In this document: piece after piece, positions 1 through 64,000 of the stretch
Numbering within the stretch: position 1 is the stretch's first letter
How the letters are laid out: every line of letters begins with the position of its first letter
NCBI GenBank assembly: GCA_016181305.1
Contig: JACOZN010000005.1
Span: forward strand, 5,323 to 69,322
Origin: Candidatus Woesearchaeota archaeon
GTDB lineage: Archaea > Nanobdellota > Nanobdellia > Woesearchaeales > GW2011-AR4
Direction: 5' to 3'
DNA length: 64,000 nucleotides
Position numbers and translations under genes: made by a program
The notes under the pieces: model-generated
Seen by the model: the letters and a program-made list of their open reading frames with translations, nothing else
What the model was told of the DNA's origin: nothing
Database searches by the model: none

Positions 1-1082
1 TTTAACAAAGATAAAATTTTTTCAGCTAAAAGCTTGTCATTTTCTGAGGAAGTTTCTCCTATTATAACCAATACTTGGTTAGCATAAACAAAAACACTGA
101 CTTTATTTTTAAATTCCGCAATTGTAACCTCACTTTTTAATCTGGTTTCATAGTTGTTACCTATTTCGCTTTCTAAATCTTTTGTGAGATTTGCAATCAG
201 GATTATATCGCTTGCAGGTCCATAATCATCTGCAATAAAGTAAATTTTTTGCAAGGTTGGTGCAGGAACTTGTTGTTGTGGTTCTGATTTTGTCGCAGAA
301 GACTCCCCTAAAGGTTTTACACATCCGCATAAATTACCATCGCAAGTTGCAGCCCAAGCCTCGTTGATTGAACTGCAGTAATTGAAGCACATGCTAAGTT
401 CACTATTTGACGTGACATCACAAGGCTCACCTTCTTTTATGATTTGCTCTTTTCCAATAGTTTGTATTATGGCATTTGCGTACTGCTTATCCTTTTCTCC
501 AGATTCAGGAGCTGATAATAAAATAGCATATTTTTGTCCTTCTTTAAATCTAGTATATAGGGATATTGATTTTATAGGTGGTGTAAAATCTTTCACCACA
601 TTAGCATCTACGATTTTTTTAGCTGACCAAAAGAAAGATTGGGTGTCGCCAGAAAATTTAATATCAATTCTTATTTTTTTGTCGGGGTCCCCCGCTTCTT
701 TTAATGTGGACATATCTACTTCATAAAGGCTTTCACCAGATATTGGAAATTTAAGTTGATTTTCTAGATGCAAGCTCCAGCTATTTAGCAAGAACCTTTC
801 AAAGCCCCCTTCACCTTCAACTCTTATAAATTCCTCTGTTATTTCGATTTTTCCATTTTTTTTAAGTTCTACAATCCCATAAAGGACTTTAACGTCCTTA
901 TCAACTCCGCCCGCAATCTGCAGTAGCCAATTATCCGGATTTACACTAACTGGTTTTGCCACAAATTCCGCTGCATAAACAACTTTAATTTCATCAAATT
1001 CATATCTTGCCAGTTCCTGTGCATTAACAAGTAAAATATCTAAAGAAATTAGCATCAAGATTATCGTAATTATTTTTTTCAT
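1..1082 (-). CDS. Secreted/surface hypothetical protein, 3'-truncated by window edge
   Basis: Not in the ORF track because it has no stop in the window. Manual translation from ATG 1082 gives MKKIITIILMLISLDILLVNAQELARYEF..., a signal peptide followed by an open frame to position 1 with a small Cys-rich segment (CDV..MCFNYCS..TCDGNLCGC). Confidence 0.8.
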   Translation of the reverse strand, partial: MKKIITIILMLISLDILLVNAQELARYEFDEIKVVYAAEFVAKPVSVNPDNWLLQIAGGVDKDVKVLYGIVELKKNGKIEITEEFIRVEGEGGFERFLLNSWSLHLENQLKFPISGESLYEVDMSTLKEAGDPDKKIRIDIKFSGDTQSFFWSAKKIVDANVVKDFTPPIKSISLYTRFKEGQKYAILLSAPESGEKDKQYANAIIQTIGKEQIIKEGEPCDVTSNSELSMCFNYCSSINEAWAATCDGNLCGCVKPLGESSATKSEPQQQVPAPTLQKIYFIADDYGPASDIILIANLTKDLESEIGNNYETRLKSEVTIAEFKNKVSVFVYANQVLVIIGETSSENDKLLAEKILSLL

Positions 1083-1103
1083 TCTTTTACAAGTTTAATG
1101 TTT

Positions 1104-1775
1104 TTATCTAATCTTTTTATTCTTTTTGCTTTTTGACTTCAATGCCATGACAGCGCCTATCAGGATTATGGATGCAGACGCCAGCATGACGCCTTTTGAT
1201 ATCCTTAAGCCCAAGTCCATAAACAGCTGCTCGGGGTACAAATTTACAATCATCTCTTTTGCAGGATCAAACAAATATGTTCCCTGCTCAAACAGCAGCC
1301 TGTGGAACGACTCGAATGTTGATGAAAAGCCGAAGCTTATCAGAAAAAACAATATTGCTGCAAGAGCTATTGTCAAAATGCCGCCGAAAAAAAGGACCTT
1401 GCCGACGAAATTTATTATGTAATGGTTGACTTTTAATATTAATGCCGAGGCTATGAGCAGCAGTATGAACATGGCTGTAAGGGCGTAAAGCAGCAGGGTT
1501 GATATTCTGACGGCATTCCTGACATCAAGCAGGTGCAGCCTTTCCCTTTCGTTAAATTCGTTTGGAAGCTCGTTGCTCTTTCCGCCTATGAAATTCATCA
1601 CCTTTTCGTGCAGTGAAAAAGCATTCGGGACATTCTGCTGCACACCGTATTCTGAAAATTTTTTTTGATAAAACGAGCTGTCAAAACTCATGAGGTTCAG
1701 CACAAGCAGAAACAGCAGAAACGGCAGAATAAGAATCATCAGGAATTTTGCTATAGGTGTAAATGTAAATCCCAT
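1104..1775 (-). CDS. DUF1461/TIGR01906 integral membrane protein (Lit-like)
   Basis: Four TM segments. Motifs E..HLLDVR and FESFHRLLF...Y.FDP.....LYPEQLF are typical of the family. Confidence 0.75.
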   Translation of the reverse strand: MGFTFTPIAKFLMILILPFLLFLLVLNLMSFDSSFYQKKFSEYGVQQNVPNAFSLHEKVMNFIGGKSNELPNEFNERERLHLLDVRNAVRISTLLLYALTAMFILLLIASALILKVNHYIINFVGKVLFFGGILTIALAAILFFLISFGFSSTFESFHRLLFEQGTYLFDPAKEMIVNLYPEQLFMDLGLRISKGVMLASASIILIGAVMALKSKSKKNKKIR

Positions 1776-1776
1776 C

Positions 1777-2184
1777 TTAGCTGTCCATCATTATTACTTT
1801 CTTCTCGTCTTCGACTGCCTTTTTGATTGCGTCCTCGATTGTTTTTGCATCCTTTTTTTTAGGGGCATTTCTGGCTTCTTCCCTGCCCTCTTCAAATACC
1901 ATCCTTGCAGCCTTGAACGGTATCTCTTTCTCATCTATCGCTTCTTTTTCCTTTTTCTCTTCCTCAAGGTCAAAAGCGTCAGTAGCCTTTTTTTCATCTT
2001 TCTCTTTCTGCTCCTCTTTTCTCATGTAGTCTGACGAGGGGTCTTTTCCCCCGGGGCCGTATTTTTGCTCGTGGTACTTTTTGTCGTCTTTCCTGTCCGG
2101 TGGGGAGCCTGCATATTTGGAGCTATGATAACCTTCAGAATGTATGTTCCACTTGTCCTCTTCTGACAATTTTGCCTTGTACAT
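1777..2184 (-). CDS. Hypothetical protein, K/E-rich
   Basis: 135-aa ORF packed 1 bp upstream of the DUF1461 gene on the same strand. Confidence 0.7.
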   Translation of the reverse strand: MYKAKLSEEDKWNIHSEGYHSSKYAGSPPDRKDDKKYHEQKYGPGGKDPSSDYMRKEEQKEKDEKKATDAFDLEEEKKEKEAIDEKEIPFKAARMVFEEGREEARNAPKKKDAKTIEDAIKKAVEDEKKVIMMDS

Positions 2185-2185
2185 C

Positions 2186-2341
2186 TTAAGATGCGATAAG
2201 CCCGCCCCATACGGGCTTTTTAATCCTGTAGCCCCTCTTAATCAGCAAATCCGCTTCCCTGCTGTTCCTCTCAAGCACCATTGCCTCAAATTCAAAGTCA
2301 AAAGCATCATTTGGCTCCAAAAACGGGTTTAGGCTGTTCAT
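2186..2341 (-). CDS. Small hypothetical protein (51 aa)
   Basis: Manual translation MNSLNPFLEPNDAFDFEFEAMVLERNSREADLLIKRGYRIKKPVWGGLIAS*. AAGGAG lies upstream, and the stop is 1 bp before the next ATG. Confidence 0.6.
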   Translation of the reverse strand: MNSLNPFLEPNDAFDFEFEAMVLERNSREADLLIKRGYRIKKPVWGGLIAS

Positions 2342-2399
2342 TCTGCAAGCACTCTCCTTTTTAAACTTTTTGTTTTTAACTACTTAAAAGTAACTCTAA

Positions 2400-2723
2400 T
2401 TACGCCTTAGTTAAAATCAGGTCTATCTTGCTCCTGAGCTGCGCCTCGGGGTAAGCACCTATTATCCTGTCGACCTCCTTTCCCCTGCTGAATATTATCA
2501 TGCACGGTATCCCTCTCACGTCGTGCTGCGTTGCAATCTCCTGGTTGTCATCAACATTCAGCTTTGCAAATTTCAGCTTGTTTGCATACTCGCTTGACAG
2601 CTTTTCAAGGACAGGGCTGACTATCCTGCACGGCCCGCACCACGGCGCCCAGAAATCAACAAGGGCAGGGAGCCCGCTTTTCAAAATTTCGCCTTCGAAA
2701 GTGTCTTTTGTCAAGTCCAGCAT
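2400..2723 (-). CDS. trxA: Thioredoxin
   Basis: DFWAPWCGPC active site and RGIP cis-Pro motif; 107 aa. Confidence 0.97.
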   Translation of the reverse strand: MLDLTKDTFEGEILKSGLPALVDFWAPWCGPCRIVSPVLEKLSSEYANKLKFAKLNVDDNQEIATQHDVRGIPCMIIFSRGKEVDRIIGAYPEAQLRSKIDLILTKA

Positions 2724-2754
2724 TTTATTAGGAGCTATTGCTGAATTTTAGAGC

Positions 2755-3261
2755 TTACCTGAAAATCAGGTACCTTCTTCTGTCAATGTCCATGTCTATG
2801 AAAGAGTCGCATTCCTGCTTCAGCATCGAGGAGCTGGATTTCCCGAATGCAATAGCCTCAATCCTGCAGCCGAGCGCGTGCCTCAGGTGCTGAACCAAAG
2901 GCACATAGTCGCCGTCGCCGCTCACAATAACAATAGTGTCAAGCTTGGGCGCCAGCTCAATCGTGTCCATCGCCAATCCTATGTCCCAGTCGCCCTTTTT
3001 CGCGCCTCCTGCAAAAATCTGCAGATCCTTCGCCCTTACCTCAAAGCCGATTTTTTCCAGCGCATCAAAAAAATTCTGCTCCTCCTTGACATCTGCCTTT
3101 ATTACATAGGCGATTGCCCTTATAAGGCTCCTGTTGCCAACCGCAGCCTTCAGTATCTGCGCAAAGTTAACCTTTGCGTTGTAAAGGTTTTTGGCAGAGT
3201 AATACATGTTCTGCACATCGACAAACACGCCCACCCTCTGATCCTTGAAATGCATTGTCAC
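2755..3261 (-). CDS. NYN domain (LabA/DUF88) PIN-like nuclease
   Basis: VFVDVQN, KKGDWDIGLAMD and VSGDGDY motifs. Confidence 0.93.
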   Translation of the reverse strand: MTMHFKDQRVGVFVDVQNMYYSAKNLYNAKVNFAQILKAAVGNRSLIRAIAYVIKADVKEEQNFFDALEKIGFEVRAKDLQIFAGGAKKGDWDIGLAMDTIELAPKLDTIVIVSGDGDYVPLVQHLRHALGCRIEAIAFGKSSSSMLKQECDSFIDMDIDRRRYLIFR

Positions 3262-3420
3262 TCACTCCCTTAAGCTGGGCATTTTTTCCTCGTAGCCGCA
3301 GTTTGAGCAGCGCACGGCATTGCCCTCGAAAGCCAGCGCCAGCTGCCTGCACCTCGGGCATTGCTTCAAAACAGAAAACTTCTTTAGCTTTTTTTCAAAC
3401 CGCTCCTCATCATGATTCAT
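3262..3420 (-). CDS. Small zinc-ribbon protein (52 aa)
   Basis: Manual translation MNHDEERFEKKLKKFSVLKQCPRCRQLALAFEGNAVRCSNCGYEEKMPSLRE*, with CxxC...CxxC. It abuts the NYN start. Confidence 0.8.
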   Translation of the reverse strand: MNHDEERFEKKLKKFSVLKQCPRCRQLALAFEGNAVRCSNCGYEEKMPSLRE

Positions 3421-3496
3421 GACTATTTTTGCTGTTGCTCCGCTTATATATAAAGTTTGTGAAAAATGAAAATTATCAGCAAAACCAAAGAAGCAG

Positions 3497-3709
3497 CTAT
3501 TTTATGATCTCATACTCTTTGACTACAATCCATGAAAATATGAACAGGATTACCGCGCCTGCAATTATCCACGACAGCCCTGCCTGCGTGGTGTCATTAT
3601 ACATCAGGTAAAGCCCGTAAGCCATTATTCCAAACCCCAGCCAGAGGAACTTGTCCAAAACCATTTTCATAATCTCAAATTCCTGCTGCTCCGATAGCCT
3701 TCTTTTCAT
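3497..3709 (-). CDS. Small two-TM membrane protein
   Basis: 70 aa with two hydrophobic helices, tightly downstream of the pilin-like gene. Confidence 0.8.
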   Translation of the reverse strand: MKRRLSEQQEFEIMKMVLDKFLWLGFGIMAYGLYLMYNDTTQAGLSWIIAGAVILFIFSWIVVKEYEIIK

Positions 3710-3713
3710 TGTT

Positions 3714-4283
3714 TCATCCCTTTACAACTATAAAAAAGTCTTTCTGCGCGTAAATATAATCAGGGTCCGCCACTCCTACGCTTTCATCAGTCACTTCAAA
3801 GTTTAAAACATACGAGCCTGCAGGAGTCGCGGTTGGTATTTTCAGCCTTAGGTTTTTCACATCAGCCTCTGCCGAAGCCAGCTTGTAGCCGTTTGGCGGC
3901 TGGGCCGTCTGGAACCATTGTGGATTCTCGATTTGGAATGTCCCTCCCTGTGTGCCTGAAGCCGGTATGAAGGAAACAGGCGTGAACCTGAGCTTGTAGC
4001 TAAGTGTTGAATCCTTTTTGTTTCTTACGCCTACAGTCAGGATAGTGGATTCCCCCTTGCCAAGCTCAATCTGGGTTTTTGGAAATGCAACCTTTTTGTC
4101 GCCTGAAATCAGGTCTTCCAGAACCTTATTCTTCACCTGATCAGTAACATCGCCGCCTATCTCGCCGACTTTCCCGAACAGCCCCCTTATAAAGCCAAGC
4201 CCGAGCCCCAGAAGGGTCATAGCCAGCACGACAATAACAATAGCCTGTATTGAAATTTCTAAAGAAGCCCTTTTATTAAGCAT
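3714..4283 (-). CDS. Class III signal peptide (type IV pilin-like) protein with Ig-like body
   Basis: MLNKRA|SLEISIQAIVIVVLAMTLLGLGL: basic leader, A at -1, E near the mature N-terminus, then a hydrophobic helix and a beta-rich C-terminus. Confidence 0.75.
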   Translation of the reverse strand: MLNKRASLEISIQAIVIVVLAMTLLGLGLGFIRGLFGKVGEIGGDVTDQVKNKVLEDLISGDKKVAFPKTQIELGKGESTILTVGVRNKKDSTLSYKLRFTPVSFIPASGTQGGTFQIENPQWFQTAQPPNGYKLASAEADVKNLRLKIPTATPAGSYVLNFEVTDESVGVADPDYIYAQKDFFIVVKG

Positions 4284-4407
4284 TCACACACCTCTTTTTT
4301 ATGCAATCGGGTTATATTTTATTAAATTACACAACTAATTTATAAACTTTTCTAAATTGCACAATTCAATAGCAACCTTTAAAAATCAGTGAAAAATTCT
4401 GTTTGGT

Positions 4408-4944
4408 ATGGCAAGACTAAGGACATTTGTTTCTTACAGGAGGCTTAAAAGGCCCTACACAAGGACGTCAAAATTCAAGGCAAAGTCTTACATAAAGATG
4501 ACTCCGAACGTTAAGGTAGTTAGGTTCGACACAGGCGACGCAAGCAAGGATTTCAGCTATACCCTAAACCTACTCTCAAAGTCGGATTTGCAGATAAGGG
4601 ACAATGCGCTGGAAAGCGCAAGACAAACCTCAAACAAGTTGCTGGAAACACATCTTGGCTTGAACGGGTTTCACCTAAAAGTCAAAGTCTACCCTTATCA
4701 TGTTCTCAGGGAGCATGCCCTTGCATCGGGAGCAGGCGCTGACAGGTTCAGCTCCGGCATGGCACATTCATTCGGCAAGCCGATTGGATTGGCTGCAAGA
4801 ATAAAAAAGGGGCAGGCAATTTTTCAGGTAAGCGTTGACAAGCAGAACCTTGAAATTGCAAAGCAGGCGCTTGAAAGGGCCTCGAAGAAGCTTCCTTGCT
4901 CTTGTACGATACAGCTTACTGGCAATAAAAATATCAAGCAATGA
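4408..4944 (+). CDS. rpl10e: 50S ribosomal protein uL16 (L10e)
   Basis: QIRDNALESAR, YPYHVLREH, GAGADR and FGKPIG motifs. Confidence 0.97.
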   Translation: MARLRTFVSYRRLKRPYTRTSKFKAKSYIKMTPNVKVVRFDTGDASKDFSYTLNLLSKSDLQIRDNALESARQTSNKLLETHLGLNGFHLKVKVYPYHVLREHALASGAGADRFSSGMAHSFGKPIGLAARIKKGQAIFQVSVDKQNLEIAKQALERASKKLPCSCTIQLTGNKNIKQ

Positions 4945-5000
4945 GTCTCTCATCTTTGGCTTTCGAAAACTATAAATAGGTCTTTTGATATTCATTTTTC

Positions 5001-6050
5001 ATGGTTCTCGAATTGCTCGACAATATTACCCCAAACAAGTACCTCCATTCTGTCATCATACTCCTGGTTTTTTATGCATTGTCGGAGCTTGTCGTATTTA
5101 TTTCCCAGAGGGTAATACTCCAGCTCACCAAAAAGACAAAAACCAACTTGGACGACTTGATAGTCTCCAAAACAAACAAGCCCATATCACTTATACTGAT
5201 AATTCTTGGGCTTAGGCTTTCAATAATCCCGCACAAGGTGAAGCCGTACATTCTGGACATATTCGGGCATATCCTGGCATCGCTGATTATTGTGCTGATT
5301 GCTTACATATTCATTGTCATTTTCGACATAATTATAATAAACTGGGGCAGTAAATTCGCCGCAAAAACCGAATCAAAGGTTGATGACGAGGTTGTGCTTC
5401 TGTTCCAGAGGTTTTCCAGAATAACGCTGAGCCTTATAGGGCTGATTTTTATACTTAATATTTGGGGAATTGAAGTTGCGCCTTTGCTTGCAAGCCTCGG
5501 GATTGCGGGTATTGCAGTTGCTTTTGCCCTGCAGAGCACTCTCGGCAACATTTTTGGCGGCATATCCCTTATTGTCGACAAGAGCATTACAGTTGATGAT
5601 TTCATAAGGCTCGAGGATGGCACAGAGGGCAAGGTAACCGACATAGGATTGAGAAGCACAAAAATAAAAAGCAGGGATGGTGACCTGATTATACTTCCGA
5701 ATGGCAAGCTGGCCGACTCCAAGATATACAATTACCACAAGCCGCTGCCGATAACAAGAGCCACTGTTGACTTCAGCGTCAAGTATGGCTCTGAGCCTGA
5801 AAAAGCCAGGAAAATCGCGCTTGATGAATTAAAAAAAATAAACTATGTGCTGAAAGAGCCCGTACCTGTAATTATTTTTGCCGAAATGGGTGAGTTCGCG
5901 CTTAAGTTCAAGGCGCATTTCTGGGTTAAGTCCATAAATGAAAAAATAGAGGCAAAAGATGCTGCCACAACAGCAATATACAGCGCCCTCAACAGGAACA
6001 AGATAACTATACCCTTCCCTACAAGGACGGTCTACCTGAAAAAGGGCTGA
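5001..6050 (+). CDS. mscS: Small-conductance mechanosensitive channel (MscS family)
   Basis: LASLGIAGIAVAFALQ..GNIFGG, G.V.DIGLRST, IILPNG and IPFP motifs. Confidence 0.95.
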   Translation: MVLELLDNITPNKYLHSVIILLVFYALSELVVFISQRVILQLTKKTKTNLDDLIVSKTNKPISLILIILGLRLSIIPHKVKPYILDIFGHILASLIIVLIAYIFIVIFDIIIINWGSKFAAKTESKVDDEVVLLFQRFSRITLSLIGLIFILNIWGIEVAPLLASLGIAGIAVAFALQSTLGNIFGGISLIVDKSITVDDFIRLEDGTEGKVTDIGLRSTKIKSRDGDLIILPNGKLADSKIYNYHKPLPITRATVDFSVKYGSEPEKARKIALDELKKINYVLKEPVPVIIFAEMGEFALKFKAHFWVKSINEKIEAKDAATTAIYSALNRNKITIPFPTRTVYLKKG

Positions 6051-6054
6051 AGAA

Positions 6055-8592
6055 TTACCTGTTTAGTATCTCCTTGATTATGCTGTAAGTCTCAGGATAT
6101 TTGTCTATGTTGAGGATTTCTGTGTGGAGGTTTTCTCCAAATAGGCTGCTGCAGGTGCCGTTTATTTTGAATATTTCGGCATTTTCCATCTCCGCGTTTT
6201 TTGACAGGGCAATTCCATCTCCGTCTCCCAGCTTCATTTTGCAGCCCTGCCCGATTATTGCATAAATTTTGAGATTTGACGGCTGGCTTAAGGGGTCATT
6301 CAGCTTGTTGATGAAAAGGCTGTTTTCCTGCATTTCACTGCATTCCCTGTTCTCGCCCACCAGGCTGCAGTAATCCCCTATCGGGCCTGAAATTCCTTTG
6401 TTTGGGGTCGCAATCATAATAACCCTGTCAACATCTCCTGCGCCAAAAATCTGGATGTACCTTCTTGCCACCAAGCCGCCCATTGAGTGGGCGATTATGT
6501 TAACTTTGGGCTTGCCTGTTCTTTCTTTTACGAGCTCCATTATGTCTTTCAGCCTCAGGGCGTATGTATCGATGCTTTCGCTCTTTGTCGGCACGACTAT
6601 GTACTTGTCCTCTTTCTTGAATGCATCATAGTAATAGCTTGCCTTGACGCTTACAGGCCTGCCTGACAAGCCCCATATGCCCTTTTGAAGCTGCTCGTTC
6701 CTGGAGTACAGCGAGACAATGCCGGCATTCAGGTAGCCGTCGTCCTGAAGCCGCGACTGGAGCTTGTCGAATGAGTCAAGGGAAAATTCAGGAGAATTGT
6801 CCTTTGCAAGGGAGTGCCCGTGCAGGAATATGACCGGAAATGTCTTCGGGTCGTTTTTGCAGCTTTCGTCCACGCAGCACCGCTGGCATTTGCTGAATAT
6901 GCAGCAAATCGGCGGATTGTCAGACAGGTTCGTGTCTATTTTTGAAGTAAGGTTGTAGGATATGTTTAGGCTTATCAGCTCAAAATTGAAACTGCCAAGG
7001 CTTCTCGCAGGCTTGCCTAGGCTTGAGCATTTCTCCATCAATCGCGATATCTGGCCGGATGCATTGATTTTTGATAAAAGGTACAATGAAATGTTTATTG
7101 ACTCATTATAATCCAAAGCCATGATGCTGCTTATGTTTTTAGGCAGCACCTGCTCTGCAATTCGTATAATTTCAAAATCGGTCTTATTCCCCGATTTTGC
7201 TTTTTCGAGCGACTCGTAGTAAGAATTGTTTATCTTCCTCAGCTCATTTTCCCTGAAGCTGTCAGCCAATTCCAAAAATCTGTTGTCTGAAGGAAAGCTT
7301 ATCCTTTTTTCTTCAATGACCGCCAATGACTCGTTTCTTGTGCGCAGGTATTCTTCTTCCAGTGCGCTCAATGCGCTGCAGGCTTGCTTTAACTGCAGCG
7401 AGTCAGGATGCCTTTCCGCAAATTCCCCGCTGTTTTTTATTACATTGCCTAGGGTAATGTTTTCTTTGCAGTCCTGCTTCAGGCTGCACAGGAGGTCTTT
7501 CCCCCCCTTTAAAGCTTGCCCGAGGCTGAAGAACATCTCTATGGCAGGGGCTTTTGTCCTCTCAATTAACAACATCTCCTGTTTCACGAGGCTGTCAATA
7601 TCAGCCCCGATTTTGCCGTAGCTTTCAAAGGTGTTGTTTGTCATCGATGATGACACGTTATCAAAGCCGGCAATATTAATTGAAAACTCAGTTAGCACCT
7701 TATTGCCTTCGAGGCTGCTTATAAATTCATTCAATTCATTCAGGTTCCTGCCCATCTCCCCCAATCTTGACAATAATTCGTTATGCAGCAAAATAACATT
7801 GTCGATGTCTTTATCCATGCCATCTATCGATTTTTTGATATTGTCCAGGCTTGCAAAAAAGCTTTCATTAAACATCTTGCTTAATTTTGTATAGTTTTCA
7901 ACCGACCAGACGCTCCTGAGGTTCTCTATGGATAGCCTTGTTTTGCCGTAAGCATCGTCGATTTCCGCCTTTCGGCTTGATAAATTAAGCAGGTTAGCTT
8001 TGTGAGCCAGTTCAAAATATTTTTGGCTCAGCTGCTGCAGCATAACATCAGAAGCAGCCAGCTGCTCAAGCAGTTCAGTGACATTCTGCCCCAGGGTTTT
8101 TTTAAGCTCCTTTTCGGTTTCTGTAAGGTCATAGTTTAGGGTTACCAGAGAAGACCTTGATTTTTCATCGCCTCTTGTCAGGCAAAGGAAAGAGCGTATG
8201 CTGCGGCATTGGACATCAAAGCTGTAAATATCCTGCCCGGAGCCGAGCCTTTTGACGCTGACTTCATAGCTTTTTGCAATATGCTGCTGGCTCTTAAGAA
8301 TAAACTCGCCTTTGTCAATTACGCTGTTCGCGCTCCTGTCGGTAAAAGAATAGGAGCATGACGCTTTGCAGTACGCAGCATTGCCAATTGAAACATCAAA
8401 GCCAATCCTGCTTTTGTCGCCGTAATGCATTATGAGTGATTTTTCAGGAGGGTTAAGGCTTACTATCAGCTCATTGCCCAGCAGGAAATTTATCTTTTGA
8501 TTAAACACCACAATCAAATAAATCAGGAGCAATGCTACAACAATTATTACTGGCATCTCGTATTTCTTAAAAAAAGGCTTCTGCTTGTCCAT
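6055..8592 (-). CDS. Membrane-anchored large protein with C-terminal alpha/beta hydrolase (lipase/PGAP1-like)
   Basis: N-terminal TM, long helical region, Cys-rich linker. The C-terminal domain has VIFLHG, the IIAHSMGG nucleophile elbow, IATPNKG, GDG and a terminal LH. Confidence 0.85.
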   Translation of the reverse strand: MDKQKPFFKKYEMPVIIVVALLLIYLIVVFNQKINFLLGNELIVSLNPPEKSLIMHYGDKSRIGFDVSIGNAAYCKASCSYSFTDRSANSVIDKGEFILKSQQHIAKSYEVSVKRLGSGQDIYSFDVQCRSIRSFLCLTRGDEKSRSSLVTLNYDLTETEKELKKTLGQNVTELLEQLAASDVMLQQLSQKYFELAHKANLLNLSSRKAEIDDAYGKTRLSIENLRSVWSVENYTKLSKMFNESFFASLDNIKKSIDGMDKDIDNVILLHNELLSRLGEMGRNLNELNEFISSLEGNKVLTEFSINIAGFDNVSSSMTNNTFESYGKIGADIDSLVKQEMLLIERTKAPAIEMFFSLGQALKGGKDLLCSLKQDCKENITLGNVIKNSGEFAERHPDSLQLKQACSALSALEEEYLRTRNESLAVIEEKRISFPSDNRFLELADSFRENELRKINNSYYESLEKAKSGNKTDFEIIRIAEQVLPKNISSIMALDYNESINISLYLLSKINASGQISRLMEKCSSLGKPARSLGSFNFELISLNISYNLTSKIDTNLSDNPPICCIFSKCQRCCVDESCKNDPKTFPVIFLHGHSLAKDNSPEFSLDSFDKLQSRLQDDGYLNAGIVSLYSRNEQLQKGIWGLSGRPVSVKASYYYDAFKKEDKYIVVPTKSESIDTYALRLKDIMELVKERTGKPKVNIIAHSMGGLVARRYIQIFGAGDVDRVIMIATPNKGISGPIGDYCSLVGENRECSEMQENSLFINKLNDPLSQPSNLKIYAIIGQGCKMKLGDGDGIALSKNAEMENAEIFKINGTCSSLFGENLHTEILNIDKYPETYSIIKEILNR

Positions 8593-8844
8593 GGCTTGTC
8601 AATATTCTAGGTAGGTTAAATAGTTTTTGGGAAATATACCTAGAACTTCATAGAGATATTTATTTCCATATAGCAAATAATTTAATCATATTATTTTGCA
8701 TATAAGCAACCGAAAGCTTTAAATATAAGTAACTTACATTTTAAGGCTATTAATATACATTTTTGTATACCAATATAGAAAATTAAGTAAAAAATCGTTG
8801 GGCTTGATAGTTTTATTTATCTGACTCAACACAAGAGTGTTAAA

Positions 8845-10572
8845 TTGGCAACAGAATTGATTAGCTTAGGAGTACTTTTCTTATGCGCTATAGCAGGCGG
8901 AGTTATAGCTGCCAGATTCAAACAGCCGGCTGTATTCGGCTTGCTGCTTGTAGGCGCCGTAATAGGCCCGAATCTTCTCAATCTTGTCCAGGACGCCGGA
9001 ATGATAAGCATGATGGCTGACTTTGGCGCAATACTCATATTATTCATCATAGGGCTGGAGTTTGACATATCAAAGCTTATGAAGATCGGTGCAAGATCTA
9101 TACTAATAGGGCTTCTGAAATTTGCTATTGTCCTTTTTTTTGGCTATGAAACTGCTTTGCTGCTGGGATTCGGCGCAAAAGTTGCCCTGTTTACAGGAGT
9201 CATATTGTCGTTCAGCAGCACGATTGTTGTCGTGAAAGTGCTTGAACAGAAGGAGATGTTCAGCAGGAAGGAAGTTCCCCTGCTGATTGCTGTGCTGATA
9301 ATAGAAGATATAATAGCAGTCATAGCGCTTACATTCTTCTCAGCAGTAAAGGATCCTGGCACAAGCGTGATATCAACGTTTGAGCACATAATATTTTCAC
9401 TTGCAATCCTGATATTCGCATATTTTATCACGATCAAGATTCTGAAGCACGGGGTAAGCTTAATACTGAAAAACAGCAGCGACGAATCTGTGCTGATTTT
9501 CCTCTCGCTGGGGATAGGTTCCCTGTTCAGCTACTTTGCATTCTCGCTTGGGCTGACGCCGTCGGCAGGCGCATTTTTGGCAGGCAGCCTCATAGCGTCG
9601 CTGCAGAATGCTAAAGAATACGGGAAAGCCATACAGCCGTATGCCTTGATTTTCTCGTCGCTGTTCTTTATATCCATGGGCACTATGGTTGACTTCAGGG
9701 CGATTGAGCTGAATCTTGCGCTCATCGCAGCCCTGATGTTTACCGTGCTTATCTCAAGGTTCATAGCAATAGGATTTTTGACTATGCTGCTGGCAAACTT
9801 CAGGAACGAGCAGCCTTTCTTTTCAAGCATTGCAATGATGTCTGTCGGGGAGTTCTCCCTGCTGGTTGCAAAAGAAAGCGAGAAATTCTCGCTTGGCATA
9901 GACTTGGTTACAATAACAGCCTCTATAATCTTCATCAGCGCGGTGCTGATGTCCATTGGCATAAACTACAGCGAGAGTATATCCAACTCCATGAGCTCAA
10001 GAGTCCCGCTGAAAACAAAGCTGAAGCTGGAGAGGCTTTCAAACTACATGAGGAAGTTTTTTGACCAGACTGAAATAGAGAACTTCTTCACAAAAAAGCT
10101 CAGGGCAGACTCAAAAATGGCTTTCATGCTCGCGGTCCTGGCTATGTTTGTTTTCTTTACCTTAAGGAGGATGTCCGCTTTAGTGGGGCTTAATTTTCAC
10201 CCCTTTGTTTTGTATGCATTTTATGCGGCAAGCGCCATGCTGATGGCTTACCTGCTGAAAATCACATGGAACAGGATTAGGGAGATACACCGCACGCTTT
10301 CAGTCATACTTACCAACGTGGACAGCTCGAGGAACATAAAAAAGTGCACAAGGATACTCAACAGCCTGCTGATGGCGCTGCTGCTTTTGTTCTCGGCAAT
10401 GCTTTTCCCGTTTGCAATGTTCTCATTCAACTTCAGCGGCTGGATGAATGCAGTGCCCTTTGCACTGATGCTGGCTGCGTTTTACTACATAAAAAGGCTT
10501 GTTGTGCTTATCGACGGGCATTCCGGCTACCATGAGGGATACATCGCAGGCATTTCGACGGCAAAATTCTAG
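8845..10572 (+). CDS. Cation:proton antiporter (CPA2, Kef-like) with extra C-terminal TM region
   Basis: LFIIGLE, SFSSTIVV, LIIEDIIAV, GAFLAG and GEFS motifs; TTG start. Confidence 0.9.
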   Translation: MATELISLGVLFLCAIAGGVIAARFKQPAVFGLLLVGAVIGPNLLNLVQDAGMISMMADFGAILILFIIGLEFDISKLMKIGARSILIGLLKFAIVLFFGYETALLLGFGAKVALFTGVILSFSSTIVVVKVLEQKEMFSRKEVPLLIAVLIIEDIIAVIALTFFSAVKDPGTSVISTFEHIIFSLAILIFAYFITIKILKHGVSLILKNSSDESVLIFLSLGIGSLFSYFAFSLGLTPSAGAFLAGSLIASLQNAKEYGKAIQPYALIFSSLFFISMGTMVDFRAIELNLALIAALMFTVLISRFIAIGFLTMLLANFRNEQPFFSSIAMMSVGEFSLLVAKESEKFSLGIDLVTITASIIFISAVLMSIGINYSESISNSMSSRVPLKTKLKLERLSNYMRKFFDQTEIENFFTKKLRADSKMAFMLAVLAMFVFFTLRRMSALVGLNFHPFVLYAFYAASAMLMAYLLKITWNRIREIHRTLSVILTNVDSSRNIKKCTRILNSLLMALLLLFSAMLFPFAMFSFNFSGWMNAVPFALMLAAFYYIKRLVVLIDGHSGYHEGYIAGISTAKF

Positions 10573-10708
10573 GAAATAAAGCAAGCCCGGCAATTGCAAA
10601 TCAATTTCCTGCTCCTGAAGCCAAAACATAATCCCAAAACTATTTAAATTAAGCACTGTTCACTTCCTTATCTGATTATGATAATACATAATGGGACAGG
10701 AGGCAAAA

Positions 10709-11206
10709 ATGGTCAGCTTTAAACTTTGCATTTCAGACCCTTCGACAGGGCGGACATTCCAAAAAGAGGTAAAGGACAGCACTGCAAAGCCGTTTATCGG
10801 CTTGAACATAGGGGAGAGCATAAAAGGCGACGCGATTGAGCTTGGAGGATATGGGCTCCAGATAACCGGAGGCTCTGACTATTGCGGCTTTCCGATGAGG
10901 AAGGGAATTCTCGGCTTGAGGAAAAAGCTTGTGATTTACGGCGGAGTCGGGTTTGGCGGCGCAGGCAAGGGCATCAAAAAGAAAAAAACAGTGTGCGGGC
11001 ACAAGATACACGACAGGATTTCGCAGATAAACCTTAAAGTCACGAAGCAAGGCACTAAGAAGCTTGCAGAAATTTTTGGAGTCCCTGAGAATGCGGAAAA
11101 GCAGGGGAAAGCCGAGGCAAAAGAGGAAAAGAAGGAATTGAAAGAGCACAAAGAAGCAAAGAAGGAAGCCAAGGAAGAGAAAAAAGAGCAGATTTTAAAA
11201 TCATAA
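10709..11206 (+). CDS. rps6e: 30S ribosomal protein eS6
   Basis: FKLCISDP, LQITGGSD..GFPM and QINLK motifs, with a K/E tail. AGGAGG precedes ATG 10709. Confidence 0.95.
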   Translation: MVSFKLCISDPSTGRTFQKEVKDSTAKPFIGLNIGESIKGDAIELGGYGLQITGGSDYCGFPMRKGILGLRKKLVIYGGVGFGGAGKGIKKKKTVCGHKIHDRISQINLKVTKQGTKKLAEIFGVPENAEKQGKAEAKEEKKELKEHKEAKKEAKEEKKEQILKS

Positions 11207-11268
11207 ATGGTGTCAAAAGCAGATTCAATATAATTTCGAAATAATATTAGCGAACCGCTAATTAAAAC

Positions 11269-12549
11269 ATGGCTAGAAAGAAAAAAGATGAGCAGCAGCA
11301 AGAGTTGCAGGAAGAAGTTAAGGCGCAGCCAGCCCTTAATATAGGCATGGTTGGGCATGTTGACCACGGAAAAACAACCCTTCTTGAGCGGTTAAGCGGC
11401 AAATGGACAGACACTCATTCTGAAGAGCTTAAGCGCGGCATCACTATACGGCTGGGATACGCTGATGTCATATTCAGGAAATGCGAGAAATGTGAAGGCG
11501 CAAGAGCCTACACTACAAAGGAAAAATGCCCTGTTGACGGCTCTGAAACAATCCCATTGAGAAAAGTCAGCTTTGTTGATGCTCCTGGGCACGAGTCATT
11601 GATGGCGACAATGCTTTCGGGCGCGACTATAATGGACGGCGCCTTGCTTCTCGTCGCTGCAAACGAGGAATGCCCGCAGCCCCAGACAAGGGAGCATTTG
11701 ATGGCGCTTCAGATTATAGGAGTCAAGCACGTCATTATCATACAGAACAAAGTTGATTTGGCAAGCGGGGAGCAGGCACTTGAAAATTACAGGCAAATAA
11801 AGGAATTTTTGAAGGGGACTGATTTTGAAAATGCGCCCGTAGTTCCGATTTCAGCCCAGCACAGGGTTGGGCTTGGCTACCTTATAAAGGCGATTGAGGA
11901 GAGTATCCCTACGCCTGCAAGGGACTCAGGCAAGGAACCCATAATGCTTGTTGCAAGAAGCTTTGACATAAACAAGCCCGGAATAACCCATGGCAAGATG
12001 GTTGGAGGGGTTCTTGGAGGAAGCCTGAAGCAGGGCACATTAAAAGTGAATGATATGGTGGAGATAAGGCCAGGACGCACTTTAGTCGAGAAAAACCAGC
12101 AGGTGTGGAAGCCGCTGGCGACGAGGATAGTAAGCCTCAATTCTGGCGGCATAAATTTAGAGGAAGTCGGGCCGGGCGGCTCAGTCGGGGTGCTTACTTC
12201 CCTTGACCCCTCGATTGTGAAGTCAGACCAGCTGACAGGCTCTGTGGTCGGCTTGCCAGGAAAACTTCCAAAAGTATGGAATGAACTGATTTTGGATGTT
12301 CATTTATTGCAGAGGGTTGTTGGCACAAAAGAGGGTTTAAGCGTCGAGCCCATCAAGATGTCAGAGTCCCTTATGCTTAACGTAAACTCAGCTGCTACCG
12401 TCGGCATTGTAATAGAGCTGAAAAAGAATAAGATAAAATGCAGGCTGAAATTGCCTGTTTGCGCCGATGCAGGGCAAAGGGTTACAATTTCCAGAAGGAT
12501 TGGCAACAGGTTCAGGCTGATTGGTTACGGGGAGATTGTGGAGAAGTAA
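11269..12549 (+). CDS. eif2g: Translation initiation factor 2 subunit gamma
   Basis: GHVDHGKT, RGITIRLGY, DAPGHE, QPQTREH, NKVD and RSFDINKPG motifs. Confidence 0.98.
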   Translation: MARKKKDEQQQELQEEVKAQPALNIGMVGHVDHGKTTLLERLSGKWTDTHSEELKRGITIRLGYADVIFRKCEKCEGARAYTTKEKCPVDGSETIPLRKVSFVDAPGHESLMATMLSGATIMDGALLLVAANEECPQPQTREHLMALQIIGVKHVIIIQNKVDLASGEQALENYRQIKEFLKGTDFENAPVVPISAQHRVGLGYLIKAIEESIPTPARDSGKEPIMLVARSFDINKPGITHGKMVGGVLGGSLKQGTLKVNDMVEIRPGRTLVEKNQQVWKPLATRIVSLNSGGINLEEVGPGGSVGVLTSLDPSIVKSDQLTGSVVGLPGKLPKVWNELILDVHLLQRVVGTKEGLSVEPIKMSESLMLNVNSAATVGIVIELKKNKIKCRLKLPVCADAGQRVTISRRIGNRFRLIGYGEIVEK

Positions 12550-12554
12550 AAAGC

Positions 12555-13487
12555 TTAATATTTAATTTTAATTTCTGCTAAACCCAAAACATTTTGTTGT
12601 TCGTTTTGATTAAAAATAAGATGTCTTACTTGTATTAAGCTTCCACCATTTTCTTGTGGGAGTTCAATTGTCGCAACTCTTTGAACTTCTCCTTTGTCTT
12701 TTGCAATGACTCCAAACATTTTTTCCATGCTAATTCCCACCTGTCCAAGTGCTTTCATAATCCCATCATCAATTCTTACTCCCAAATAAAATGTTCCTTC
12801 ATTCTTAAGAATTCTAGGTAATTCATAAACCAATTTCTTAGAAAGTTCCGCCGAAGAATTCGTTTCGTATGATGTCCTTTCTTCGTCCAGAAAATGAGTG
12901 CCCTTAAATACGTCATAACTTCCCCATAGCATGAAAGTAACTATATCTGCTTTTGTTTCGCCCTCTGCAAGCATTTTCTCGGTTATATGCAGTTTTGTAA
13001 TGTCATCTAAAAGAAGGGTGTAACCTCTTCTCAAATGTGCTGGTAGTGGTTTAAGCTCAAACCCAATTTTACTGTTAAATTCAAGTGTAGAGTCAGAGTA
13101 CCTATCTACTTGCCATTTGGCTTTAAGTTTATCTTCAGCTAACTGCAAACAATAACCATTTAAATCAACCCCAACTGCTGGAGTTTTACTCCATTGTGTA
13201 AGAAAATTTCCCGTTCCACATCCCAAATCAATTAAAAGACCATCTTTTTCACCTATGAATTCTGAAATCTTCCTGTAAACTCCACTATCTCTGTGCAAAT
13301 TGGATATTCTTTCCCACTCATAAGCATAATTTCTTGTCTTGTCATCCAATGTTTTGGCAACATTTCTTACAGCAGTCGTTGGACTTTCTTTAAAATGATG
13401 CCTAATGGTTCGTCTAGCATTTGCATCTGCGATAGATTCAAGGGCAGATCCCCTCCATTTTCTAAAGTATGTTTCTGAAAAAGGCAT
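12555..13487 (-). CDS. Class I SAM-dependent methyltransferase (A/T-rich orphan)
   Basis: LIDLGCGTG motif I, GVDLN, and RILKNEG. Confidence 0.75.
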   Translation of the reverse strand: MPFSETYFRKWRGSALESIADANARRTIRHHFKESPTTAVRNVAKTLDDKTRNYAYEWERISNLHRDSGVYRKISEFIGEKDGLLIDLGCGTGNFLTQWSKTPAVGVDLNGYCLQLAEDKLKAKWQVDRYSDSTLEFNSKIGFELKPLPAHLRRGYTLLLDDITKLHITEKMLAEGETKADIVTFMLWGSYDVFKGTHFLDEERTSYETNSSAELSKKLVYELPRILKNEGTFYLGVRIDDGIMKALGQVGISMEKMFGVIAKDKGEVQRVATIELPQENGGSLIQVRHLIFNQNEQQNVLGLAEIKIKY

Positions 13488-13553
13488 AAAACTTTGGCTA
13501 AAAATATACTTTATAAACCTTTTTCTTTTTAACCACTTTAAAGTAGCAAAAAC

Positions 13554-13568
13554 CGAAAGGTTTAAATA
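13554..13568 (+). promoter_or_regulatory. Archaeal BRE-TATA promoter (probably leaderless mRNA)
   Basis: CGAAAGG-TTTAAATA ends about 24 bp before ATG 13592. Confidence 0.7.
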
Positions 13569-13591
13569 CTAGTTCTTTCTCTGTATATGGC

Positions 13592-13921
13592 ATGAGGGGG
13601 TTGGTTATATTTGTGTCAGTACTTGTATTTATGGCTTCTTTTGGCTTTTTAGCTTCAGCTATCTACAGCGATAAAGCTGTAACTAGCATGGAAAACAGCC
13701 CAAAGCAGGAAGCAAAACAACTGGAATTCAGCACTTACACTACCGCTGTCTGTGAAAAGGGCAAAGATGTTGTTAAATGCAGGGACGAGTTCTTTGTAAA
13801 CTGCAACGGCACAGTCTCAAAAGCGATTGATGTTGCTGAATGCGAGGGCATAAAAGTCGAGATTCCGAAAGCGCTTGGGTTTGCGACTTTCGGAAGTGAT
13901 TGGAAGGATCCGAGGAATTGA
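13592..13921 (+). CDS. Small secreted Cys-containing hypothetical protein
   Basis: Signal peptide, four Cys and a C-terminal W.DPR motif; has its own promoter. Confidence 0.8.
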   Translation: MRGLVIFVSVLVFMASFGFLASAIYSDKAVTSMENSPKQEAKQLEFSTYTTAVCEKGKDVVKCRDEFFVNCNGTVSKAIDVAECEGIKVEIPKALGFATFGSDWKDPRN

Positions 13922-13923
13922 AA

Positions 13924-14370
13924 ATGGGGTTAGAACAAATAGTGGAAAAATTAAAGGTAATAGGGGTTTTCCCTAAAACTGTGAATGAAAGTGCAGAAAT
14001 CTTTAGAGATTGTGCTAAACCAGAAGCAATTGCAGGAGAAGTGGGCAGACGTCATTATTCATGTGGAGAAGAGCAATTTATTTATTTTCACTTAGGAGCT
14101 TTATTTAGATATGATTCACAATTTAAATCAAAATTCTTGGCAGACGCAAGACAAGAACTCGGCAATCTTGGAATACTCCCAGAAAATATTGATGAATATT
14201 TTCAAAGCGGGGCAGATCCTGGACTTGTGTTTATGTCAAGCCATGAACAAGAATATGGTTTAAGCGAAGTTAGATATCCTAGAGATGTTATGTTGAATTT
14301 TTCTAAACGAGCTGACCAATTTGCCCTTGACAAGTTGAGGGAATGGTTGGGCGTTAAAGAAAAAACCTAG
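13924..14370 (+). CDS. Hypothetical orphan protein
   Basis: ATG lies 2 bp after the upstream stop; begins MGLEQIVEKL. Confidence 0.7.
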   Translation: MGLEQIVEKLKVIGVFPKTVNESAEIFRDCAKPEAIAGEVGRRHYSCGEEQFIYFHLGALFRYDSQFKSKFLADARQELGNLGILPENIDEYFQSGADPGLVFMSSHEQEYGLSEVRYPRDVMLNFSKRADQFALDKLREWLGVKEKT

Positions 14371-14397
14371 TTAAGATTCTTATAAACTAATCTAATT

Positions 14398-14922
14398 TCA
14401 TTCCCCCTCCAAATCAACCAAAGTAATCACTTTATACTTTTCTTCGAGCTTTTTCATCCCGCCCAGGTCAGGCAGCCCGATTATGAAGGCGCACTCGACA
14501 ACTTTGCCGCCTAGGCATTCAATTAGCTTGCATGCAGCCAAAGCGGTTCCTCCGGTTGCAATCAAATCATCAACAAGCAGAACCCTCGAGCCTTTTGGTA
14601 TTGCATCAACATGGACTTCAACAACTGCCCTTCCATACTCCAATTCATAACTTTCCTTTTCTGTCTTTGCAGGGAGCTTGCCTTCCTTCCTTATTGGCAC
14701 AAATCCCTTATGAAGCCTGTGGGCAATAGCGCCTCCAATAATAAACCCCCTGCTTTCAATTCCAGCGACCAAGTCAATGTGGTAGTTTTTGTATCTTTCA
14801 CAGAGCCTGTCAATTACATAGTTAAAGGCTTTCGCGTCTTTCAGCAATGTTGTAATGTCCCTGAACATTACTCCCTGCTTTGGCCAATTTGGGATTGTAC
14901 GAATGGATGATTTTAGGTCCAT
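14398..14922 (-). CDS. apt: Adenine phosphoribosyltransferase
   Basis: FRDITTLL, GIESRGF, RKEGKLP, YELEYG and VDDLIATGGT motifs. Confidence 0.97.
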   Translation of the reverse strand: MDLKSSIRTIPNWPKQGVMFRDITTLLKDAKAFNYVIDRLCERYKNYHIDLVAGIESRGFIIGGAIAHRLHKGFVPIRKEGKLPAKTEKESYELEYGRAVVEVHVDAIPKGSRVLLVDDLIATGGTALAACKLIECLGGKVVECAFIIGLPDLGGMKKLEEKYKVITLVDLEGE

Positions 14923-15010
14923 AATAAAATGGTTTTTTAGGGGGTATTTATAGTTTTTTGATTTTTGATTATGAATAAACTTTTAAATAATATTAGATTA
15001 CTATGCTCTA

Positions 15011-16142
15011 ATGCTCGTCAACAGCCAAAACTATCGCACTGTATGGATGCAGGATTCTTCTGTTTACTTGATAAACCAGCAGTTATTGCCGCATAAATTC
15101 GAGATTTATCAGGCAAAAAATCATCTTGAAACAGCCGATGCAATCAAGACAATGATTGTGAGGGGAGCGCCTGCGATCGGCGCAACAGGGGCTTTTGGGG
15201 GGAGCGCCTGCGATCGGCGCAACAGGGGCTTTTGGGGTTGCGCAGGCTGCTTTGGAATTTACAGGCAAAGATTTTGAAAATTTTAAAATTCATCTGAGGA
15301 AGGCTGAACAAGTCCTGAAATCAACAAGGCCGACTGCCAATGACTTATTTTTTGGAATTGATTTCGTAATGAAAAAAGCCCTTGACAATTTTGACGCCGA
15401 TATTGCAAAAAAATATGCGCTAAAAGCCGCGAATGAATACGCTGACTGGAGCGCTGAAATGTGCAGGCAGATAGGAGAGCACGGAAATAATCTAATAAAA
15501 AATAACCAGAACATTTTAACACACTGCAATGCAGGCGCCTTGGCCTGCGTTGATTTCGGCACTGCATTGTCACCTATAAGAATAGCCCATTACAGCAAAA
15601 AAAATATTTTTGTTTATGTAGATGAAACACGCCCAAGAAACCAGGGAGCTTCTTTGACAGCATGGGAGCTTGCTCAGGAAAAGATAAATCATGCGATAAT
15701 AGCTGACAACGCTGCAGGGCATTTCATGAAGCGTGGTAAAATTGACATGGTTATCGTGGGCGCTGACAGGATTGCGATGAACGGCGATGTGGCAAACAAG
15801 ATAGGCACTTATGAAAAGGCTGTTTTGGCAAAAGAAAACAATGTTACATTTTATGTTGCAGCGCCGTCATCAACTTTTGACATAAGCGCAAAAACCGGAG
15901 AGGATATCCCAATAGAGGAAAGGAGTGAAGATGAGATTCTGTACATGCATGGAATGGACGAAAAAGGCAATATAAATAAATTTAGAATATCACCTAAGGA
16001 AAGCACTGCAAAAAACCCTGCCTTTGATGTGACGCCGGCAAAATATATTACTGGAATAATAACTGAAAGGGGAGTTATAAAGCCGACAAAAGAGGAAATT
16101 GAGAGGTTTGTCGGGGGTAAAATAATTCAACAACCTTTATAA
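15011..16142 (+). pseudogene. mtnA: S-methyl-5-thioribose-1-phosphate isomerase, frameshifted by a 37-bp tandem duplication
   Basis: VRGAPAIG, RPTA, THCNAG.LA, DETRP, GADRI, NKIGTY and NPAFDVTP motifs, split across ORFs 15011-15277 and 15195-16142. Removing one repeat unit restores the frame. Confidence 0.92.
15164..15237 (+). repeat. Perfect 2 x 37-bp tandem duplication
   Basis: GGAGCGCCTGCGATCGGCGCAACAGGGGCTTTTGGGG at 15164-15200 and 15201-15237. Confidence 0.97.
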
Positions 16143-16173
16143 ACAATAGTTGTTTATCTAACATTGAAATAAA

Positions 16174-16983
16174 ATGGATTGGGGGATGAAGAACAGGCTG
16201 GCGAGGATTTTCAATCAAAAGAGCGGCAGGACTGTGATGCTTGCTGTTGACCACGGCTATTTTCAGGGCCCTACAACCGGATTAAAAAAGCCAAGGGAGA
16301 CAATAACCCCTTTGCTGCCTTACTCTGACTGCTTGTTTGTTACAAGGGGAGTTTTGAGAAATTGCATTGCTCCTGCAACAGGCACGCCAATATTTTTGAG
16401 GGTTTCCGGAGGCCCAAGCGTTCTGGGAGAGCTTTCAAACGAGGACATAACAACATCTATGAAAGAGGCGTTAAGGCTGAATGCAGCTGGAGTCGGGATT
16501 TCTATTTTTGTAGGAGAAAAAAACGAGGACAGGACTATATCAAACCTTGGCAGGCTGGTGAATGAGGCAGAGGAATACGGAATGCCTGTGCTTGCAATAA
16601 CAGCAGTTGGCAAGGAGATGGCAAGAGATGCAAGATATCTTGGACTGGCGTGCAGGATTGCTGCAGAGATTGGAGCGCATATGGTTAAGACCTATTATTG
16701 CGAGGAAGACTTTGAAAAGGTCGTTGAAGGCTGCCCTGTGCCGATTGTAATTGCAGGCGGAAAGAAGATTCCTGAAAAAGATGCCTTGCAGATGGCTTAT
16801 AATGCAATAAGCAAAGGCGCTGCAGGAGTTGACATGGGCAGGAATATTTTCCAATCAGAAAACCCGGTTGCAATGATGCAGGCAGTGAGGGCTGTTGTCC
16901 ATGATAATTATTCTGCTGATGAGGCTTTTGAAATGTTTAACAAATTGAAAGGGCAGAAAGTTGTTTCTAGTGTTGTGGAATAG
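16174..16983 (+). CDS. lsrF: LsrF-family thiolase (3-hydroxy-5-phosphonooxypentane-2,4-dione thiolase-like; class I aldolase fold)
   Basis: N-terminus DWGMKNRLARIF...VMLAVDHGYFQGPTTGL, VKTYY Schiff-base Lys, AGGKK and GVDMGRNIFQS. Confidence 0.92.
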   Translation: MDWGMKNRLARIFNQKSGRTVMLAVDHGYFQGPTTGLKKPRETITPLLPYSDCLFVTRGVLRNCIAPATGTPIFLRVSGGPSVLGELSNEDITTSMKEALRLNAAGVGISIFVGEKNEDRTISNLGRLVNEAEEYGMPVLAITAVGKEMARDARYLGLACRIAAEIGAHMVKTYYCEEDFEKVVEGCPVPIVIAGGKKIPEKDALQMAYNAISKGAAGVDMGRNIFQSENPVAMMQAVRAVVHDNYSADEAFEMFNKLKGQKVVSSVVE

Positions 16984-17020
16984 AAAGTTATTTATACAGG
17001 TATTTTGAAGAATAACTTTT

Positions 17021-17590
17021 GTGCTAAAAAACAAGAAAGCGGCATCATTCGGGACAATTGTCGCCATTTTTGGCTCTGTACTTATTGCTCTTGGCGTTGC
17101 CTGGCTTATTGCGCAAAATTGGCACCAGATGCCTGCACCGCTCAAAATTTTCATTCTTCTTGCGGCGACAAGCGGGGCTTACACAGCGGGCACGATACTT
17201 AGAGTTCGCGATTATCACGGCATTGGAAAGGCACTGCTTGTCCTGGGCGCATTGCTTTACACCCTAAGCATTTTTTTGATTGCGCAGATATACTCAACCA
17301 AAGTAACTTTTCAGGGGCAGGCTTGGCTATGGCTATTGGCTTGGGCTGGGATTTTTGCTGCTTCATATGGATTCCAGTCTTCGGCAAGCTATGTTGTTGC
17401 AGTAATCGAATACGGCATATGGGTTATTATCCAGACTTTCGCATTTTTTGAATCGGCAGGTTTATTTTCTGGAGGTGGTTATGGGCATGCTGTTCTTGCA
17501 TCATTTTTCATGGTTTCTGGAATTGCCTTAGCGCTAACAACCGGCTCAGCCTTATACCTTAAATGGAGGGAATCAAAATCGCCTGGCTAG
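17021..17590 (+). CDS. DUF2157-family membrane protein, N-terminal part
   Basis: GS.LIALGV..LIA.NW..MP...K and IFLIAQIY motifs; overlaps the next ORF in the -1 frame. Confidence 0.75.
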   Translation: MLKNKKAASFGTIVAIFGSVLIALGVAWLIAQNWHQMPAPLKIFILLAATSGAYTAGTILRVRDYHGIGKALLVLGALLYTLSIFLIAQIYSTKVTFQGQAWLWLLAWAGIFAASYGFQSSASYVVAVIEYGIWVIIQTFAFFESAGLFSGGGYGHAVLASFFMVSGIALALTTGSALYLKWRESKSPG

Positions 17591-18696
17591 GATACTTTGG
17601 ATACTTTGGAATATTCTTTTGGTTGATTTTTTTGATACCTGTAATAATAGTTGTGGCATGGTTTTTCTCTCGTAGGAAAACAACAAAAACATTTCAAGAT
17701 GCATTATATACCATCTATGGACTCTTATCGTCAAATATAATCTTCTGGCTTGCGCTTATGCTCCTTAGAATTTCAAAATTACAGCATGCAGTTTATGTTT
17801 TGCTTTTGGCAATGGTTGTAGTTGCAGTCATTGCTTACTATTTCCAATCATCTGGGAGCCTTATGCTGGCAATGTTAGAGCTTGTTACTTTAGTTATACT
17901 GCAATATGCAGCATTTATAGAAGCAAAAGAAGATTTTATCTCGCCGGGGTTCTTGGCATTTTACTTGCTCCTCGTAGGACTTATTCTTTATGGCTTAAGC
18001 TTGGTGCACAGGGCTATGAAGCACAAGTTTGGCAGGGTATTTCAGGAATGGAGCGCTTTTTATTTGCTTTTATTTAGCTATATTCTTTCCTTTCAGATTT
18101 TGCTGCCTTACTTATGGCCAAGCGAGTCAAAATCCACAACAGGAGCTGTAGCAATGCTGTTCATAATGGCTGTGCTGGCTATTGCTTCCTTGGTCATTGG
18201 AGTGATGGGCTCGGTAAGCAACAAATCTGTTCAAAACAGGGAAATAGGCTTATTTGTTGTTTTTGTGGTATTGCTGTCTTTGCTCATATGGGCTACTAGT
18301 TTTGTTTCTGATTCGCAAGCAGATTATGGCTATTATGGAAGAGGTCCTTCTGTTTCTGGCCCGCTGCTTTATGTGTGGATTTTCTCTAACACTATCTTTA
18401 TAGGAATAATTCTTGCAATAATCGGCTATGGAACATGGCAGAAAATTCCTAAGATAATCAATTTAGGCATATTATTCTTTGCCGTTGACATTATTACAAG
18501 ATATATTGGGTTTATAATGGACTATTGGGGTTACACAAGCCTTGCCATAATATTCATAAGCGGGGGGCTTATTTTGCTGGCAGGTGGATATGGAATAGAG
18601 AAATGGCGAAGGAGTTTAATAAGCAAGGCAAAATCGGGAACAATTCCACCATCTTCTAGGACTCCGCAATCAACTGCAAGATATACAAGAAAATGA
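17563..18696 (+). CDS. Polytopic membrane protein (C-terminal part of a DUF2157-type protein)
   Basis: About 11 TM helices. The ending RY...WGYTSLAIIFISGGLILLAGGYGIEKWRR is typical of this family. Confidence 0.7.
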   Translation: MEGIKIAWLGYFGYFGIFFWLIFLIPVIIVVAWFFSRRKTTKTFQDALYTIYGLLSSNIIFWLALMLLRISKLQHAVYVLLLAMVVVAVIAYYFQSSGSLMLAMLELVTLVILQYAAFIEAKEDFISPGFLAFYLLLVGLILYGLSLVHRAMKHKFGRVFQEWSAFYLLLFSYILSFQILLPYLWPSESKSTTGAVAMLFIMAVLAIASLVIGVMGSVSNKSVQNREIGLFVVFVVLLSLLIWATSFVSDSQADYGYYGRGPSVSGPLLYVWIFSNTIFIGIILAIIGYGTWQKIPKIINLGILFFAVDIITRYIGFIMDYWGYTSLAIIFISGGLILLAGGYGIEKWRRSLISKAKSGTIPPSSRTPQSTARYTRK

Positions 18697-19208
18697 ACCA
18701 GTATGCTCGCTTAATAATCGTTTTGGCAATACTTCTTGGTATATCGGGCACTTTTCTTCTTTATCTGGCATGGCCATCACTTACTGGACAAACAATTGTT
18801 CTGGCTTTAAGGCCAGTTGATCCCTTTGACCCTTTCAGGGGGCAGTATATAACTCTTAATTATGAGATAAATGCTATTCCCTCTGTTGATGGCGCAAAGG
18901 AAAGCGATGCAGTTTATATCTCCTTGAAGGAAGATGAAAACAAAATTTGGAGGTACGAATCAGCATCTTTGGAAAAACCGCAGCGAGGCATATTTATTAA
19001 AGGAACAATAAAATCAATTTATGGCGGCACAACGAGAGTTGAATATGGCATTGAGCAATTCTTCTTTGAAAGGCATGCGGAATTTCCCCAGCGCGATTTA
19101 ACCGTCGAAGTGAAAGTAAGCAGTTCCGGGCAGGCAAGAATATCCCAATTGCTGCATGAAGGCAATCCAATTAACATAACTTACAGAAAACCAAGCCTGA
19201 CTTCTTAA
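18693..19208 (+). CDS. GDYXXLXY domain membrane-anchored protein
   Basis: PVDPFDPFRGQYITLNY and YGIEQFF motifs; ATGA overlap with the upstream gene. Confidence 0.9.
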   Translation: MNQYARLIIVLAILLGISGTFLLYLAWPSLTGQTIVLALRPVDPFDPFRGQYITLNYEINAIPSVDGAKESDAVYISLKEDENKIWRYESASLEKPQRGIFIKGTIKSIYGGTTRVEYGIEQFFFERHAEFPQRDLTVEVKVSSSGQARISQLLHEGNPINITYRKPSLTS

Positions 19209-19248
19209 TCACAAAACCTTTTTATAAGCATTAAATATTCTTTTCTTT

Positions 19249-20274
19249 ATGAAAGTTGCAGTCTATTACAACAACAAGGATGTAAGGATAGAAGAGCGCC
19301 CAGTTCCGGCAATAAGCGACGGCGAGATTCTTGTAAAGGTAATTGCTTCAGGAATCTGCGGCAGCGATGTCATGGAGTGGTACAGGATAAAGAAAGCGCC
19401 TCTTGTCCTGGGGCATGAATTCAGCGGCGTTATTGAAAAAACCGGCAAAAATGTGAAAAATTTCAAGATTGGCGACAGGGTTATGGTTTCCCATCATGTG
19501 CCGTGCATGAAATGCCATTACTGCCTGAACAACCACCATACTGCATGCGAAACACTCCATAAGACAAACATTGAGCCCGGAGGATTCTCGGAATACATAA
19601 GAGTCCCGAAAATAAATGTTGAATTAGGGACTTTTAAGCTGCCAGATGATATTTCTTTTGAAGAAGGCACTTTTGTCGAGCCTGTTGGGACTACTATAAG
19701 AGCGCAGAGGCTGGCAAATTTAAACAATAACCAAACATTGCTTGTAATCGGAAGCGGCATCTCTGGATTAATGCATATAAAATTGGCAAAATCAAAAGGC
19801 GTCAAAAAAATAATCGCAGCTGACATTAATGAATACAGGCTGAATGCTGCAAAAAAATTCGGGGCGGATTTTGCTTTGGATGCAAATCAAGATTTAATTG
19901 AAAAAATAAAAGAAATAAACGAAGAAAGGCTGGCAGATTTGGTAATTGTATGCGCAGGCGCAATGCCGGCTGCAAAGCAAGCCTTCCAATGCGTTGACAA
20001 GGGCGGCACAATCATGTTTTTTGCAGTTCCTAAGCCCGATGAACATTTTGAAATTCCAATAAATGATTTCTGGAGGAATGAAATAAAAATAATGACTTCT
20101 TACGGCGCTGCGCCGGATGATTTAAAAGAGTCATTGGAACTGATTAAAAATAAAAAGATAAATGTTGCTGATATGATAACGCACAGATTAAAGTTTGATG
20201 AAATACAGAAGGGGTTTCAGTTGGTTGCTGAGGCTAAAGATTCTTTGAAGGTTATTGTTTACCCAAATAAATAA
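19249..20274 (+). CDS. Zn-dependent medium-chain dehydrogenase (polyol/iditol dehydrogenase-like)
   Basis: GICGSD, GHEFSG, structural Zn motif CxxCxxCx7C, GSGISG Rossmann motif, and AD (NAD-type). Confidence 0.93.
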   Translation: MKVAVYYNNKDVRIEERPVPAISDGEILVKVIASGICGSDVMEWYRIKKAPLVLGHEFSGVIEKTGKNVKNFKIGDRVMVSHHVPCMKCHYCLNNHHTACETLHKTNIEPGGFSEYIRVPKINVELGTFKLPDDISFEEGTFVEPVGTTIRAQRLANLNNNQTLLVIGSGISGLMHIKLAKSKGVKKIIAADINEYRLNAAKKFGADFALDANQDLIEKIKEINEERLADLVIVCAGAMPAAKQAFQCVDKGGTIMFFAVPKPDEHFEIPINDFWRNEIKIMTSYGAAPDDLKESLELIKNKKINVADMITHRLKFDEIQKGFQLVAEAKDSLKVIVYPNK

Positions 20275-20341
20275 AATGTGAATAAAAATACAATAAAAAC
20301 TAATTCGTGAAAAAATAATCCGATAATGAAAATAAAATCAA

Positions 20342-20399
20342 AAAATCACGAGAGCGACTTTTTGCTGCAAAAGTTATTAAAGTAATCCGCTTGTGATTT
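20342..20399 (+). repeat. 58-bp structured element, copy 1 (identical to 60139-60196)
   Basis: AAAATCACGAGAGCGACTTTTTGCTGCAAAAGTTATTAAAGTAATCCGCTTGTGATTT, with self-complementary ends. Confidence 0.95.
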
Positions 20400-20411
20400 T
20401 TTTATTAAAAA

Positions 20412-21215
20412 TCATTCTCCGCCAATCACCGCACTCTTTATATCTTCCCTGCACCGGCAGTCAATGTAATTTATTTTTGGAATGGCTTCAAGTAGCAATT
20501 TTTTCACATTCTCGGCATTCTTGCGCATTGTTTTCAAAATCATCCCGATATTGACGCCGTCTTCATGCGGATGCCAGACATCGAAGTCCGTTGACATCGC
20601 GACAATCGCATAGCAAATCCCAGCTTCCCTTGCCAAAACAACTTCTGGCACAGTGCTCATGTTGATGACATCAGCATTCCATTGCCTGTACATGTGGCTC
20701 TCTGCCTTTGTAGAAAATCTAGGTCCTTCAATTGTTACAACCGTGCCTTTCTTGTGATGCTCAAATTTCATCTCTTTTGCGGCTTCTGCAAGCAGTTCCC
20801 TTAATCTTTTGCAAAAAGGCTCTGCCATCGGAATGTGGCAGACTTTATCAGAATCATAAAAAGTTTGATGCCTTTTTGTTGTCCTGTCAATGAACTGGTC
20901 GCAGAAAACCAAATGCCCGGGCTTTATCTCCTCCCTCAAAGAGCCGCATGCAGTTGTTGCAATTATATGGGTGCAGCCCTGCTCTTTCAATGCCATTATG
21001 TTTGCCCTGTAATTGACATTGCTCGGCATTATTGTGTGCTTTTTGCCGTGTCTTGCCAGAATCACAACGTTAACATTCCCTATTTTGCCTATTACTAAAG
21101 CGCTTGAGGGGTTGCCGAATCCTGTTGTTGAATTTATTTCTCTTGCATCTTTCAGAATTCTCGGATCTTCCAATCCAGAGCCGCCAATTATGCCGATTTT
21201 TATTATCCCAACCAC
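20412..21215 (-). CDS. mtnP: S-methyl-5'-thioadenosine phosphorylase
   Basis: [41 protein letters not shown] and TDFD motifs; exact start uncertain. Confidence 0.96.
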
Positions 21216-21230
21216 CTATTAATTATTAAT

Positions 21231-21287
21231 AAATCACAAGCTGGTCTCCTCACTCACCATGCTTATAGAGGACGCTCTCGTTATTTT
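21231..21287 (-). repeat. Diverged copy of the structured element, directly upstream of mtnP
   Basis: Minus strand AAAATAACGAGAGCG-TCCTC-N16-GAGGA-GACCA-GCTTGTGATTT. The ends match copies 1 and 2, and the inner stem covaries. Confidence 0.8.
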
Positions 21288-21328
21288 TTATTTAAAATTT
21301 TAATTTATTACATCAATTACAACAAAAT

Positions 21329-21883
21329 CTATTTCTCAGCCTTAACCTTTAATGGGCTTTTTATTGCTTTATCGCTTATGATTGCAGAGTTTCCGCTCGG
21401 GTCCTCAATTATGATTTTCTGCTTTTCCTGCCCCCACGCTATCCTTGTCAGCTTCTTCAGGAGGTTTTTTGCCTTCTGCCTGTCTTCGTCATCCTCTGCA
21501 GCCTCTTTCAGCGATTCAATCTGGTATTTTACCCTGTTCAGTATGCCCTCTATGTTTGTCACGTAGCCCTGCGCCGCAGGCCCGGGAGTTATTGTCGTGA
21601 CATGGGGTATTTTGACAGTTGCCTCGGATGACTTGACAACCCTTACTTTCATGTCCTCTTCGCTGGAAATCTCAAACTCGAACTTCACAGGCTCTTTCTG
21701 CTCTGTTGCCTCAACATCAGCCTTATGGTACTTGCAGTTGTTGCAGGTCATTGAGAAAAGATAAACCTTGCCGAAGTAAGGCACTTCTGTTTCCCTTTCC
21801 GTCAGAATCAATGTTTTTTCGTGGCACAGCGGGCAGAGCTGCTGCTCGAAATCACCTTCAGATACGCTTTCTTCTTTAGGCAT
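21329..21883 (-). CDS. ZPR1 zinc finger protein
   Basis: CPLC...PYFG....C..C, TNIEG and DPSGNS motifs. Confidence 0.95.
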   Translation of the reverse strand: MPKEESVSEGDFEQQLCPLCHEKTLILTERETEVPYFGKVYLFSMTCNNCKYHKADVEATEQKEPVKFEFEISSEEDMKVRVVKSSEATVKIPHVTTITPGPAAQGYVTNIEGILNRVKYQIESLKEAAEDDEDRQKAKNLLKKLTRIAWGQEKQKIIIEDPSGNSAIISDKAIKSPLKVKAEK

Positions 21884-21921
21884 AAACTCTTTAGAAAAGG
21901 GTTTATTTTTATAGTTTTCGG

Positions 21922-21969
21922 AAAAATCAAGATTTTTCCAGAACTCAGAAAATCGTTGATTTTTGATAG
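21922..21969. repeat. Short intergenic palindromes (AAAATC-n-GATTTT family)
   Basis: AAAAATC-AA-GATTTTT and GAAAATC-GTT-GATTTT in tandem; related sequences near 22820 and 45393. Confidence 0.55.
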
Positions 21970-21976
21970 TTTTTGG

Positions 21977-22228
21977 TTATTTAGGAAAGTATAGGAAAGC
22001 AGCCTGTGACGGAATCAAGTCAAGCGAAGTTTTGTAAAACTTTTTAATTGCTTCCCTAACATAAAACTCGACATTTTGTGCATGTTGGTCCTTCGGAACA
22101 GGAATGCCATGAGAATACAATGCATAGTTTAATAGTTCTCTCCTAATGCTATATGCTAGCCTACTAACTAAGGAATTAACTTCTACATCAGCTTTTAACC
22201 TTTGTCCAACGTCCCTCAAAGCACCCAT
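21977..22228 (-). CDS. Hypothetical orphan protein
   Basis: 83-aa A/T-rich ORF between sepF and the ZPR1 gene, on the same strand. Confidence 0.6.
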   Translation of the reverse strand: MGALRDVGQRLKADVEVNSLVSRLAYSIRRELLNYALYSHGIPVPKDQHAQNVEFYVREAIKKFYKTSLDLIPSQAAFLYFPK

Positions 22229-22261
22229 CTTTAGTAGAAGATTAAAATATCAAAAGAAAAC

Positions 22262-22693
22262 CTATTCCTCGTATTCAGCAACTTCCACGCTTTCTGCCTT
22301 CTTGCCTTCATCCTTTGAGGGCTTGGGTCCCCTGTATATGTGGGCAAAGTTCGGCACAGCTGCAATCCAGTTCTCTCCAAATCCCGCTATATCGCCTTCA
22401 ATGGCATCGCAGGTTTTCTTGAGCTTGTTGACCGCCCTTTTCAGCTCAACAAGGTCCTTGTCTTTCAGCGGCTTGATATTGACTAGTGCAATTGTGCGGC
22501 CTTCCCTCAATGCATCAAGTATTGGCTTTATATGCTCAAACTCCTCGATTATAAACGGCCTTACCATGAGCTTTGACTTTGCGTCTGCTGCAGACTCGCT
22601 TCCAAGCTCAACATATCCCTGCTCGGCTTCCTCAAACATCTCAGAACCAGAGCCGGTTCCCAGTTTTTCCTTCAGCTTGCTTAAAAATCCCAT
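22262..22693 (-). CDS. sepF: Cell division protein SepF (archaeal type)
   Basis: ILDALREG.TIALVNI.PL...LKRAV.KLK......GDIAG; AGGTGA precedes ATG 22693. Confidence 0.9.
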   Translation of the reverse strand: MGFLSKLKEKLGTGSGSEMFEEAEQGYVELGSESAADAKSKLMVRPFIIEEFEHIKPILDALREGRTIALVNIKPLKDKDLVELKRAVNKLKKTCDAIEGDIAGFGENWIAAVPNFAHIYRGPKPSKDEGKKAESVEVAEYEE

Positions 22694-22868
22694 CAAAATC
22701 ACCTTCTTATTTAGTTTAATATTTTTAAATCAGTTTCCCGTAAGTTAGCAGATATATAAATCTTTCTATTCTGCTGAGTAGTAAATAAAATTTTTAATTG
22801 GGAAGTGCAGGACAGGAACCTATCAAAAAGCTGAGAGATTTTGAGAGGCTCAGAAATTTCACGGATTT

Positions 22869-22884
22869 CGAAACCTTTTTATAA
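22869..22884 (+). promoter_or_regulatory. BRE-TATA promoter of rpl21e
   Basis: CGAAACC-TTTTTATAA about 22 bp before ATG 22906. Confidence 0.65.
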
Positions 22885-22905
22885 TCACCTCAGTTCCGAA
22901 AGCCC

Positions 22906-23196
22906 ATGGTAAAAAGAATCGGCGGGCTTAGGAGAAAAACAAGGTACAAGTTCAGGAAAGAGAAGAGGAGCAGGGGAAAGATAAGCTTTACAAACTACCT
23001 TCAGTCATTCAGTGCAGGCGACAGGGTTTACCTTAATGTCGAGCCAGCCGTGCAGAAAGGAATGTACCATCCGAGATTTATGGGCAGAACTGGCGTAATA
23101 AAAGGCAAAAGAGGAAAGTGCTACGAGGTGGCAATGAATGACATTGGCAAGGGAAAAACGTTGATAGTTCATCCAGTTCACTTAAGGAGGGCTTAA
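22906..23196 (+). CDS. rpl21e: 50S ribosomal protein eL21
   Basis: G.RRKTR, KGMYHPRFMGRTG and HPVHL motifs. Confidence 0.97.
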   Translation: MVKRIGGLRRKTRYKFRKEKRSRGKISFTNYLQSFSAGDRVYLNVEPAVQKGMYHPRFMGRTGVIKGKRGKCYEVAMNDIGKGKTLIVHPVHLRRA

Positions 23197-23197
23197 A

Positions 23198-23545
23198 ATG
23201 GCAGAAACCCAGATAATTTCGGAAACGCCAATCAATACGTACCAGCTGAAGAAAGAGCTCGAAAAAATAAAGAAAAGGGATGGCGAGCTGAATTTCAGGG
23301 CAAACAGGACTGAAGAGCACATAAGCCAGATTGCAACGCTTAAAAATGCCGATGAGCTGTTTGACAAGCTGATGAAGCTCAATATACCGAGGCTTAAGGA
23401 GCAGCATATCCACAAGATAATTGACATAAACCCGACTACCCTAAACGAGCTCAAGTCGCTCCTGCAGGGCTATACAATAACAATCAACAATGACTCAATG
23501 AAGAAGATTGTGGACGCAGTCAACGAATTCCTGGAAAAGAAGTGA
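23198..23545 (+). CDS. rpo4: RNA polymerase subunit Rpo4 (RpoF)
   Basis: Conserved position after rpl21e; ELNFR and KIIDINP.T..ELK motifs. Confidence 0.85.
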   Translation: MAETQIISETPINTYQLKKELEKIKKRDGELNFRANRTEEHISQIATLKNADELFDKLMKLNIPRLKEQHIHKIIDINPTTLNELKSLLQGYTITINNDSMKKIVDAVNEFLEKK

Positions 23546-23581
23546 ATTATACATAATCTTTATAAATACAGATATTTCTGT

Positions 23582-24484
23582 TTGCTGAAAATGGGAGTGG
23601 CAACAAGCGAGCAGCATCTAAGCCTAAACAGGAGGCTGGCGCAGGAATCGAACAGGCTTGTGAAAAGGTTCAGCAACAAAAGCTATTCAAAAATTGAAAA
23701 AATCCACAAGCTGCTGCCGAGGCGCGACATATCAGTTGAAAGAAAAAAGGAGCTTCTGGCTAAAAAGCTCCATAATGCGGTTGTTGCTGCATTTTCAATC
23801 GACAAGGGTAAGTTCAATAAATCAAGCCTTGAAGCGCTGAAAAGAAGAATTTCAGCCATTAGGGAGATGACAGGCAGGCTGAGGGGCATAAATTATTATA
23901 TTGAAACTTCGCTTTTAGATGATTTGAATGTCCCGATTAAAAAAAAGGGAAGTGCCGGATTAAGGCTGCAGGGAAGCCTTGCAAGGGACGAGATTGAAGC
24001 GCTTGAGTACGCAGCCTATAAGCTGATAGAAGGCGCTGCAATGCTGGACAAAAGGCTGCTGGACAAATACTCGCGGAAAAAGAGCATAATCCTAAAAAAG
24101 CAGAAGATGAAAACCAAAGACTTGGAGTTTGTGCTGGGAAAGGAATCTGCTGCCCTGGAGCACCTCGAGGCAAAACTGCCTCCGCCGAGGGCAATTGGCA
24201 TGGCTTTGTTAAAAGAGCCGGCATTCACGCACTGGGCTGCAAGGGTGTTCGCCCTTTTGTCGTATTTTGAGCATATGCACCATAAGGAAAGGGGAATTTT
24301 AAGCGGGCTTAAAAAAAGAAAATCGGCAAAAAGGGCTATAAACAGAAAAATAGCCCATTTGATAAGGGAAAAATCAGAGCTGCTTGGGCTGATGCAGGAA
24401 AAGGCAGCCTCTATGGAAAAATTAAGATTGGATGGTGCAGCTAAAAGAGAGCTGCATAAATTTACTGCTGCAATAAGGCTTTGA
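23582..24484 (+). CDS. Hypothetical basic helical protein
   Basis: 300-aa K/R-rich ORF with a TATA-like TTTATAAATA upstream; the true start may be the in-frame ATG just downstream. Confidence 0.75.
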   Translation: MLKMGVATSEQHLSLNRRLAQESNRLVKRFSNKSYSKIEKIHKLLPRRDISVERKKELLAKKLHNAVVAAFSIDKGKFNKSSLEALKRRISAIREMTGRLRGINYYIETSLLDDLNVPIKKKGSAGLRLQGSLARDEIEALEYAAYKLIEGAAMLDKRLLDKYSRKKSIILKKQKMKTKDLEFVLGKESAALEHLEAKLPPPRAIGMALLKEPAFTHWAARVFALLSYFEHMHHKERGILSGLKKRKSAKRAINRKIAHLIREKSELLGLMQEKAASMEKLRLDGAAKRELHKFTAAIRL

Positions 24485-24493
24485 GGCTTGGAA

Positions 24494-25066
24494 ATGGAAC
24501 ATGAAAAAACCGAAAGGACGAAGGAGGAAACAGCCATAGTGCTTGATTTCCTCCCCAACGGCTATCATTACGACGAAAGGCCGATGTACATGAAGACTCC
24601 GATAGCCCAAGCCATAGGCAAGGAGTATTTTGTGCTCCTGGAGCTCGTGCCGAAGAAAGGCATTCATCTCCAGCCTTTTGAAGAAGTGTATATAGGGGAC
24701 GGCAAAAGGGACAAGATACACCATATAGTTGGCAAAATGAGCGTTGCAAAGCTCACAGCAACCGCAAAATCCGAGCTGGACTTTGTGATAAAAGACATAA
24801 TCAAAAAAAACGAGAAGAAGTTTATAGAGTTTTTTAACAGGGCGCAGCCGTTAAGCACAAGGATGCACCAGCTTGAGCTGCTGCCCGGGCTCGGGAAAAA
24901 GCACATGTGGCAGATAATAGAGGCAAGGCGCGATAAGCCCTTCGAGGATTTTTCAGACCTGAAAAACAGGGTGAAGCTGATGCCCGATCCTGAAAAAACC
25001 ATTATCAAGAGGATCCTGCAGGAGCTGGAAGGCTCTGAAAAGCACAGGATTTTTGTCGAAGCATGA
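24494..25066 (+). CDS. DUF655 RNA-binding protein
   Basis: IVLDFLP.G, AQAIG..YF.LLEL and RMHQLELLPGLGKK motifs. Confidence 0.95.
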   Translation: MEHEKTERTKEETAIVLDFLPNGYHYDERPMYMKTPIAQAIGKEYFVLLELVPKKGIHLQPFEEVYIGDGKRDKIHHIVGKMSVAKLTATAKSELDFVIKDIIKKNEKKFIEFFNRAQPLSTRMHQLELLPGLGKKHMWQIIEARRDKPFEDFSDLKNRVKLMPDPEKTIIKRILQELEGSEKHRIFVEA

Positions 25067-25073
25067 TTACGGC

Positions 25074-25694
25074 ATGCAAAACAGCATAAAATTCTGGAGG
25101 ATAAGCACTTCTGAAAAGGAGCTGAAAGACCTTCTGAAGGCATGGATTGCGGTTTCAATAGCGTTTGCAATAGCCATGAGGGGCTCGTCGCTTTTTTCGG
25201 CTGATTTTTATTTTAAATTTGTCGTCTCAGCCATGACTGTCGGCGCTGGATTCCTTCTTCACGAGCTTGGCCATAAGATTGCGGCTCAAAGATATGGCTG
25301 CTTTGCCGAATTCAGGTCATTCGACAACATGCTAATCCTTGCCGTTGCCATGTCATTTTTCCGGGTAATATTTGCAGCTCCTGGCGCCGTTATGATATCC
25401 GGAAGGGTAAACGCAAGAAAAAACGGCGTGATATCCGCTGCAGGGCCTGCCGTAAACCTGATATTGGCTTTGGCTTTTGCATCATTTTACTTTGCCCCCC
25501 TGCCGGGCCTGCTTAAATCCGTGGCATCTTACGGCTTTGTGATAAATACATGGCTTGCCCTGTTCAACATGATTCCTTTCTGGCTCTTTGACGGCTACAA
25601 GATATTTAAATGGAGCAGGTTAGCCTACTTTTCCATAGTCGGCATTGCCCTCGCCTTTATGGTCTCCCAGCAATTTATCCTCTTAAAGGCATGA
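25074..25694 (+). CDS. Site-2 protease family (M50) metalloprotease
   Basis: HELGH, AAGPAVN and FNMIP...FDG motifs. Confidence 0.93.
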   Translation: MQNSIKFWRISTSEKELKDLLKAWIAVSIAFAIAMRGSSLFSADFYFKFVVSAMTVGAGFLLHELGHKIAAQRYGCFAEFRSFDNMLILAVAMSFFRVIFAAPGAVMISGRVNARKNGVISAAGPAVNLILALAFASFYFAPLPGLLKSVASYGFVINTWLALFNMIPFWLFDGYKIFKWSRLAYFSIVGIALAFMVSQQFILLKA

Positions 25695-25837
25695 AAATGA
25701 AGCACAGCAGCCCAAAATGCCCAAACTGCGGAAGAAAACTGACGGAGAGCGAGCTTTACTGCTATTTTTGCGAGATGAGCCTGCCGGAGCCCGCTGAGAA
25801 AATCAGGAAAAAAGATGGAAATTCAGTGCCAAAATAA
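25691..25837 (+). CDS. Small zinc-ribbon protein
   Basis: MKMKHSSPKCPNCGRKLTESELYCYFCE...; ATGA overlap with the protease stop. Confidence 0.7.
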   Translation: MKMKHSSPKCPNCGRKLTESELYCYFCEMSLPEPAEKIRKKDGNSVPK

Positions 25838-26064
25838 AAAATAAATTTTGGGCAAATTCAAAAACAAAAAAATTTTAAGAACACGAAGAAAATTTTATCG
25901 TCGAGGAATCCAATCCAAAGAATTTTTGGCGTAAGAATATCGGGAAAAAATGCAAAAAAATCATAAAAATTGTCGTCGGAAAAAACAAAAAAAGAAAAGA
26001 TTTAAATACTACCTTTATAATTTATTTTAAATTGAAAAGAGGATTTTCAAACCGTGAATTTAAA

Positions 26065-26460
26065 ATGAGCGAATTTGGATTGCACGTTACAATCGATGCA
26101 TCAAGGTGCAACAAACAGAAGCTGATTTCAGTGCCCTTGGTGTATGATGTTCTAGACAACTTGCCTGCAAGGATAGGAATGACAAAGATGACTCTGCCCT
26201 ATGTGGTAAAATGGCTGGATAAGTTCTCGGAAGGAACTCCGGGCATTTCCGGGTTTGTCATGATTGCAGAAAGCCACATAAGCATCCACACATTCCCCGA
26301 CCAGGATTACGTGTTCATGGACATATTCTCGTGCAAGGAGTTTGACGCTGAGAAGGCAATAAGCTACCTTGTGAGGGCTTTTGAAGCCAAAAAATACGAA
26401 AAGCATGTCCTGAAGAGGGGCATGGACTTCCCGAGAAAGGTAATTTTAAGCCAGATGTAA
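26065..26460 (+). CDS. speD: Pyruvoyl-dependent AdoMetDC/SpeD-family decarboxylase proenzyme (SAM or arginine specificity unresolved)
   Basis: FGLH..ID, GISG..IAE|SHISIHTFP, DIFSC and RG motifs. Confidence 0.9.
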   Translation: MSEFGLHVTIDASRCNKQKLISVPLVYDVLDNLPARIGMTKMTLPYVVKWLDKFSEGTPGISGFVMIAESHISIHTFPDQDYVFMDIFSCKEFDAEKAISYLVRAFEAKKYEKHVLKRGMDFPRKVILSQM

Positions 26461-26541
26461 TCGAGTTTCCAGTTCTTAATCGGGATTTTTCCAATAACTT
26501 CAACAGAAGATTTTTATTCCGCTGGCTCTAACTACCCAATC

Positions 26542-27414
26542 ATGGCTAGAAATCCAATACACAATAAACTCAAAATCGGGCTTGTTCAGGCAAAAGTAAG
26601 CGATAAAGTTGATTCTAACCTGTCAAAGACGGCAAAGCTTGTCAGCCATGCGGCAAGAAAGGGGGCATCAATAGTCTGCCTTCAGGAGCTTTTTGCAACG
26701 CCTTATTTCTGCCAGCAGGAGAGAAAAGAATTGTTCAGGATGGCAGAGAAAATCCCGGGCAAAATCTCAAAATTCCTCTCAAAAACCGCAAAAACGAATA
26801 AAGTTGCATTGGTTGGCGGCTCTATTTTCGAAAAAGGCGAAGACAACAAATACTATAACACCTCCCTAATACTTGACGACAAGGGAAATTTAATTGGAAA
26901 ATACCGCAAGGTTCACATTCCTCACGATCCCGGCTATTACGAGCAGTATTATTTTAGTTCCGGCAATCTTGGCTATGTGCAGGCAGATTTCAACAATGTC
27001 AGGCTAGCGCCTTTGATATGTTATGACCAATGGTATCCTGAAGCAGCGAGAATAAATGCCCTAAGGGGGGCATCTGTCATTTTCTACCCAACTGCCATAG
27101 GCTGGACTGCTGACATGAAAGAAAACGAGCCATTTTCAGCTGAAAGGTGGCAAAACTCGATGTGCGGGCACGCCTCAATGAACGGCGTTTACGTAGCTGC
27201 TGCAAACAGGGTTGGCAAGGAGGGTGGCATAGATTTTTGGGGCGGTTCTTTTGTAACAGACCCATTTGGAGAGATTATTAAGAGAGCCAGCAGCTCTAAA
27301 GAAGAAGTTTTAATTGCCGAAATTGATTTAGGCAAAGTTGCAAGCTCTCAGGAAGGATGGGGTTTTCTTGAAAACAGAAAGCCCATGACTTACAGGGAAT
27401 TATACGAAATCTGA
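26542..27414 (+). CDS. aguB: N-carbamoylputrescine amidohydrolase (nitrilase family)
   Basis: CLQELF, YRKVHIP, ICYDQWYPE and YPTAIG motifs; adjacent to aguA. Confidence 0.9.
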   Translation: MARNPIHNKLKIGLVQAKVSDKVDSNLSKTAKLVSHAARKGASIVCLQELFATPYFCQQERKELFRMAEKIPGKISKFLSKTAKTNKVALVGGSIFEKGEDNKYYNTSLILDDKGNLIGKYRKVHIPHDPGYYEQYYFSSGNLGYVQADFNNVRLAPLICYDQWYPEAARINALRGASVIFYPTAIGWTADMKENEPFSAERWQNSMCGHASMNGVYVAAANRVGKEGGIDFWGGSFVTDPFGEIIKRASSSKEEVLIAEIDLGKVASSQEGWGFLENRKPMTYRELYEI

Positions 27415-27424
27415 TATTAATCTC

Positions 27425-28465
27425 ATGAATTCTCCAAAAGAACTCGGCTTTAGGATGCCTGCGGAATGGGAACCACAAGAAGCAATCTGGCTTGCATGGC
27501 CTCACAACAAGGACACATGGCCAGCTGAAATGCTTATGGAAGTTGAGGATTCCTATGCCAAATTTGTCAAAGTTTTGCATACCGGGCAGAAAGTTAAGAT
27601 TTTGGTTGGCAATCACGATTCTGAATTAAAAGTTAGGGAAAAGCTAAACCAAGCAGGGATAAACCTTTCCCAAATCATCCTTTACCAAATTGGCAATCAA
27701 GATGCTTGGATTAGGGACTATGGACCGACTTTTGTGGTAAACAACAAAGAAAACAAGCTTGCAATGGTTAAATGGGTATTCAATGCATGGGGCGACAAGT
27801 ACGATGATTTAAAGCCGGACAATGGAATTCCCTATGAAATGAATAAAATAATGAAATTGCCTCTTTTTGAGCCAGGAATTGTCTTGGAAGGCGGCTCTAT
27901 AGAAGCCAATGGCTCTGGGACATTGCTAACAACTGAGCAGTGCCTTTTAAGCAAAAATAGAAATTCAAATCTAAAGAAAGATGAAATTGAAAAGTATCTC
28001 AAAGACTACCTTAATGTTTCCAATATTTTATGGCTCAGGGAAGGGATTGCAGGAGACGACACTGATGGGCATATAGACGACATTGCAAGATTTGTAAACC
28101 AAAATACAGTGGTTTGCGCCTTTGAAGAAAACGAAAATGATGAAAATCACAGCATTTTACTTGAAAATTATAAGCTGTTGAGCCAAATGAGAGATGAAAG
28201 AGGCAATAAGCTGAATATCATAAAGCTCCCTATGCCTGGCTTTGTTGGAGATGATGAAAGAAGGTATCCGGCAAGCTACACAAACTTCTACATTGGCAAT
28301 GAAGCAGTTGTTGTGTCGATTTTTGGGCATGAGAATGACAGCAAAGCGCTTGAAATACTGCAAAAGCTTTTTCCAAATAGAAAAGTCGTTGGTGTAAACT
28401 GCAAAGCTATGGCGTATGGATTTGGAGCATTGCATTGTGTAAGCCAGCAGGAACCAAAAATTTAG
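27425..28465 (+). CDS. aguA: Agmatine deiminase
   Basis: RMPAEWEP, WIRDYGP, LEGGSI, DDTDGHID and G.LHCVSQQ motifs. Confidence 0.96.
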   Translation: MNSPKELGFRMPAEWEPQEAIWLAWPHNKDTWPAEMLMEVEDSYAKFVKVLHTGQKVKILVGNHDSELKVREKLNQAGINLSQIILYQIGNQDAWIRDYGPTFVVNNKENKLAMVKWVFNAWGDKYDDLKPDNGIPYEMNKIMKLPLFEPGIVLEGGSIEANGSGTLLTTEQCLLSKNRNSNLKKDEIEKYLKDYLNVSNILWLREGIAGDDTDGHIDDIARFVNQNTVVCAFEENENDENHSILLENYKLLSQMRDERGNKLNIIKLPMPGFVGDDERRYPASYTNFYIGNEAVVVSIFGHENDSKALEILQKLFPNRKVVGVNCKAMAYGFGALHCVSQQEPKI

Positions 28466-28480
28466 ATAGTTAAAATTTTC

Positions 28481-29668
28481 CTAGTAAATAACTTTTGCTT
28501 CTGCCTTTAATGGCTTCAGCAACCCAGCTTCCTGCCTCAAAATGTCTGCCATGTCGGTTTTCTCCCATGTGAAGTCGGGGTCTTCCCTTCCGAAATGTCC
28601 GTAAGCTGCAGTTTTCCTGTAAATCGGCCTTCGCAGATTTAAATGCTCAATTATCCACTTTGGAGTCAGCTTGAAGTGCTTCTTGGCAAGCTCGACAATT
28701 TTTGCCTCAGGAATCTTGTTGGTGCCGAAAGTATCTATGTTTATTGATGTTGGCTGCGCTATCCCTATGGCATAAGACAGCTGTACCTCGCACCTGTCGG
28801 CAAGCCCTGCCGCTACAATGTTTTTTGCAACATACCTTGCGGCATAAGCTCCGCTCCTGTCAACTTTGCTTGGGTCTTTGCCTGAGAAAGCCCCTCCGCC
28901 ATGCCTTCCAACCCCGCCATAAGTGTCAGCAATTATCTTTCTTCCTGTAACTCCCGAATCCCCCTCAGGCCCTCCAATGACAAACTTGCCTGTCGCATTT
29001 ATGTAAATCTTGGTTTCATTGTCAATCCATCTGCCGCACACGGGCTTGATAACCTTGTCAGTAATCTCTTCCCTCAGCTCGTCTTCGCTTATCTTGTCCA
29101 GGTGCTGTTGCGCGATAACCACCGCGCTAAGCCTTTTTGGCACATTATCATGATATTCAACGCTGACTTGCGACTTGCCGTCAGGGCCCAAATCCGGAAT
29201 AATCCCCCTTTTCCTTATCTCAGCGAGCTTCATTGTAAGCTTATGCGCAAGCATGATTGGCAGCGGCATTAGCTCGGGCGTTTCGTTGCATGCAAATCCG
29301 TACATCATTCCCTGGTCGCCTGCGCCTTCCTTGTCAACGCCTTGGGAAATATCCGGAGACTGCCCATGTATGCTTACAAGCACTCCCGCATCTTCGCAGT
29401 CTATCCCGAATTGGGGGTTTGTATAGCCGATCTCTCGTAAGGCTCTTCTTGCAATGCCCTGCACATCTGCGTATCCCCTGCTTGTGATTTCACCTGCAAC
29501 AACTACCAATCCTGTTGTTGTAAGGCATTCAACTGCAACCCTGGAATAAGGGTCTTGCACATACAGGTTATCGAGAATAGCATCGCTTATCTGGTCGCAA
29601 ATCTTGTCAGGATGCCCCTCTGTAACAGATTCACTGGTAACATATGTTATATTCGCCAATTTTACCAC
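28481..29668 (-). CDS. metK: S-adenosylmethionine synthetase, bacterial/eukaryotic type
   Basis: [17 protein letters not shown] and [16 protein letters not shown] motifs. The true start may be TTG 29659, after GAGGTG. Confidence 0.98.
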
Positions 29669-29806
29669 CTCGCATCAAAGAATGTCATTATTGGACGTAT
29701 TCCGGCTCTGTTTATAAAAACTTTTGTGAAAGAAATATTCCAAAAGGAATAATTTTAAATATAAGTTAGTAATCCTGAATAAGCGTGCGAAGGGGGCTTT
29801 GCTGGA

Positions 29807-30352
29807 ATGACTTACGAGCTTGAAGAAATCAGGAAAATCAGGAAAAAGCTTGGCATGACTCAGACAGAGCTGGCTAACCGCGCAGGAGTTTCCCAGTCGC
29901 TTATTGCAAAGATAGAGAGCGGAAAGATTGACCCCACTTATACAAAAACAAAGAAGATATTTGCCGCATTAAGCGAGCTGGAGAAAAAGGAAGAGGTAAA
30001 AGCGGAGCAGCTGATGGCAAGCAGGATTATAAGCGTTGAATCGGGAACCCCAATCAAAGAAGCAATCGGCAAGATGAAAAAATCCCAAATCTCGCAGCTT
30101 CCTGTCATAGACGGCCATAAATTGGTGGGCTTGGTGTCAGAATCAATAATACTTGAGGCTTTGCTTAACCAAAAAGGCAGTGAAGTCAGGGATGTAATGC
30201 AGGAAGCCCCCCCAATAGTGTCAAAAACAACCTCCATGCAGGTAGTTTCAAACCTTTTGAAGTACTACCCAATGATTTTGGTGTCAGAAGGAGGCAGGCT
30301 TATTGGATTGATAACAAAGAGCGATTTATTGGGGAAGCTGTATAAGGGTTGA
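29807..30352 (+). CDS. XRE-HTH plus CBS-pair transcriptional regulator
   Basis: TQTELA..AGVSQSLIAKIESG followed by two CBS repeats. Confidence 0.95.
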   Translation: MTYELEEIRKIRKKLGMTQTELANRAGVSQSLIAKIESGKIDPTYTKTKKIFAALSELEKKEEVKAEQLMASRIISVESGTPIKEAIGKMKKSQISQLPVIDGHKLVGLVSESIILEALLNQKGSEVRDVMQEAPPIVSKTTSMQVVSNLLKYYPMILVSEGGRLIGLITKSDLLGKLYKG

Positions 30353-30360
30353 AATGATTA

Positions 30361-31131
30361 ATGGCTGACACAGAGTACAAAAAGCATAAGAGGACACTGG
30401 ATAAAATTCTTGCTGTAGAGGAACTGCCAACTCACCAGGAAGTTCTGGAATTGGAATCATTTGAAGACAGCAACCATATAACTAATCCTCAATTGAACGT
30501 TAGGTTGTTTGGAGCGCCAAAACTCTTCCCTGTTGCATTGTTGCAGGGAAAGGATACGCTGCTTTGGAGAGAGCGTATTTACAATATAGAAACAGTTGAA
30601 TTTGTGGACGCTTTAGCCCGAGAAATAGCGGAATTGAACTTAGATGGCGAGTATCTCGAAGTAGCTGCTGGCAGAGGCAAGCTAAGCTATTGGCTAAGGC
30701 AGAAAGGCATACCAATAAGGGCTACGGATCTTGTTCCGATATCTGAATACGTTGAGCAGCTGGAAGCCTGCTTATCTCTTAGTAAATACTCCCCTGCATT
30801 TGTCTTAACATCTTGGCTTCCACAACAATGTGGATTGCAAAAAAGAGTAGTGGAGACTGAATCCGTAAGGGCTTATATAGATATTAGAGGAGACTATCCG
30901 GGGATATCCATAGATGATTCAGGAATAAAAGCTTTTACAGAGATGGATTTGGCATCCTTTCTGGTAAAAAATGGGAAAAAAGACTCTTTCATATTTGAAA
31001 ATAGAAAAACCAGATGGCATGTAACTACTCCAAAAAAACTCGCAAAATTAGCCTCACCAGCAGCTAAATTCCCTTATAAAAGAGATGAGGAACCTTATAC
31101 TAAGCGTGTTTGGGTATGGAAGCGCACTTGA
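30361..31131 (+). CDS. Orphan protein with methyltransferase-like motif
   Basis: YLEVAAGRGKLS...IRATD...LTSWLP resembles a class I SAM-binding fold. Confidence 0.6.
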   Translation: MADTEYKKHKRTLDKILAVEELPTHQEVLELESFEDSNHITNPQLNVRLFGAPKLFPVALLQGKDTLLWRERIYNIETVEFVDALAREIAELNLDGEYLEVAAGRGKLSYWLRQKGIPIRATDLVPISEYVEQLEACLSLSKYSPAFVLTSWLPQQCGLQKRVVETESVRAYIDIRGDYPGISIDDSGIKAFTEMDLASFLVKNGKKDSFIFENRKTRWHVTTPKKLAKLASPAAKFPYKRDEEPYTKRVWVWKRT

Positions 31132-31138
31132 TATTTTA

Positions 31139-31861
31139 TTATACCATCTGCCTTAACTTACCCACCTTCCCAAACCCATAAACCTCGTCTTCCACAACAT
31201 AAACCTCAAAATTGTCCAAGTTCTGCTTGAGGAAAGGGCTCAATATAATATCGCGAAGCAGGTTAGTTCCTTCAATCATGGTGTTAAAAGAGGGCTGCGC
31301 TATCAGGCACTTGCCTTTGTACCTGCCCTTCAGGAAGCATTTAACCTTCTCAACTCTGGCGCCTTCTTTTAGAGACACGGCAGGATGCTCATGCCCGATT
31401 ATAATAGTAGAAGCCCCCTTTAGGGTTTTCTTGTCTGGAATCTTGTCACCATGTGTTACGAGCACGTTTCCAATAATTACATTATCAACAACCTTAACAT
31501 TCCTTTTCTTAGCTATAGGTCCTAGTATAGTATCATGATTGCCCTTAACAAGCACTATTTCTTGGCAGTGTTTTGCCAGCAAATCGAGAAACTTAAGCGT
31601 ATTGCGCCACTCCTGCTCCGATATTGTGCCAAACTCATGCTTCAAGTCGCCATTAATAACTATAGTTTTGATTGTTTTGCCCTTTAAAGCCTTAAATATG
31701 CTACCCATTTTTTTAACCATCTCATCAAACTGCAGCCTTGGCACAAGAATGCCTTGCTTGTTCAGCGCCTCTTCATAGCCTATATGGGCATCGGCTATTA
31801 CAAGGGTTGAGTCAAAATACAATGCCAGGTCAACTATTTCGATATTAGGCAGTATCTTCAT
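31139..31861 (-). CDS. Calcineurin-like metallophosphoesterase (Lhr-associated type)
   Basis: DAHIG, GDLKH, GNHD, HGD and GHEHP motifs. Confidence 0.93.
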   Translation of the reverse strand: MKILPNIEIVDLALYFDSTLVIADAHIGYEEALNKQGILVPRLQFDEMVKKMGSIFKALKGKTIKTIVINGDLKHEFGTISEQEWRNTLKFLDLLAKHCQEIVLVKGNHDTILGPIAKKRNVKVVDNVIIGNVLVTHGDKIPDKKTLKGASTIIIGHEHPAVSLKEGARVEKVKCFLKGRYKGKCLIAQPSFNTMIEGTNLLRDIILSPFLKQNLDNFEVYVVEDEVYGFGKVGKLRQMV

Positions 31862-31937
31862 ATGCTAAAGAGATACAGGCAACTATAAATAGTTTAAGAT
31901 GATAAAAAATAAAGAAAAAGAAAAAAATAAAGCCTGA

Positions 31938-32303
31938 TTAGGCTGTTTCGCCTTTTGCTAGGTCCCAGACTTGCTTCAGTGCCACAACTATAGTTGCAGG
32001 CACAACGAAAGCAAGGATGCTGTTAAAGATTCCCTGCATATACTGGCCTATTACCTTAACTTCCTCCCAGCCCTTAATCTGGTCACCGGCAGCATAAGCC
32101 ACGATTACTATAGAAACAGCTACTAGCAAAAACTCCTTGGTTTCTTTTCCTGACACGTTCAGGAAACCGACAACCAAACCAAGCACAACAAGCAATGACT
32201 GAAGCCATACTGTTGCATTGCCTAGTTTAGAGGCTGCCAAGCCAAGCACTACTGCTACAATCACTCCAATAATAAAGGAATAATTGCCTATTTGTTTCTC
32301 CAT
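31938..32303 (-). CDS. Small 4-TM membrane protein (paralogue A)
   Basis: GLVVGFLNVSGKETKEFL motif; strong SD GGAGGTGA. Confidence 0.85.
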   Translation of the reverse strand: MEKQIGNYSFIIGVIVAVVLGLAASKLGNATVWLQSLLVVLGLVVGFLNVSGKETKEFLLVAVSIVIVAYAAGDQIKGWEEVKVIGQYMQGIFNSILAFVVPATIVVALKQVWDLAKGETA

Positions 32304-32373
32304 CTAGTTTCACCTCCTAGTGTGAACTAAAGCCCGAAGCTTCTCCGAGCCCTTAAGCGCTAGGCGCTTAAGG
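32304..32373 (-). promoter_or_regulatory. Structured 5' leader of three consecutive hairpins
   Basis: Minus strand CCTTAAGCGC-CTA-GCGCTTAAGG, GCTCGGAG-AAG-CTTCGGGC and TAGTTCAC-ACTAGGAG-GTGAAACTA. BRE-TATA GCGAAAGCTTTATATA lies at 32395-32410. Confidence 0.7.
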
Positions 32374-32645
32374 TATATATCTTGAGAATACCCATATATA
32401 AAGCTTTCGCAAAACATTAATTTTTAAAAGTTCAATTCTGGCTTTTCTATCTTAAAAAACCATAAAACAGCTTGTTTTTAATGAATGCAGGCTTATTATT
32501 ACTTGTTTTTTACCGGATAGTGAAGAATACTAAAAGGTGACTCTCAAATAAAATACCCTATTTTGTTTCCATAAAGCAAAATTTAAATATAAGTTCAATT
32601 ATATTGTTTCAAAGGGATTTAAAGATTGGAGGTGGAGGATTAAAA

Positions 32646-32990
32646 ATGGCAGCAAAGATAGGGCAATGGGCATTTATAGTTGGTGTGATACTTGCCGTAA
32701 TATTCGGCTTTCTAAAAGCAGGAAACTGGGCAGGCATTGTTACACTGATATTGGTGGTGGCAGGGCTCGTAGTTGGGTTCCTGAATGTTACCGAGAAGGA
32801 GACAACCCCTTTTTTGGTGGCGTCAATAGCCTTGATGGCGACAAGCGCTGCGAATCTTGAGGTTATAAACGATATGGTGCCAAATGTCGGCACATGGCTC
32901 CAGAACATTGTAGGGAATTTTGCAGTTTTGATTGCACCGGCAGCTGTTGTAGTTGCGCTGAAGGCTGTTTATTCCTTGGCACAGGACTAA
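32646..32990 (+). CDS. Small 4-TM membrane protein (paralogue B)
   Basis: GLVVGFLNVTEKETTPFL motif, SD GGAGG, and a T-rich tract after the stop. Confidence 0.85.
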   Translation: MAAKIGQWAFIVGVILAVIFGFLKAGNWAGIVTLILVVAGLVVGFLNVTEKETTPFLVASIALMATSAANLEVINDMVPNVGTWLQNIVGNFAVLIAPAAVVVALKAVYSLAQD

Positions 32991-33086
32991 AGCCTTTTTC
33001 TTTTTTATTTTCTTTTTTCTTATCTTATATTGTGCAGCAGCTTAGGCTGCCAAATATATTTAAACTGGTCCAAAATTCTTATCAAA

Positions 33087-33794
33087 ATGAAAAATGCGCT
33101 GTACATGAATGACTCGTACATGAAAGAGTTCGAGGCTGTTGTTGAAAGCATCAAGGATGGCAAATACATAGTTCTTGATAAGACTGCCTTTTACCCAAGC
33201 GGAGGCGGACAACCTAATGATACTGGAGTCATGGTGTGCAATAATGAAGAATACCCTGTTGTTTATGTAGGCAAGTTCTCTGGGGTTATAAGCCATGAGG
33301 TTGGCAAGACTGGCTTGAAAGAAGGCGACAAGGTTATTGGGAAGATCGACTGGGACAGAAGGTACAGGCTTATGAGAATGCACACTGCTGCCCATATAAT
33401 AGATGCTGTGCTTTACAATGGGGCAGGGGCTTTATGCACAGGCAACCAGCTTGGAACCGACAAGTCACGAATTGACTTTTCGCTTGATGTTCTGGACAGG
33501 GACAAAATCCAGCAATACGTTGACATATCCAATAGGTGGGTTAATAAGGCAATTGATGTGAAGATTTACTCTTTGCCAAGGGAAGAAGCTTTGAAAATCC
33601 CGGGCATTGTTAAGCTTGCAGGAGCAATGCCGCCTGAGGTTACAGAGCTCAGGATTGTCGAGATTCCGGGCATTGACATACAGGCAGACGGCGGAACACA
33701 AGTCAAAAATACCTCTGAGATAGGGGAAATAAGCCTTGTGTCTGTTGAGAACAAGGGCAAGAATAACAGGAGGATGTATTATACTATAAGCTAA
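33087..33794 (+). CDS. alaX: Alanyl-tRNA editing protein AlaX-M
   Basis: LY..DSY..EF.A, TAFYP.GGGQP.D.G, MRMHTAAH and ADGGTQV motifs. Confidence 0.93.
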   Translation: MKNALYMNDSYMKEFEAVVESIKDGKYIVLDKTAFYPSGGGQPNDTGVMVCNNEEYPVVYVGKFSGVISHEVGKTGLKEGDKVIGKIDWDRRYRLMRMHTAAHIIDAVLYNGAGALCTGNQLGTDKSRIDFSLDVLDRDKIQQYVDISNRWVNKAIDVKIYSLPREEALKIPGIVKLAGAMPPEVTELRIVEIPGIDIQADGGTQVKNTSEIGEISLVSVENKGKNNRRMYYTIS

Positions 33795-33879
33795 TTCTCT
33801 ACATTCCAGTAGTGACAAAATAGAAAGATTTATAAAGAGAGAAATTTATTGGTTTTAGTGTTATTTGTGGGTGGGTTAA

Positions 33880-34842
33880 ATGCTGTCACGAAGAGAATTT
33901 TTGCGGACTGGAATAGGACTAGGATTAATGGCGAGCGGTATAGGGAGTTTGGAGAATATATTATCACCTTCCTATGCCCAAAGTAGAAGAATTACCTTTG
34001 AAGAAGCACGTGCTGATATAAATTTGAGGCAGGGGTACTTTGACCGACTTGTAAAAGAAGAATTTGGTGAAGAAGCTTCCAGTTTTGTAGACGGGTTTGT
34101 TTATGACCACAGTACTAACCTTGCCAGAAATTACGAAGCTCAAACCCGCTTCGAGTCGACTGAGAAAATGATTATTAATAAATTAGTGGAAAAAAGCTTA
34201 CCGAAAGTATTAAATGACCATCGGTTCAGAGATTCAGATAAATCTCAACTTAAAAAGCAATTGGAAGCTGAGGTAAGAGAGATATTTAGATCTAGTCCAG
34301 CATATTCTCGCCTTAAGGAAAGGGCGTACCAAGAATCAAAAAATGCTGAGGAATTTGAGCAAGGAAAAGCTATAACATTACCGACTTCTTACCTTGAAAA
34401 AAGACCCAAATCAAGAATTTTTGTTTTCAAGCCGATGTTTGAAGATACTGTTACAATTCTTGGAAAATATCCTGCTACAGAAGAAGGTTTTAAAAGTAAT
34501 TTACGACATGAATATAGGCATGCAAAGCAGAAAATAATTGGGATTAAGCTAAGTAATGGTGTCCATCTAATTCCAGAATACTTGTCAAGACTTAATCCTA
34601 AGATAAGAAAGTTTGCACGCGAAACTGAGGCGTATATACAAGAAGTTGATAACACCCTAAAACTTGGAACAAGTCATCCCGCGTACAATGAAGCAGTTGC
34701 AGTTTTTAAGCAACATTTATTTAAATCTGCCATTGACCCGAGGCAGTATGGTTCAGAAGAAAGAAAAGTAATTGGATACATGAATGACGAAATTAGTAGA
34801 GCCATGACTAGGCACATATCAGTAAAGCCTTTTACGTTTTAA
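33880..34842 (+). CDS. Twin-arginine-leader protein with zincin-like HEXXH motif
   Basis: MLSRREFL plus hydrophobic stretch and SYA cleavage site; LRHEYRHA...RETEAY. Confidence 0.7.
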   Translation: MLSRREFLRTGIGLGLMASGIGSLENILSPSYAQSRRITFEEARADINLRQGYFDRLVKEEFGEEASSFVDGFVYDHSTNLARNYEAQTRFESTEKMIINKLVEKSLPKVLNDHRFRDSDKSQLKKQLEAEVREIFRSSPAYSRLKERAYQESKNAEEFEQGKAITLPTSYLEKRPKSRIFVFKPMFEDTVTILGKYPATEEGFKSNLRHEYRHAKQKIIGIKLSNGVHLIPEYLSRLNPKIRKFARETEAYIQEVDNTLKLGTSHPAYNEAVAVFKQHLFKSAIDPRQYGSEERKVIGYMNDEISRAMTRHISVKPFTF

Positions 34843-34858
34843 ATAAATTCTCTTCAAA

Positions 34859-35854
34859 ATGCTAAACCAATCAATCCAAATCTTGAGGACAATGCAGTAT
34901 CCAACCGGGCTTTTTGCAGCCAGCAGGATGACTGCCAAGACCGGCTACAACCTTGCATGGATAAGGGACAATGTTTACGCTGCAATCGGCTTGGAAGCTG
35001 CGCAGAAATACAATATCGCGAGGAAAACTTTGAGGGCTTTGCTGGACATACTTCTGAAGCACGAATACAAGATAGACTGGGCTATAAAGGAAAAGCCAAA
35101 GCACCACTACCAGTACATTCATGCAAGATATGACCCAATCACAATGGAAGAGGTATACGAGCAGTGGGGCAACAAGCAGAATGATGCAATCGGAGCTTTA
35201 TTGTTCAAGATAGGTGATTTGGAGGAAAAAGGCATTAAAATAATAAGAAATGAAAATGACTTGAGAATCCTGCAAAAGCTTGTTTACTATTTGCAAAGCA
35301 TTGAATACTGGCATGACAGGGACAACGGAATGTGGGAGGAGAATGAGGAATTGCATGCCTCTTCAATCGGAGCATGTGTGGCTGGACTTAAGAAGATAAG
35401 CAAGATTGTTAATGTTCCAAAAGATTTGATAAAGCAAGGAGAAGATGCGCTAAACAATTTACTTCCAAGAGAGTCTGAAACAAAAGAAGCGGACATGGCT
35501 TTGCTGTCATTAATCTATCCTTACAATATTGCATCAAGAAAGCAAAGAGATTCTATTTTAAAGAACATAGAGGGAAAGCTAGTTAAGGAAAAAGGAGTTA
35601 TGAGGTATATAGGCGACAAATACCATTACAGAAATGGAGAAGCGCAATGGACAAAAGGATTGCCGTGGCTTGCAATAATCTACAGGCAGATGAACAAGCC
35701 AGACAAGTATGCTTTTTACATGAGAAAAACGATGGAAGCCATGAATGAGAAAGGCGAACTGCCTGAGCTTTACTATGCTGACGGCAATGGCTATAATGAA
35801 AACTGCCCATTGGCTTGGAGCCAGGCGCTGTTTGTGGCGGGGCTGGGGGGATGA
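34859..35854 (+). CDS. GH15 glucoamylase-like protein
   Basis: GLFAAS, WIRDNVY, QNDAIG, GMWEE, HASSIG, LPELY and PLAWSQA motifs. Confidence 0.88.
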   Translation: MLNQSIQILRTMQYPTGLFAASRMTAKTGYNLAWIRDNVYAAIGLEAAQKYNIARKTLRALLDILLKHEYKIDWAIKEKPKHHYQYIHARYDPITMEEVYEQWGNKQNDAIGALLFKIGDLEEKGIKIIRNENDLRILQKLVYYLQSIEYWHDRDNGMWEENEELHASSIGACVAGLKKISKIVNVPKDLIKQGEDALNNLLPRESETKEADMALLSLIYPYNIASRKQRDSILKNIEGKLVKEKGVMRYIGDKYHYRNGEAQWTKGLPWLAIIYRQMNKPDKYAFYMRKTMEAMNEKGELPELYYADGNGYNENCPLAWSQALFVAGLGG

Positions 35855-36495
35855 ATATGAAAAATTTGGAAGAAAGGGTGGATTTCAGAGAAGCAAATGA
35901 AGAAGAAGTAGAATTTGCAACACAACATTCAAAAGTCTCAAAACGTTTAAAGCACAACGGATACAGGCTATTTCTTGGCGAAAAGATTGGTGAACATAGA
36001 ACTTATGTCTGGCTCGATGACAAGACTGATACAAGTTTTTTAGATTATGGAAGAAGTTTAGTGGATATCCCGGCAAATTTATTGACCAGAGTTAAACCAT
36101 ACTTATCTTTAGAATCTCACGAACAATTACAAGAATCTGGACCACTTTTGAATGATTTGGGCACACTAAGTACACATTTAAACAAGAACATAGTTCTGTA
36201 TTTTAGGGCACATTCGGCTAAAGGTAAAGATAATGAAACTTTGCAAATCCCAAGAATAGATGAAAGTGGCTCTACTTTAGAATTCCAAAACAAGGATATT
36301 CTAAATGATTTTTTCCAATTGAAAACACAAGTGAGCAGGTGGTGCTTGATGTTGAAATTTAATGCTTACCTAACGACACCATCAGAGTTACCAAAAGCTG
36401 CTGGCGAAATGCTTGAAGTTTACGACGAAATTGCTAAGAGGTATAATGGTGATTTAAAACAAATAGCCCAACTTAAATTTCCATCAAGAGCTTAA
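35851..36495 (+). CDS. Hypothetical orphan protein
   Basis: ATGA overlap with the GH15 stop; begins MNMKNLEERV; A/T-rich. Confidence 0.7.
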   Translation: MNMKNLEERVDFREANEEEVEFATQHSKVSKRLKHNGYRLFLGEKIGEHRTYVWLDDKTDTSFLDYGRSLVDIPANLLTRVKPYLSLESHEQLQESGPLLNDLGTLSTHLNKNIVLYFRAHSAKGKDNETLQIPRIDESGSTLEFQNKDILNDFFQLKTQVSRWCLMLKFNAYLTTPSELPKAAGEMLEVYDEIAKRYNGDLKQIAQLKFPSRA

Positions 36496-36571
36496 AATGC
36501 ATAATCCAGGACAATCATTGGAAAAATTGTCAAGAAGGGAATTTTTGGAATTTATTTAATCGGAATATTCA

Positions 36572-37786
36572 ATGACAACAAAAAAGCAACGCAGAAGAAT
36601 TAAAGAACTTGCAAAATCTAATCTTACCACTATAAAAATAGCCGAAAAATTAGGAGTAAAAAAAAAGGAAGTTGAGGAAGTACTGCAAATACCAAAAAGC
36701 AGTAGGCTAAAAACTAAAACCCTTGTTATATTAGGTGCAGGATTAATTGCGACTGCTGGAGTAGCGTATCACTTTTTAGGGGGCTACCATAAGCGTAATG
36801 AGCTAGTTTCTTACCCGACTCAAGTTCAATATAATATAGTTATCAAAATTCCTGACTTGATTCAAAAATTTGAGGCAATGCCTCTAGCAGAGCAAAGCGG
36901 GATTCTTTCCAGTTTAGAGCAGTTTACGCTTCAGACTAGGGCAGGAAAGCGTGCACAATACATTAATGATGCAATCAAAGTTAAGGAAAGTTTAGATACA
37001 TCTTTGTCACTAAATGTACTTGTTTATAGCTATCCCCACAATGTTATTTATTCAAACAATATTCCAAATAGTTACTATTTGGACGCATTTATTCGTGGCA
37101 GTCCATTGATATTCCTTAAAGCCCATGAAAGACTGCATTTTATACAGGATACCTCATCTAAATGGGATATGCTAGAAACCCTCCTCATAAGCAATACGCC
37201 CGATAAGATTTCTCCTACATCCTTTAATAAAAAACAATCTTCAATAAAAGATGACGATATTCTGGATTTTATTAGAAAAGAGCAGAATAACCCAACCATT
37301 TCATCCGAAGAAGCGACAAAATTACTATTAGAACTTATTAAAACTTATGAATCTGCAAAACCTGAGATATGGTTGATAAGGGAAGTCCAAGCTAATCTTG
37401 CTCTTGGAGTATATACCAGCAAAGAGCTTTATGAAAAACTTCAAACAAAAGAAATCAAAAAAGCTTCAGGGGAGGTAGACATAACTAGAATAGGGCTACA
37501 AAAATTTGAGCAGGTATTCAGAAGCACGCTTGAACTATTGGCAATTTATGACGACCCCATAGAATCTGCAAAGTTTGTTGGTAAATATGGAAATTCCGTT
37601 GCTGAATATGTGGCAAAAGTTGAAGAGCTTAAAATAGAAAAGGGTGTTAAAGATGCACTTCAAATTGGATTAAGAAGGCAAAATCTTATACAACAGGATA
37701 CAAATTTGATTCGAAAACATTCAATAAATTATGTGGTCCAAAAATACTTAAAATCTACCCAAACACCCCCTCAACCATCTCAATAA
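36572..37786 (+). CDS. Membrane-anchored orphan with HEXXH motif
   Basis: Basic HTH-like N-terminus, one TM, and AHERLHF...REVQA. Confidence 0.7.
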   Translation: MTTKKQRRRIKELAKSNLTTIKIAEKLGVKKKEVEEVLQIPKSSRLKTKTLVILGAGLIATAGVAYHFLGGYHKRNELVSYPTQVQYNIVIKIPDLIQKFEAMPLAEQSGILSSLEQFTLQTRAGKRAQYINDAIKVKESLDTSLSLNVLVYSYPHNVIYSNNIPNSYYLDAFIRGSPLIFLKAHERLHFIQDTSSKWDMLETLLISNTPDKISPTSFNKKQSSIKDDDILDFIRKEQNNPTISSEEATKLLLELIKTYESAKPEIWLIREVQANLALGVYTSKELYEKLQTKEIKKASGEVDITRIGLQKFEQVFRSTLELLAIYDDPIESAKFVGKYGNSVAEYVAKVEELKIEKGVKDALQIGLRRQNLIQQDTNLIRKHSINYVVQKYLKSTQTPPQPSQ

Positions 37787-39731
37787 ACACCGCATTGCTC
37801 CACGCCTGGTTAAAGCATCCTTTGCTTGTCAATTCCTTTGCAGAGCTTAATTCAGAATGGCAGCCGATGCAGCCTTTCCAGAGGATTTCCTCGGTGCTTG
37901 CCTCAATTATTTTTTTTATGTATTTTTGAAATTTATTTTTGTTGATTCTGCTCATTGTCAATGCTGCCAGATTATTTACCCAAAACCATGAATCACCGCG
38001 ATGATAACTTTTTATGTTTTCGCCTGTGCTTTCATTGGTGAACAATGGGTTGCTTTTGTCTATTGTTGCCAATCCGCCCCAGTCAAGCCAAAGGGCTTTT
38101 AGCGCATTATCAAAGCAGGTTTCCCATTCCTTATTGCTTAATAATTCCTGATAAATGTAAGATGCAATGAAGATATTCGGCCTTATTGTAAAATCATTCA
38201 ATCCGTCTGCTAGGATTTTCCCGTCCCAGAATCTTTGCCTTGCCTTATTTTTTAAAAGGTTTTCAAGTATTTTATATTTATTGTTCTGTGTTAATTCAAA
38301 CATCAGCCCGTACATATTTAATCTCAATGCCTGTATTTCAATCCTGATTCCGTTTCTGACGTCATCTTCAAATTCCGTATCCATCCATGTTTCCTGCTTT
38401 TCATTCACCTCAAAATTGTCTTTTGTATGATGTTTCAACAAGCCATTGAGCGATTTTTCAAGCGAATTTTCAATTTCATAGATTAAATGATGGCATTCAT
38501 TCTCTTTTTTTCTTATAATTAAAGCACAATTTTTCAGATACTCTTTTATTCTCGGGGAATTATGGCTTCTGTTCTCTTTAATTGCTTTGATTGAGCCTTT
38601 TATCGAGTTTATTGTCTGCTTGTTCCTATTTATGCTGTCAACAATCTCCCTGCATCTTAAAAACAGCCATCCATGGGCGTCTGCACTACCTAATTTTTTT
38701 AAGCCGTGCTGCCCGATTAAATTCGGAAGTCTTCCATCATTATTTATGTGGTTTAGATGCTTGAAGAGCATTTTTTTTCCAAGCTGCCTGTTAAACTTAT
38801 TTATCGATTTAAATGCCACCAAAGAGTCCCTTGCCCAGAACTGGAAGAACCACGGCAATCCCGCAAATACGCCGTAATTATTTTTGTCTTCAACAATTAA
38901 ATTGTTAAGGGAATTGATAGCGTTTGCATATGCAACTTTTATCTCATTGCTTATCGTTTTATTTGAGATTATTTTTTTAACTGCATCATTGTTTAAAATA
39001 CTGAAAAAACTCTCTTTTTCCATTTTTTTTATTCCTTCTATATTATTAAAAATATAATTGCATTCATTTGCTGCCTCATTCTTGTTTTTTGAAACTGAAA
39101 ATAAAAATTTCGAGCCTTTCAGCTTTAGCGCATTGTAAACATGTCTTCTGAATGGCGGAGAGCTTCTTTCCTCATCTGTTGAGTAATGCCTTTCAATCCA
39201 TCGGTTGTTTTTTTCATAAAAATTATTGTTGCTTTTAATCGCCAGATATAATTCGAATTCCTCCTTTCCGTCGCTAGAGTCTTCTCTCTTGTCTGTCTTT
39301 TTTGTGAATTTTACAATTATGCAGCCGTTTTCCTCAGAAATTTCATAGTGCCTGCCCCATTCCCTGTTGTCATAAGATTTCTTGCAGTCAAGAATCAAAT
39401 CTATTTCGCTGTTATCGCTTAGCTCGTAGATTAATGAATTCTGTCCTTTAGGCATAACAAAGGATTCAACAACGCTGTTTTTTACCCTCTCAGCAAAATG
39501 GAAATTATTTTTTAAGATGGAAACATCATTATGACCTAAAATCTCTATGTTTTCTATGAGCCTGTACATCTCCATTTCCTTTTCGTCGAAATAGAACAAG
39601 CCATGGTATCTGGAAGGTGGAGAATTGAAAAAGCTGCAATAGCCTCCTTTTTTGTTTGCCAGCAAAAAGCCTGTATCCTCATCAACCCTTTTTTTTATGC
39701 TTAGTGCTCCCAAGTTATGGACTATTTCCAT
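37755..39731 (-). CDS. Amylo-alpha-1,6-glucosidase (glycogen debranching enzyme, GDE_C)
   Basis: AGLPWFFQFWARD, TWMDT, IEIQAL, RPN, YHRGDSW and QAWS motifs. Confidence 0.9.
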   Translation of the reverse strand: MEIVHNLGALSIKKRVDEDTGFLLANKKGGYCSFFNSPPSRYHGLFYFDEKEMEMYRLIENIEILGHNDVSILKNNFHFAERVKNSVVESFVMPKGQNSLIYELSDNSEIDLILDCKKSYDNREWGRHYEISEENGCIIVKFTKKTDKREDSSDGKEEFELYLAIKSNNNFYEKNNRWIERHYSTDEERSSPPFRRHVYNALKLKGSKFLFSVSKNKNEAANECNYIFNNIEGIKKMEKESFFSILNNDAVKKIISNKTISNEIKVAYANAINSLNNLIVEDKNNYGVFAGLPWFFQFWARDSLVAFKSINKFNRQLGKKMLFKHLNHINNDGRLPNLIGQHGLKKLGSADAHGWLFLRCREIVDSINRNKQTINSIKGSIKAIKENRSHNSPRIKEYLKNCALIIRKKENECHHLIYEIENSLEKSLNGLLKHHTKDNFEVNEKQETWMDTEFEDDVRNGIRIEIQALRLNMYGLMFELTQNNKYKILENLLKNKARQRFWDGKILADGLNDFTIRPNIFIASYIYQELLSNKEWETCFDNALKALWLDWGGLATIDKSNPLFTNESTGENIKSYHRGDSWFWVNNLAALTMSRINKNKFQKYIKKIIEASTEEILWKGCIGCHSELSSAKELTSKGCFNQAWSNAVFIEMVEGVFG

Positions 39732-39759
39732 ACCACCCTCAGCTATTTATACGCTTTTT

Positions 39760-41493
39760 CTACAGCCATATCCAGTCAGCCATCGACGCTGTTTTTCTCG
39801 CCTGAAGCTTGTTCGCAACTCTTTCCTCTTTGGGCATGTTTGCGAAACTGAACATTACATCAACAAGCTGGCTGACAACATCTTCATCGCTCTTGTTGAG
39901 CCTTTTCAGTACAAAAATTCCCGGCGTTTCGGTCTGAGCGCATTCTGAGCAAAAAAACCTCCCAAATCCGGCCAAGTCAGTTGTGACAGAAGAGACTCCC
40001 AGGGCGCCTGCCTCCAACGGAGTGTAGCCCCACGGCTCGTAATAGCTCGGGAAAACGCCAAGATGCGAGCCCTGCATAGCCTCATAATAATTAAGGTTAA
40101 GGAGGCCGTCTGCCCCGCTGAGGTATATCGGATAGTAGACAATCTTGACATTATCCTGCTCGTCATTGTTCATGTTGGCAGAGATTATTGTCCTCAGTAT
40201 TGTGTCATTCTCGTCATACAAGTCATGCGTCAGCAGAGGGGGCTTGCCTTTCCTGACAAACTTTGCAATCCTGATTTTCATCTCCGTGAGGAAGTCGTCT
40301 TCAAAAAGGCTTTCTTTCGCCGCTTTCCTGCCTGAAACAAACGAGTAAATTATGTTTTTCTCGACATCGCCCAGCACTTCCTCGAGCGCATCCTTTACAT
40401 CCTGATAAAGGGTTTTGTTCTCCAGCAGCTCGGGCCTTATGTTCCTGAAATTGGCAGGCACCCAGATGAATGCAACAATTGTCTTTTTGCTCTTTGCCTG
40501 CTTCAGCTTTTCGTTCAGCCTGCCAAGAGCCTTTATGAATATGTCTATTCCCTTGTCATGGAATTCGTACCTGCCTGCGATGAAATAAATCAAGGTTTCC
40601 TTCAGGTCAAAAGTATGATACGGGAAAAAGTAGTAGAGCATGAATTCCCTTATCCTGTCGCGCTGCAGCCTGTGCTTAATCACAAGCTCCTCAAATGTGG
40701 GAAACTTGCTTATATCAAGTCCATTGGGCAGCAGGACATCGGGCTTTTTCTTAAGCAAATACTCTGCCTCCATTCCTGTTATCTCGCTTACAGTCGTGAA
40801 AACATCTGCAAATGCAGCAGAATTCTTCTCAACAAGGTGCTTTGCCTCTATGTTGTATTTGTACACCTCATTGTCGGGATTTATTTTATTCCACACATTA
40901 TATAGGTCTATGTTGGAGCTTGCCAAGGTTCTTCCCAGCACAGTAGCGTGGGTTGTAAAGACAGCTGCAATTTTCACATTTTTCTTCTTTAGGTAGAGCA
41001 ACCCAACTCCCGAGAGCCATTCGTGGAAATGCGCAACAATCTTTTTGTTTTGGCTGCAGCCTGCCAGTTTCTCGAGCAGCATTCCCGCGCAATACGCCCA
41101 TGCAACAGGCTCGTCATAGTCATCCTGCGCCCTTAATGAGTCAATCCTGTACCAGTCCCAAATCTCCCGCTTTATCCCGTTGGCTTTATGCCTGTAGTTC
41201 ACAAAGTCTATCAGGATTGCATAAGGCATTCCTTCAATGAGCCATTTTCCGAAATGGCAGATGATGCCTTCTTTTTTCAGCTCCTCAAAAGGCAGCTTGC
41301 ATATTTCACTTGGCACTTCCTCCTGAAACTCTCCCAATGCCTTTGATGCAAAATAAGGGCCTATCAGAAAGTAGCTGCTGCCGTAAGCCTCGGACATTCT
41401 TGCAGCCTTTGACTTCACAACAGTGTAGATGCCGCCTACCTTGTTGCACACCTCCCACGAAACCTCAAACAAAATATCGGCTTTTTTTTCCAT
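39760..41493 (-). CDS. Glycogen synthase, GT3 family (eukaryote-like); C-terminus apparently clipped
   Basis: FEVSWEVCNKVGGIYTV, HFHEW, FTTHAT.LGR, GRYEF.DKG.D and FPSYYEPWGYTPLE motifs. Confidence 0.93.
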   Translation of the reverse strand: MEKKADILFEVSWEVCNKVGGIYTVVKSKAARMSEAYGSSYFLIGPYFASKALGEFQEEVPSEICKLPFEELKKEGIICHFGKWLIEGMPYAILIDFVNYRHKANGIKREIWDWYRIDSLRAQDDYDEPVAWAYCAGMLLEKLAGCSQNKKIVAHFHEWLSGVGLLYLKKKNVKIAAVFTTHATVLGRTLASSNIDLYNVWNKINPDNEVYKYNIEAKHLVEKNSAAFADVFTTVSEITGMEAEYLLKKKPDVLLPNGLDISKFPTFEELVIKHRLQRDRIREFMLYYFFPYHTFDLKETLIYFIAGRYEFHDKGIDIFIKALGRLNEKLKQAKSKKTIVAFIWVPANFRNIRPELLENKTLYQDVKDALEEVLGDVEKNIIYSFVSGRKAAKESLFEDDFLTEMKIRIAKFVRKGKPPLLTHDLYDENDTILRTIISANMNNDEQDNVKIVYYPIYLSGADGLLNLNYYEAMQGSHLGVFPSYYEPWGYTPLEAGALGVSSVTTDLAGFGRFFCSECAQTETPGIFVLKRLNKSDEDVVSQLVDVMFSFANMPKEERVANKLQARKTASMADWIWL

Positions 41494-41649
41494 TTTGTAT
41501 AGTTGTATCTACATTAATCAATTACTTGCCCTTTGATTTATAAATCTTTAACACTACTTAAGAGGAAGGATGCAAGTCCAAGCAATAACTTTTTATAGTA
41601 GATACTTCTGATTATAATAGGCATAACATAATCATATTATAGTAAAAGG

Positions 41650-41967
41650 GTGGTACTTATTAGCGATGTGTTTATCCAAAAGAGGAGATTTACAGACTTA
41701 CGGAGCTCTATTCTTCTGTGCCTTGCATCAGGGCAGAAAACCATAAACCAGATTTCGAATGAAACTCAGATTAACTGGAAGACTGTTGAAAGGCATCTTG
41801 TCCATTTAATCGGCAAAGGATGGGCTCGGGAAGTTTTTAGTTCTGCATACGTAAGAGTGTTTGAGCTGACTGCATTCGGCAAGGATTACCTGAGAAAAAA
41901 TGTGTCCAAAAACGTGCAGATATCAGACTATAAAATAATTAAAATCAACGGCGAGGATGCATCATGA
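41650..41967 (+). CDS. Winged-helix transcriptional regulator
   Basis: KTINQIS....INWKTV.RHL..L...G...FELT..G pattern. Confidence 0.8.
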   Translation: MVLISDVFIQKRRFTDLRSSILLCLASGQKTINQISNETQINWKTVERHLVHLIGKGWAREVFSSAYVRVFELTAFGKDYLRKNVSKNVQISDYKIIKINGEDAS

Positions 41968-43157
41968 AAGTTTTGATGTTCGGCTGGGAATTCCCGCCTT
42001 TGAGTAGCGGCGGGCTTGGAACTGCATGCTATGGCTTGACCAAGAGCCTCAGCAAAAAAGGCGTAGAAATAACCTTTGTGCTACCGTACTCGGGCGACAT
42101 TGACGCCGATTTCCTCAAAATAATCCCTGCAGGAAATGTAAAGATAAGGAAGATATCCACATTTTTGCAGCCTTACATGAGCTCGCAGGAGTATAAAAAA
42201 TCACTGGGCAAAAAGCCGCAGCCAAAAATTTACGGCTCAACCCTGTTCGAGGAGGTTGCAAGGTACACGCTTGCAGCCGAGAAAATTGCCGAGGAAGAGG
42301 ACTTTGACATTATACACTGCCATGACTGGATGACTTTCGGAGCAGGGATAAAGGCGAAAAAGAAGAAAAACAAGCCTTTGGTGCTGCATGTGCATGCAAC
42401 AGAGCACGACAGGACAGGCGGGCATGCAGTCAACCAGCATGTTTATGACATTGAAAGGCACGGAATGCACAAGGCTGACAAGGTTATTGCAGTAAGCAAC
42501 TTCACAAAAACAAAGATTATGGACCATTATGGACTGCCGCCTGAAAAGATAAGGGTTGTGCACAATGCAGTCGACTTCTCGCAGCATTATTATAACGAGG
42601 ATTTCGGGATTAAAAAGACTGACAGGATTGTGCTGTTTTTGGGCAGGATAACCCTGCAGAAAGGGCCTGATTATTTTGTGCATGCGGCAAAAAAGGTTTT
42701 GGGGCATGAGAAGAATGTCAAATTTGTGATTGCAGGCTCAGGCGACATGGAGCCTTTCATCATCGAGAAGGCGGCAGAGCTCGGCATTGCAGACAAAGTG
42801 CTTTTTGCAGGATTCCTCAACCAGGATGATGTGGAGAGGGCTTACAAGATGGCAGACATTTATGTCATGCCTTCTGTGTCCGAGCCTTTTGGGATAACGG
42901 CCTTGGAAGCAATGAAGTACAAGACTCCGTCAATAGTCTCAAAGCAGAGCGGGGTGTCGGAGGTTGTGAGGCACTGCCTCAAGGTTGACTTCTGGGACGT
43001 TGACGAGATGAGCAGCAAGATAATCGCGCTTTTGAGGTACAAGCCGCTGCACGAGACTTTGAAGGAGGACGGCTACTTCGAGGTAAAAAGGTTCAGCTGG
43101 GACACTCCAGCGGAAAAATGCATTCAGGTTTACAATGAGCTGATTAGCAAAGGTTAA
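41964..43157 (+). CDS. GT4 glycosyltransferase (glycogen cluster)
   Basis: MFGWEFPP..SGGLG, HCHDW and PSVSEPFGITALEAM motifs. Confidence 0.95.
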   Translation: MKVLMFGWEFPPLSSGGLGTACYGLTKSLSKKGVEITFVLPYSGDIDADFLKIIPAGNVKIRKISTFLQPYMSSQEYKKSLGKKPQPKIYGSTLFEEVARYTLAAEKIAEEEDFDIIHCHDWMTFGAGIKAKKKKNKPLVLHVHATEHDRTGGHAVNQHVYDIERHGMHKADKVIAVSNFTKTKIMDHYGLPPEKIRVVHNAVDFSQHYYNEDFGIKKTDRIVLFLGRITLQKGPDYFVHAAKKVLGHEKNVKFVIAGSGDMEPFIIEKAAELGIADKVLFAGFLNQDDVERAYKMADIYVMPSVSEPFGITALEAMKYKTPSIVSKQSGVSEVVRHCLKVDFWDVDEMSSKIIALLRYKPLHETLKEDGYFEVKRFSWDTPAEKCIQVYNELISKG

Positions 43158-43220
43158 ATATAAGACTAGATTGATTGGTTGAACTCAATAATAAATAATA
43201 CAATAAAAACATCAACAAAA

Positions 43221-44327
43221 ATGGTAAGCGTCTGCTTTTATTTCCAGGTTCACCAGCCGCCGAGGCTGAGGAAGTACTCTGTATTCGAGATTGGGCACCA
43301 CAACAATTACTTTGACGAGCGCAAGAACGAGGCGATAATTAAAAAGGTAGCCCACAAATCCTACCTGCCTGCAAACAGAGTTGTTCTTGACCTTATAAAC
43401 AAAACCGACGGAAAGTTCAGGGTTGCATACAGCATGACGGGCATTGTTCTCGAGCAGCTTGAAAGATTTGCGCCTGAAGTTATCGACAGCTTCAGGGAGC
43501 TTGTTAAAACAGGCTGCGTTGAAATCCTTGATGAGACTTACCACCACACGCTTTCATACCTCTACTCGAAAGAGGACTTCAGGGAGCAGGTTTTGCTGCA
43601 CAACAGGAAGATAAGGCAGATGTTCAGCTTCAAGCCAAAGGTTTTCAGGAACACGGAGCTTGTTTATAATAATGACATTGCGGAATTTATCGGGAAAATG
43701 GGCTACAAGGGCATCCTGGCAGAAGGCGCTGACCATATTTTGGGATGGAGAAGCCCGAATTTCGTGTACAGGCCAAAGGGATTGAATAACATAAAGTTGC
43801 TTTTGAAAAATTATCGCTTGTCGGATGACATTGCATTCAGGTTCTCTGAAAAGAGCTGGGAAGAGTTCCCGTTAACCGCTCCAAAATACGCGCAATGGAT
43901 AAACAAAATCAACGGCAACGGCAATGTTGTCAATCTGTTCATGGACTATGAAACCTTTGGCGAGCACCAGTGGGAGGATGCGGTTGCAGAGCTTGATTTC
44001 CCGCATTATGTGAGCTGGGCTGACATTGAGAGGGACCTGAGCGCATGGCTGGGCAACAGGATGCAGCAGGAAGCAATAAGCCAAGTCTACAATTTGGAGC
44101 CTCATGTGAAATTGTCAAAAAATCCAGCCTTGCTTGACGAGTGGAGAAAGCTGCAGACCAGCGACCATTTCTACTACATGTGCACCAAGTGGTTCAATGA
44201 CGGCGACGTGCACAAATACTTCAACCCCTATGACAGCCCTTATGAGGCTTTCATCACTTACATGAACATTTTGAACGACTTCAGGATGAAGGCGAATAAG
44301 CTGGGCGAGGTTAAGGTGGTGGAATAA
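43221..44327 (+). CDS. GH57 alpha-amylase-like protein with apparent internal in-frame deletion
   Basis: FQVHQP, ETYHH, RNTEL (nucleophile), MDYETFGEHQW (acid/base) and LQTSDHFYYM motifs. Confidence 0.93.
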   Translation: MVSVCFYFQVHQPPRLRKYSVFEIGHHNNYFDERKNEAIIKKVAHKSYLPANRVVLDLINKTDGKFRVAYSMTGIVLEQLERFAPEVIDSFRELVKTGCVEILDETYHHTLSYLYSKEDFREQVLLHNRKIRQMFSFKPKVFRNTELVYNNDIAEFIGKMGYKGILAEGADHILGWRSPNFVYRPKGLNNIKLLLKNYRLSDDIAFRFSEKSWEEFPLTAPKYAQWINKINGNGNVVNLFMDYETFGEHQWEDAVAELDFPHYVSWADIERDLSAWLGNRMQQEAISQVYNLEPHVKLSKNPALLDEWRKLQTSDHFYYMCTKWFNDGDVHKYFNPYDSPYEAFITYMNILNDFRMKANKLGEVKVVE

Positions 44328-44334
44328 TCATTTT

Positions 44335-44915
44335 ATGAAAATAACCTCTTTAGAAGCTGCAGTTAAAAGTGGAATAAGCAAAAATCTCATATTCAAAAAA
44401 ATTGCAGGATTAGAAAGAGAATTCTTTCCGAATTACCCGTATAATATAAATGGCATTAAAAAATCCCATAAATTAAGCAATGGGTGCACATTGATTGCAT
44501 TTGACAAAGGCAATGTTATTGGTTACCTAATACCGCTATTCTTTAAAAGCAAGGATTATCTTCAGATATTAACAATTGCAGTTGATAAAAAGCATCATAA
44601 AAAAGGCTATGGAACTGAATTGATTAAAAAATGTGAGCGGATTGCACGTTCTTTAAAATTGAAAAGTGTGATATTGAGGGCAGATGTTTCGTATCCGATA
44701 TTAAAAACATTAAAAAATTAAAATATCGCCCTATGCAAACTATGGACATTAATAATTTTACAAAAGAAGGGATATTCAGCCCTAAAGACGATATTAAAAA
44801 AGAGATTTTTAAATCAAAAATATCTGCTTTATTTCCAAAAGCATATATTATAACCAAGGACATAGGCAAGAAGAGCCATTATTCCTTTATTCCAATGATT
44901 AAAAATATAAAATAA
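44335..44915 (+). pseudogene. GNAT acetyltransferase split by a -1 frameshift in an A-run
   Basis: IAVD..HHKKGYGTEL acetyl-CoA motif. The frame ends TTA AAA AAT TAA, and the -1 frame continues KLKYRPMQTM... to 44915. Confidence 0.75.
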
Positions 44916-44991
44916 TATGCCCAAAAATTATGCGTAAGAACGAAGGCTAAGTTTTCGGTTTAAAGTGAGGCGAAAATTAGAAACGGAGCTT

Positions 44992-45243
44992 TTAGTGCGA
45001 AGAAGGATAGTAAAACTGTTCATCTCCATAAAGAAAACCTTTAGTTCTAGCTTGAATTAAACCTCTCTGTTCTGCTTCTGTAATAGCATCTCTTGCATCT
45101 TTTAAACCTAAAGGATTTTTGCTATCATGTTTTAATCTGGTTTGTTTTGTAAGTTCGAAAAGGTTAAATTCACCAGGTTTTTCATTTACTAAACCAACAA
45201 CATATCCTAAATTCCTTTCCAAAGGACTAACTGTTTCGCTCAT
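44992..45243 (-). CDS. Hypothetical orphan (possible winged helix)
   Basis: 83-aa ORF with upstream TATA; AITEAEQRGLI pattern. Confidence 0.6.
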   Translation of the reverse strand: MSETVSPLERNLGYVVGLVNEKPGEFNLFELTKQTRLKHDSKNPLGLKDARDAITEAEQRGLIQARTKGFLYGDEQFYYPSSH

Positions 45244-45330
45244 ATCAATTGTTATTACTGAATAGTTTATAAAACTTTCGTTTTTGCCACACTTTTCAAC
45301 CCTTTAGTTTCTCGAAGATAACCTTTAGGA

Positions 45331-45444
45331 AAAAATTCCAACAACTTGGCGAGACGAGGCGGGGGTTGTCCCTTACGGGGTGCCGAGTAGGGCAAAATCG
45401 CAGAGATTTTGACCGTCGAAGCCATAGTTGTTGTTGGAATTTTT
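45331..45444. repeat. 114-bp GC-rich branched hairpin element
   Basis: Perfect 15-bp terminal arms AAAAATTCCAACAAC/GTTGTTGGAATTTTT. Inner stems TGGC/GCCA, GACG/CGTC, CCC-TTAC-GGG and CAAAATC/GATTTTG. Confidence 0.75.
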
Positions 45445-45498
45445 GTTTTAATTCTACAAACCAAAACCTTTATATACTAGGTATACTTTAGGTATACC

Positions 45499-45717
45499 AT
45501 GAGGGCAATAACAACAATAAAGCTCCAGAAAAGCACGAAATCGGAATTAAACCATCTCAAGCTCAAGTCTGAAAGCTATAATTCTGCGATAAAAAGGCTG
45601 ATTTCTGATGCAAGGAATTCAAACTTAAAGGCAGAGCTTATTGGGGCTTACAAGTGCATGGGCAAAAAAGATTTAGAGTTCCTTGAAGAGTGGGAGCCTG
45701 CATCCAATGAAGTATAA
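45499..45717 (+). CDS. Putative antitoxin (RHH-like)
   Basis: TTIKL.K.TK..L..LK...ESY...I.RL; overlaps the toxin start by 1 bp. Confidence 0.8.
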   Translation: MRAITTIKLQKSTKSELNHLKLKSESYNSAIKRLISDARNSNLKAELIGAYKCMGKKDLEFLEEWEPASNEV

Positions 45718-46073
45718 TGGCTGAGGTAAAAAGAGGCGACATCTGGCTGGTTAATCTGGACCCAACCATAGGGCATGAAATCAGGAAATCAAGGCCTGCT
45801 GTCATAATCCAAAATGATTTGGGAAACAAATACAGCCCCATAACCATTATAGCGCCGATTACTTCACAAAACATAGAAAAAACCTATCCCATAGAGGTTG
45901 TTTTGGACAGAAAAAACTCTGGCTTGGAAAAGGTTTCAAAGGTCCTTCTCAACCAAATAAGAGCCATAGACAAAAGAAGGCTGATAAGAAAACTGGGCAG
46001 GGTTGATTACGAAACGATGGCAAAGGTAGAAAATTCGATAAAGATTAGTTTAGGGCTTGTAAAAACGGAGTGA
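45717..46073 (+). CDS. mazF: PemK/MazF family toxin
   Basis: RGDIWLVNLDP..G.E..K.RPAVIIQND, APITS and QIRAIDK.RL motifs. Confidence 0.95.
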   Translation: MAEVKRGDIWLVNLDPTIGHEIRKSRPAVIIQNDLGNKYSPITIIAPITSQNIEKTYPIEVVLDRKNSGLEKVSKVLLNQIRAIDKRRLIRKLGRVDYETMAKVENSIKISLGLVKTE

Positions 46074-46123
46074 TAATTTTTAAACCGCAAATCATCGAAA
46101 ATTAAAAATGTGAATTTCCATAA

Positions 46124-46894
46124 TTAAAGCCATTGCCACAAATCTCCAAGCACAAGGAAGTTGCCAATTTCTTTTGTTTGGGGCAAATGCCTCTGAGCTT
46201 TTTCTAAATGACGTTTAGAACTTTCTTGAATTCTTTTTAAATCAAATCGTTTATCATCAAGCATTTGTTGAACTTCTTCTGTTGTATACTCATGCTCTCT
46301 TATGTTAGACCACTCAGGTTTATAATATTCCGTCGGAGATACTCCCTGCGAACCAGCACTTAGAATCACTCTTGCTTTTAACGAGTCTCCGTTTAAAAAT
46401 TTTATAAATCTTCCTGGAGTTTCCCTATCTATTGGGTCTATCCCTACTGCCAAATAGTCTATTCTTACCGCCAAAGGATTGTCATTAGGAGGTAATTTAT
46501 ATATAAAAAATCTGTCTATTGTTCTTTCATCCCTGTACTCATAGCCTTCTCTATGTTCTATATGTATACCACGCTTATCATATTCTCTTGCTCCTTCAAA
46601 ACCGAATGCGTAACTACTAAAACAAGAATGTAAATCATCTAATAATTCATTACTGAAAGGGAACGGACCATACTCTGTCGGTTTTAGAATAAGCGGCTCT
46701 TTTGTGGTAGCTTCTCTGACATATTGTACACAACCAATGACACCTTGAAAATTTGGCTCATTAACTCTAGAAACAACAGTAAATTCAGGATTGAATGGAG
46801 GAACTATGAGCCCTTCTGTAATTGAATTCTTGGAATTATCTCCACCTTTTAATCTCCCTTCTTGTTGAAGTCGTGTTAATAATGTTAGTGTCAT
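46124..46894 (-). CDS. Hypothetical orphan protein
   Basis: 256-aa A/T-rich ORF with upstream TTTAAATA box. Confidence 0.7.
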   Translation of the reverse strand: MTLTLLTRLQQEGRLKGGDNSKNSITEGLIVPPFNPEFTVVSRVNEPNFQGVIGCVQYVREATTKEPLILKPTEYGPFPFSNELLDDLHSCFSSYAFGFEGAREYDKRGIHIEHREGYEYRDERTIDRFFIYKLPPNDNPLAVRIDYLAVGIDPIDRETPGRFIKFLNGDSLKARVILSAGSQGVSPTEYYKPEWSNIREHEYTTEEVQQMLDDKRFDLKRIQESSKRHLEKAQRHLPQTKEIGNFLVLGDLWQWL

Positions 46895-47035
46895 TTTGAA
46901 TTAACCTTTAATACAAGTACGGAAATTAGTTATTTATTTAAATCTTTTGTTTTGTTACTACTAATCGATTATTATCAAACAAAACCGCAAATTATAAATA
47001 TACCAAACAACATAAATCTTAAAAAGAGTGATATA

Positions 47036-47383
47036 ATGGCAAAAAAAAGAGGCAAGACATTTGGTAAAGCTAGTTCTAAGAAGCCACTGCAGTCTGTGGA
47101 GGTTATAATAAGAAAGAAGATTCTCGGGGAGGCTCCTGTGGAGCACCATTTTGTTGTAGCAGACGGAAGGAAAATAAAAAATATAATTGAACTTGCAGAC
47201 GCGCTTGAGACAATGAGCGAGGAGATATTCAGGCACCATGCCAACGAGTTCAAGAACGACTTCAGCTCATGGGTTAAGGATGTCTTTTATGACCACAGCC
47301 TTGCAGAGGACATTTCAAGGGCCAAGAACAGGCTGGAAACCCAGATTGCAGTTTTAAGAAGGCTGGTAAAGGAGCTGATGTAA
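47036..47383 (+). CDS. DUF5752-like protein
   Basis: F.VADG..IKN..ELADALE.M.EE.FRHH.N..KNDFSSWVKDV..D..LA. Confidence 0.75.
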   Translation: MAKKRGKTFGKASSKKPLQSVEVIIRKKILGEAPVEHHFVVADGRKIKNIIELADALETMSEEIFRHHANEFKNDFSSWVKDVFYDHSLAEDISRAKNRLETQIAVLRRLVKELM

Positions 47384-47384
47384 C

Positions 47385-47684
47385 ATGGTGACAAAAGACG
47401 AGGCAAAAAGATACCTGTGCGATGCAGCCCCTGAGCAGTGCTTTTGGATTAATAACGGCCCCATATTGAAAAACATGGAAGAGCTGGCAAATGCGCTGCC
47501 GGACATGGCAGAAGACACCTTCAGGCACCATGTAAACGATGAAAAGAACGACTTCAGCAGCTGGGTCAGGGATGTCATAGGCGACCAGAAGCTCGCAAAC
47601 GAGCTGGCAAGCGCGAAAAACAGGGACTCTGCCCTGAAAAAAATAAGGAACAGGCTTAATTCTTTGAGGAAGAAGGCTGGCTAG
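47385..47684 (+). CDS. DUF5752-like protein (tandem paralogue)
   Basis: FWINNG.ILKN.EELANAL..M.EDTFRHHVN..KNDFSSWVRDV.GD..LA. Confidence 0.75.
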   Translation: MVTKDEAKRYLCDAAPEQCFWINNGPILKNMEELANALPDMAEDTFRHHVNDEKNDFSSWVRDVIGDQKLANELASAKNRDSALKKIRNRLNSLRKKAG

Positions 47685-47781
47685 GGTTTTTACTCGTTAT
47701 TTTCCGATACCTTTAAATACTACCCTCGGATATCCAGCCGAGCTAATGCGCTTGGCAACAACAAGGTTTCTGAGGTAAAAA

Positions 47782-47895
47782 ATGGAAGGTGAAGAGCAAA
47801 GGGAATGCCCGAGTTGCGGCACCATACTTGAGGAAGGCGAGCTTGAGTGCCCCTCATGCGGGGAAAACTTTGTTGATGATGACGAGCCGCTTTAA
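47782..47895 (+). CDS. Zinc-ribbon microprotein (37 aa)
   Basis: MEGEEQRECPSCGTILEEGELECPSCGENFVDDDEPL*; SD GAGGT; TATA at about 47712. Confidence 0.8.
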   Translation: MEGEEQRECPSCGTILEEGELECPSCGENFVDDDEPL

Positions 47896-47918
47896 AGCAC
47901 TTTCATGGGGTGAGCCAA

Positions 47919-47993
47919 ATGAGGACATTTTACAGCAGATGGGATGAAGAAGACGGCGATGACGACAATGATTCTAACGATTCAGATTACTAG
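47919..47993 (+). CDS. Putative acidic micropeptide (24 aa)
   Basis: [24 protein letters not shown], preceded by SD GGGGTGA; stop 5 bp before rpo6. Confidence 0.5.
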
Positions 47994-47998
47994 CAAGC

Positions 47999-48259
47999 AT
48001 GTCGAGTGAAATGGAAGAATACACAAAATACGAGCAGGCACGGATTATCGGAGCAAGGGCGCTGCAGATTTCTATGGGAGCTCCATTTTTGGTTAAGCTG
48101 GATGATGAAGACCTGAAGAAAATGGGCTATAACCCGATTGAGGTGGCAAAGCTTGAGTTCAGGCAGGGGCTTATACCTATAAGGGTCAAGAGGCCGCTGC
48201 CGGGCACGATAAAAAGGGATTCCTCTGCAAAGCCGTTTGACCAGACAAAGCTGGAGTAA
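47999..48259 (+). CDS. rpo6: RNA polymerase subunit Rpo6 (RpoK)
   Basis: [21 protein letters not shown] motif. Confidence 0.97.
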
Positions 48260-48263
48260 TTTT

Positions 48264-48512
48264 ATGGGAAGAATAAAAACGCTGCTTTCTAAGAGAATCG
48301 CAAAAAAGCTTGTTAAGGAGCACGGCAGTGAATTCACTTCTGAGTTCAGCAAGAACAAGGCTCTTGTTGAAAAGTACACAAACGTTGCCTCTTCAAAATT
48401 GAGGAATATCATTGCAGGCTACACAGCAAGGCTTGTAAAGCAAAAAACCATTCTTGAAAACCAGCCCAGAAGAAGGGTTCACGAAGAGGACCTGAGCAAG
48501 TATTATGAGTGA
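48264..48512 (+). CDS. rps17e: 30S ribosomal protein eS17
   Basis: MGRIKT...KR and KLRNIIAGY motifs. Confidence 0.96.
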   Translation: MGRIKTLLSKRIAKKLVKEHGSEFTSEFSKNKALVEKYTNVASSKLRNIIAGYTARLVKQKTILENQPRRRVHEEDLSKYYE

Positions 48513-48516
48513 TTGG

Positions 48517-48999
48517 TTATTTCCTGAATTTCTCTCTCAGTCTTTTCTCAACAATTGCAGGCACAAATCCATTCACCGAGCCGTTGAACATTGCGATTTC
48601 CTTCACAATGCTCGAGCTTAGGAATGCATAGTCATCCTTTGTCATCAGGAAAATTGTCTCAATGTCCTTCGCAAACTCCCTGTTGAACTGGGCTCTCTGG
48701 AACTCAAACTCAAAATCTGAAATCGCGCGCAGGCCCCTTATTATGACATTGGATTTTTTCTTCTTCACATAGTCCAGAAGCAGGCCGTTGAAGTGCTCAA
48801 TCTCTATCCTGCTGTTGTACATTTTCAATGACTCCTTCAGCATTTCAACCCTTTCATCAGGGGAGAAGGTTGCTGTTTTCTGCGGGTTTTCCCCCACAAG
48901 AATATACAGCTTGTCAAACAGCTTCAAAGCCCTCTCAATAATGTCAATGTGCCCGTTGGTTACGGGATCAAATGCGCCGGGATAAACTGCGGTTTTCAT
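48517..48999 (-). CDS. coaD: Phosphopantetheine adenylyltransferase, bacterial type
   Basis: YPGAFDPVTNGH, IRGLRAISDFEFE and SSSIVKE motifs. Confidence 0.96.
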   Translation of the reverse strand: MKTAVYPGAFDPVTNGHIDIIERALKLFDKLYILVGENPQKTATFSPDERVEMLKESLKMYNSRIEIEHFNGLLLDYVKKKKSNVIIRGLRAISDFEFEFQRAQFNREFAKDIETIFLMTKDDYAFLSSSIVKEIAMFNGSVNGFVPAIVEKRLREKFRK

Positions 49000-49004
49000 G
49001 ATTT

Positions 49005-49595
49005 TTAACTCAATTCCGTGATGATTTTTTCGACTTGCCTTTCCAGATGCCCCAAGCCCTTGTTGTTGTCAACCACAAAATCAGCATATTTCAGCTTTTC
49101 ATTTAGCGGCATCTGCGCCTTTAAAATCTTTTCTATTTGCAGCCTTGTGAATCTTTTGTTTCTTTTCAGGATGTTTTCCCTGCTGCATTTTACAACAATG
49201 ACTTTGTCAACCAGATTTTTTGCCTTTGTCTCAAGCAATAAGGGCGCATCAATAATTATTTTTGCATTTTTGCCGCATTTTTTCTGGACTTGCTTAATCT
49301 GATTTTTAATTTCTTCAATAATCGGGGAATGCATGATTGAATCCAGTTTTTTTAATTTATTTTTATCTCTGAATACTGCATTGCCTAATTTTTGCCTGGC
49401 AATATTCTTGTTTTTATCTAAAATGCGGCTTCCAAAATTCCTAACAAGCTCTTTTTGGATTCTTTTGTCTTTTTTCAGTATTTCATGCCCTATCCCGTCG
49501 GCATCAATCCTGCTGTAATGATGCCTGCTGAAAAGTTCTGCAACTGCAGTTTTCCCCGAGCCGACCGAGCCTGTGACGCCTATGATCATATTCAC
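49005..49595 (-). CDS. coaE: Dephospho-CoA kinase, bacterial type
   Basis: IGVTGSVGSGKT, IDAD, DAPLLLE and ADFVVDN motifs. Confidence 0.93.
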   Translation of the reverse strand: MNMIIGVTGSVGSGKTAVAELFSRHHYSRIDADGIGHEILKKDKRIQKELVRNFGSRILDKNKNIARQKLGNAVFRDKNKLKKLDSIMHSPIIEEIKNQIKQVQKKCGKNAKIIIDAPLLLETKAKNLVDKVIVVKCSRENILKRNKRFTRLQIEKILKAQMPLNEKLKYADFVVDNNKGLGHLERQVEKIITELS

Positions 49596-50374
49596 AACAA
49601 GTTTGCAAGCTTCTTTATATCCTTATTGGCAACGTGAGTGTAAATCTGGGTAGTCTGCAGGCTTGAATGCCCGAGCAGTTTCTGGATGTGCCTTATGTCC
49701 GCGCCTGCCTCCAAAAGATGGGTGGCAAAGCTGTGCCTCAAGGTGTGGGGTGTTATTTTCTTTCCGATTCCAGCCCTTTCTGCTGCATTTTTAACAATCA
49801 TCTGGATTGTCCTTTTATCATACTTTTTCCCCAGGTTTGACATGAAGGCAAAGCTTTCTTTTTTAATGCCCAGGTATTCAATGAAATCCTTTAGCTTGCC
49901 ATGCAGGAAGATTATTCGTTCCTTCCCGCCTTTTGCTATCTTAAGGTGAATAACATCCCTTTGAAAGTCAATGTCTTCCCATTTCAGGCTCACTATCTCG
50001 TTAAGCCTTATGCCCGTGTAATATAGAAACATCAGGACTAACCTATGCTTTAGGTTTAATGTTGCCTGAAGCATCTTGCTTATTTCCTCTTTGCTCAGGA
50101 CTACTGGAAGCTTGCCTTTGTTTTTTGCAAGAGGTATTGTCTCATCGAACTTCTGCCTCAAAACATTCTCGTAAAAGAATTTCAGCGCGAAATACACGCT
50201 CCTTATGCTGGAGCGGCTTTTATCGGCATACCCAAGCAAAAACTCCCTCGGCTGAAGCCCAGACTCAATGAACTTCCTTATTATCAATGCATAAGCCTTT
50301 TCAGTCTGCCTTGAGTGCTTCCTCAGCCTCAGCTCTTCAGACAGCTTATTAAGGTAAACATGCGCATCTTCCAT
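49592..50374 (-). CDS. Xer-like tyrosine recombinase
   Basis: Catalytic R (TGIR), K (AKGGK), HTLRHS, LGH and Y (TTQIYTHV). 260 aa, without the IntI-specific insertion. Confidence 0.95.
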   Translation of the reverse strand: MEDAHVYLNKLSEELRLRKHSRQTEKAYALIIRKFIESGLQPREFLLGYADKSRSSIRSVYFALKFFYENVLRQKFDETIPLAKNKGKLPVVLSKEEISKMLQATLNLKHRLVLMFLYYTGIRLNEIVSLKWEDIDFQRDVIHLKIAKGGKERIIFLHGKLKDFIEYLGIKKESFAFMSNLGKKYDKRTIQMIVKNAAERAGIGKKITPHTLRHSFATHLLEAGADIRHIQKLLGHSSLQTTQIYTHVANKDIKKLANLL

Positions 50375-50396
50375 AAAGCTAATGAATAACTATAAG

Positions 50397-50412
50397 TATA
50401 TAAAAACTTCGC
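50397..50412 (-). promoter_or_regulatory. BRE-TATA promoter of the recombinase
   Basis: Minus strand GCGAAG-TTTTTATATA about 23 bp before ATG 50374. Confidence 0.65.
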
Positions 50413-50423
50413 TTTAACATATC

Positions 50424-50468
50424 TAACACCTATTAAACAGCAATTAAAACTGCGTTTAATAGTTGTTA
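50424..50468. repeat. Imperfect palindrome, candidate recombination (att/dif-like) site
   Basis: TAACA-C-CTATTAAAC-A-GCA-loop-TGC-GTTTAATAG-T-TGTTA; each arm is TAA-N6-TTA. Confidence 0.65.
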
Positions 50469-50599
50469 AAATCAATTATTACTCGGGGCACACGACGAAA
50501 CGGAGGGGGCACACTCACTACGTTGATACGAACTTTATACATTTATTAGGAGAAATTGAGGCGAAAAGTTTATATATCTGTTGTATATACACTGGCTAT

Positions 50600-50860
50600 A
50601 TGACAACCGAAATGATTACTCTAAAGCTTGATGATATGTTCTTGAAAGAGATAGACTCTATTGTGGAGAAACAGGGTTATCATAACAGGACAGAATTTAT
50701 CAGAAATGCACTTAGAGAGAAAGTAGAAGATACAAAAATAAAGGATGCAATGATACAAATTGCCCACTTGAAGGGCGCTTCCAAGAAGAAAACAAGTGAT
50801 GCAGACCTTGAGAAGATTAGGGAAAAAGTTTTCAATGAATTAGACAAAAAAGTTAGATAA
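50600..50860 (+). CDS. Ribbon-helix-helix (CopG/NikR-like) protein, putative antitoxin
   Basis: ITLKLD..FL.EID.IV...GY.NRTEFIRNALREK pattern. Confidence 0.9.
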   Translation: MTTEMITLKLDDMFLKEIDSIVEKQGYHNRTEFIRNALREKVEDTKIKDAMIQIAHLKGASKKKTSDADLEKIREKVFNELDKKVR

Positions 50861-51269
50861 GATCTTCTGGTTTGTGATGTTTTGATACATCTTCCAGCTT
50901 TCTGAAATGTCTGTCTCTTGTTACAAGGATTAAGTCGTTGTCTCTTGCTATTATAACGTGCAAAGCATCTCCAGCAGGAACATCTCTTTCCTTTGCAATT
51001 TTTTTGGCTTCTTCTCGCTGTTTTTCTGTAGCAATAATCTTTTTTATAATTTTTTCAAAAGGCTTAAACATTCCATTGATTTCTGCAACTGAATAAAGTG
51101 TCTCAAGTTCTTTTATAAGAAAATCGGTAAGCACAATAGCACTTTCTTTTGCTTTTATTTTGACAAGCAGCTTAAAGGCGTAATCGCCTAGTGGCTCATT
51201 GTTATAGCCTTTCCTATCTTCATAAAGATCAACCCAAATTGAAGTGTCTATTATGTATTCTTCTGCCAT
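50853..51269 (-). CDS. PIN domain (VapC-like) toxin
   Basis: YIIDTS.W, IKEL, GDALH and LVTRDRHF motifs; start at MAEEYII. Confidence 0.9.
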   Translation of the reverse strand: MAEEYIIDTSIWVDLYEDRKGYNNEPLGDYAFKLLVKIKAKESAIVLTDFLIKELETLYSVAEINGMFKPFEKIIKKIIATEKQREEAKKIAKERDVPAGDALHVIIARDNDLILVTRDRHFRKLEDVSKHHKPEDLI

Positions 51270-51390
51270 AGTAAGCAAGTGATTGTATGGGTATTTATAA
51301 TTTACTAGTTCTTTGACGTGAAAAACCATAGCAAAGTTTTTATATGTACATTTAGGTTTTCGTATATGGGGTTGGTAAATAAAGCTCAAA

Positions 51391-53733
51391 ATGGTTAAAG
51401 GCTATTGTAAGTATTGTTTGTCTGGAAAAAAGGAAGAAGTAGAACAATGTCCCCATTGTCAAAAACATTTTTGTAGTGAGCATATTACTCCAATAGAGCC
51501 TGGTTCTTATCGTCCAGAAAAATCTCGCATATTTATTAATCAAATAAGACTAGGTCATGAAAATACTCATCCATGTCCTGATTATGTTGATTACTTAGAA
51601 GAACAAAAAACAATTCACGGCAAAAAATATGGAGAAGCATTAGACAAATTATTAGGTAGTACTCCAAAGTATAAACTTCCTTTATCGGAAAGACAAGAAA
51701 TAAGGGATACAAGGCATAATATTGCTAAAGAAAATGAAGAATTTAATAAAAGTGTTAATGCTAAGCTTGAGGTGGATATTCAAAGAAGAAAAGAGGATAA
51801 AATTAAACGTAAAGAACTAGAAAAAGAGAAACATAGACAAGAGATTGAAGAAAAGGAGAGACTTAGTAGGGAGATAGAGGAAAAACAAAAAAAGCATTTG
51901 AAAAAACAAGAAAAAGATGAGCCTTACCTTTACAGGTATATTTCGCCAGAAGAGAGAAAATCCAATCAACCACCAAAAGTACCTGAAAAATATAAAAAAG
52001 AGCATGTAGGGACAGCACACCATCATCATGAAACACCCAAGGAAGAAACTGCAAAAGAAAAATATTATAAAAAAGAAGAATCTGGCATTTTTTCAAAGTT
52101 AAAAATTAATAGAAAGAATTTTTATGTGGTTGGCACAATAATTTTATTATTACTTGTCGGATTATTCTATGGGACCTCAGCCAAAACTATAATTCAAGAA
52201 ATCAAGAATGTATCCAATACAAAAACTATAAGCTCTTACGAAAATATCTCAAATAAAATCTCATTTTCTAACTATCTTAATGATATTTATGCATTTGATA
52301 AACAAGAAGTTACATTAAATGGTTTTCTTGAAAGAAGCGTTGAAGGAGATGGCAATGCTGGAGTTCATGTATTTTCAATTGTAGATGACTACAACAATAG
52401 AGTTGTATTGGAATGGTCTTATAATAACTTAAAAAAATATTTACCAGATTTGGGAAAAACAAAAGAATTGTATTCTGTTCAAGGAATTTTTAAGAGAGAA
52501 TACAAGACTTTAAAATTAAATGTCGAAAACATAAATATCTATAAAAGAGAACCAGCTAAACAAGTAGAAGTAAACAATATAGTAAGCTATACTGAGCAAA
52601 TTACTATAAACAGAACAAGTCCAAAGTATCCTTTGGTTAGAAATTTGGTTTTTAAACTCATAGGTAAAGAAATTATTTGCGAGGATGGTACAAAAATTGA
52701 TTCTTGTTCTAATGAAAAACCACTATACTGCTCTATTAATGGACTAAAAGAAGAACCAGCAAAGTGTGGATGTCCTTCAGGCAAAAGATTGTACCAAAAT
52801 CAATGCATAAATGAAGTCAAATGCTCAGATGGAACTTATGAGCCAGAATGTTCAAAAAATAAACCAAAACAATGCGTGAATGGGAAACTTGTTGACAATC
52901 CAGAAGTATGTAACTGTCCAGAAAACTATAAAGTAAAAGATAAAAAATGTGTTTATATCAGATGTTCTGATGGAACTATCGAGCCAGATTGTTCTGCAAA
53001 AATGAAGATGCAATGTATGGAAGGCAATTTTATTTATAATCCAAATAAATGTGGTTGCCCAGATGGTTATGTCAAAAGAGGAAATAATTGTGTAAAAACT
53101 TGCAGCGATGGAACTGCGTATGACGAATGCTCTGATGATATGCCTCTTTATTGTGATAATGATGCATTAATAAACAAAGCGTCAATTTGTGGTTGCCCTT
53201 CTGGTTCTGGCTCAAAATATAAACAATCAGGAGAACTATGTTTAGATTTGTCAAATCCAGATATAGAGTATATAGAAGAAAAAGTTCATGAACTAATAAA
53301 CCTACAAAGGCAAACAAATGGACTGTCAAAATTATCCTATGACACAAAACTTGTACAAATTGCAAGAGCCCATAGCCAAGATATGGCTACAAATGACTTC
53401 TTTTCCCACGACAATTTACGTGGGGAAGACCCAACCGATAGAGCAAGTAAAGTAGGCTATAATTGCAGAAAAGATTATGGTTCATATTATACAAACGGTA
53501 TTGCAGAAAATATTCACCAAGGTTGGACATATGGAACAACATGGTATACAAATGGTGTTGAATCTAGTAAGGAGTGGTTAATGCCTGACGAAATATCAGA
53601 AAGTGCTGTTACTGGATGGATGAACAGCCCAGGTCATCGCAAAAATATACTAACAAACACGTATGATAAAGAGGGAATAGGCGTAGCAGTAGCATCAAAT
53701 GGTGCTGTTTACATTACGCAAGATTTTTGTTAA
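51391..53733 (+). CDS. Multidomain membrane protein: AN1-like Zn finger, charged helix, TM, Cys-rich repeats, CAP/SCP domain
   Basis: CKYC..CPHC..FC.EH....H.C, then a TM and four C(S/E)DGT repeats. The C-terminus has ARAHSQDM, AENI, WMNSPGHRKNIL and TQDF. Confidence 0.9.
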   Translation: MVKGYCKYCLSGKKEEVEQCPHCQKHFCSEHITPIEPGSYRPEKSRIFINQIRLGHENTHPCPDYVDYLEEQKTIHGKKYGEALDKLLGSTPKYKLPLSERQEIRDTRHNIAKENEEFNKSVNAKLEVDIQRRKEDKIKRKELEKEKHRQEIEEKERLSREIEEKQKKHLKKQEKDEPYLYRYISPEERKSNQPPKVPEKYKKEHVGTAHHHHETPKEETAKEKYYKKEESGIFSKLKINRKNFYVVGTIILLLLVGLFYGTSAKTIIQEIKNVSNTKTISSYENISNKISFSNYLNDIYAFDKQEVTLNGFLERSVEGDGNAGVHVFSIVDDYNNRVVLEWSYNNLKKYLPDLGKTKELYSVQGIFKREYKTLKLNVENINIYKREPAKQVEVNNIVSYTEQITINRTSPKYPLVRNLVFKLIGKEIICEDGTKIDSCSNEKPLYCSINGLKEEPAKCGCPSGKRLYQNQCINEVKCSDGTYEPECSKNKPKQCVNGKLVDNPEVCNCPENYKVKDKKCVYIRCSDGTIEPDCSAKMKMQCMEGNFIYNPNKCGCPDGYVKRGNNCVKTCSDGTAYDECSDDMPLYCDNDALINKASICGCPSGSGSKYKQSGELCLDLSNPDIEYIEEKVHELINLQRQTNGLSKLSYDTKLVQIARAHSQDMATNDFFSHDNLRGEDPTDRASKVGYNCRKDYGSYYTNGIAENIHQGWTYGTTWYTNGVESSKEWLMPDEISESAVTGWMNSPGHRKNILTNTYDKEGIGVAVASNGAVYITQDFC

Positions 53734-53891
53734 TATTAAAATTTATCACCCGATTACTACTACTTTTAACTTGAGTGTGCCCCTTAATTCTCATCCTTGA
53801 CGTATCGCTGTCGCTCATTTGATTGGACGAACGAGTGTCCCGAGTAATAACTTTTCGGGCGAAATTTTACCCCACTTCGTAGGGTAAAAGA

Positions 53892-54067
53892 GATTAACAA
53901 GAATTAGGCGGTTCGCAGGGTCGCTTACGCTAAAACGCCAAGCGTTTTCCCCTGCTCTCCCAAATTTTTGCCAGCTCTGAAAAATTCTCCATCTCTGAAG
54001 TTTGTGGGTTGCCTCAAACTTCGAGGGGAATTTTTCGAGGGCAAAAACTTCGCCTAATAAGTTAGTT
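53892..54067. repeat. Long structured palindrome at the right border of the cargo
   Basis: GATTAAC..ATTAGGCG ... CGCCTAAT..GTTAGTT enclose stems TTTTTGCC/GGCAAAAA, GAAAAATTCTCC/GGGGAATTTTTC and GAAGTTTG/CAAACTTC. Confidence 0.75.
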
Positions 54068-54112
54068 TCAATAATTTTTAGTGGCTAAACGACTGATAGG
54101 GGGACATTCCGC

Positions 54113-55174
54113 TCATTCCACAATATTCCCGGTGTGGCTTTCAACTGCAGGCAATTGCGGAGGCACGACTTTTCCATAGAACACACGCACCGTTTTATCA
54201 TTTATCTTTAAGACAGAGGGGTCATATACATTATCTTCCTGAAAAACAGGCATTGGCTCGCCGAAATCAAGCCCGTCAGATGATTCCACATAATAGATTC
54301 CTTTGGGAACTTTAGCAAATCCTTCATCTATAGAGGCTGCAAAAAGCACGTATTTATCGGCGATTCTGGCCAATGCTGGATCAACGAGATTTGGAACCCT
54401 GATTCCTGCTTCTTTTGCAAAATTAAGCCCATCAGAGGATACAGCTGATCCGATCCCGTGCTGCATTCCTGATGCCGTCACATAGTATATCCTTACTCGG
54501 CCGTCCGGAAGCATTATGGCATCTGGAACAGAAGCCCAGCCATTGTCGCCGTTAGTCTCTGAATCTATCCTAAGCCCCTCTTTTTCGAAAGTCAAGCCAT
54601 CTGAAGATACTGCAGAATAAATTTTGTGTATAGACTGTCCGGGCCCGGGGTTCTGGCTATTCGCGCCCTTGTAGTACATCCTAATTTTTCCGCCCGGAAG
54701 ATTTACGATAGTCGGATCGCAGACGATGAATTCAAATCCTGCTCCTGGGGAGATTCTTATGCCCTGCTCTTTTGCAAAAGTCAGTCCGTCATTGGAAATC
54801 GCAGACAATATCCCTTTGATGTTGCAGTAGTACAGGCGAACTTTTCCATCCTTCAAGCCATGCACAAAAGGAACAGACCCGTCTGCAATTCTTGAGCCGC
54901 CGTCTTTCTCCCAGGAAAAAGACAATGCTTCTGCAGCCGGTTCTGTCGGCATATTGTTAATTTCAGGGATTAAATCCTGGGGTGTTTCAGAAACGGATTC
55001 CGGTTCAGCCTCGGAGTTTGACGGGAAACCTTGCTGCAAACCTCCGGCAACCCCGGCTTCCCCATCCCGCTCAGCTTCCTCCTGCGCTTCTTTGAAATCG
55101 GCAGACTCCTGAGCAGCGCAGCCAGAAATAATAATAGCAAAAACCAGCATAAACAACACAGCCTCTTTTTTCAT
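54113..55174 (-). CDS. Lipoprotein with beta-propeller glycoside hydrolase-like (Asp-box) domain
   Basis: Lipobox-like IISGC, acidic linker, and repeated DP....R.YY...SA.S.DGL.F blades. Confidence 0.8.
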   Translation of the reverse strand: MKKEAVLFMLVFAIIISGCAAQESADFKEAQEEAERDGEAGVAGGLQQGFPSNSEAEPESVSETPQDLIPEINNMPTEPAAEALSFSWEKDGGSRIADGSVPFVHGLKDGKVRLYYCNIKGILSAISNDGLTFAKEQGIRISPGAGFEFIVCDPTIVNLPGGKIRMYYKGANSQNPGPGQSIHKIYSAVSSDGLTFEKEGLRIDSETNGDNGWASVPDAIMLPDGRVRIYYVTASGMQHGIGSAVSSDGLNFAKEAGIRVPNLVDPALARIADKYVLFAASIDEGFAKVPKGIYYVESSDGLDFGEPMPVFQEDNVYDPSVLKINDKTVRVFYGKVVPPQLPAVESHTGNIVE

Positions 55175-55248
55175 TATTCTGGCACCCCATTATGTTATAT
55201 TTAAATCTTTTCAAAATCTTTATAAACCCCAATACTTATACCGCATCT

Positions 55249-55707
55249 ATGGCAAAACAGATTTTTGTGAATTTGCCGGTAAAGGACCTAGACAAAACAA
55301 TAGAATTCTTTACTAAACTGGGCTTCGATTTCAACCCCAAATTCACAGATAAAAACGCAACATGCATGATTATCGGCGAAAACATATTCGCAATGCTGTT
55401 AGTTGAAAAATTTTTCAGGACATTTATCCCCAACAAGGGAATTTCTGACGCTAAAAAAAGCACAGAAGTGCTTGTTGCACTGGCAGTTGAAAGCAGGGCA
55501 AAAGTTGACGGGATGGTAAATAAGGCAATAGAAGCCGGCGGCAAAGAATACAGGACAGCGCAAGACCATGGATGGATGTACGGGCGGGCTTTCGAGGATT
55601 TGGACGGGCATGTCTGGGAAGTGTTTTACATGGATGAAAGCAAAATGCCGGAAGAGATGAAAAGTAAAGACAATAAAAATGAACAAGAAGAATTCAATAA
55701 CGCTTAA
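55249..55707 (+). CDS. VOC/glyoxalase family protein
   Basis: IFVNLPVKDL...FF..LGF and MYGRAFEDLDGHVWE motifs. Confidence 0.93.
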   Translation: MAKQIFVNLPVKDLDKTIEFFTKLGFDFNPKFTDKNATCMIIGENIFAMLLVEKFFRTFIPNKGISDAKKSTEVLVALAVESRAKVDGMVNKAIEAGGKEYRTAQDHGWMYGRAFEDLDGHVWEVFYMDESKMPEEMKSKDNKNEQEEFNNA

Positions 55708-56092
55708 ATCCCAACACATCACTATTTCAATTAATCGCTCTGCGAATGACGTTTACGAATTCACTTCAAATCCCGAGAATCTTCCAAAATGGGCAGCAGG
55801 TCTTAGCGGTTCTATAAAAAACATTAAAGGCGACTGGATTGCTGAATCTCCGATGGGAACCATCAAAATTAAATTCGCTGAAAAAAATAAATTCGGCATT
55901 CTGGACCATGATGTCATTTTGCCGTCAGGCGAGAAAATCTATAACCCGATGCGCGTATTTCCCAACAACGATGGCAGCGAATTAGTCTTCACACTGTATC
56001 AAAGGTCAGATATGTCAGACAAACTGTTTGAAGATGATGCTAAGCTGGTCAAAAGGGATATTGAAAAGTTAAAGAAATTGCTTGATAAATAA
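55679..56092 (+). CDS. SRPBCC/polyketide cyclase-like protein
   Basis: VYEF.SNPENLPKWAAGL, GILDHDV and NPMRV motifs. Confidence 0.88.
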   Translation: MNKKNSITLKSQHITISINRSANDVYEFTSNPENLPKWAAGLSGSIKNIKGDWIAESPMGTIKIKFAEKNKFGILDHDVILPSGEKIYNPMRVFPNNDGSELVFTLYQRSDMSDKLFEDDAKLVKRDIEKLKKLLDK

Positions 56093-56182
56093 GGAGAAAC
56101 GATCATGAAAATTAAACTAACCCTTAGTACTAACATTTATATATCCAATCCGCAATTTACATTTATTCGGGGGTAGAACATT

Positions 56183-56541
56183 ATGGCTTATTTCAAAACA
56201 AAATATGTCTCATGCTTGGGTTCATGAAACTGCTCGGGTTGTGGGGCATGCCTGGCGGTGCTGCTGCTTTCGGGACTTTGGTTTGGTATGCCGGCGTTTT
56301 TGAGCTGATGATTGGATTATCCATGCTGACTGGAGTATTAGTTCGGCTTGCATCCGCCTTTGGCATAGTCATGATGATTGTTGCTTACTACTTGGGGCAT
56401 GTTAAGGTAGGCGGCTGGAATCCGCTTGTTAACTTTGGAATGCCTGCCATCATATTCCTGCTTGCATTCTTAGTCACATTAGCTTACGGCGCAGGAAAAG
56501 CCAGTCTGGAAAAAATAGCCTTTAAAAAAGAATTTTTCTGA
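56183..56541 (+). pseudogene. DoxX-family membrane protein with 5' frameshift/deletion
   Basis: ATG 56183 (MAYFKTKY..) is out of frame with 56212-56541 (G..KL.G, AGVFEL..GL...TG..R.A, YGAGK.SLE). The start of the first helix is missing. Confidence 0.7.
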
Positions 56542-56586
56542 GTTTTTTTGTTTTAATTTTTATTTAAATGCAGCTTTAATCTGCAT

Positions 56587-57261
56587 CTATGAACTTAGGC
56601 TGTTTACAAATGCTGAAACTTCACTTTCATTTTGAAGAACAACGACTTCCAAGTTTGGAAACTCCTCATTTTTAGGAATTTCCTGGGTTCTATGGATAAG
56701 ATGTATAACCCTTTCATCGACTATTTCTCTTTTCTGTGTGTTCCTGCTGTGTCTTTTCAAAGAAACGTCCAAGCCAAGGTTCAGATAAACCAGCATTTTT
56801 TTAGTTTCATCCAAACCTAAATTAAATCCCATTATTTCCGCCATTTCTGATAGGCTCTCAAATAACATTCTTCTCCTTACCCTATCGTGCAGGAGTGATT
56901 CTATAACAGGAATTTCACCACCTATATGCGATAATTCCGATACTATATAAGAATTTACAGCTTGTTGAAAAAGCTGATTCCAGAATGTCTTGCCATCCTT
57001 ACCGACTGCTGTAATTACGGCGTACTTTAGTTTATTTAAATCCCTTTTGCCAGCCGACGGAGTGCTAATTCCAAATTGCTGCAGTATAGCCGGGTAGAAC
57101 TTCTGAAGAGACTCAAAAAATTTCTCTGGCTCTTCTTCAAGTTTGTCATGTATTGAATCTATTCCAAGAATCTTATATTTAGGGTTTCTTTGTTTTATTG
57201 CATCGCATAAGTAACTCTTTCCTGAATAGGGTATACCTCCAACAAGCATTAAATTTTCCAT
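56587..57261 (-). CDS. P-loop kinase-like orphan
   Basis: N-terminal GIPYSGKS Walker A and an R..RN lid. Confidence 0.7.
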   Translation of the reverse strand: MENLMLVGGIPYSGKSYLCDAIKQRNPKYKILGIDSIHDKLEEEPEKFFESLQKFYPAILQQFGISTPSAGKRDLNKLKYAVITAVGKDGKTFWNQLFQQAVNSYIVSELSHIGGEIPVIESLLHDRVRRRMLFESLSEMAEIMGFNLGLDETKKMLVYLNLGLDVSLKRHSRNTQKREIVDERVIHLIHRTQEIPKNEEFPNLEVVVLQNESEVSAFVNSLSS

Positions 57262-57304
57262 TATAATTAAGTAATGGGCGACTTTTTATATGCTTATTGT
57301 TTTA

Positions 57305-59893
57305 TTACTCCTTTATCTTTATCCTAGCCATCACCTGCTCGTGCATCCTTTTCACAAACTCTGCCCTGTCCTCAATCTTCATTAAATCCGTGAAGCCCTG
57401 CAAAAACAGGTTGAATGCAAACGGCGACGGAAGGTTTGTATTGATTTCCTTCACAAGGATCTTTTTCTGCTCAATCCCCTCAATCACCTTGGAGGCGCTT
57501 TCTATGTCCATCAGGTCCTCCAAAACCTCCCTTCTTGCCTCCTTAAGAATGCAGAAGTCAGTGCTTATTCTTCTCACGGCATTAATCAGGATCATTGACG
57601 AAACCTGCTGCCTTCCAACCCTTTTCTGGCGCCCCATGTAGCTCCTCAAAATCATCATAGCCCGAGTTGCGCAGTGCCTGAACCTTCTTTTCAAAACTTC
57701 TGTATGCTCTATAGCCATTTCCATTATTTTCCCCATTTCCTTTGATTTTACAAGGTTGAATGCCTGCATTATGTTGATGCTTTTCTCAGATGCAACATAA
57801 AACCCGTTGTCATTGATGCCAATCTCGACATCCCTGTGCTGAGTTCTTCCAATCGCAAATGCAACTGCTCTTGACAGGCAGTCATTAACCCTTCTTCCGT
57901 ACAAAGTGTGGAATATTGCATACTTCCTTTTTGACTTCGGGTCAGCGTAGTGCTCGACTATGATTCTTGAATGGGACGGAATCTCGGCGTAGCTGAACTG
58001 CTCGTAGAAATACCTGTAAATTGACTCTGAGGAGTTTTTGTCAACGTAAAGGTACTTGTCTATGAAATCAAGAACTTCCTTTCCTGATTTGTTTGCGCAA
58101 AATAATTCATTCATCAGCTTCCTGAACCTTCCGATGTCCAATGCCAAGTCAAAGCTCAGCGGCAGCATCTCGGAAAACCATGAGGGTATTGTCGGAGGCC
58201 TGTAAACAGAGGCATTGACATAAGCAACCATGCCTTTTGCGTACAGAAACTCATAGCGCTCGCCTCCAAGCACAAAGACATCTCCTCGTTTCAGCCTTTC
58301 AAGAAACGCCTCGTCAATGTACCCAATGGGCTGCTCGCCAACCTTGACTGTAATGAAGGATTCTTCAGGAATCGTGCCAATGTTTGTCATGTAGATAACC
58401 CTTGACATCTTGCCCTTTTTTCCAATTTCCTGTGTTTCCTCATCGTACCAAATCTTTGCGTAGATATGCCTGTCCTCAAGCGAAATGTATTTTCCTGCAA
58501 GGTATTCAATTACCTCAATGAAGTCCTTCCATTCCAATTCATTGTAGCAGTAGCTTTGCTTTATTAAATTAAACAAGTCCTTTGCTTTCCATCTTTGCTC
58601 AAGGCTCATTCCATGGACTTGCTGCGCCAGGACATCTAGGCAGTTTCTTGGGATATGGATTTTGTCAATCTTTTTTTCAATGGCTGACTTTAGAAGCACG
58701 GCACACTCAACCAAGTCATCCCTGTCCAAAACTATGATTCTTGCTTTAACAGTGTCGTGCAGCCTGTGCCCCGAGCGCCCTGCGCGCTGCAGAAACCGTG
58801 CAACTGACTTTGGAGAGCCGAGGCATATAACCAAGTCTATGTATCCAATGTCAATGCCCAGTTCCAATGAGGTGCTTGAAACAATGACTTTCAACTCGCC
58901 TTTTCTTAATCTGTTTTCAATATTGTGCCTCAAAGTTTTTGACAATGAGCCATGATGCGCCCCGATGTTTTCAGTGTATTTTTTCGGGAACTTTTCCTTT
59001 AAGTGATGCACCACCCTTTCTGTCGCGCTTCTCGTGTTTGTGAAAATCAAAGTTGTCTTGTGGCTTTGTATCAGGTCATCGATTAAAGTGTACATCGAGC
59101 TGTGCATGAAGATATGCTCCATGCCAACCAAGTCAGGCACAGGGCTTAAAACCTTCAAGTCCATGTTTTTTATAAACTGCACATCCACAATCTTGCAGTT
59201 TCTCAGCTTGTCATTTTCGTAGCCAACAAGAAATTTTGCAATATCCTCCAATGGCGCAATAGTTGCGCTTAAGCCTACTCTTGTCATTGCAGGCGAAATC
59301 CTCTGCAGCCTTTCCATCGACAATGACAAATGAACTCCTCTCTTGTTTTCCGCCAGCGCATGCACCTCGTCAACAATGAGCCATTCGACATTCTGCAATA
59401 AGCCGCTGAATTTTATGGACGAGAGCATTATCGCAAGGCTTTCCGGGGTTGTGATTAGGATGTGGGGTGGATGCTTGAGCATTTTTGCCTTTTCAGAAGC
59501 TGATGTGTCGCCTGTCCTTACTGCAACTCTCACTCCAAGCTTTTTTCCCGCAATCTTTTCCATTTCCTTGAGCGGCTCAACCAGATTGAACTGAATGTCA
59601 TTGCTCAATGCCTTCAACGGGGAAACATAAACACAATAAACACGATTTTCCAAAATCCCTTTTTCACTTGAATCAATCAACTCATTTAAAATCGACAGAA
59701 ATGCAGTCAGTGTTTTTGTCGCTCCGGTTGGCGCACTCACAAGAATATTGCTTCTTGAGTGGATTTCCATCACTCCAAACAACTGCGGCAAAGAGAATTC
59801 CCTGAACATTGTGAAGAACCACTTGTCTATGATAGGATTCAATATATGCTTGATCTGCTCGGGCTTGTACGGTTTTTCCAGATGCTCAATCAT
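57305..59893 (-). CDS. lhr: Lhr-family ATP-dependent helicase
   Basis: SPLKAL, RTGDT, TTPESL, DEVH, SAT, HHGSL, LELGIDIG and QRAGRSGH motifs. Confidence 0.96.
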   Translation of the reverse strand: MIEHLEKPYKPEQIKHILNPIIDKWFFTMFREFSLPQLFGVMEIHSRSNILVSAPTGATKTLTAFLSILNELIDSSEKGILENRVYCVYVSPLKALSNDIQFNLVEPLKEMEKIAGKKLGVRVAVRTGDTSASEKAKMLKHPPHILITTPESLAIMLSSIKFSGLLQNVEWLIVDEVHALAENKRGVHLSLSMERLQRISPAMTRVGLSATIAPLEDIAKFLVGYENDKLRNCKIVDVQFIKNMDLKVLSPVPDLVGMEHIFMHSSMYTLIDDLIQSHKTTLIFTNTRSATERVVHHLKEKFPKKYTENIGAHHGSLSKTLRHNIENRLRKGELKVIVSSTSLELGIDIGYIDLVICLGSPKSVARFLQRAGRSGHRLHDTVKARIIVLDRDDLVECAVLLKSAIEKKIDKIHIPRNCLDVLAQQVHGMSLEQRWKAKDLFNLIKQSYCYNELEWKDFIEVIEYLAGKYISLEDRHIYAKIWYDEETQEIGKKGKMSRVIYMTNIGTIPEESFITVKVGEQPIGYIDEAFLERLKRGDVFVLGGERYEFLYAKGMVAYVNASVYRPPTIPSWFSEMLPLSFDLALDIGRFRKLMNELFCANKSGKEVLDFIDKYLYVDKNSSESIYRYFYEQFSYAEIPSHSRIIVEHYADPKSKRKYAIFHTLYGRRVNDCLSRAVAFAIGRTQHRDVEIGINDNGFYVASEKSINIMQAFNLVKSKEMGKIMEMAIEHTEVLKRRFRHCATRAMMILRSYMGRQKRVGRQQVSSMILINAVRRISTDFCILKEARREVLEDLMDIESASKVIEGIEQKKILVKEINTNLPSPFAFNLFLQGFTDLMKIEDRAEFVKRMHEQVMARIKIKE

Positions 59894-60074
59894 TTTTAAA
59901 CAACTTAAATATATTTAAATAATCTTTTTATACTGCCTTTCAATATTATTTTTCTATATGGAAAATAAATATGTATACTTTAATTGTTATTATTTGATAA
60001 TGTGTGGAAATTTATAAAGATTTTGACAATTCGAAACAACAACCTTTTTAAAGAAGCTGATTATCCCGATATCC

Positions 60075-60113
60075 GTGCTAACGCAAGTTAGCCAATCTAG
60101 CACCGCAAGGTGT
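60075..60113 (+). ncRNA. Candidate structured leader or small RNA: two GCAA-tetraloop hairpins
   Basis: GCTAAC-GCAA-GTTAGC and GCACC-GCAA-GGTGT begin about 22 bp after a TATA-like TTTTTAAA (60045-60052). Confidence 0.5.
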
Positions 60114-60138
60114 AAAGAAAAACTGTTAAAATTTAAAT

Positions 60139-60196
60139 AAAATCACGAGAGCGACTTTTTGCTGCAAAAGTTATTAAAGTAATCCGCTTGTGATTT
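60139..60196 (+). repeat. 58-bp structured element, copy 2
   Basis: Identical to 20342-20399. Confidence 0.95.
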
Positions 60197-60227
60197 AAAA
60201 TTTGGATTTATAAACTGTCAAACAAAA

Positions 60228-60791
60228 ATGCCGACAATGTATGATGCGGATGCGCAGGAATTGGTTGAAAAGGCAGCTGAAGAGCTGAAGAAATTGCCGG
60301 AGATAAAGCCTCCGGAATGGGCAGCATTTGCCAAGACAGGCGTGCACAAGGAGCTGCCGCCTGTAAAAAATGACTGGTGGTACATAAGGGCAGCTTCTGT
60401 TCTGAGGACAGTTTACCGCTTAGGCCCGGTCGGAGTCTCAAAGTTAAGGGCGAAGTACGGCGGCAGGATGAACAGGGGAGTCAAGAAAGACAGCTTCTTC
60501 AAGGGCTCGGGAAATATTTTAAGGAAGTCGCTGCAGCAGCTGGAAAAAGCCGGATTTGTAAAGTTTGCTGAAAAAGGCGTCCACAAAGGAAGGGTGGTAA
60601 CGCCAAAAGGCAAGTCGTTTCTTGACAGGATAGCATCCCAGGTTAACGGCTCAAAGCCAAAGCACGAAATCCAAGTCAGGGAAACTCATAAAGAAGTGGT
60701 TGAGGTAAAGGAGGAGCCAAAAGCTGTAAAGAAAGCAGAGGCGCACGAATCGAGCCCGGCTCAGGCTTCAGCGGAAATTAAAAAAGAATAG
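60228..60791 (+). CDS. rps19e: 30S ribosomal protein eS19
   Basis: PEWA.F.KTG.HKE.PP, WWY.RAAS.LR, GPVGV and LQQLE.AG motifs. Confidence 0.97.
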   Translation: MPTMYDADAQELVEKAAEELKKLPEIKPPEWAAFAKTGVHKELPPVKNDWWYIRAASVLRTVYRLGPVGVSKLRAKYGGRMNRGVKKDSFFKGSGNILRKSLQQLEKAGFVKFAEKGVHKGRVVTPKGKSFLDRIASQVNGSKPKHEIQVRETHKEVVEVKEEPKAVKKAEAHESSPAQASAEIKKE

Positions 60792-60795
60792 CCAA

Positions 60796-61131
60796 ATGCC
60801 CACTCTCGAAGAAATCAGGAAAAAGAAGCTTGAAGAATTGGCCAGGCTCCAGCAGGAAAAACTGCAGCAGCAGGCTCAGGAGCAGTCCCAGCTGCAGCAG
60901 CAAATAGAGCAGATTGAAAGTACCGTAAGGCAGTTTTTCACAAAAGAGGCGCTGGCAAGATACGGAAATCTGAAGGCAGCTCATCAGGAAAAGGCTTTGC
61001 AGCTGCTTTTGGTGTTATTCCAGGCAATACAAAAAGGGCAGGTTCAGGGCAAAATTGAGGATTCGCTGCTTAAAAAAATATTGGAGCAGCTGACTCCGAA
61101 GAAAAAGGAAATCAGGATAAAAAGGGTTTAA
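60796..61131 (+). CDS. PDCD5-like DNA-binding protein
   Basis: LEEIRKKKLEEL, Q-rich segment, T.EAL.R..NL and C-terminal IKR; conserved position after rps19e. Confidence 0.9.
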   Translation: MPTLEEIRKKKLEELARLQQEKLQQQAQEQSQLQQQIEQIESTVRQFFTKEALARYGNLKAAHQEKALQLLLVLFQAIQKGQVQGKIEDSLLKKILEQLTPKKKEIRIKRV

Positions 61132-61142
61132 AAAACAACAAA

Positions 61143-61316
61143 ATGGCGCGTTACAAGCATCCAAGCAGGAAAAAAAGGCTGGCAAGGCTGAGGAAGCAGA
61201 CAAGATGGGCCCCGTTCTGGACAGTGCCTAAAATATACGGCAAGACTCGAAGAATCCATCCGGGCAGGCACACAAAGCTGAAGAGAAGCTGGCGAAGGAC
61301 AAAGACAAAGGCGTGA
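61143..61316 (+). CDS. rpl39e: 50S ribosomal protein eL39
   Basis: Manual translation MARYKHPSRKKRLARLRKQTRWAPFWTVPKIYGKTRRIHPGRHTKLKRSWRRTKTKA*. Confidence 0.92.
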   Translation: MARYKHPSRKKRLARLRKQTRWAPFWTVPKIYGKTRRIHPGRHTKLKRSWRRTKTKA

Positions 61317-61318
61317 AA

Positions 61319-61564
61319 ATGGAAAGCATATTGCACCTTATGCAATACCATGGGAGATTAAAGCTGTATCATGGCTTTCAATTTATGGTTGCAATAGAAC
61401 ACGCCAATGACGTCATCCAATCAATAAAAATACGGGAATTTCCACGAAGTGAGGTGAGTTTTGGGCATATACCCCACCAAATAAGGCATGAAATAAACCA
61501 CGCATTCGAATCTTTAGGGGTTTCCATCCCACCAAAATATATGGGGATTTCATATTTAAACTAA
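61319..61564 (+). CDS. Hypothetical orphan inserted between rpl39e and rpl31e
   Basis: 81-aa ORF spaced 2 bp and 1 bp from its neighbours. Confidence 0.65.
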   Translation: MESILHLMQYHGRLKLYHGFQFMVAIEHANDVIQSIKIREFPRSEVSFGHIPHQIRHEINHAFESLGVSIPPKYMGISYLN

Positions 61565-61565
61565 A

Positions 61566-62072
61566 ATGGCTAAAAAAGAAGAAGCTTCAAAAATAATATT
61601 GGAAAGAACCTACAATATTCCGCTTAGAAGGGAGACTTTGAAGGCGCCTTCTTACAGGAAGGCTAAAAAGGCAATCACTGCCATAAGGGAGTTTATAGGC
61701 AGGCACATGAAGTCTGAAAATATTGCTATCGGCAGGTACCTTAACCTGAAAATCTGGGAGCACGGCATCAAAAACCCGCCGCATCATGTCAAAGTTACTG
61801 CATCAAAGGACGACAAGGGCAAGGTTTTTGTCGAGCTTGTCGGCGCCCCGAAAGAGGCAAAGGCTGAGGAGAAGAAAAAGCCAGAGCCAAAAACTGAAAA
61901 GCCTGAAGAGAAGATTGAAGTGGCAAAGGAGGGAAAGGCAGAAGAAGCCAAAAAAATAGAGAAAGAGGAGATAAAGGATCTGCAGAAGGAGCATCCGAAG
62001 CACCATGCTCCCAGAATGCCCGCGATGCCTAAGAAGCAGGAAGCGCATCCAACTGCGCCGAAGAGCGTTTGA
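61566..62072 (+). CDS. rpl31e: 50S ribosomal protein eL31 with K/E-rich extension
   Basis: ERTYNIPLR, AKKAI..IREF..RHMK and IW.HGIKNPP motifs. Confidence 0.96.
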   Translation: MAKKEEASKIILERTYNIPLRRETLKAPSYRKAKKAITAIREFIGRHMKSENIAIGRYLNLKIWEHGIKNPPHHVKVTASKDDKGKVFVELVGAPKEAKAEEKKKPEPKTEKPEEKIEVAKEGKAEEAKKIEKEEIKDLQKEHPKHHAPRMPAMPKKQEAHPTAPKSV

Positions 62073-62111
62073 GTGGGTAAATTTATTAAGTAATTCCAAG
62101 TTCTTTTTGGT

Positions 62112-63098
62112 ATGAACAGCTTATTGCCATTTGAAAGAACAGAAAGAAAAATCCTTATCAGAAAAGAAGCAGAGACTGATGAAAAATACGGCTGTAATCC
62201 AAACGACAGAAAAACTGATGAAATAATAAACTATGGTATAGTTAATATAGACAAACCCAAAGGCCCCACTTCACATCAAGTCTCTGATTTTGTTCAAAAA
62301 ATTCTTCACATAAGCAAAAGCGGGCATTCAGGGACTTTGGACCCTGCTGTCACGGGAGTTCTTCCTGTAGCCTTGGGCAGGGCGACAAGAATCGTGCAGG
62401 GGCTGTTGACTGCAGGAAAGGAATATGTTGGAATAATGCACCTGCATAAAGAAGTTGATGAAAGCATATTAAGGGAAACAATAAGCAGGAATTTTATCGG
62501 AAAAATCCAGCAGTTGCCTCCGATAAAAAGCTCTGTCAAGAGGCAGCTTAGGACAAGAAGCGTTTATTATTTTGAAATCCTGGAGATTGACGGGAAGGAT
62601 GTGCTGTTCAAAGTCGGGACTGAGGCAGGAACTTACATAAGGAAGCTTATTCACGATATCGGGCAAAAATTAAAAACAGGGGCGCATATGGCAGAGCTTA
62701 GAAGGACAAAAGCAGGCCCTTTTGGCGAATCCACTTTATTTACACTGCATGAGCTGACAGACGCTTATTATTTTTTTATAGAAGAAAAAAATGACAAATT
62801 CATAAGAAAAGTCATACAGCCAGTTGAAAATGGGGTCAGCCATCTGCCTAAAACCTGGGTTTTTGACACAACTGTTGAAAGCCTTTGCCACGGCTCTGAC
62901 TTGAAGGTGCCTGGAATAAGCAAATTGAATGACAGCATAAAAAAAGACGAGATTGTTGCAATAATGACATTAAAAGATGAGTTGGTTGCATTGGGCACTG
63001 CGCAAATCACATCAAAAGAAATGCTTGGAGAGAAAGGAATTGCTGTGAAGACTGAGAAGGTGTTTATGATGCCGGGGGATTATAAAATCCGTGATTAA
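62112..63098 (+). CDS. cbf5: H/ACA pseudouridine synthase Cbf5
   Basis: DKPKGPTSHQV, GHSGTLDP and AGTYIRKL motifs; PUA domain. Confidence 0.97.
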   Translation: MNSLLPFERTERKILIRKEAETDEKYGCNPNDRKTDEIINYGIVNIDKPKGPTSHQVSDFVQKILHISKSGHSGTLDPAVTGVLPVALGRATRIVQGLLTAGKEYVGIMHLHKEVDESILRETISRNFIGKIQQLPPIKSSVKRQLRTRSVYYFEILEIDGKDVLFKVGTEAGTYIRKLIHDIGQKLKTGAHMAELRRTKAGPFGESTLFTLHELTDAYYFFIEEKNDKFIRKVIQPVENGVSHLPKTWVFDTTVESLCHGSDLKVPGISKLNDSIKKDEIVAIMTLKDELVALGTAQITSKEMLGEKGIAVKTEKVFMMPGDYKIRD

Positions 63099-63147
63099 AG
63101 ATTTCTAATCGTTAAATTTAAATATTTAATTATAAACTTGTTTTAAT

Positions 63148-63243
63148 ATGAAATCGTCCCTTGAGTGCCCGTTGTGCGGGGCAGAAGTTGATGAAAGTGA
63201 GAATTATTGTTCAGAGTGCGGCGAGACGCTTAAAAAAGAGTGA
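63148..63243 (+). CDS. Zinc-ribbon microprotein (31 aa)
   Basis: MKSSLECPLCGAEVDESENYCSECGETLKKE*, with TATA-like TTTAAATA upstream. Confidence 0.75.
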   Translation: MKSSLECPLCGAEVDESENYCSECGETLKKE

Positions 63244-63279
63244 CAAAAAAGAAATAAGCTAGTTCTTTCTGGGATTAAA

Positions 63280-64000
63280 ATGGCAGAAGATAATGGAAAA
63301 AAGAGCCTGAAATATTCGCTTTATGACGGAGCTTCCTTTGCCGTAATGGAAGGAATGACAGCTTCTTTTGTCACGCCTTTTGCAGTTGCACTGAATGCCT
63401 CTGTAAGCATGATTGCGGCCCTGACTTATGTGCCGCAGCTTTTTGGGGCTTTCATACAGCTTTTTGCAGCCAAGATAGTGGAGGCGCTTAAAGACAGGAG
63501 AAAAATACTGGTTATAAGCTCTTTCCTGCATGCAGTCCTGTGGATTCCTTTGCTGCTCATACCTTACGCGACTCCAAGCCGGAAATACCTGCTTGTGGTT
63601 TACATTGCACTGCAGACAATGCTTGTCCAGCTGATGCAGCCAATAGGCAATTCGCTGCTTGGCGACATTGTGCCCAAGTATGAAAGGGGCAGGTTTTTCG
63701 GCCTGCGCAACAAGGTTGTGGGCGCGGTGTCATTTGCCTCTGCATTAATTGCCGGCTTGATGCTGAATTACCTCTCGCCGAAGAACCCTTTTCTCGGCTT
63801 CGCAATCCTTTTTTCAGTTGCGTTCGCAGGCAGGGCACTTTCAGGGGTTTTCAAGGCTATGATGGCAAATCCCGAGCCTGACTTGGCGCATGAAGGCAAA
63901 TTCTCGATTTTTGATTTTGTAAAGCGGATGGAAAAGACGAATTACGGGCATTTTGTCATTTACATAACCTTGTTTAAGTTCGCAACAAGCATAGCGTCGC
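63280..64000 (+). CDS. MFS transporter, 3'-truncated by window edge
   Basis: Manual translation MAEDNGKKSLKYSLYDGASFAVMEGMT...; multiple TMs and GDIVP..ERGRFFG.RN. Confidence 0.85.
   Translation, partial: MAEDNGKKSLKYSLYDGASFAVMEGMTASFVTPFAVALNASVSMIAALTYVPQLFGAFIQLFAAKIVEALKDRRKILVISSFLHAVLWIPLLLIPYATPSRKYLLVVYIALQTMLVQLMQPIGNSLLGDIVPKYERGRFFGLRNKVVGAVSFASALIAGLMLNYLSPKNPFLGFAILFSVAFAGRALSGVFKAMMANPEPDLAHEGKFSIFDFVKRMEKTNYGHFVIYITLFKFATSIAS

What the first reader, a model, noticed from the sequence alone, without database searches (positions are those of the whole stretch)
14398..21215. Candidate new salvage pathway: MtnP + MtnA + Zn-dehydrogenase + LsrF thiolase + Apt (oxidative-thiolytic DHAP shunt)
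Seen in sequence: apt, mtnA, lsrF-like, a Zn/NAD dehydrogenase and mtnP are clustered. The window has no mtnB/C/D, no class II aldolase and no lsrK/lsrG/lsr transporter. Established: MtnP and MtnA convert 5'-deoxyadenosine or MTA to adenine plus 5-deoxy- (or 5-methylthio-)ribulose-1-phosphate, Apt recycles adenine, and the known DHAP shunt cleaves the sugar with a class II aldolase. E. coli LsrF converts 3-hydroxy-5-phosphonooxypentane-2,4-dione + CoA to DHAP + acetyl-CoA. Inference: oxidising C4-OH of 5-deoxyribulose-1-P gives exactly the LsrF substrate. The dehydrogenase would therefore bridge MtnA and LsrF, yielding NADH, DHAP and acetyl-CoA (or methylthioacetyl-CoA from MTA) instead of a free aldehyde. 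That would give LsrF a role unrelated to AI-2 and conserve energy in a fermenter. I do not know of a description of this route but cannot search the literature.
Basis: partly seen in the sequence, partly recalled or inferred. Interest (0 to 1): 0.92.

Follow-up and report, generated by a model that had tools for sequence, protein, structure and literature searches.

The report
Dehydrogenase plus LsrF thiolase salvage route
A groundwater DPANN archaeon links the genes that recycle S-adenosylmethionine by-products to a dehydrogenase and an LsrF-type thiolase instead of the usual aldolase, and the same enzyme pair occurs in many bacterial and archaeal phyla, which points to an undescribed salvage route.

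Summary
That genome has no class II aldolase, RuBisCO or lsrK/G/B/R.

Two corrections:
- The mtnA frameshift is a 37-nt tandem duplication that independent contigs of 3 of 4 runs lack.
- Three membrane genes separate lsrF from ZnDH here, but in relatives the two genes abut.

Main evidence:
- **Pairing:** 72 of the 80 best LsrF loci from other species carry a dehydrogenase gene beside lsrF on the same strand. 63 are ZnDH-like, 8 are aldolase/SDR fusions and 1 is an SDR. Only 1 of 80 has lsr-operon context.
- **Co-distribution:** in 151 genomes of the window's order, ZnDH orthologues occur in 15 of 16 LsrF-positive genomes and 0 of 135 LsrF-negative ones. MtnA occurs in 14 of 16 against 13 of 135.
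- **Displacement:** of 27 MtnA-positive genomes, 12 have LsrF only, 7 a class II aldolase only, 2 both and 6 neither.
- **Independent operons:** an Anaerolineaceae operon reads transporter-mtnA-mtnK-rpe-lsrF-ZnDH. A Binatia operon reads apt-lsrF-aldolase/SDR-mtnP.

The oxidative-thiolytic route is the best reading (about 0.6) but has no biochemical test. The energy-conservation claim is unsupported. No description was found in print.

The parts
14398..14922 (-). apt, adenine phosphoribosyltransferase (174 aa). It is transcribed divergently from mtnA across an 88-nt spacer.
   Evidence: NF002634 scores 261 bits against a cut-off of 170, and TIGR01090 236 against 186. It holds the same position in 16 of 20 relatives' loci.
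15011..15277 (+). mtnA, N-terminal piece (88 aa as assembled). The frame is lost after the duplicated 37 nt.
   Evidence: Residues 3-63 match MtnA models NF004326 and TIGR00512. The sequence was read.
15193..15229 (+). Second copy of a 37-nt tandem duplication (first copy 15156-15192) that splits mtnA. It is probably an assembly artefact or a minor variant.
   Evidence: the repeat finder reports 2 copies with 37-nt spacing. Exact contigs of X2, X3 and X4 join 15161 to 15199, skipping 37 nt. No exact contig spans the junction in 4 of 4 runs.
15195..16142 (+). mtnA, main piece (315 aa): 5-methylthioribose-1-P / 5-deoxyribose-1-P isomerase.
   Evidence: TIGR00512 scores 360.7 against 279. The R15P isomerase model TIGR00511 scores only 207 against 314. 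The gene is intact in relatives.
16174..16983 (+). LsrF orthologue (269 aa), 31 nt after mtnA. Its proposed role is CoA-dependent thiolysis of the 2,4-diketone to DHAP plus acetyl-CoA, or (methylthio)acetyl-CoA from MTA.
   Evidence: NF006081 scores 430 against 297. PDB 3gkf and 4p2v (LsrF) match at E 1e-99. Identity to E. coli LsrF is 57%. D26, H27, K172, G195, G196, D220, M221, G222 and R223 correspond to E. coli Asp57, His58, Lys203, Gly226, Gly227, Asp251, Met252, Gly253 and Arg254. It is the only DeoC-family protein in the genome.
17021..19208 (+). Three membrane-protein genes inserted between lsrF and the dehydrogenase: DUF2157 (17021-17590), a 377-aa polytopic protein (17563-18696) and GDYXXLXY (18693-19208). 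They are probably not part of the pathway.
   Evidence: Pfam PF09925 and PF14345. Among the 20 relatives' loci the trio is present only in L042 and L044; L078 is the same contig as L044. It is absent from the other 13 loci that hold both genes.
19249..20274 (+). Zn- and NAD-dependent medium-chain dehydrogenase (341 aa) of the polyol / threonine dehydrogenase type. Its proposed role is 5-deoxy- (or 5-methylthio-) ribulose-1-P 4-dehydrogenase.
   Evidence: Pfam ADH_N plus ADH_zinc_N. The best PDB matches are ketose reductase 1e3j, sorbitol dehydrogenases, Tdh, galactitol-1-P 5-dehydrogenase and (R,R)-butanediol dehydrogenase. Invariant residues are C37, H56, E57 and E144; C86, C89, C92 and C100; G168, G170 and G173; and D192. 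Its profile matches LsrF in the order: 15 of 16 against 0 of 135.
20412..21215 (-). mtnP, 5'-methylthioadenosine (and presumably 5'-deoxyadenosine) phosphorylase (267 aa), convergent with the dehydrogenase gene.
   Evidence: TIGR01694 scores 323 against 275. It holds the same position in 14 of 20 relatives' loci.

Best explanation
The locus encodes a variant of the DHAP shunt for the SAM by-products 5'-deoxyadenosine and 5'-methylthioadenosine.

1. MtnP phosphorolyses the nucleoside to adenine, which Apt recycles, and the 5-deoxy- or 5-methylthio-ribose-1-phosphate. This follows from family membership.
2. MtnA isomerises that product to the ribulose-1-phosphate. This also follows from family membership.
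3. The NAD+-dependent Zn dehydrogenase oxidises the C4 hydroxyl, giving 3-hydroxy-2,4-pentanedione-5-phosphate or its 1-methylthio analogue. This step is inferred.
4. The LsrF orthologue forms a Schiff base through Lys172 and transfers the acyl group to CoA. The products are DHAP, taken up by the TIM encoded next to the window, and acetyl-CoA or (methylthio)acetyl-CoA. The activity is inferred from the characterised E. coli enzyme.

In this scheme the dehydrogenase plus LsrF replace the class II aldolase Ald2/DrdA of the known shunt. The same two-gene module is widespread in Bacteria and Archaea outside any AI-2 (lsr) context.
For: **Gene identities and absences**
- The gene identities are confirmed.
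- The 78%-complete genome has no class II aldolase, RuBisCO, LsrK/G/B/R or DHQ synthase II.
- It does have 8 radical-SAM genes and a spermidine-synthase homologue as sources of the by-products, and TIM as a sink for DHAP.

**LsrF orthology**
- The LsrF-like protein is 57% identical to E. coli LsrF.
- All nine ligand-binding and catalytic residues named by Diaz et al. 2009 are kept (passages; alignments).

**Synteny in the genus and order**
- ZnDH lies on the lsrF strand within 3 kb in 15 of 20 relatives' loci. In 3 more the contig ends after lsrF, and 2 (L043, L047) lack it.
- mtnA lies within 3 kb of lsrF in 17 of the 20.

**Order sample of 151 genomes**
- LsrF is present in 16.
- The ZnDH orthologue is present in 15 of those 16 and in 0 of 135 others.
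- MtnA scores over its cut-off in 14 of those 16 and in 13 of 135 others.
- Of the 27 MtnA-positive genomes, 12 have LsrF only, 7 PF00596 only, 2 both and 6 neither.
- The mtnA-class II aldolase clusters fetched carry no ZnDH or LsrF within 10 kb: 0 of 15 loci, L063-L077.
- In G101, ZnDH abuts mtnA while lsrF sits on another contig.

**Beyond the order**
- Of the best 80 of 591 LsrF loci from GTDB species genomes, 63 have a ZnDH homologue on the same strand. The gap is 300 nt or less in 52.
- 8 have a bifunctional aldolase/SDR and 1 has an SDR.
- 1 locus (L148) has lsr context.
- Unbiased clustering of neighbouring genes found no other broadly conserved neighbour.

**Independent links to SAM by-product salvage**
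- L123 (Anaerolineaceae): sugar ABC transporter-mtnA-mtnK-rpe-like-lsrF-ZnDH, all on one strand.
- L125 (Binatia): apt-lsrF-aldolase/SDR-mtnP.
- L112 (Thermoplasmata): mtnA 1.6 kb from lsrF.

**Dehydrogenase type**
- The nearest solved relatives all oxidise secondary alcohols. They include CH3-CHOH- substrates (Tdh, butanediol dehydrogenase) and a phosphorylated polyol (GatD).
- Asp192 is invariant. Reading it as NAD+ preference rests on recall.
Against: - No biochemical data exist. The thiolase chemistry and the order dehydrogenase-then-LsrF are inferred.
- Outside the window's order, mtnA, mtnK, mtnP or apt lie near lsrF in only 3 of 77 loci: L112, L123 and L125.
- 45 of 50 LsrF genomes have MtnA, but this figure has no proper background. 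In Nitrospirota MtnA scores over its cut-off in 145 of 151 genomes while LsrF is in 36 of 151, so co-occurrence there says nothing.
- G058 carries mtnA-class II aldolase-lsrF-ZnDH in one row, and G173 also has both modules. Eight loci pair LsrF with an aldolase/SDR fusion, and three carry an rpe-like gene. The simple four-step scheme does not need these extra parts.
- Two same-genus loci (L043, L047) have lsrF without ZnDH within 5 kb or more. Five of the 80 loci show no dehydrogenase next to lsrF.
- The window's LsrF lacks the N-terminal 31 residues that form the domain swap in E. coli LsrF.
- No ATP-yielding sink for acetyl-CoA was found.
- As assembled, mtnA is frameshifted.
Confidence: 0.6

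Rival explanations
1. This is the ordinary DHAP shunt with a non-orthologous aldolase. The LsrF-like protein would act as a class I (Schiff-base) aldolase on 5-deoxy- or 5-methylthio-ribulose-1-P, giving DHAP plus acetaldehyde or methylthioacetaldehyde. The Zn dehydrogenase would then reduce the aldehyde to the alcohol.
For: - LsrF belongs to the DhnA class I aldolase fold. It keeps the Schiff-base lysine and the general-base aspartate used by FBP aldolases.
- The bond cleaved is the same as in the thiolase reaction.
- LsrF and the class II aldolase are alternative partners of MtnA in the order.
- Zn-dependent medium-chain dehydrogenases include aldehyde reductases. AdhP-type models match at 123 bits.
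- E. coli reduces the shunt's acetaldehyde to ethanol (passages of PMC10986504).
Against: - The protein is an LsrF orthologue scoring over the curated equivalog cut-off, not a generic aldolase.
- The dehydrogenase is tied to LsrF, not to the shunt. It is absent from all 7 MtnA-positive genomes that have only the class II aldolase, and from all 135 LsrF-negative genomes of the order sample.
- It is also absent from the 15 class II aldolase loci fetched.
- A merely detoxifying reductase would not be expected beside lsrF in 72 of 80 loci across phyla.
- Its nearest solved relatives are secondary-alcohol and polyol dehydrogenases.
- This reading leaves the aldolase/SDR fusions next to lsrF redundant.
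Confidence: 0.2
2. The LsrF-dehydrogenase pair is a general module for another methyl-keto or deoxy sugar phosphate, and it sits near mtnA in Woesearchaeales only by chance or through shared regulation. Candidate substrates are a 6-deoxyhexulose-1-phosphate, 1-deoxyxylulose-5-P, or a spontaneously formed diketone that needs repair.
For: - In 74 of 77 loci outside the order no SAM-salvage gene lies within 10 kb of lsrF.
- The partners include fusions of the rhamnulose-1-P aldolase/SDR family and rpe-like epimerases.
- Oxidising C4 of 1-deoxyxylulose-5-P would also give the LsrF substrate (my own reasoning).
- In Nitrospirota, MtnA presence does not separate LsrF-positive from LsrF-negative genomes.
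Against: - Four lineages independently place lsrF beside mtnA, mtnK, mtnP or apt: Woesearchaeales, Thermoplasmata L112, Anaerolineaceae L123 and Binatia L125.
- In the order, MtnA occurs in 14 of 16 LsrF-positive genomes against 13 of 135 others.
- LsrF-ZnDH occupies the slot of the aldolase that consumes the MtnA product.
- Archaea lack the DXP pathway (recalled).
- 27 of 45 MtnA-positive LsrF genomes have no PF00596 protein at all, so the MtnA product otherwise has no known consumer there.
Confidence: 0.12
3. The genes serve unrelated housekeeping roles. The LsrF-like protein could be the glycolytic class I FBP aldolase, or the ADH synthase / DKFP route to aromatic amino acids. 'MtnA' could be ribose-1,5-bisphosphate isomerase of the AMP/RuBisCO pathway. 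The dehydrogenase could be threonine dehydrogenase.
For: - These are the nearest paralogous families.
- Conversion of dRu1P to DKFP was proposed for M. jannaschii (Beaudoin 2018 introduction, citing Miller 2014; passage).
- The LsrF-like gene is the only DeoC-family gene in this assembly.
Against: - The scores are under the curated cut-offs for FBA (124 against 430), ADH synthase (195 against 299), R15P isomerase (207 against 314) and Tdh (198 against 380; 196 against 458).
- The genome shows no RuBisCO and no DHQ synthase II.
- At least 5 same-genus genomes hold a second, distant DhnA-type aldolase besides LsrF.
- Bacteria that carry the pair do not use the DKFP route (recalled).
Confidence: 0.04

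Closest known systems
DHAP shunt / 5-deoxyribose salvage: MtnP or MtnK, MtnA, and the class II aldolase Ald2/DrdA (Beaudoin et al. 2018, passages read; E. coli papers PMC10986504 and PMC12632272, passages read)
   Same: The entry enzymes are the same (MTAP and MtnA; MtnK in L123). The substrates are the same (5'-dAdo and MTA, or 5-deoxyribose and MTR). DHAP is a product in both. The cluster layout with apt or sugar transporters is also shared.
   Different: No class II aldolase is present. Its slot is taken by two genes, a dehydrogenase and LsrF. The predicted second product is an acyl-CoA plus NADH rather than a free aldehyde. The published descriptions I read mention no thiolase, acetyl-CoA-forming cleavage or class I enzyme.
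Lsr AI-2 processing in enterobacteria: LsrK kinase, LsrG isomerase and LsrF thiolase (E. coli K-12 lsr operon; Marques et al. 2014, not held, recalled)
   Same: LsrF is an orthologue: NF006081 over its cut-off, 57% identity and all named active-site residues kept. The predicted LsrF substrate and products are the same.
   Different: The genome has no lsrK, lsrG, lsrR or lsrACDB. A dehydrogenase, not LsrG, would make the diketone. The N-terminal swapped segment of E. coli LsrF is missing. In a quick tree the lsr-type LsrFs (E. coli, L148) fall inside a starred 13-row group whose other members pair with dehydrogenases.
Threonine cleavage by Tdh plus Kbl (recalled textbook pathway)
   Same: The logic is the same. 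A Zn/NAD medium-chain dehydrogenase oxidises a CH3-CHOH- group to a methyl ketone. A second enzyme then removes the acetyl group onto CoA. Tdh structures are among the closest to the ZnDH.
   Different: The substrate here is a ketose phosphate, not an amino acid. The second enzyme is a Schiff-base TIM-barrel protein, not the PLP-dependent Kbl. The ZnDH scores under the Tdh cut-offs.
Bifunctional rhamnulose-1-phosphate aldolase / short-chain dehydrogenase family (NF006192, NF006194, TIGR02632)
   Same: Members of this family sit next to lsrF in 8 of 80 loci, where the ZnDH would otherwise be. Examples are L137 (766 bits against 686) and L156 (704 against 639).
   Different: This family is not present in the window. 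What its aldolase-like domain would do beside LsrF is unexplained.
M. jannaschii ADH synthase MJ0400 and the proposed dRu1P-to-DKFP route (PDB 2qjg; proposal cited in Beaudoin 2018)
   Same: It is the nearest paralogous family (149 bits to 2qjg). It also handles a methyl-keto sugar phosphate and was also linked to 5'-deoxyadenosine recycling in an archaeon.
   Different: The window protein scores under the ADH synthase cut-off. The genome shows no DHQ synthase II. The reaction proposed here is a different one.

Membership tests
LsrF, 3-hydroxy-5-phosphonooxypentane-2,4-dione thiolase (NCBIfam NF006081) | Score over the curated equivalog cut-off, and higher than for the paralogous families | tested here: met
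   The score is 430.4 bits against a cut-off of 297. ADH synthase scores 195 against 299 and archaeal FBA 124 against 430. PDB LsrF chains match at E 1e-99.
LsrF, 3-hydroxy-5-phosphonooxypentane-2,4-dione thiolase (NCBIfam NF006081) | Schiff-base Lys203, general acid/base Asp57, the phosphate site His58/Gly226/Gly227/Gly253/Arg254, and Asp251/Met252 (E. coli numbering; Diaz 2009 passages) | tested here: met
   Window residues K172, D26, H27, G195, G196, G222, R223, D220 and M221 align to these positions. All are invariant in the six-member family alignment A2.
LsrF, 3-hydroxy-5-phosphonooxypentane-2,4-dione thiolase (NCBIfam NF006081) | CoA-dependent acetyl transfer from the diketone, giving DHAP plus acetyl-CoA | not testable with these tools
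   This needs an enzyme assay. The primary paper (Marques 2014) was not held.
Lsr AI-2 uptake and processing system | LsrK kinase, LsrG isomerase, LsrACDB transporter and LsrR repressor together with LsrF | tested here: not met
   tblastn with the E. coli K-12 proteins found no LsrK, R, B, C, D or G in the 78%-complete genome, only generic ABC ATPases. Only 1 of 80 related loci (L148) has this context.
DHAP shunt (MtnP/MtnK + MtnA + Ald2/DrdA) | MTA/5'-dAdo phosphorylase or MTR kinase | tested here: met
   MTAP scores TIGR01694 323 against 275.
DHAP shunt (MtnP/MtnK + MtnA + Ald2/DrdA) | MTR-1-P / 5-deoxyribose-1-P isomerase MtnA | tested here: met
   TIGR00512 scores 360.7 against 279 for the C-terminal piece alone. 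The frameshift is absent from exact contigs of 3 of 4 runs.
DHAP shunt (MtnP/MtnK + MtnA + Ald2/DrdA) | Class II (metal-dependent) fuculose-1-P-type aldolase that cleaves the ribulose-1-P | tested here: not met
   PF00596 gives 0 matches in the genome at 78% completeness, while the control rings in 11 of 14 known genomes. It was also not found in the 2 other genomes of the window's family in the order sample.
Canonical methionine salvage (MtnB/C/D) | MtnB dehydratase (PF00596 family) | tested here: not met
   PF00596 is absent. MtnC and MtnD were not searched for separately.
L-threonine 3-dehydrogenase (TIGR00692 / NF003808) | Score over the curated cut-off | tested here: not met
   The scores are 196 against 458 and 198 against 380. 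LsrF-linked dehydrogenases from L092, L096, L104 and L155 score likewise.
Zn-dependent medium-chain dehydrogenase/reductase superfamily | Catalytic Zn ligands (Cys, His, Glu), a structural Zn Cys4 site and the Rossmann GxGxxG motif | tested here: met
   C37, H56, E57 and E144; C86, C89, C92 and C100; G168, G170 and G173. All are invariant in 46 LsrF-linked dehydrogenases. Pfam ADH_N plus ADH_zinc_N match.
Ribose-1,5-bisphosphate isomerase / archaeal AMP-RuBisCO pathway | The e2b2 equivalog score and a form III RuBisCO | tested here: not met
   TIGR00511 scores 207 against 314. PF00016 gives 0 matches.

The most novel reading that the evidence does not exclude
The main and older role of the LsrF family across Bacteria and Archaea would be to dispose of the radical-SAM and polyamine by-products 5'-deoxyadenosine and MTA, not to process AI-2. 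The route would be a dehydrogenase-coupled, CoA-dependent cleavage of 5-deoxy- or 5-methylthio-ribulose-1-phosphate.

The groups concerned include ammonia-oxidising Nitrososphaerota, Nitrospirota, Desulfobacterota, Omnitrophota, Acidobacteriota, Thermoplasmata and DPANN archaea.

Two consequences would follow:
- The enterobacterial AI-2 function would be a late recruitment of this enzyme, with LsrG replacing the dehydrogenase as the maker of the diketone.
- The pair would be the missing consumer of the MtnA product in the many genomes that have MtnA but no MtnB- or Ald2-type enzyme.
Probability: 0.45. Interest if true: 0.92.

Novelty: new variant of a known kind. Interest (0 to 1): 0.85.

Why it matters
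- **A gap in core metabolism.** Every cell that uses radical-SAM enzymes must remove 5'-deoxyadenosine. The only proven recycling route, the DHAP shunt, needs a class II aldolase that many genomes lack. In the 50 LsrF genomes searched, 27 of the 45 with MtnA have no PF00596 protein at all.
- **What the new route would add.** A dehydrogenase-plus-thiolase route would fill that gap. It would define a new enzyme activity, a ketose-1-phosphate 4-dehydrogenase. It would yield acyl-CoA instead of a toxic aldehyde.
- **Annotation.** It would change how 'lsrF' is read in hundreds of genomes. For example, lsrF in nearly all marine ammonia-oxidising archaea has been read as a quorum-sensing gene (mLife 2024, passages).
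- **Testability.** Four soluble enzymes and commercially or enzymatically available substrates suffice for a direct test.

Tried and rejected
- **AMP/RuBisCO pentose-bisphosphate pathway.** Rejected as the meaning of 'MtnA + phosphorylase'. There is no RuBisCO and the e2b2 model scores under its cut-off.
- **DKFP / aromatic amino-acid route.** Rejected for this organism, because it has no DHQ synthase II.
- **LsrF as the glycolytic aldolase.** Rejected on its score and on the second DhnA-type aldolases seen in same-genus genomes.
- **Energy conservation via acetyl-CoA.** No ACD, acetate kinase or PFOR was found. There is only a weak thiolase-like match. This is left as unsupported, since the genome is 78% complete.
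- **Replicate of the co-occurrence test in Nitrospirota.** It proved uninformative. MtnA scores over its cut-off in 145 of 151 genomes whether or not LsrF is present (36 of 151).
- **Riboswitch link to SAM.** Rfam at gathering thresholds gave 0 matches on 14 of the 80 loci (97.5 kb). I picked the shorter bacterial loci and those from Firmicutes, Actinobacteria and Chloroflexi.
- **The search for homologous proteins with LsrF.** It returned only near relatives (81-96% identity). Its use was limited to the source names (Woesearchaeota / Nanoarchaeota).
- **Phosphate-binding residues in the dehydrogenase.** The type-specific conserved residues R13, W44, Y45 and R46 could not be placed in space, so no claim is made.
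- **Literature search.** The terms were badly chosen (acetyl-CoA with CoA-dependent) and it is not used.
- **Literature not seen.** Supplementary files of papers were closed. Beaudoin 2018's supplementary cluster figures and its SEED subsystem might list variant clusters that I could not see. North et al. 2017/2020 and Miller et al. 2014/2018 were not read.

Full report
**What is in the window**

The stretch 14398-21215 holds nine genes.

| Coordinates | Strand | Gene | Evidence |
|---|---|---|---|
| 14398-14922 | - | apt | NF002634, 261 bits against a cut-off of 170 |
| 15011-15277 and 15195-16142 | + | mtnA, in two pieces | TIGR00512, 360.7 against 279 for the long piece |
| 16174-16983 | + | LsrF orthologue | NF006081, 430 against 297 |
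| 17021-17590 | + | DUF2157 membrane protein | PF09925 |
| 17563-18696 | + | 377-aa membrane protein | no family match |
| 18693-19208 | + | GDYXXLXY protein | PF14345 |
| 19249-20274 | + | Zn/NAD medium-chain dehydrogenase (ZnDH) | ADH_N plus ADH_zinc_N; under every NCBIfam cut-off |
| 20412-21215 | - | mtnP | TIGR01694, 323 against 275 |

The six plus-strand genes are separated by 40 nt or less, or they overlap. This fits one transcription unit, which is my inference from the coordinates.

The window lies on contig C5 of an assembly of 1.07 Mb in 22 contigs, 78% complete. Public sources label near-identical LsrF proteins as Woesearchaeota or Nanoarchaeota. The four runs that hold more than half of the sampled words of the stretch are groundwater metagenomes of one study.

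**The broken mtnA**

The gene is split by an exact 37-nt tandem duplication. I laid the contigs of four runs on 14900-15500.
- Exact contigs of X2, X3 and X4, with no other differing letters, join 15161 to 15199 and so skip 37 nt.
- A contig of X1 starts at 15199, preceded by letters of the left flank.
- No exact contig spans the copy-to-copy junction in any of the four runs.

De Bruijn contigs can collapse a tandem copy, and the runs may include the source sample. I therefore call the frameshift "probably an assembly artefact or minor variant", not disproved. mtnA is uninterrupted at this point in most relatives, although some loci show split matches.

**Genome-wide absences and presences (78% complete, so absences are provisional)**

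| Feature searched | Result |
|---|---|
| PF00596 class II aldolase/dehydratase (MtnB, Ald2, DrdA, FucA) | none |
| RuBisCO | none |
| LsrK, LsrR, LsrB, LsrC, LsrD, LsrG (tblastn with the E. coli K-12 proteins) | none |
| DHQ synthase II | none |
| ADP-forming acetyl-CoA synthetase, PFOR, acetate kinase | none |
| Radical-SAM genes | 8 |
| Spermidine-synthase homologue | present |
| TIM, just upstream of the window | present |
| DeoC-family genes | one, the LsrF gene |

**Is the LsrF-like protein a real LsrF?**

It is 57% identical to E. coli LsrF and matches PDB LsrF chains at E 1e-99. Diaz et al. 2009 (passages) name these residues:
- Lys203 as the Schiff-base lysine;
- Asp57 as the acid/base;
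- His58, Gly226, Gly227, Gly253 and Arg254 as the phosphate site;
- Asp251 and Met252 as mobile site residues.

With an offset of 31, these are K172, D26, H27, G195, G196, G222, R223, D220 and M221 in the window protein. All are invariant in a six-member alignment of family representatives that are 46-57% identical to the window protein. The window protein lacks the first 31 residues of the E. coli enzyme, which form its domain swap. The thiolase activity itself is known to me from the RefSeq product name, from review passages and from recall of Marques et al. 2014, which was not held.

**Synteny in the genus and order**

LsrF scores over its cut-off in 28 of 61 genomes of a 'relatives' draw. 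That count includes G000 and 24 of the 36 other genomes of the genus. I fetched 20 loci with up to 10 kb on each side.
- mtnA lies within 3 kb of lsrF in 17 of the 20.
- ZnDH lies on the lsrF strand within 3 kb in 15 of the 20.
- In 3 loci the contig ends soon after lsrF.
- 2 loci (L043 and L047) have no ZnDH nearby.
- The membrane-gene trio occurs only in the window, L042 and L044.
- In L033, L035 and L046, lsrF and ZnDH are 45-48 nt apart.

**The class II aldolase contrast**

A PF00596 search of 151 genomes of the order found 22 with a match. I fetched 15 of those loci.
- mtnA directly abuts the class II aldolase in 4 of the 15: L063, L067, L072 and L075.
- It lies 1.3 kb away in L073 and 5.4 kb away in L064.
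- None of the 15 holds LsrF or ZnDH.
- G058 (L049) is the exception. It reads mtnA, class II aldolase, lsrF, ZnDH in one row.

**Phylogenetic profiles in the same 151 genomes**

| Test | In the 16 LsrF-positive genomes | In the 135 LsrF-negative genomes |
|---|---|---|
| MtnA over its cut-off (27 genomes in all) | 14 | 13 |
| ZnDH orthologue (E 1e-60 or better; 15 genomes in all) | 15 | 0 |

- The two LsrF-positive genomes without MtnA are G037, where the contig ends beside lsrF, and G177, which is 59% complete.
- The LsrF-positive genome without a ZnDH orthologue is G140, where lsrF lies at a contig start.
- The LsrF-positive genomes span 13 family codes.
- Of the 27 MtnA-positive genomes, 12 have LsrF only, 7 PF00596 only, 2 both (G058, G173) and 6 neither.
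- In G101, ZnDH sits 42 nt from mtnA while lsrF is on another contig.
- G168, G148 and G157 are unpublished genomes. The counts without them are given under Tried and rejected.
- Related genomes are not independent, so I attach no P-value.

**Beyond the order**

An HMMER scan of 1.84 billion cluster representatives shows a compact family: 237 representatives at E 1e-30 or better, few of them full-length. A pattern scan of one genome per GTDB species found 591 confirmed relatives and returned the 80 most like the window's LsrF, at 60-90% identity. This choice favours non-enteric LsrFs. The organism labels cover:
- Nitrospirota, Nitrososphaerota and Thermoplasmata;
- Omnitrophota, Acidobacteriota and Thermodesulfobacteriota / 'Deltaproteobacteria';
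- Myxococcota, Chloroflexota, Bacillota and Actinomycetota;
- Planctomycetota, Binatota, Poribacteria, Ignavibacteriota and Elusimicrobiota;
- Jordarchaeia, Undinarchaeota and others.

| Neighbour of lsrF, same strand | Loci (of 80) |
|---|---|
| ZnDH homologue | 63 |
| Bifunctional aldolase/short-chain dehydrogenase | 8 |
| Stand-alone SDR (L089) | 1 |
| lsrR-A-C-D-B-K context (L148) | 1 |
| Contig edge (L113, L120) | 2 |
| No dehydrogenase adjacent (L095, L109, L112, L141, L150) | 5 |

Details of the 63 ZnDH loci:
- The gap is 300 nt or less in 52 and 1500 nt or less in 61.
- ZnDH is downstream in 37 and upstream in 26.
- 44 are at least 46% identical to the window's ZnDH. 19 are at most 41% identical; these are Nitrososphaerota plus one Thermoplasmata locus.

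For the aldolase/SDR fusions, L137 scores NF006194 766 against 686 and L156 scores NF006192 704 against 639. Unbiased clustering of all ORFs within 6 kb found no other neighbour shared by more than 13 loci.

**Links to SAM by-product salvage outside the order**

These links are few but independent.
- **L123 (Anaerolineaceae):** RbsB-like binding protein, ABC ATPase, permease, mtnA, mtnK (TIGR01767, 508 against 275), rpe-like (TIGR01163, 237 against 213), lsrF, ZnDH, all on one strand.
- **L125 (Binatia):** apt, lsrF, aldolase/SDR, mtnP (TIGR01694, 305 against 275) on one strand.
- **L112 (Thermoplasmata):** mtnA 1.6 kb upstream of lsrF.

Rpe-like genes also flank lsrF in L133 and L152.

At genome level, 45 of the 50 LsrF genomes I picked for taxonomic spread from the 77 non-Woesearchaeal loci have MtnA over its cut-off. 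31 of the 50 have no PF00596 protein, including 27 of the 45 with MtnA. The 45 of 50 lacks a proper background. In a Nitrospirota sample, MtnA scores over its cut-off in 145 of 151 genomes and LsrF in 36 of 151, so co-occurrence there tells nothing.

**The dehydrogenase**

Forty-six LsrF-linked dehydrogenases share the following invariant residues:
- C37, H56, E57 and E144, the catalytic zinc site;
- C86, C89, C92 and C100, the structural zinc site;
- G168, G170 and G173;
- D192. That an Asp at this position signals NAD+ preference is recalled.

The nearest solved structures are ketose reductase, sorbitol dehydrogenases, threonine dehydrogenases, galactitol-1-phosphate 5-dehydrogenase and (R,R)-butanediol dehydrogenase. 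All oxidise secondary alcohols. Some act on CH3-CHOH- ends and one acts on a phosphorylated polyol. Five LsrF-linked dehydrogenases from different phyla all fall under the Tdh cut-offs.

**How it most likely works**

MtnP and MtnA make 5-deoxy- or 5-methylthio-ribulose-1-P; this follows from family membership. On paper, oxidising its C4 hydroxyl gives CH2OP-CO-CHOH-CO-CH3. This is 3-hydroxy-2,4-pentanedione-5-phosphate, the substrate of E. coli LsrF. LsrF would then hand the acetyl group to CoA and release DHAP.

I prefer this order, dehydrogenase first, over the rival in which LsrF acts as an aldolase and the dehydrogenase as an aldehyde reductase. The reasons are:
- The dehydrogenase follows LsrF, not the shunt. 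Its orthologue is in 15 of 16 LsrF-positive genomes against 0 of 135, it is in none of the 7 genomes that have only the class II aldolase, and it is in none of the 15 aldolase loci.
- At least three kinds of dehydrogenase have been recruited beside lsrF.
- The protein is a true LsrF orthologue.
- In the lsr operon the gene next to lsrF is lsrG, the enzyme that makes the diketone.

The rival is not excluded, because the bond cleaved and the Schiff-base chemistry are the same in both readings. Three things remain unexplained: the co-occurrence of the class II aldolase with lsrF-ZnDH in G058 and G173, the aldolase/SDR fusions, and the rpe-like genes. They may point to an epimerisation step or to separate handling of the sulfur and deoxy substrates, which is speculation.

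**Family tree**

I built a quick IQ-TREE of 89 LsrF rows with SH-aLRT support only. The outgroup was not monophyletic, so the root is unsure.
- The window's clade groups with Nitrospirota LsrFs (98).
- E. coli LsrF and L148 fall inside a 13-row group (99) whose other members pair with ZnDH or aldolase/SDR.

This fits, but does not prove, a late recruitment of LsrF to AI-2 processing.

**Is it in print?**

| Search | Result |
|---|---|
| LsrF + 5-deoxyribose | 0 papers |
| DHAP shunt + class I aldolase | 0 papers |
| 5-deoxyribulose + thiolase | 0 papers |
| LsrF + methylthioadenosine | 33 papers; none of the 20 listed is relevant, and several appear to be unrelated matches to the string |
| LsrF within a radical-SAM / deoxyadenosine / DHAP-shunt set | no occurrence in any of the 40 listed of 212 |
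| 5-deoxyribose + acetyl-CoA | 3 papers, 2 listed as one work; they discuss AdhE acting on acetaldehyde |

- The 2025 J Bacteriol DHAP-shunt paper mentions no thiolase, acetyl-CoA or archaea.
- Beaudoin 2018 searched only for class II aldolase trios.
- A 2024 paper reads lsrF of ammonia-oxidising archaea as an AI-2 gene.
- Subscription papers, supplements and the SEED subsystem were not visible to me.

**Verdict**

It is not tested biochemically, and its energy-conservation part is not supported. The route appears to be an undescribed variant of the DHAP shunt with a new predicted enzyme activity and a wide distribution.

Noticed in passing
window 17021-19208: A three-gene membrane module (DUF2157, a 377-aa polytopic protein and a GDYXXLXY protein) is inserted between lsrF and the dehydrogenase gene. 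Among the 20 relatives' loci it recurs as a unit only in L042 and L044. Its function is unknown.
   Followed up: partly
L078 and L102 (genome contigs record titles): Two contigs labelled 'uncultured Methanosarcinales archaeon' carry the Woesearchaeales-type apt/mtnA/lsrF/ZnDH/mtnP locus. They coincide with loci L044 (G035) and L050 (G045) of the window's order, so the public labels look wrong.
   Followed up: no
LsrF tree: window clade plus L080-L088: The Woesearchaeales LsrFs group with Nitrospirota LsrFs (SH-aLRT 98, 73-76% identity) rather than with other archaeal ones. This suggests transfer of the lsrF-ZnDH module between groundwater archaea and bacteria.
   Followed up: partly
L123:9301-9966, L133:1905-2537, L152:1624-2268: A ribulose-phosphate 3-epimerase-like gene lies directly beside lsrF in three unrelated bacterial loci. 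This hints at an epimerisation of the ketose-1-phosphate before oxidation.
   Followed up: partly
Nitrososphaerota loci such as L113-L116, L128, L129, L134, L153 and L155: In ammonia-oxidising archaea the ZnDH-like/lsrF pair lies directly upstream of ilvB, ilvN, leuA and a leuB-like gene (Pfam TPP_enzyme, ALS_ss_C, HMGL-like and Iso_dh). I cannot tell whether this is mere synteny within the clade or a functional link.
   Followed up: no
G000:C5:4160-4897 (just upstream of the window): The triose-phosphate isomerase gene lies on the same contig, about 15 kb from the salvage locus. The genome search found no PFOR, ACD or acetate kinase, so the source and fate of acetyl-CoA in this organism are unclear.
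   Followed up: partly
L066 (G165): A distant class II aldolase-family gene (29% identical to the G058 one) sits next to mtnP and apt, while this genome's IF-2B-family match is under the MtnA cut-off. This may be a third arrangement of the salvage genes in the order.
   Followed up: no

Follow-up and report, generated by a model that had tools for sequence, protein, structure and literature searches.

The bacterial REP and BIME sequences are short imperfect palindromes found in tens to hundreds of intergenic copies and co-transcribed with genes. Their hairpins are strand-specific, contain mismatches or a bulge, and affect the stability of mRNA 3' ends. Intergenic repeats of the MITE and Correia types are non-autonomous, may be present in one genome and absent from its relatives, and possibly influence the expression of neighbouring genes; in Neisseria, transcripts of the Correia repeat form an RNA hairpin that undergoes processing. 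In archaea, L7Ae binds k-turns in mRNA leaders and represses translation (PMC5539422). A k-turn combines tandem sheared G.A and A.G pairs next to a non-canonical stem with three unpaired bases on the 5' side of the GA (PMC5061560).

DPANN genomes are tiny and offer little room for junk, and their non-coding RNAs and expression signals are almost unknown. The window considered here is a 64-kb stretch of DNA from a member of the Candidatus Woesearchaeota (DPANN), in a genus of tiny groundwater archaea. It carries three copies of a hairpin-forming repeat, with the following features.

20275-20341, plus strand: A-rich, G-poor stretch 5' of copy 1; all copies have a comparable flank (127-copy position profile)
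20342-20399, plus strand: copy 1, 58 bp, identical to copy 3; covariance model 81.8 bits
20352-20356 and 20388-20392, plus strand: P1 of copy 1, GAGCG and CGCTT
20357-20361 and 20379-20383, plus strand: P2 of copy 1, ACTTT and AAAGT
20362-20378, plus strand: loop of copy 1, with the bulge AATC at 20384-20387 and the outer GTGAT at 20393-20397
21231-21288, minus strand: copy 2, diverged, P2 TCCTC/GAGGA; covariance model 70.5 bits
21281-21273, minus strand: ACGAGAGCG of copy 2, followed by P2 (21272-21268), loop (21267-21252) and P2' (21251-21247)
21246-21243, minus strand: bulge GACC of copy 2, followed by AGCTT (21242-21238) and GTGAT (21237-21233)
60074-60118, plus strand: conserved two-hairpin leader of rps19e, outside the repeat, GCTAAC..GTTAGCC..CACC-GCAA-GGTG
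60139-60196, plus strand: copy 3, identical to copy 1; covariance model 77.5 bits
60147-60153, plus strand: GAGAGCG of copy 3, followed by P2 (60154-60158), loop (60159-60175) and P2' (60176-60180)
60181-60184, plus strand: bulge AATC of copy 3, followed by CGCTT (60185-60189) and GTGAT (60190-60194)

The first-pass annotation of the window had described two identical 58-bp copies and a diverged one, and this was borne out. Copies 1 and 3, lying 40 kb apart in unrelated surroundings, match over all 58 bp and share AAAATCAC...GTGATTT, with identity ending at both edges of the unit and nothing in common beyond 8 nt in their 5' flanks. Between copies of the family, weak alignments (70-80%) extend 30-70 nt upstream, and the 127-copy profile displays AA-W-M-A-C conserved directly 5' of GAGAGCG. 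To the extent that contigs can tell, copy 1 is no assembly artefact: in four of four DNA runs from one study, independent contigs connect each of its unique flanks with one half of the element at 0 mismatches, and none in the same four runs spans the whole repeat.

The gene context is likewise as first described. Copy 1 stands 68 nt 3' of a Zn-alcohol-dehydrogenase (ADH) ORF, in the convergent spacer that separates it from an MTAP-like phosphorylase gene, and copy 2 is found about 17 nt 5' of the MTAP-like (PNP_UDP_1) ORF, between this gene and a ZPR1-like gene and in sense to both, so that copies 1 and 2 form an inverted pair around the phosphorylase gene. Copy 3 is located 32 nt upstream of rps19e, whose start codon is at 60228.

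The "three-copy" label, by contrast, had the wrong scale. Scanning with a gapped pattern built from the two conserved boxes gives exactly these 3 sites in the window, where 100 dinucleotide shuffles lead to an expectation of 0, but 8 sites in the whole genome (G000, 1.07 Mb), none being found with a reversed-pattern control, and 29 clear members were recognised there by eye. A covariance model recovers the same 29 at 58.9-81.8 bits together with one weak match. Searching with this model, to which more divergent forms, among them a hairpin observed in G014, may be invisible, yielded matches in 19 of 24 species of the genus, with 0-102 copies per genome (102 in G001), and in none of 16 other families of the order. 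Rfam 15 gave no match at gathering scores in the 64-kb window, and none at E<=1 in 20 loci (14,577 bases) covering 21 of the 29 copies, A+B and A+C composites included. The three window copies are thus members of a large, previously undescribed hairpin repeat family restricted to one genus.

The core of the element, about 50 nt long, consists of P1 (GAGCG/CGCUU, starting with a G.U pair), a 4-nt bulge RAYC on the 3' strand, a 5-bp P2 and an apical loop of 16-19 nt with a semi-conserved GUGA, the loop being the least conserved part. An A-rich tract precedes the hairpin and a U-rich tract (CGCUUUUGAUGUUU) follows it. As originally reported, P2 reads ACTTT/AAAGT in copies 1 and 3 and TCCTC/GAGGA in copy 2, three of the five pairs being exchanged while all still pair. 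Indeed, stem covariation extends to further copies in G000 and in relatives. P2 is paired in 100% of cells among the 29 G000 copies, with three of five pairs changed on both sides, and in 99.6% of cells among 89 copies from other genomes, again with three covarying pairs; the pattern used to collect these 89 allowed 64 arm combinations, just 8 of which are Watson-Crick complementary. In P1, four relatives' copies replace a G-C by an A-U pair (GAGCG/CGCUU to GAACG/CGUUU), and RNAalifold predicts both P1 and P2 independently.

The strand bias also holds beyond the window. The G.U (G.T) pairs of the lower stem occur only on the strand initially assigned, and P1b and P2 of 123 copies comprise 133 G.U/U.G cells and not one A.C/C.A cell. 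Folding energies are -14.5 vs -11.5 and -13.2 vs -9.4 kcal/mol for plus-sense RNA and its complement, respectively. Within the 50 nt, neither covariation in the loop nor any junction or pseudoknot candidate was seen.

This architecture bears on the proposal, made in part by the first-pass annotation, of a ligand-sensing riboswitch or a self-cleaving ribozyme, and on that of a protein-binding site in double-stranded DNA. A conserved structure with an invariant internal bulge would suit such a role, and the lack of any known-class match leaves room for a new class. Conserved residues are nevertheless mostly base-paired, whereas the loop varies and no junction or pseudoknot is apparent. Moreover, judging by eye from N-termini, the downstream genes are functionally unrelated, including peroxiredoxin-, thymidine-phosphorylase-, MTAP-, TyrRS-, ThrRS-, PurF- and thymidylate-kinase-like genes, those for S19e and AtpB, and others. 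No Rfam riboswitch or ribozyme matches at E<=1, and a double-stranded DNA site would not require compensatory changes that tolerate G.T pairs and are strand-asymmetric. The ligand-sensor and ribozyme suggestions are not supported, and this whole group of readings is regarded as highly improbable.

All 29 G000 copies are intergenic. Where both neighbouring genes run the same way, 15 of 17 G000 copies (binomial p 0.002) and 65 of 72 copies in relatives (binomial p 7e-13) are in sense, kin not being independent, which amounts to 80 of 89 (90%); 13 copies occupy divergent spacers and 9 convergent ones. Owing to this near-constant gene-sense direction, the repeats are probably part of mRNAs; among the RNA runs searched, none contained the locus. 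As copies are found both 5' and 3' of genes, no single untranslated-region role fits all of them.

At rps19e, a BRE/TATA-like CTTTTTAAA (60044-60052) precedes the two-hairpin leader, and with both upstream, copy 3 would fall inside the 5' UTR. At the corresponding position, an element is present in 8 of 27 genomes of the genus where rps19e was found. In one species free of insertions, the leader is 18 nt from the ATG, which implies that the element must be read through. Across the 8 species, stems are kept whereas loops and flanks have diverged; the ortholog of copy 3 in G015/G018 has a single loop-base difference and lacks the T common to copies 1 and 3. Another G000 copy follows atpA and lies 19 nt upstream of atpB.

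Read-through at such sites weighs against a portable terminator or attenuator, whose hairpin and U-tract would halt RNA polymerase behind the preceding gene. In its favour, 76 of 99 copies in relatives have a same-strand upstream gene, the end of which lies at a median distance of 68 nt, the 3' side is rich in U, and the A-tract before and T-tract after resemble a bidirectional terminator. However, termination would silence essential genes at atpB and, in 8 species, between the rps19e leader and start codon, and the 13 divergent-spacer copies have no upstream gene to terminate. Besides, since archaeal termination is known to require only oligo-U, the conserved sequence, the bulge and the covarying stem would be left unexplained. 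A terminator is accordingly considered very unlikely.

In relatives, a module B or C usually comes after the hairpin (module A) in the same orientation, the whole often forming a longer composite of 150-200 nt. The stems of B and C visibly covary, as with GCC/GGC, GTGC/GCAC and GTTGCC/GGCAAC around a GAAG loop. The first-pass annotation had missed that, in sister species, the hairpin belongs to such composites as one of their modules. Many composites start with ATTCAATCC and finish with GGATTGAA(T). In G000, A+C composites end in T-runs, and one of them (contig C11) is antisense between two genes.

These T-runs and the C11 copy, like the terminator-like U-rich tract after the hairpin and a K-loop-like loop in part of the copies, could point to independent small RNA genes, each with its own promoter and yielding a stable RNA of 50-200 nt, for instance an L7Ae-bound RNP acting in trans. 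Upstream of 127 copies, though, no T-rich peak appears at -30..-24 and no positioned TATA/BRE, unlike 261 protein genes, which display BRE/TATA at -35..-24 from the ATG. As a guide, the variable stretch would be too short and too loosely constrained, conserved segments are paired to one another, neither box C (RUGAUGA), box D (CUGA) nor an ACA motif stands at the ends, and the strong neighbour-sense bias is unexpected for autonomous genes. Such genes thus seem improbable. Two sRNA classes were rejected: box C/D sRNA, as the 5' box is ACGAGAG, a 3' UGA exists in only part of the copies and the "guide" positions are conserved and mutually paired, and H/ACA sRNA, which calls for a pseudouridylation pocket followed at 14-15 nt by an ACA box, as there is neither a 5'-strand internal loop nor an ACA after the stem.

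Proliferation is evident from comparison of orthologous sites, and the empty sites sought in relatives were found on both sides of the MTAP-like gene, where species differ between an empty spacer of 10-20 nt and a filled one of 115-190 nt. The spacer of copy 1 is reduced to 10-20 nt in G001 and G013; copy 2 has orthologs in G015 and G017, whereas G001, G013 and G018 have an empty spacer of 10-15 nt. Such gain and loss, together with copy numbers of 0-102, indicates that the element proliferates, as expected of a mobile repeat, and a range this wide among sister species is unusual for an essential signal.

The main rival explanation, somewhat unlikely in our view, is therefore a purely selfish miniature mobile element (MITE- or REP-like), whose hairpin and bulge would be recognised by a transposase or recombinase on DNA, possibly single-stranded. 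Sense bias would then be a mere by-product of selection against harmful orientations; it could indeed arise without positive function if antisense insertions are purged, as these would put a hairpin and a long U-tract into operon transcripts. Besides variable copy number and filled or empty sites, this explanation accounts for the identity of the distant copies 1 and 3 amid unrelated flanks, for their complementary outer arms (AAAATCAC/GTGATTTT) and for composite ends that resemble terminal inverted repeats. Single-strand DNA transposases also recognise strand-specific hairpins with G.T pairs and bulges, and the genus hosts another MITE, a terminal-inverted-repeat (TIR) element of about 150 bp with an apparent TA duplication in G015/G018, absent from the same G000 site. 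Against it, no direct repeat indicating target-site duplication abuts the three window copies, AT-rich flanks making short repeats uninformative, and among 123 copies own 5' and 3' flanks pair no better than cross-copy flanks (p=0.09 and 0.31). No transposase could be linked in a search covering the Y1_Tnp (PF01797) and TnpB domains: TnpB is present in 2 of 31 genus genomes, and Y1_Tnp, although present in 17 of 31, was detected in none of the copy-rich G000, G001, G005, G015, G016, G017 and G022 (completeness 74-92%). The element has no match among 2.9 million viral contigs, its stems are kept at the rps19e site while loops and flanks diverge, and 90% sense would seem to exceed what replication-linked insertion bias is expected to produce.

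Compared with REP/BIME and their RAYT (IS200-like Y1), the element is alike in its type of palindrome, its intergenic copies and its strand-specific bulged hairpin, but differs in its archaeal host, its conserved 4-nt bulge, boxes unrelated to REP and its frequent place as first module of a composite; a REP system with RAYT was rejected, PF01797 being undetected in the seven copy-rich genomes, which are 74-92% complete. It shares with MITEs and Correia-type repeats dispersed intergenic copies, presence/absence between relatives and a hairpin when transcribed, but not clear copy-specific TIR pairing, a visible target-site duplication or a parent transposase found by the Y1_Tnp and TnpB searches, and its inner-stem compensatory changes are not needed by a DDE transposase.

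As with L7Ae targets, the hairpin would sit in mRNA untranslated regions, and the loop consensus UNGA...GUGA(U/A) is ordered and spaced like a D'-like and a C'-like strand with a short loop between them. Tandem GA..GA occurs at the right positions in 39 of 125 loops and the more critical NA..GA pair in 69 of 125, the 3' GA being preceded mostly by R-G-U. The best-conserved part is nonetheless the lower stem with its bulge and not the loop, and a K-loop is at most weakly suggested. Bulges on opposite strands can also be drawn around AGCG/CGCU (5' GAG, 3' RAYC) as in a BHB splicing motif, but this was rejected, the geometry being 3(+1)/4/4 or 2/5/4 instead of the canonical 3-nt/4-bp/3-nt, with a 4-nt bulge and either an extra unpaired U facing the 5' bulge or a 5-bp helix. 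The genome is rich in intron-bearing tRNAs, the introns of which have no similarity to the element.

The two halves of the initial interpretation, a structured RNA motif (favoured by covariation and sense bias) and a mobile element (favoured by gain/loss and copy number), probably hold together. The explanation preferred here, to which we give about an even chance, is a proliferating non-coding repeat in mRNA untranslated regions, with RNA-level selection on its hairpin as a signal for processing, stability or translation that a protein recognises; we infer transcription, protein binding and the effect of this binding from sequence. Copying inside genomes would take place at the DNA level, by transposition in trans or by recombination/gene conversion, and new copies would settle in intergenic DNA. 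They would then be carried in sense in mRNA, in the 5' UTR (rps19e), in intercistronic spacers (ZPR1-MTAP, atpA-atpB) or in the 3' region (after ADH), where selection on RNA would maintain the hairpin. Its most likely role would be that of a "punctuation/stability" hairpin, a cis signal marking or protecting transcript ends or tuning translation, and roughly every second copy has a loop that could conceivably fold as an L7Ae-type K-loop.

A bolder version, which we consider unlikely, makes the hairpin and modules B/C a mobile RNA "punctuation" cassette, recognised by an L7Ae-type RNP or by an endonuclease, which would have reached dozens of 5' UTRs and intercistronic spacers and would cut or mark polycistronic transcripts there. 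Downstream genes would thereby obtain short-leader mRNAs and upstream mRNAs a protective 3' hairpin, in a leaderless-dominated, Shine-Dalgarno-poor DPANN archaeon, and a selfish repeat would have made a genus-wide post-transcriptional regulon.

The family is of interest for its hundreds of copies, its clean compensatory changes and its presence within essential operons and leaders of ribosomal-protein genes. Should the hairpin serve as a signal for processing, stability or L7Ae binding, a mobile repeat would be rewiring post-transcriptional control genome-wide, and would offer a handle on the expression of internal cistrons in archaea relying on leaderless mRNAs; if it is merely selfish DNA, it still represents a new class of archaeal repeat. 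On the practical side, the repeat causes assembly breaks in MAGs of the genus.

The hairpin repeat of about 50-58 nt found in the window belongs to a family, and we infer, with roughly balanced confidence, that it acts in cis as an RNA hairpin within mRNA untranslated regions and has spread by repeat-type copying. The three stretches reported by the first-pass annotation are present as described. A two-box pattern with a 25-40-nt gap matches only these copies in the 64-kb window, whereas 100 dinucleotide-preserving shuffles of the window give an expectation of 0. Beyond the 58 bp that copies 1 and 3 share, their flanks are unrelated.

Copies of the element and neighbouring features in the window
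19249-20274, + strand: zinc alcohol dehydrogenase (ADH) ORF
20342-20399, + strand: copy 1, 58 bp identical to copy 3
20412-21215, - strand: PNP_UDP_1 phosphorylase, MTAP-like ORF
21231-21288, - strand: copy 2, both boxes kept, different inner stem and loop
21329-21883, - strand: ZPR1-like protein ORF
57305-59893, - strand: Lhr-type helicase ORF
60039-60118, + strand: rps19e promoter-like box and two-hairpin leader, also upstream of rps19e at relatives' loci L055-L080
60139-60196, + strand: copy 3, 58 bp identical to copy 1
60228-60791, + strand: ribosomal protein S19e ORF

The identical copy is backed by sequencing data. Copy 1 is supported because, in four DNA runs of a single study, which may include the source sample of the genome itself, Logan contigs join each unique flank to half an element with 0 mismatches; the contigs break mid-element and no single one spans it. 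Over window positions 20340-20423, contig depth in four groundwater DNA runs is 5-10x higher on the element than on its flanks, and loose contig ends at copy 1, broken in the repeat middle, lead into other flanks. Abundant in the community, the repeat breaks up assemblies.

The element is made up of eight parts, in which a lower stem (P1, GAGCG/CGCUU, opened by a G.U pair) and an inner stem (P2) are separated on the 3' side by a 4-nt bulge.

Parts of the element, 5' to 3'
Part 1: A-rich, G-poor tract of ~20-40 nt, ending AA-W-M-A-C
Part 2: GAGAGCG
Part 3: P2, 5 bp, as ACTTT, TCCTT, TCCTC, ACCTT, ACTTC, GCTTT or ACCTC
Part 4: loop of 16-19 nt
Part 5: P2 complement
Part 6: unpaired RAYC, as AAAC, AATC, AACC, GAAC or GACC
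Part 7: NGCTT
Part 8: U-rich tail, TTGATG.. or GTGATT..

The compensatory changes first noticed in the inner stem, which reads TCCTC/GAGGA in copy 2 versus ACTTT/AAAGT in copies 1 and 3, are also seen in further copies. Among 29 copies of the same genome, P2 is paired in 100% of cells with three of its five pairs exchanged on both sides, and all 500 column shuffles as well as every slid register score below the true pairing. Pairing holds in 99.6% of cells in 89 copies from other genomes, gathered with a pattern that permitted any 8x8 arm combination. P1 also shows a compensatory change, GAACG/CGUUU replacing the usual stem in four relatives' copies, and unguided RNAalifold predicts the same two helices. 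The preference of G-U pairs for one strand likewise holds: P1b and P2 together contain 133 G.U/U.G cells and 0 A.C/C.A cells in 123 copies, most of the former being the invariant first pair and about 12 lying at variable positions. Plus-sense RNAs of the window copies fold at -14.5 (z = -3.1) and -13.2 kcal/mol versus -11.5 and -9.4 for their complements.

The loop follows the consensus U-N-G-A-W-G-Y-A-A ... G-U-G-A-W-N, with no detectable covariation in an analysis whose regex parsing lost 49 of 136 unique copies. A T-rich tail would let the helix extend to CGAGAGCG/CGCUUUUG, and with a GTGAT tail, an AUCAC/GUGAU alternative with a GA bulge is possible; copy-specific pairing of the extended AU stem is not significant. 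Copies can be aligned with one another for a further 30-70 nt of the A-rich tract, at 70-80% identity, which may reflect a unit longer than 58 bp or low complexity alone.

In the genome of the window (G000; 1.07 Mb, 22 contigs, 78% complete), the exact boxes recover 8 sites versus 0 for a reversed-pattern control, and relaxed searches recover 29 clear members. Homologues of its S19e are assigned to Candidatus Woesearchaeota as their source. A covariance model built from the latter rescored all 29 at 58.9-81.8 bits and added one weak match. It matched 19 of the 24 same-genus species drawn, at 0 to 102 copies per genome, and gave no match in 16 genomes, each from a different family elsewhere in the order. 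Scanning one genome per prokaryote species for the exact pattern returned at least 110 stretches; among the 80 loci listed from it, nearly all are MAGs labelled Woesearchaeota, Nanoarchaeota or archaeon. The listed loci also include a few small contigs with other labels: one carries a full-scoring copy and is probably mis-binned, and two are probably chance pattern matches, since one scores 28.9 bits and the other has no match to the model. No copy occurs among 2.9 million viral contigs searched. Among the genomes searched, the family is confined to one Woesearchaeota genus. Rfam gave no match at gathering scores over the 64-kb window, nor at E<=1 for 20 loci. No account of the element was found in the literature on DPANN MITEs or Woesearchaeota intergenic noncoding RNA, supplements being outside reach; the family, real and well supported, has apparently not been described before.

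Empty sites are found in relatives: both spacers flanking the MTAP-like gene are empty in some species and filled in others. In three sister genomes (G001, G013, G018), the ZPR1-MTAP spacer has a GGTG-type ribosome-binding motif and measures 10-15 nt, against 115-190 nt including the element in G000, G015 and G017. Between the convergent MTAP and ADH genes, G001 and G013 have a spacer of 10-20 nt, against 137 nt with copy 1 in G000. Copies 1 and 3 share a loop T (GTTATT) that is absent from the copy 3 ortholog of G015/G018, where the consensus GTGATT stands; the core was thus copied, or gene-converted, within the G000 lineage. Such spread fits the main rival reading, namely a purely selfish palindromic element whose hairpin would serve DNA-level mobilisation and whose sense bias would come from counter-selection, which we consider possible though unlikely and which does not exclude an RNA signal. 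As for enzymes and traces of transposition, 17 of 31 genus genomes carry IS200-type Y1 transposases, against 0 of the 7 copy-rich genomes checked, TnpB domains occur in 2 of 31, and no target duplication is evident at the element.

All 29 G000 copies are intergenic. Between co-directional neighbours, 15 of 17 spacers in G000 (binomial p = 0.002) have the element in sense, as do 65 of 72 (p = 7e-13) among 107 non-redundant copies from other genomes, p values that overstate the significance as orthologous copies in kin are not independent. The relatives' other copies include 13 in divergent and 9 in convergent spacers, on the basis of the crude longest-ORF calls that define context in G000 and relatives alike; 17 of the 107 overlap a called ORF, probably spurious. 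Downstream genes, whose names were read by eye, are unrelated housekeeping genes. Ten G000 copies stand 18-38 nt ahead of start codons, and one copy separates atpA from atpB, with the atpB start 19 nt further on. Judging from this layout, the element is predicted to lie inside transcripts at the rps19e leader and in the atp operon. A terminator is quite improbable, since copies occur inside leaders and operons.

Independent sRNA genes, which would be transcribed on their own, are improbable because the promoter signal is missing. The starts of 261 protein genes are preceded by an A-rich BRE (-35..-33) and a box rich in T/A (-30..-24), which suggests leaderless mRNAs. Unlike these genes, 127 elements have nothing but a smooth A-rich tract in front, without a T peak at promoter distance, and an own promoter is not supported. 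An outward promoter at the 3' edge would suit rps19e, with TTTAAAAT ~30 nt before the ATG, but not the copies 18-26 nt from a start, and was also discarded.

The rps19e leader was compared among relatives. A BRE/TATA-like (A)ACAACC-TTTTTAAA box precedes the gene in 24 of 24 genus genomes examined, followed after ~22 nt by GCTAAN-loop-NTTAGCC, TCT and (R)CACC-GCAA-GGTG(Y). Hairpin 2 covaries at its closing pair (A-U 13, G-C 4, G-U 3), and the sixth pair of hairpin 1 appears by eye as C-G, T-A, A-T and G-C. With no Rfam match in the window, this two-hairpin structure is a candidate ribosomal-protein S19e leader. In one insertion-free species it ends 18 nt ahead of the rps19e ATG, a distance that excludes a second promoter, so that it is a 5' UTR. 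Eight species, G000 among them, have the element 34-66 nt past the leader, ahead of the start codon.

At the same place, loci L058 (G014), L061 (G011) and L073 (G004) carry different hairpins behind ATCAC or ATTCAATCC, such as CGTCGCT-TCCCGC..GCGGGA-ACCC-AGC and GTGACTTGC-ATA-GCAAGTCAC. The family is probably broader than counted, because the covariance model misses these hairpins. In G015/G018 (L055 ~1335-1485; L037), a ~150-bp insertion, missing at window position 60212, separates the element from rps19e. It carries terminal inverted repeats (GTCAAAAACCACCAGTC... / ...GACTGATGGTATATTTTCGAC), TA is apparently duplicated, and the whole resembles a classical MITE whose empty site is clean.

Conservation of the lower stem, bulge and P2, with a merely semi-conserved loop, argues for recognition by a protein. 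The cis-acting RNA hairpin would then serve as a processing/stability mark or a translational operator, roles that fit placements before start codons, inside operons and after genes. An L7Ae-type K-loop (D'-like NUGA, short loop, C'-like RUGAU) could arise in the loop, and L7Ae control of mRNAs has a precedent (PMC5539422). This candidate detail is doubtful because just 31% of loops have both G.A pairs, 55% having the key pair, in a count whose regex parsing lost 11 of 136 unique copies. A riboswitch, ribozyme or dsDNA site is very improbable, given helical conserved bases, unrelated neighbour genes and strand asymmetry. From the initial reading as an RNA motif or tiny mobile element, RNA structure and spread are retained, whereas the ligand sensor and ribozyme are not supported in view of those bases and neighbours.

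Other RNA identities were considered. ARAGORN detects very few standard tRNAs in G000, 4 when introns are not searched for and 14 when they are, and RF00005 matches at 15 places, 12 of them above cut-off; many of these tRNAs have introns of 11-71 nt, long or non-canonically placed. No detected tRNA overlaps an element and the tRNA introns look unrelated, so we gave up the idea of a hidden tRNA, a tRNA half or a tRNA intron. The 78% complete assembly contains no SSU or LSU rRNA. The heptamer ACGAGAG of the element also occurs in the universal sarcin-ricin loop; mimicry was rejected, its GAGCG part being base-paired with covariation.

Sister species usually have a second module, B or C, downstream of the hairpin (module A) on the same strand; both B and C lack an Rfam match.

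Modules following the hairpin
Module B, ~90-130 nt: GGCGAGGC, covarying stem-loop, GCCGAGCAC (tandem G.A context), GAAG-loop hairpin with covarying stem, GGATTGAA
Module B loci: L113:611-765, L111:5001-5150, L167:1088-1244 in relatives; contigs C15:138467 (-) and C18:62926 (+) in G000
Module C, ~100 nt: GGCACTTTAAAGC..ATAGTGC .. GCGGGGCACCCAT .. ATGGGTCGC .. T-run or GATTG end
Module C loci, G000: C2:5400-5545 (-), C11:11900-12028 (-), C18:15330-15478 (-), C21:60180-60322 (-)
Module C loci, relatives: L137, L112, L110, L116, L145

Module B follows 38 of the 107 copies by a strict pattern, more being visible by eye, and G000 has mainly solo hairpins, its A+C-like composites numbering about six and B modules being few. 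In cases measured by eye, a gene starts 27-58 nt after the composite. The system is modular, since the same 5' motif precedes a different hairpin in two species. As module order and strand are fixed and RNA-type covariation is obvious, module A arguably acts in the same RNA. The family is akin to REP/MITE/Correia-like transcribed hairpin repeats, and shows unusually clean structural covariation and strand bias as well as modular composites.

The module B hairpin with its GGATTGAAA end is similar to the 3' portion of many CRISPR repeats, and papers in which GGATTGAAAC occurs mostly deal with CRISPR; Cas5d is found in 0 and Cas6_C in 1 of 31 genus genomes. Many composites start with ATTCAATCC and end with GGATTGAA(T); these ends may close an RNA helix or represent terminal inverted repeats. 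In some copies (G000 C11, L145), the 3' end of module C, CTCTCGT(GATTTTT), complements the hairpin 5' edge perfectly and may offer an alternative long-range closing helix.

What the first reader, a model, noticed from the sequence alone, without database searches (positions are those of the whole stretch)
49592..54067. Xer-like recombinase with hairpin att sites and an inverted-repeat-bounded cargo: integron-like or pdif-like module system in an archaeon
Seen in sequence: the recombinase points away from the cargo, as intI does. About 50 bp upstream of it lies a palindrome whose arms are each TAA-N6-TTA, with one spacer mismatch and one extrahelical base when folded. An overlapping third core (TAA-AATCAA-TTA, 50467-50478) ends exactly where the 19-bp left inverted repeat starts. 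After the matching right repeat there is another core (TAA-CAAGAA-TTA, 53895-53906) opening a long hairpin. The cargo is A/T-rich and holds RHH, PIN and a surface protein. Established: Xer/dif sites are inverted arms around a 6-bp spacer, and integron attC and CTXphi attP recombine as folded ssDNA. Inference: a cassette capture or exchange locus run by a non-IntI tyrosine recombinase. Short TAA-N6-TTA cores can arise by chance in A/T-rich DNA.
Basis: partly seen in the sequence, partly recalled or inferred. Interest (0 to 1): 0.75.

Follow-up and report, generated by a model that had tools for sequence, protein, structure and literature searches.

The report
Archaeal Xer-linked gene-cassette platform
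A small archaeon carries a Xer-type recombinase gene with its own palindromic DNA site next to a stack of swappable defence-gene cassettes separated by a conserved folded spacer, which looks like an integron built from different parts.

Summary
Comparison with relatives shows it is one instance of a conserved system.

- **Recombinase (REC).** The 260-aa protein is a divergent XerA paralogue, not IntI. A canonical XerA lies elsewhere in the same genome.
- **Palindrome (P1).** It sits about 50 nt upstream of REC. It is a core-type site with 11-12-bp arms and a 7-10-bp spacer, and it is kept upstream of REC orthologues across DPANN lineages.
- **Cargo.** The 3,373-nt RHH-PIN-CAP segment is a cassette bounded base-for-base by inverted repeats, inserted at AGT^ATTG with no target duplication.
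- **Junction module (J).** Distal to the cassette lies a conserved multi-hairpin module with strong compensatory variation. It was found in 76 of 151 sampled genomes of the order.
- **Arrays.** In better assemblies, including a complete 710-kb Pacearchaeota genome, J modules form same-orientation arrays that point at the recombinase. They separate R-M, toxin-antitoxin and unknown cassettes.
- **Mobility.** A metagenome contig shows the exact empty site. The same cassettes occur in other contexts, with one breakpoint in the P1 spacer.

My best reading is an integron-analogous cassette platform run by a Xer-family enzyme. Catalysis, the strand or state of the sites, and the role of the repeats are all inferred.

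The parts
49592..50374 (-). REC, a 260-aa XerA-family tyrosine recombinase. Its stop codon abuts or overlaps the coaE start.
   Evidence: Pfam PF00589 E 3.1e-44. Best solved relatives are XerA 4a8e (1.6e-40) and 5hxy (2.4e-39), with the R/K/HxxR/H/Y positions aligned. NCBIfam XerA_Arch 210.6 bits, below the cut-off of 220.
50396..50418 (-). BRE/TATA-like promoter box conserved upstream of REC orthologues.
   Evidence: The same box follows the palindrome in 11 of 11 orthologue loci that hold at least 100 nt of upstream sequence. In G036 the same box drives coaE directly. That it is a promoter is inferred.
50424..50468 (.). P1, a core-type palindrome and the proposed primary recombination site.
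   Evidence: Conserved with changes on both arms in relatives. Unique in the window's own genome. A cassette shared by G035 and G036:C7 has its homology breakpoint at the proximal-arm/spacer edge.
50465..50476 (-). Conserved box ATTG-N5-AAC (read on the minus strand) that always follows a cassette's end.
50477..53849 (.). Cassette of 3,373 nt, bounded base-for-base by inverted repeats.
   Evidence: Inverted repeat. A metagenome contig joins 50476 directly to 53850. The end carrying RHH-PIN is 86% identical over 802 nt to a 2.66-kb cassette in G002:C100 that has a different middle gene.
50477..50494 (+). Terminal inverted repeat, REC-proximal copy. An inner repeat lies at 50505-50518.
   Evidence: The same two-box end lies next to the ATTG box in 7 loci of other genomes.
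53832..53849 (-). Terminal inverted repeat, distal copy. An inner repeat lies at 53762-53773.
50600..50860 (+). RHH (CopG-type) protein, a likely antitoxin.
   Evidence: PF01402 E 1.9e-7.
50853..51263 (-). PIN-domain protein, a likely toxin.
   Evidence: PF01850 E 1.7e-9.
51391..53733 (+). 780-aa protein with an N-terminal Cys-rich region, a transmembrane segment, Cys-rich repeats and a C-terminal CAP/YkwD domain.
   Evidence: PF00188 E 4.9e-18. TIGR02909 E 3.2e-23. Translation.
53745..53849 (-). Conserved cassette-end module of about 100 nt, just inside the distal repeat.
   Evidence: Aligned in 6 genomes with unrelated outer flanks. nhmmer hits.
53850..53905 (-). J core: GTTA box (53890-53898), hairpin 1 (53865-53889), hairpin 2 (53853-53864), ending ...AAAAGT.
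   Evidence: Found in 29 of 43 genus genomes by DNA search. Covariation. Covariance model hits in 76 of 151 genomes of the order.
53906..54072 (-).
   Evidence: Consensus fold of 10 sequences. A variant with this part replaced by 16 letters occurs in run X4.
54073..54125 (-). Distal terminus of the array, also conserved at the distal end of the G036 array.
   Evidence: Read by eye. Not tested statistically.
54113..57261 (.). Five further ORFs: a 353-aa protein, a 171-aa protein, a 137-aa protein, a 109-aa membrane protein and a 224-aa protein. They belong to the same 7.7-kb insertion relative to G036 and G001.
   Evidence: In G036 and G001, Lhr and coaE lie 0.9-1.0 kb apart, and none of these ORFs nor REC is found between them.

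Best explanation
REC is a specialised XerA paralogue. Together with its core-type site P1, directly upstream of its own promoter, it anchors a cassette platform.

**Layout.** Distal to P1, accessory genes (mostly anti-phage defence and toxin-antitoxin) are stacked as cassettes. Each cassette runs from one perfect terminal inverted repeat to its partner and sits exactly between ...AGT and ATTG-N5-AAC. Successive cassettes are separated by a junction module, J. J consists of an ATTG-N5-AAC box, a centre of 4 to about 200 nt that is often a hairpin, a GTTA box and two hairpins. All J modules point towards REC.

**Proposed mechanism.** REC recombines P1 with J-type sites, and J with J. This inserts, excises and swaps units. 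P1 plays the part of attI, a sequence-defined double-stranded site. J plays the part of attC, where the structure is conserved and the sequence is free. The window's RHH-PIN-CAP segment is a single cassette in an array of length one.

**Shown by computation:**
- the architecture and its conservation;
- compensatory variation in J;
- a presence/absence polymorphism at the repeat boundaries;
- re-use of cassettes in other contexts, with a breakpoint in the P1 spacer.

**Inferred:**
- that REC is the catalyst;
- that J is a recombination site rather than an RNA;
- circular intermediates;
- any single-strand folding;
- what the terminal repeats do.
For: **1. Site next to gene.**
- The P1 HMM hits upstream of REC orthologues in 55 of 80 loci from Woese-, Pace-, Aenigmat-, Iain- and Micrarchaeota, DHVE2 and Thermoplasmata.
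- The arms change on both sides and stay complementary.

**2. Variable cargo.**
- Six of six longer orthologue loci carry different genes beyond P1.
- Thirty-four of 80 loci have REC starting within 350 nt of a contig end.

**3. Arrays pointing at the recombinase.**
- G067, a complete genome of 710,724 bp, has 3 of 3 J HMM hits within 11.6 kb upstream of REC and co-oriented with it. Six repeat-bounded cassettes of 545-1,541 nt tile that stretch.
- The same arrangement occurs in G036, G001, G006, G038 and G044.
- It also occurs in G109, G140 (a single contig) and G141, which is 3 of 5 further genomes checked.

**4. J is under structural selection.**
- 95.4% of cells are paired, against 78.1% in shuffles.
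- 59 double-change cells are seen, against 18.2 expected.
- 0 of 500 shuffles reach the observed values, and all slid controls are far lower.

**5. Mobility.**
- An exact empty-site contig joins 50476 to 53850.
- A G035 cassette is 94% identical over 881 nt to one in G036:C7. Homology starts in the P1 spacer and ends in a J variant.
- The window's cassette end recurs in G002:C100.

**6. Boundary rule.** Seven of 20 J sites tested have a repeat partner scoring above the shuffled maximum, and all 7 partners are followed by the TTG-N5-AAC box.

**7. REC is neither the housekeeping XerA nor IntI**.
Against: - No enzyme activity, binding or circular product has been shown.
- At whole-genome level, the 161-nt J query is no commoner where REC was found. 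It hits 7 of 12 genus genomes with REC and 16 of 24 without (cross-tabulated). Every genome also has another XerA-family gene that could do the work.
- Several J-bearing loci have no recombinase within about 10 kb. These include G016, G021, G033, G010, G002:C10, G018, G012 and the window's own genome at C21. In G116 the five-J array sits on a different contig from the only recombinase hit.
- REC and its array behave as one inserted island. G001 has 19.7 kb between SMC and its neighbour, and the window has 7.7 kb between coaE and Lhr. This also fits an ordinary integrative island.
- The terminal repeats differ in sequence from cassette to cassette, and there are no direct repeats at cassette ends. 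Classical conservative recombination at the cassette boundaries themselves is therefore unlikely.
- The empty-site contig has only 21 letters on its shorter side, and its depth of 31.9 against about 11 shows it comes from a different strain.
- G.T versus A.C mismatches in J stems number 11 against 5. This does not settle which strand, if any, folds.
Confidence: 0.58

Rival explanations
1. REC/P1 is a chromosome-dimer resolution system with its site next to the gene, on the XerS/difSL pattern. The neighbouring cassettes are then hitch-hikers that exploit it (IMEX-like), or simply a recombination-prone variable region.
For: - P1 has the anatomy of a dif site.
- There is one P1 in the window's own genome.
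- REC orthologues keep 57-67% identity across phylum-level lineages.
- The abstract of PMC2731167 says XerS is genetically linked to its dif-like motif (listing).
- Tandem IMEX arrays at dif are known in Vibrio (recalled).
Against: - A second gene in the same genome passes the XerA equivalog cut-off, 268.2 against 220, and REC does not.
- Full-length REC at 62% identity or more was found in only 12 of 36 other genus genomes.
- Its 3' neighbour differs within the genus: coaE, RIO kinase, metallophosphoesterase, SMC or folD.
- In complete genome G067, REC at 324 kb lies at neither of the gene-strand switch points, near 100 kb and 400 kb. GC skew gave no clear terminus, so this is weak evidence.
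- J modules lack P1-type arms.
Confidence: 0.17
2. The locus is an ordinary integrated genomic island whose own integrase (REC) sits at one end. J modules and repeat-bounded segments are nested relics, MITE-like, with no ongoing cassette exchange.
For: - Comparison of G001 with the window's genome, and of the window with G036 and G001, shows REC plus array present or absent as one block.
- Second integrase genes lie inside the arrays of G001 and G035.
Against: - No direct repeats or tRNA target are seen at the island ends.
- The J arrays are co-oriented and tile with cassettes.
- J is conserved with compensatory changes in 72 of 144 genera sampled.
- G036 keeps a J remnant, a cassette, half of P1 and the promoter at the coaE locus even without REC.
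- No relative of REC worth the name was found in viral contigs. There were 2 weak partial matches, and 0 of 68 pattern hits were true J.
Confidence: 0.12
3. J is a structured non-coding RNA, either regulatory or a guide or scaffold for recombination, or the repeat-bounded cassettes are moved by an unidentified enzyme acting on structure. In this reading REC is only a neighbour.
For: - The long form has a multi-helix fold of about 240 nt with conserved loops and covarying stems.
- The terminal repeats have arbitrary sequence, which fits recognition of structure.
- J occurs away from any recombinase gene.
Against: - No Rfam family matches.
- J's position and orientation relative to XerA-family genes is repeated in 10 genomes.
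- No other conserved enzyme gene recurs in the arrays.
Confidence: 0.1
4. The inverted repeats mark an invertible segment (an inverton or shufflon) that REC flips.
For: Inverted repeats flank the segment next to a tyrosine recombinase gene.
Against: - The repeat sequences differ between cassettes.
- The same cassette has the same internal orientation relative to J in the window and in G002:C100.
- No strand-changing joints were listed among the laid contigs.
Confidence: 0.03

Closest known systems
Integrons (IntI, attI, attC cassette arrays), including the archaeal integrons and IntI-less attC clusters of Ghaly et al. 2022 (PMC9668308)
   Same: - A tyrosine recombinase gene faces away from a primary site, beyond which lies an array of accessory-gene cassettes.
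- The cassettes are separated by repeated sites that keep their structure more than their sequence.
- Read outward from REC, each junction shows an ...AAC box, a hairpin-capable centre and a GTTA... box. This recalls the inverse-core and core boxes of attC. The consensus is recalled, so the resemblance is a lead only.
- That paper's Data S1 and S3 list attC clusters with 2-4 attCs and 0 IntI in Woesearchaeales and Pacearchaeales MAGs (rows seen).
   Different: - REC lacks the IntI-specific domain. Its match to the integron-integrase model is split and below cut-off.
- The junction carries two extra hairpins.
- Cassettes are bounded by their own perfect inverted repeats.
- Cassettes often hold several genes and their own promoter-like boxes.
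- One mapped breakpoint lies in the P1 spacer rather than at a G/TT step.
- Arrays are short, with 1 to about 8 cassettes.
Single-recombinase Xer systems with the site beside the gene (XerS/difSL; XerH/difH) and archaeal XerA/dif
   Same: - REC is closest to XerA.
- P1 has inverted arms of about 11 bp around a short spacer.
- P1 lies next to the gene, as the abstract of PMC2731167 states for XerS.
   Different: - In Thermococcales, dif is not next to xerA (passage of PMC2958812).
- The genome has a separate canonical XerA.
- The genomic context of REC is not conserved within the genus.
- A cassette array adjoins the site.
pdif (dif) modules of Acinetobacter plasmids
   Same: Small modules carry toxin-antitoxin or other accessory genes, have no transposase and no target duplication, are bounded by inverted sequences, and are shuffled between contexts, presumably by host Xer enzymes. 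I saw abstracts only: PMC6449649 and PMC13141974.
   Different: - There, the inverted boundaries are the shared Xer sites themselves, in alternating orientation.
- Here, the boundaries are cassette-specific repeats, and the conserved junctions all face the same way.
IMEX elements at dif (CTXphi, TLCphi)
   Same: Elements stack in tandem beside a Xer site, and some use folded single-stranded sites (recalled; abstracts).
   Different: The cassettes here have no replication or morphogenesis genes and share a common junction module. No viral counterpart was found.
   Same: It describes a hairpin-plus-palindrome 'entry site' heading defence loci next to a conserved Xer-type recombinase, with integron-like arrays.
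   Different: It concerns another domain of life. It is an unchecked AI note and I did not test it.

Membership tests
Integron | An integrase carrying the IntI-specific additional domain around patch III | tested here: not met
   TIGR02249 scores 184.4 bits against a cut-off of 265, matched in 2 stretches. PRK15417 scores 123.9 against 435. PDB IntI4 2a3v also matches in 2 stretches.
Integron | Canonical attC sites between cassettes | not testable with these tools
   Neither IntegronFinder/HattCI nor an attC model is on hand. The AAC...GTTA flanks around a hairpin centre are suggestive only.
Integron | A primary site beside the integrase gene, with an array of cassettes beyond it | tested here: met
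XerA (archaeal chromosome-dimer resolvase) | The sequence passes the curated equivalog model | tested here: not met
   NF040815 scores 210.6 against a cut-off of 220 for REC. The paralogue on C12 scores 268.2.
XerA (archaeal chromosome-dimer resolvase) | A single dif site at the replication terminus | tested here: inconclusive
   P1 is unique in the window's own genome. In complete genome G067, GC skew gave no terminus, and REC lies at neither gene-strand switch point.
Tyrosine recombinase superfamily | The catalytic fold and the R-K-H-R-H/W-Y residues | tested here: met
   PF00589 E 3.1e-44. The alignment to 4a8e covers the conserved motifs.
pdif modules | Modules bounded by Xer sites in alternating inverse orientation | tested here: not met
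   J modules are co-oriented, and the terminal repeats are cassette-specific.
TIR (DDE-type) transposon or MITE | A target-site duplication and a family-wide terminal repeat sequence | tested here: not met
   The empty site reads AGT^ATTG with no duplication. The repeats differ between cassettes.
Inverton / shufflon | Both orientations of the segment are observed | tested here: not met
   The orientation is the same in two genomes. No strand-switch joints were listed. Contigs cannot exclude rare forms.

The most novel reading that the evidence does not exclude
DPANN archaea, and perhaps CPR bacteria, run an independently evolved integron-equivalent. In it a minimal XerA-type enzyme recognises folded DNA, or a J-derived RNA scaffold, rather than sequence. 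The perfect terminal repeats clamp each cassette's junction into a recombination-competent structure. This would also explain why most archaeal 'integrons' reported so far are attC clusters with no IntI.
Probability: 0.2. Interest if true: 0.95.

Novelty: new variant of a known kind. Interest (0 to 1): 0.86.

Why it matters
**Biology.** Integrons are the textbook gene-capture device. They are defined by one enzyme family (IntI) and one site type (attC).
- A second, structurally different solution, built on a Xer-family enzyme and widespread in ultra-small archaea, would show that cassette platforms evolved more than once.
- It would give a mechanism for how genome-reduced symbionts keep a fluid anti-virus arsenal.
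- It might assign an enzyme to the IntI-less attC clusters reported in archaea.

**Practical uses.**
- The J and P1 signatures mark defence islands in DPANN genomes.
- They explain a systematic class of assembly breaks in these MAGs.
- A 260-aa recombinase with a simple site may be useful as a tool.

Tried and rejected
- **tRNA or ncRNA integration target.** The window holds 0 tRNA genes. There are 0 Rfam matches at gathering score, and only 7 chance-level matches at E up to 10 in 50300-54200.
- **Copies in the window's own genome.** blastn-short and a 3-mismatch scan found no further copy of the terminal repeat or of the P1 palindrome. A second J core does exist, at C21.
It is not enriched.
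- **The 12-nt repeat motif across the genus.** With 1 mismatch allowed, counts were at control level. Only the extended contexts of the exact hits were informative.
- **Target-site duplication or direct repeats.** None were found at cassette or island ends.
- **GC skew of complete genome G067.** It rises monotonically and shows no terminus.
- **Viral collection.** The J pattern gave 68 hits, of which 0 passed the covariance model. REC gave 2 weak partial matches.
- **Expression.** No RNA holder was listed among the sequencing runs.
- **Strand of folding.** G.T versus A.C counts were 11 against 5, which is undecided.
- **Inverton reading.** Rejected, as set out under rivals.
- **Literature.** Searches for this system found no description of a Xer-linked cassette array in archaea. 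PDF supplements of PMC2958812 and bioRxiv supplements could not be seen.

Full report
**What is in the window**

REC (49592-50374, minus strand) is a 260-aa tyrosine recombinase, with Pfam PF00589 at E 3.1e-44. Its stop codon abuts the start of coaE, which is followed by coaD. rpoK- and S17e-like ORFs, named from their translations, mark the organism as an archaeon. The nearest named relative, with REC at 94% identity and the same coaD-coaE-REC order, is a Candidatus Woesearchaeota MAG.

Upstream of REC, in order, lie:
- a promoter-like box (50396-50418);
- a palindrome, P1 (50424-50468, 15-nt arms, 93% complementary);
- a conserved box that reads ATTG-N5-AAC on the minus strand (50465-50476);
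- a 3,373-nt A/T-rich segment (50477-53849), with GC 0.27-0.36 against 0.40-0.49 in the flanks.

That segment encodes an RHH protein, a PIN protein and a 780-aa membrane protein with a CAP domain. It begins and ends with an inverted repeat that matches at 17 of 19 positions, and it has a second inner repeat pair.

No tRNA gene and no Rfam family is present. P1 folds far better than shuffles (z -5.6).

**The recombinase**

- REC's best solved relatives are archaeal XerA: 4a8e at 1.6e-40 and 5hxy at 2.4e-39. The catalytic motifs are aligned.
- IntI4 matches only in two stretches.
- On NCBIfam's XerA equivalog model, REC scores 210.6 bits against a cut-off of 220. A paralogue on contig C12, 42% identical to REC, scores 268.2.
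- The integron-integrase model is matched in two pieces and below cut-off.
- The genome holds three PF00589 genes in all.

REC is therefore a divergent XerA paralogue. It is neither the housekeeping enzyme nor an IntI.

**P1 is a conserved site that travels with the gene**

- In 12 same-genus genomes with REC at 62-94% identity, the palindrome and the promoter-like box recur wherever upstream sequence exists. Three of these loci show changes on both arms.
- Orthologues at 47-51% identity in other families have 12-bp arms around 7-8-nt spacers.
- Among 80 loci from a one-genome-per-species collection (57-94% identity; Woese-, Pace-, Aenigmat-, Iain-, Micr- and Nanohaloarchaeota, DHVE2, Thermoplasmata), a P1 HMM hits upstream of the gene in 55. 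The commonest form has 11-bp arms with a 9-nt spacer about 80 nt before the start codon.
- The canonical XerA paralogue has no such palindrome.
- P1 occurs once in the window's own genome.

**The cargo side is variable and breaks assemblies**

- Downstream of REC lie housekeeping genes that differ among species of one genus: coaE, RIO kinase-HAD, metallophosphoesterase-HIT, SMC or folD.
- Upstream of P1 the gene content is different in all six of the longer loci:
  - an Eco57I-type methylase with a BsuBI/PstI endonuclease;
  - Tsp45I with a methylase;
  - a type I R-M system;
  - GmrSD with an EcoRI methylase and a second integrase;
  - ORFs of unknown function with a second integrase;
  - a PPDK_N-domain protein.
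- In 6 of the 12 genus relatives the contig stops within about 160 nt of REC's start. The same holds within 350 nt for 34 of the 80 wider loci.

**The junction module J**

The sequence distal to the window's cassette is not unique to this genome.
- A 161-nt query (53745-53905) matches in 29 of 43 genus genomes.
- The part outside the cassette (53850-53905) is a module made of a GTTA box, hairpin 1 (a 7-8-bp stem with a conserved 9-nt loop) and hairpin 2, ending ...AGT.
- On 28 copies, 95.4% of cells pair, against 78.1% in shuffles. There are 59 double-change cells against 18.2 expected. None of 500 shuffles reach these values, and slid controls pair only 34-61% of cells.
- Upstream of the GTTA box lies a 'centre' of variable length, preceded by another ATTG-N5-AAC box. 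The centre is 4-13 nt in short forms. In the window's long form it is about 165 nt (53906-54066) and folds into a multi-helix structure. Over the whole 244-nt module, 31 of 49 predicted pairs have compensatory changes.
- A covariance model of the J core finds it in 76 of 151 genomes drawn evenly from the order, and in 72 of 144 genera. Among genomes at least 90% complete it is found in 61 of 115. One of the 76 is the unpublished genome G175.

**Arrays**

J modules occur in same-strand series that point at a XerA-family gene.
- G036 has three J modules, then a type I R-M system, then P1 and REC.
- G001 has two J modules 12-16 kb from REC.
- G006 has three J modules upstream of a recombinase 35-38% identical to REC.
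- G038 and G044 each have a J 0.6-1.1 kb upstream of REC.
- G109, G140 (one contig of 1.1 Mb) and G141 each have a J 2-9 kb upstream of, and co-oriented with, the recombinase. That is 3 of 5 further genomes checked.
- The complete Pacearchaeota genome G067 (710,724 bp) has only two tyrosine recombinase genes. All 3 J HMM hits lie within 11.6 kb upstream of the REC orthologue.

**Cassette rule**

In G067 six cassettes of 545-1,541 nt tile the stretch upstream of REC. Each is a perfect inverted repeat from its first base to its last, preceded by ...AGT and followed by ATTG-N5-AAC. Five have an exact 11-mer repeat and one has a single mismatch. The genome-wide background of exact pairs is 24 on the plus strand and 12 on the minus strand.

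In the genus, 7 of 20 J sites had a repeat partner above the shuffled maximum, and all 7 partners were followed by the box. The repeat sequences differ from cassette to cassette.

Cassettes carry type I, II and III R-M systems, GmrSD, HEPN, MazE-PIN, RHH-PIN, DUF2283 pairs, a Cas4-like nuclease, a helicase and many small ORFs of unknown function. Many start with a promoter-like box.

**Evidence of movement**

1. Contigs of four groundwater metagenome runs were laid on the locus. One contig joins 50476 directly to 53850, which is the exact repeat-to-repeat empty site. It has depth 31.9 and only 21 letters on its shorter side, so it is a relative's allele and weak on its own. Summed depth peaks over the P1 and J modules and falls to about 11 inside the cassette. 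Variants replace the long centre, or the P1 palindrome, by 16 letters. A back-joint links 53899 to 50466 with 4 letters between.
2. The cassette next to P1 in G035 is 94% identical over 881 nt to one in G036:C7. There it follows a RelE/RHH pair and no recombinase. Homology starts at the edge of the P1 spacer and ends in a J variant.
3. The window's cassette end with RHH-PIN is 86% identical over 802 nt to a 2.66-kb cassette in G002:C100. That cassette has the same repeats and box but another middle gene and another J.
4. Whole islands differ between genomes:
   - G001 has 19.7 kb (REC, P1, cassettes, J) between SMC and its neighbour, where the window's genome has 105 nt.
   - The window has 7.7 kb (49592 to about 57300) between coaE and Lhr, where G036 and G001 have 0.9-1.0 kb.
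   - In G036 that short stretch still holds a J remnant, one small cassette, half of P1 and the REC-type promoter, now driving coaE.

**Interpretation**

The simplest account is a recombinase-anchored cassette platform. P1 is the sequence-defined primary site. J is a structure-conserved secondary site. Cassettes are exchanged at these sites.

The logic is that of an integron, but the membership tests fail. There is no IntI domain, the junction architecture is different, the cassettes have their own repeats, and the one mapped breakpoint lies in the P1 spacer.

Read outward from REC, each junction shows an ...AAC box, a hairpin-capable centre and a GTTA box. This recalls attC boxes (recalled consensus; a lead only). 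Ghaly et al. 2022 report IntI-less attC clusters in Woesearchaeales and Pacearchaeales MAGs (passages; supplement rows). Whether those calls coincide with P1 or J could not be tested here.

**What argues for caution**

- No activity has been shown.
- J is as frequent in genus genomes where REC was not found (16 of 24) as where it was (7 of 12).
- Several J loci have no recombinase nearby. One is the window's own genome at C21, where a 7.9-kb R-M cassette sits just upstream of a promoter and a 5S rRNA-like gene.
- REC and its array also behave as one island.
- The purpose of the perfect, sequence-free terminal repeats is unexplained. They argue for recognition of structure rather than sequence, but neither the strand nor the state (DNA or RNA) is settled.

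**Literature**

- Cortez et al. 2010 (passages) state that Thermococcales dif sites are not next to xerA.
- The 2021 review of archaeal tyrosine recombinases (passages) does not mention DPANN.
- Six full-text searches gave no description of this system.

Noticed in passing
Own genome C21:23483-31471 (locus L199:1484-9472): A second J core lies here, with a long-form centre. It is followed by a 7.9-kb repeat-bounded cassette holding an N6/N4 methylase, a ResIII helicase, a ParB_N/GmrSD-like protein and ORFs of unknown function. The cassette ends just upstream of a promoter-like box and a 5S rRNA-like sequence. No recombinase gene is nearby.
   Followed up: partly
window 44200-47000: This is another A/T-rich stretch (GC 0.30-0.37). 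It holds a MazF/PemK-like ORF (45717-46073, named from its translation) and a 256-aa ORF of unknown function. It may be a separate accessory islet.
   Followed up: no
G006:C4 (L112:1436-1492) and several genomes: A 19-aa remnant of the REC C-terminus (89% identical) lies just downstream of a different recombinase in G006. C-terminal-only REC fragments (about aa 180-260) occur in G003, G033, G008, G023, G044 and G038. This hints at replacement or partial duplication of the recombinase gene.
   Followed up: no
table (canonical XerA paralogues): The canonical XerA-type genes of many relatives also start within about 50-300 nt of a contig start, although no P1-like palindrome was seen upstream of them.
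   Followed up: partly
window 51391-53733: The 780-aa cargo protein combines an N-terminal CxxC-rich segment, a long Lys/Glu-rich stretch, one transmembrane segment, four Cys-rich repeats and a CAP/YkwD domain. This is an unusual architecture for a DPANN surface protein.
   Followed up: no
Own genome C15:197047: A weak partial look-alike of the P1 left half (3 mismatches in 16), followed by a short palindrome. It may be a degenerate second site or a chance match.
   Followed up: no
G036:C3 (L105:12321-12417) and G036:C7 (L116:9063-9159): A 97-nt stretch is 99% identical between the two array-bearing loci of the same genome.
   Followed up: no
window 46952-47684: Two adjacent paralogous small ORFs (143 and 99 aa) cross-match each other at 42-52% identity. 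They are conserved next to rpoK in relatives.
   Followed up: no
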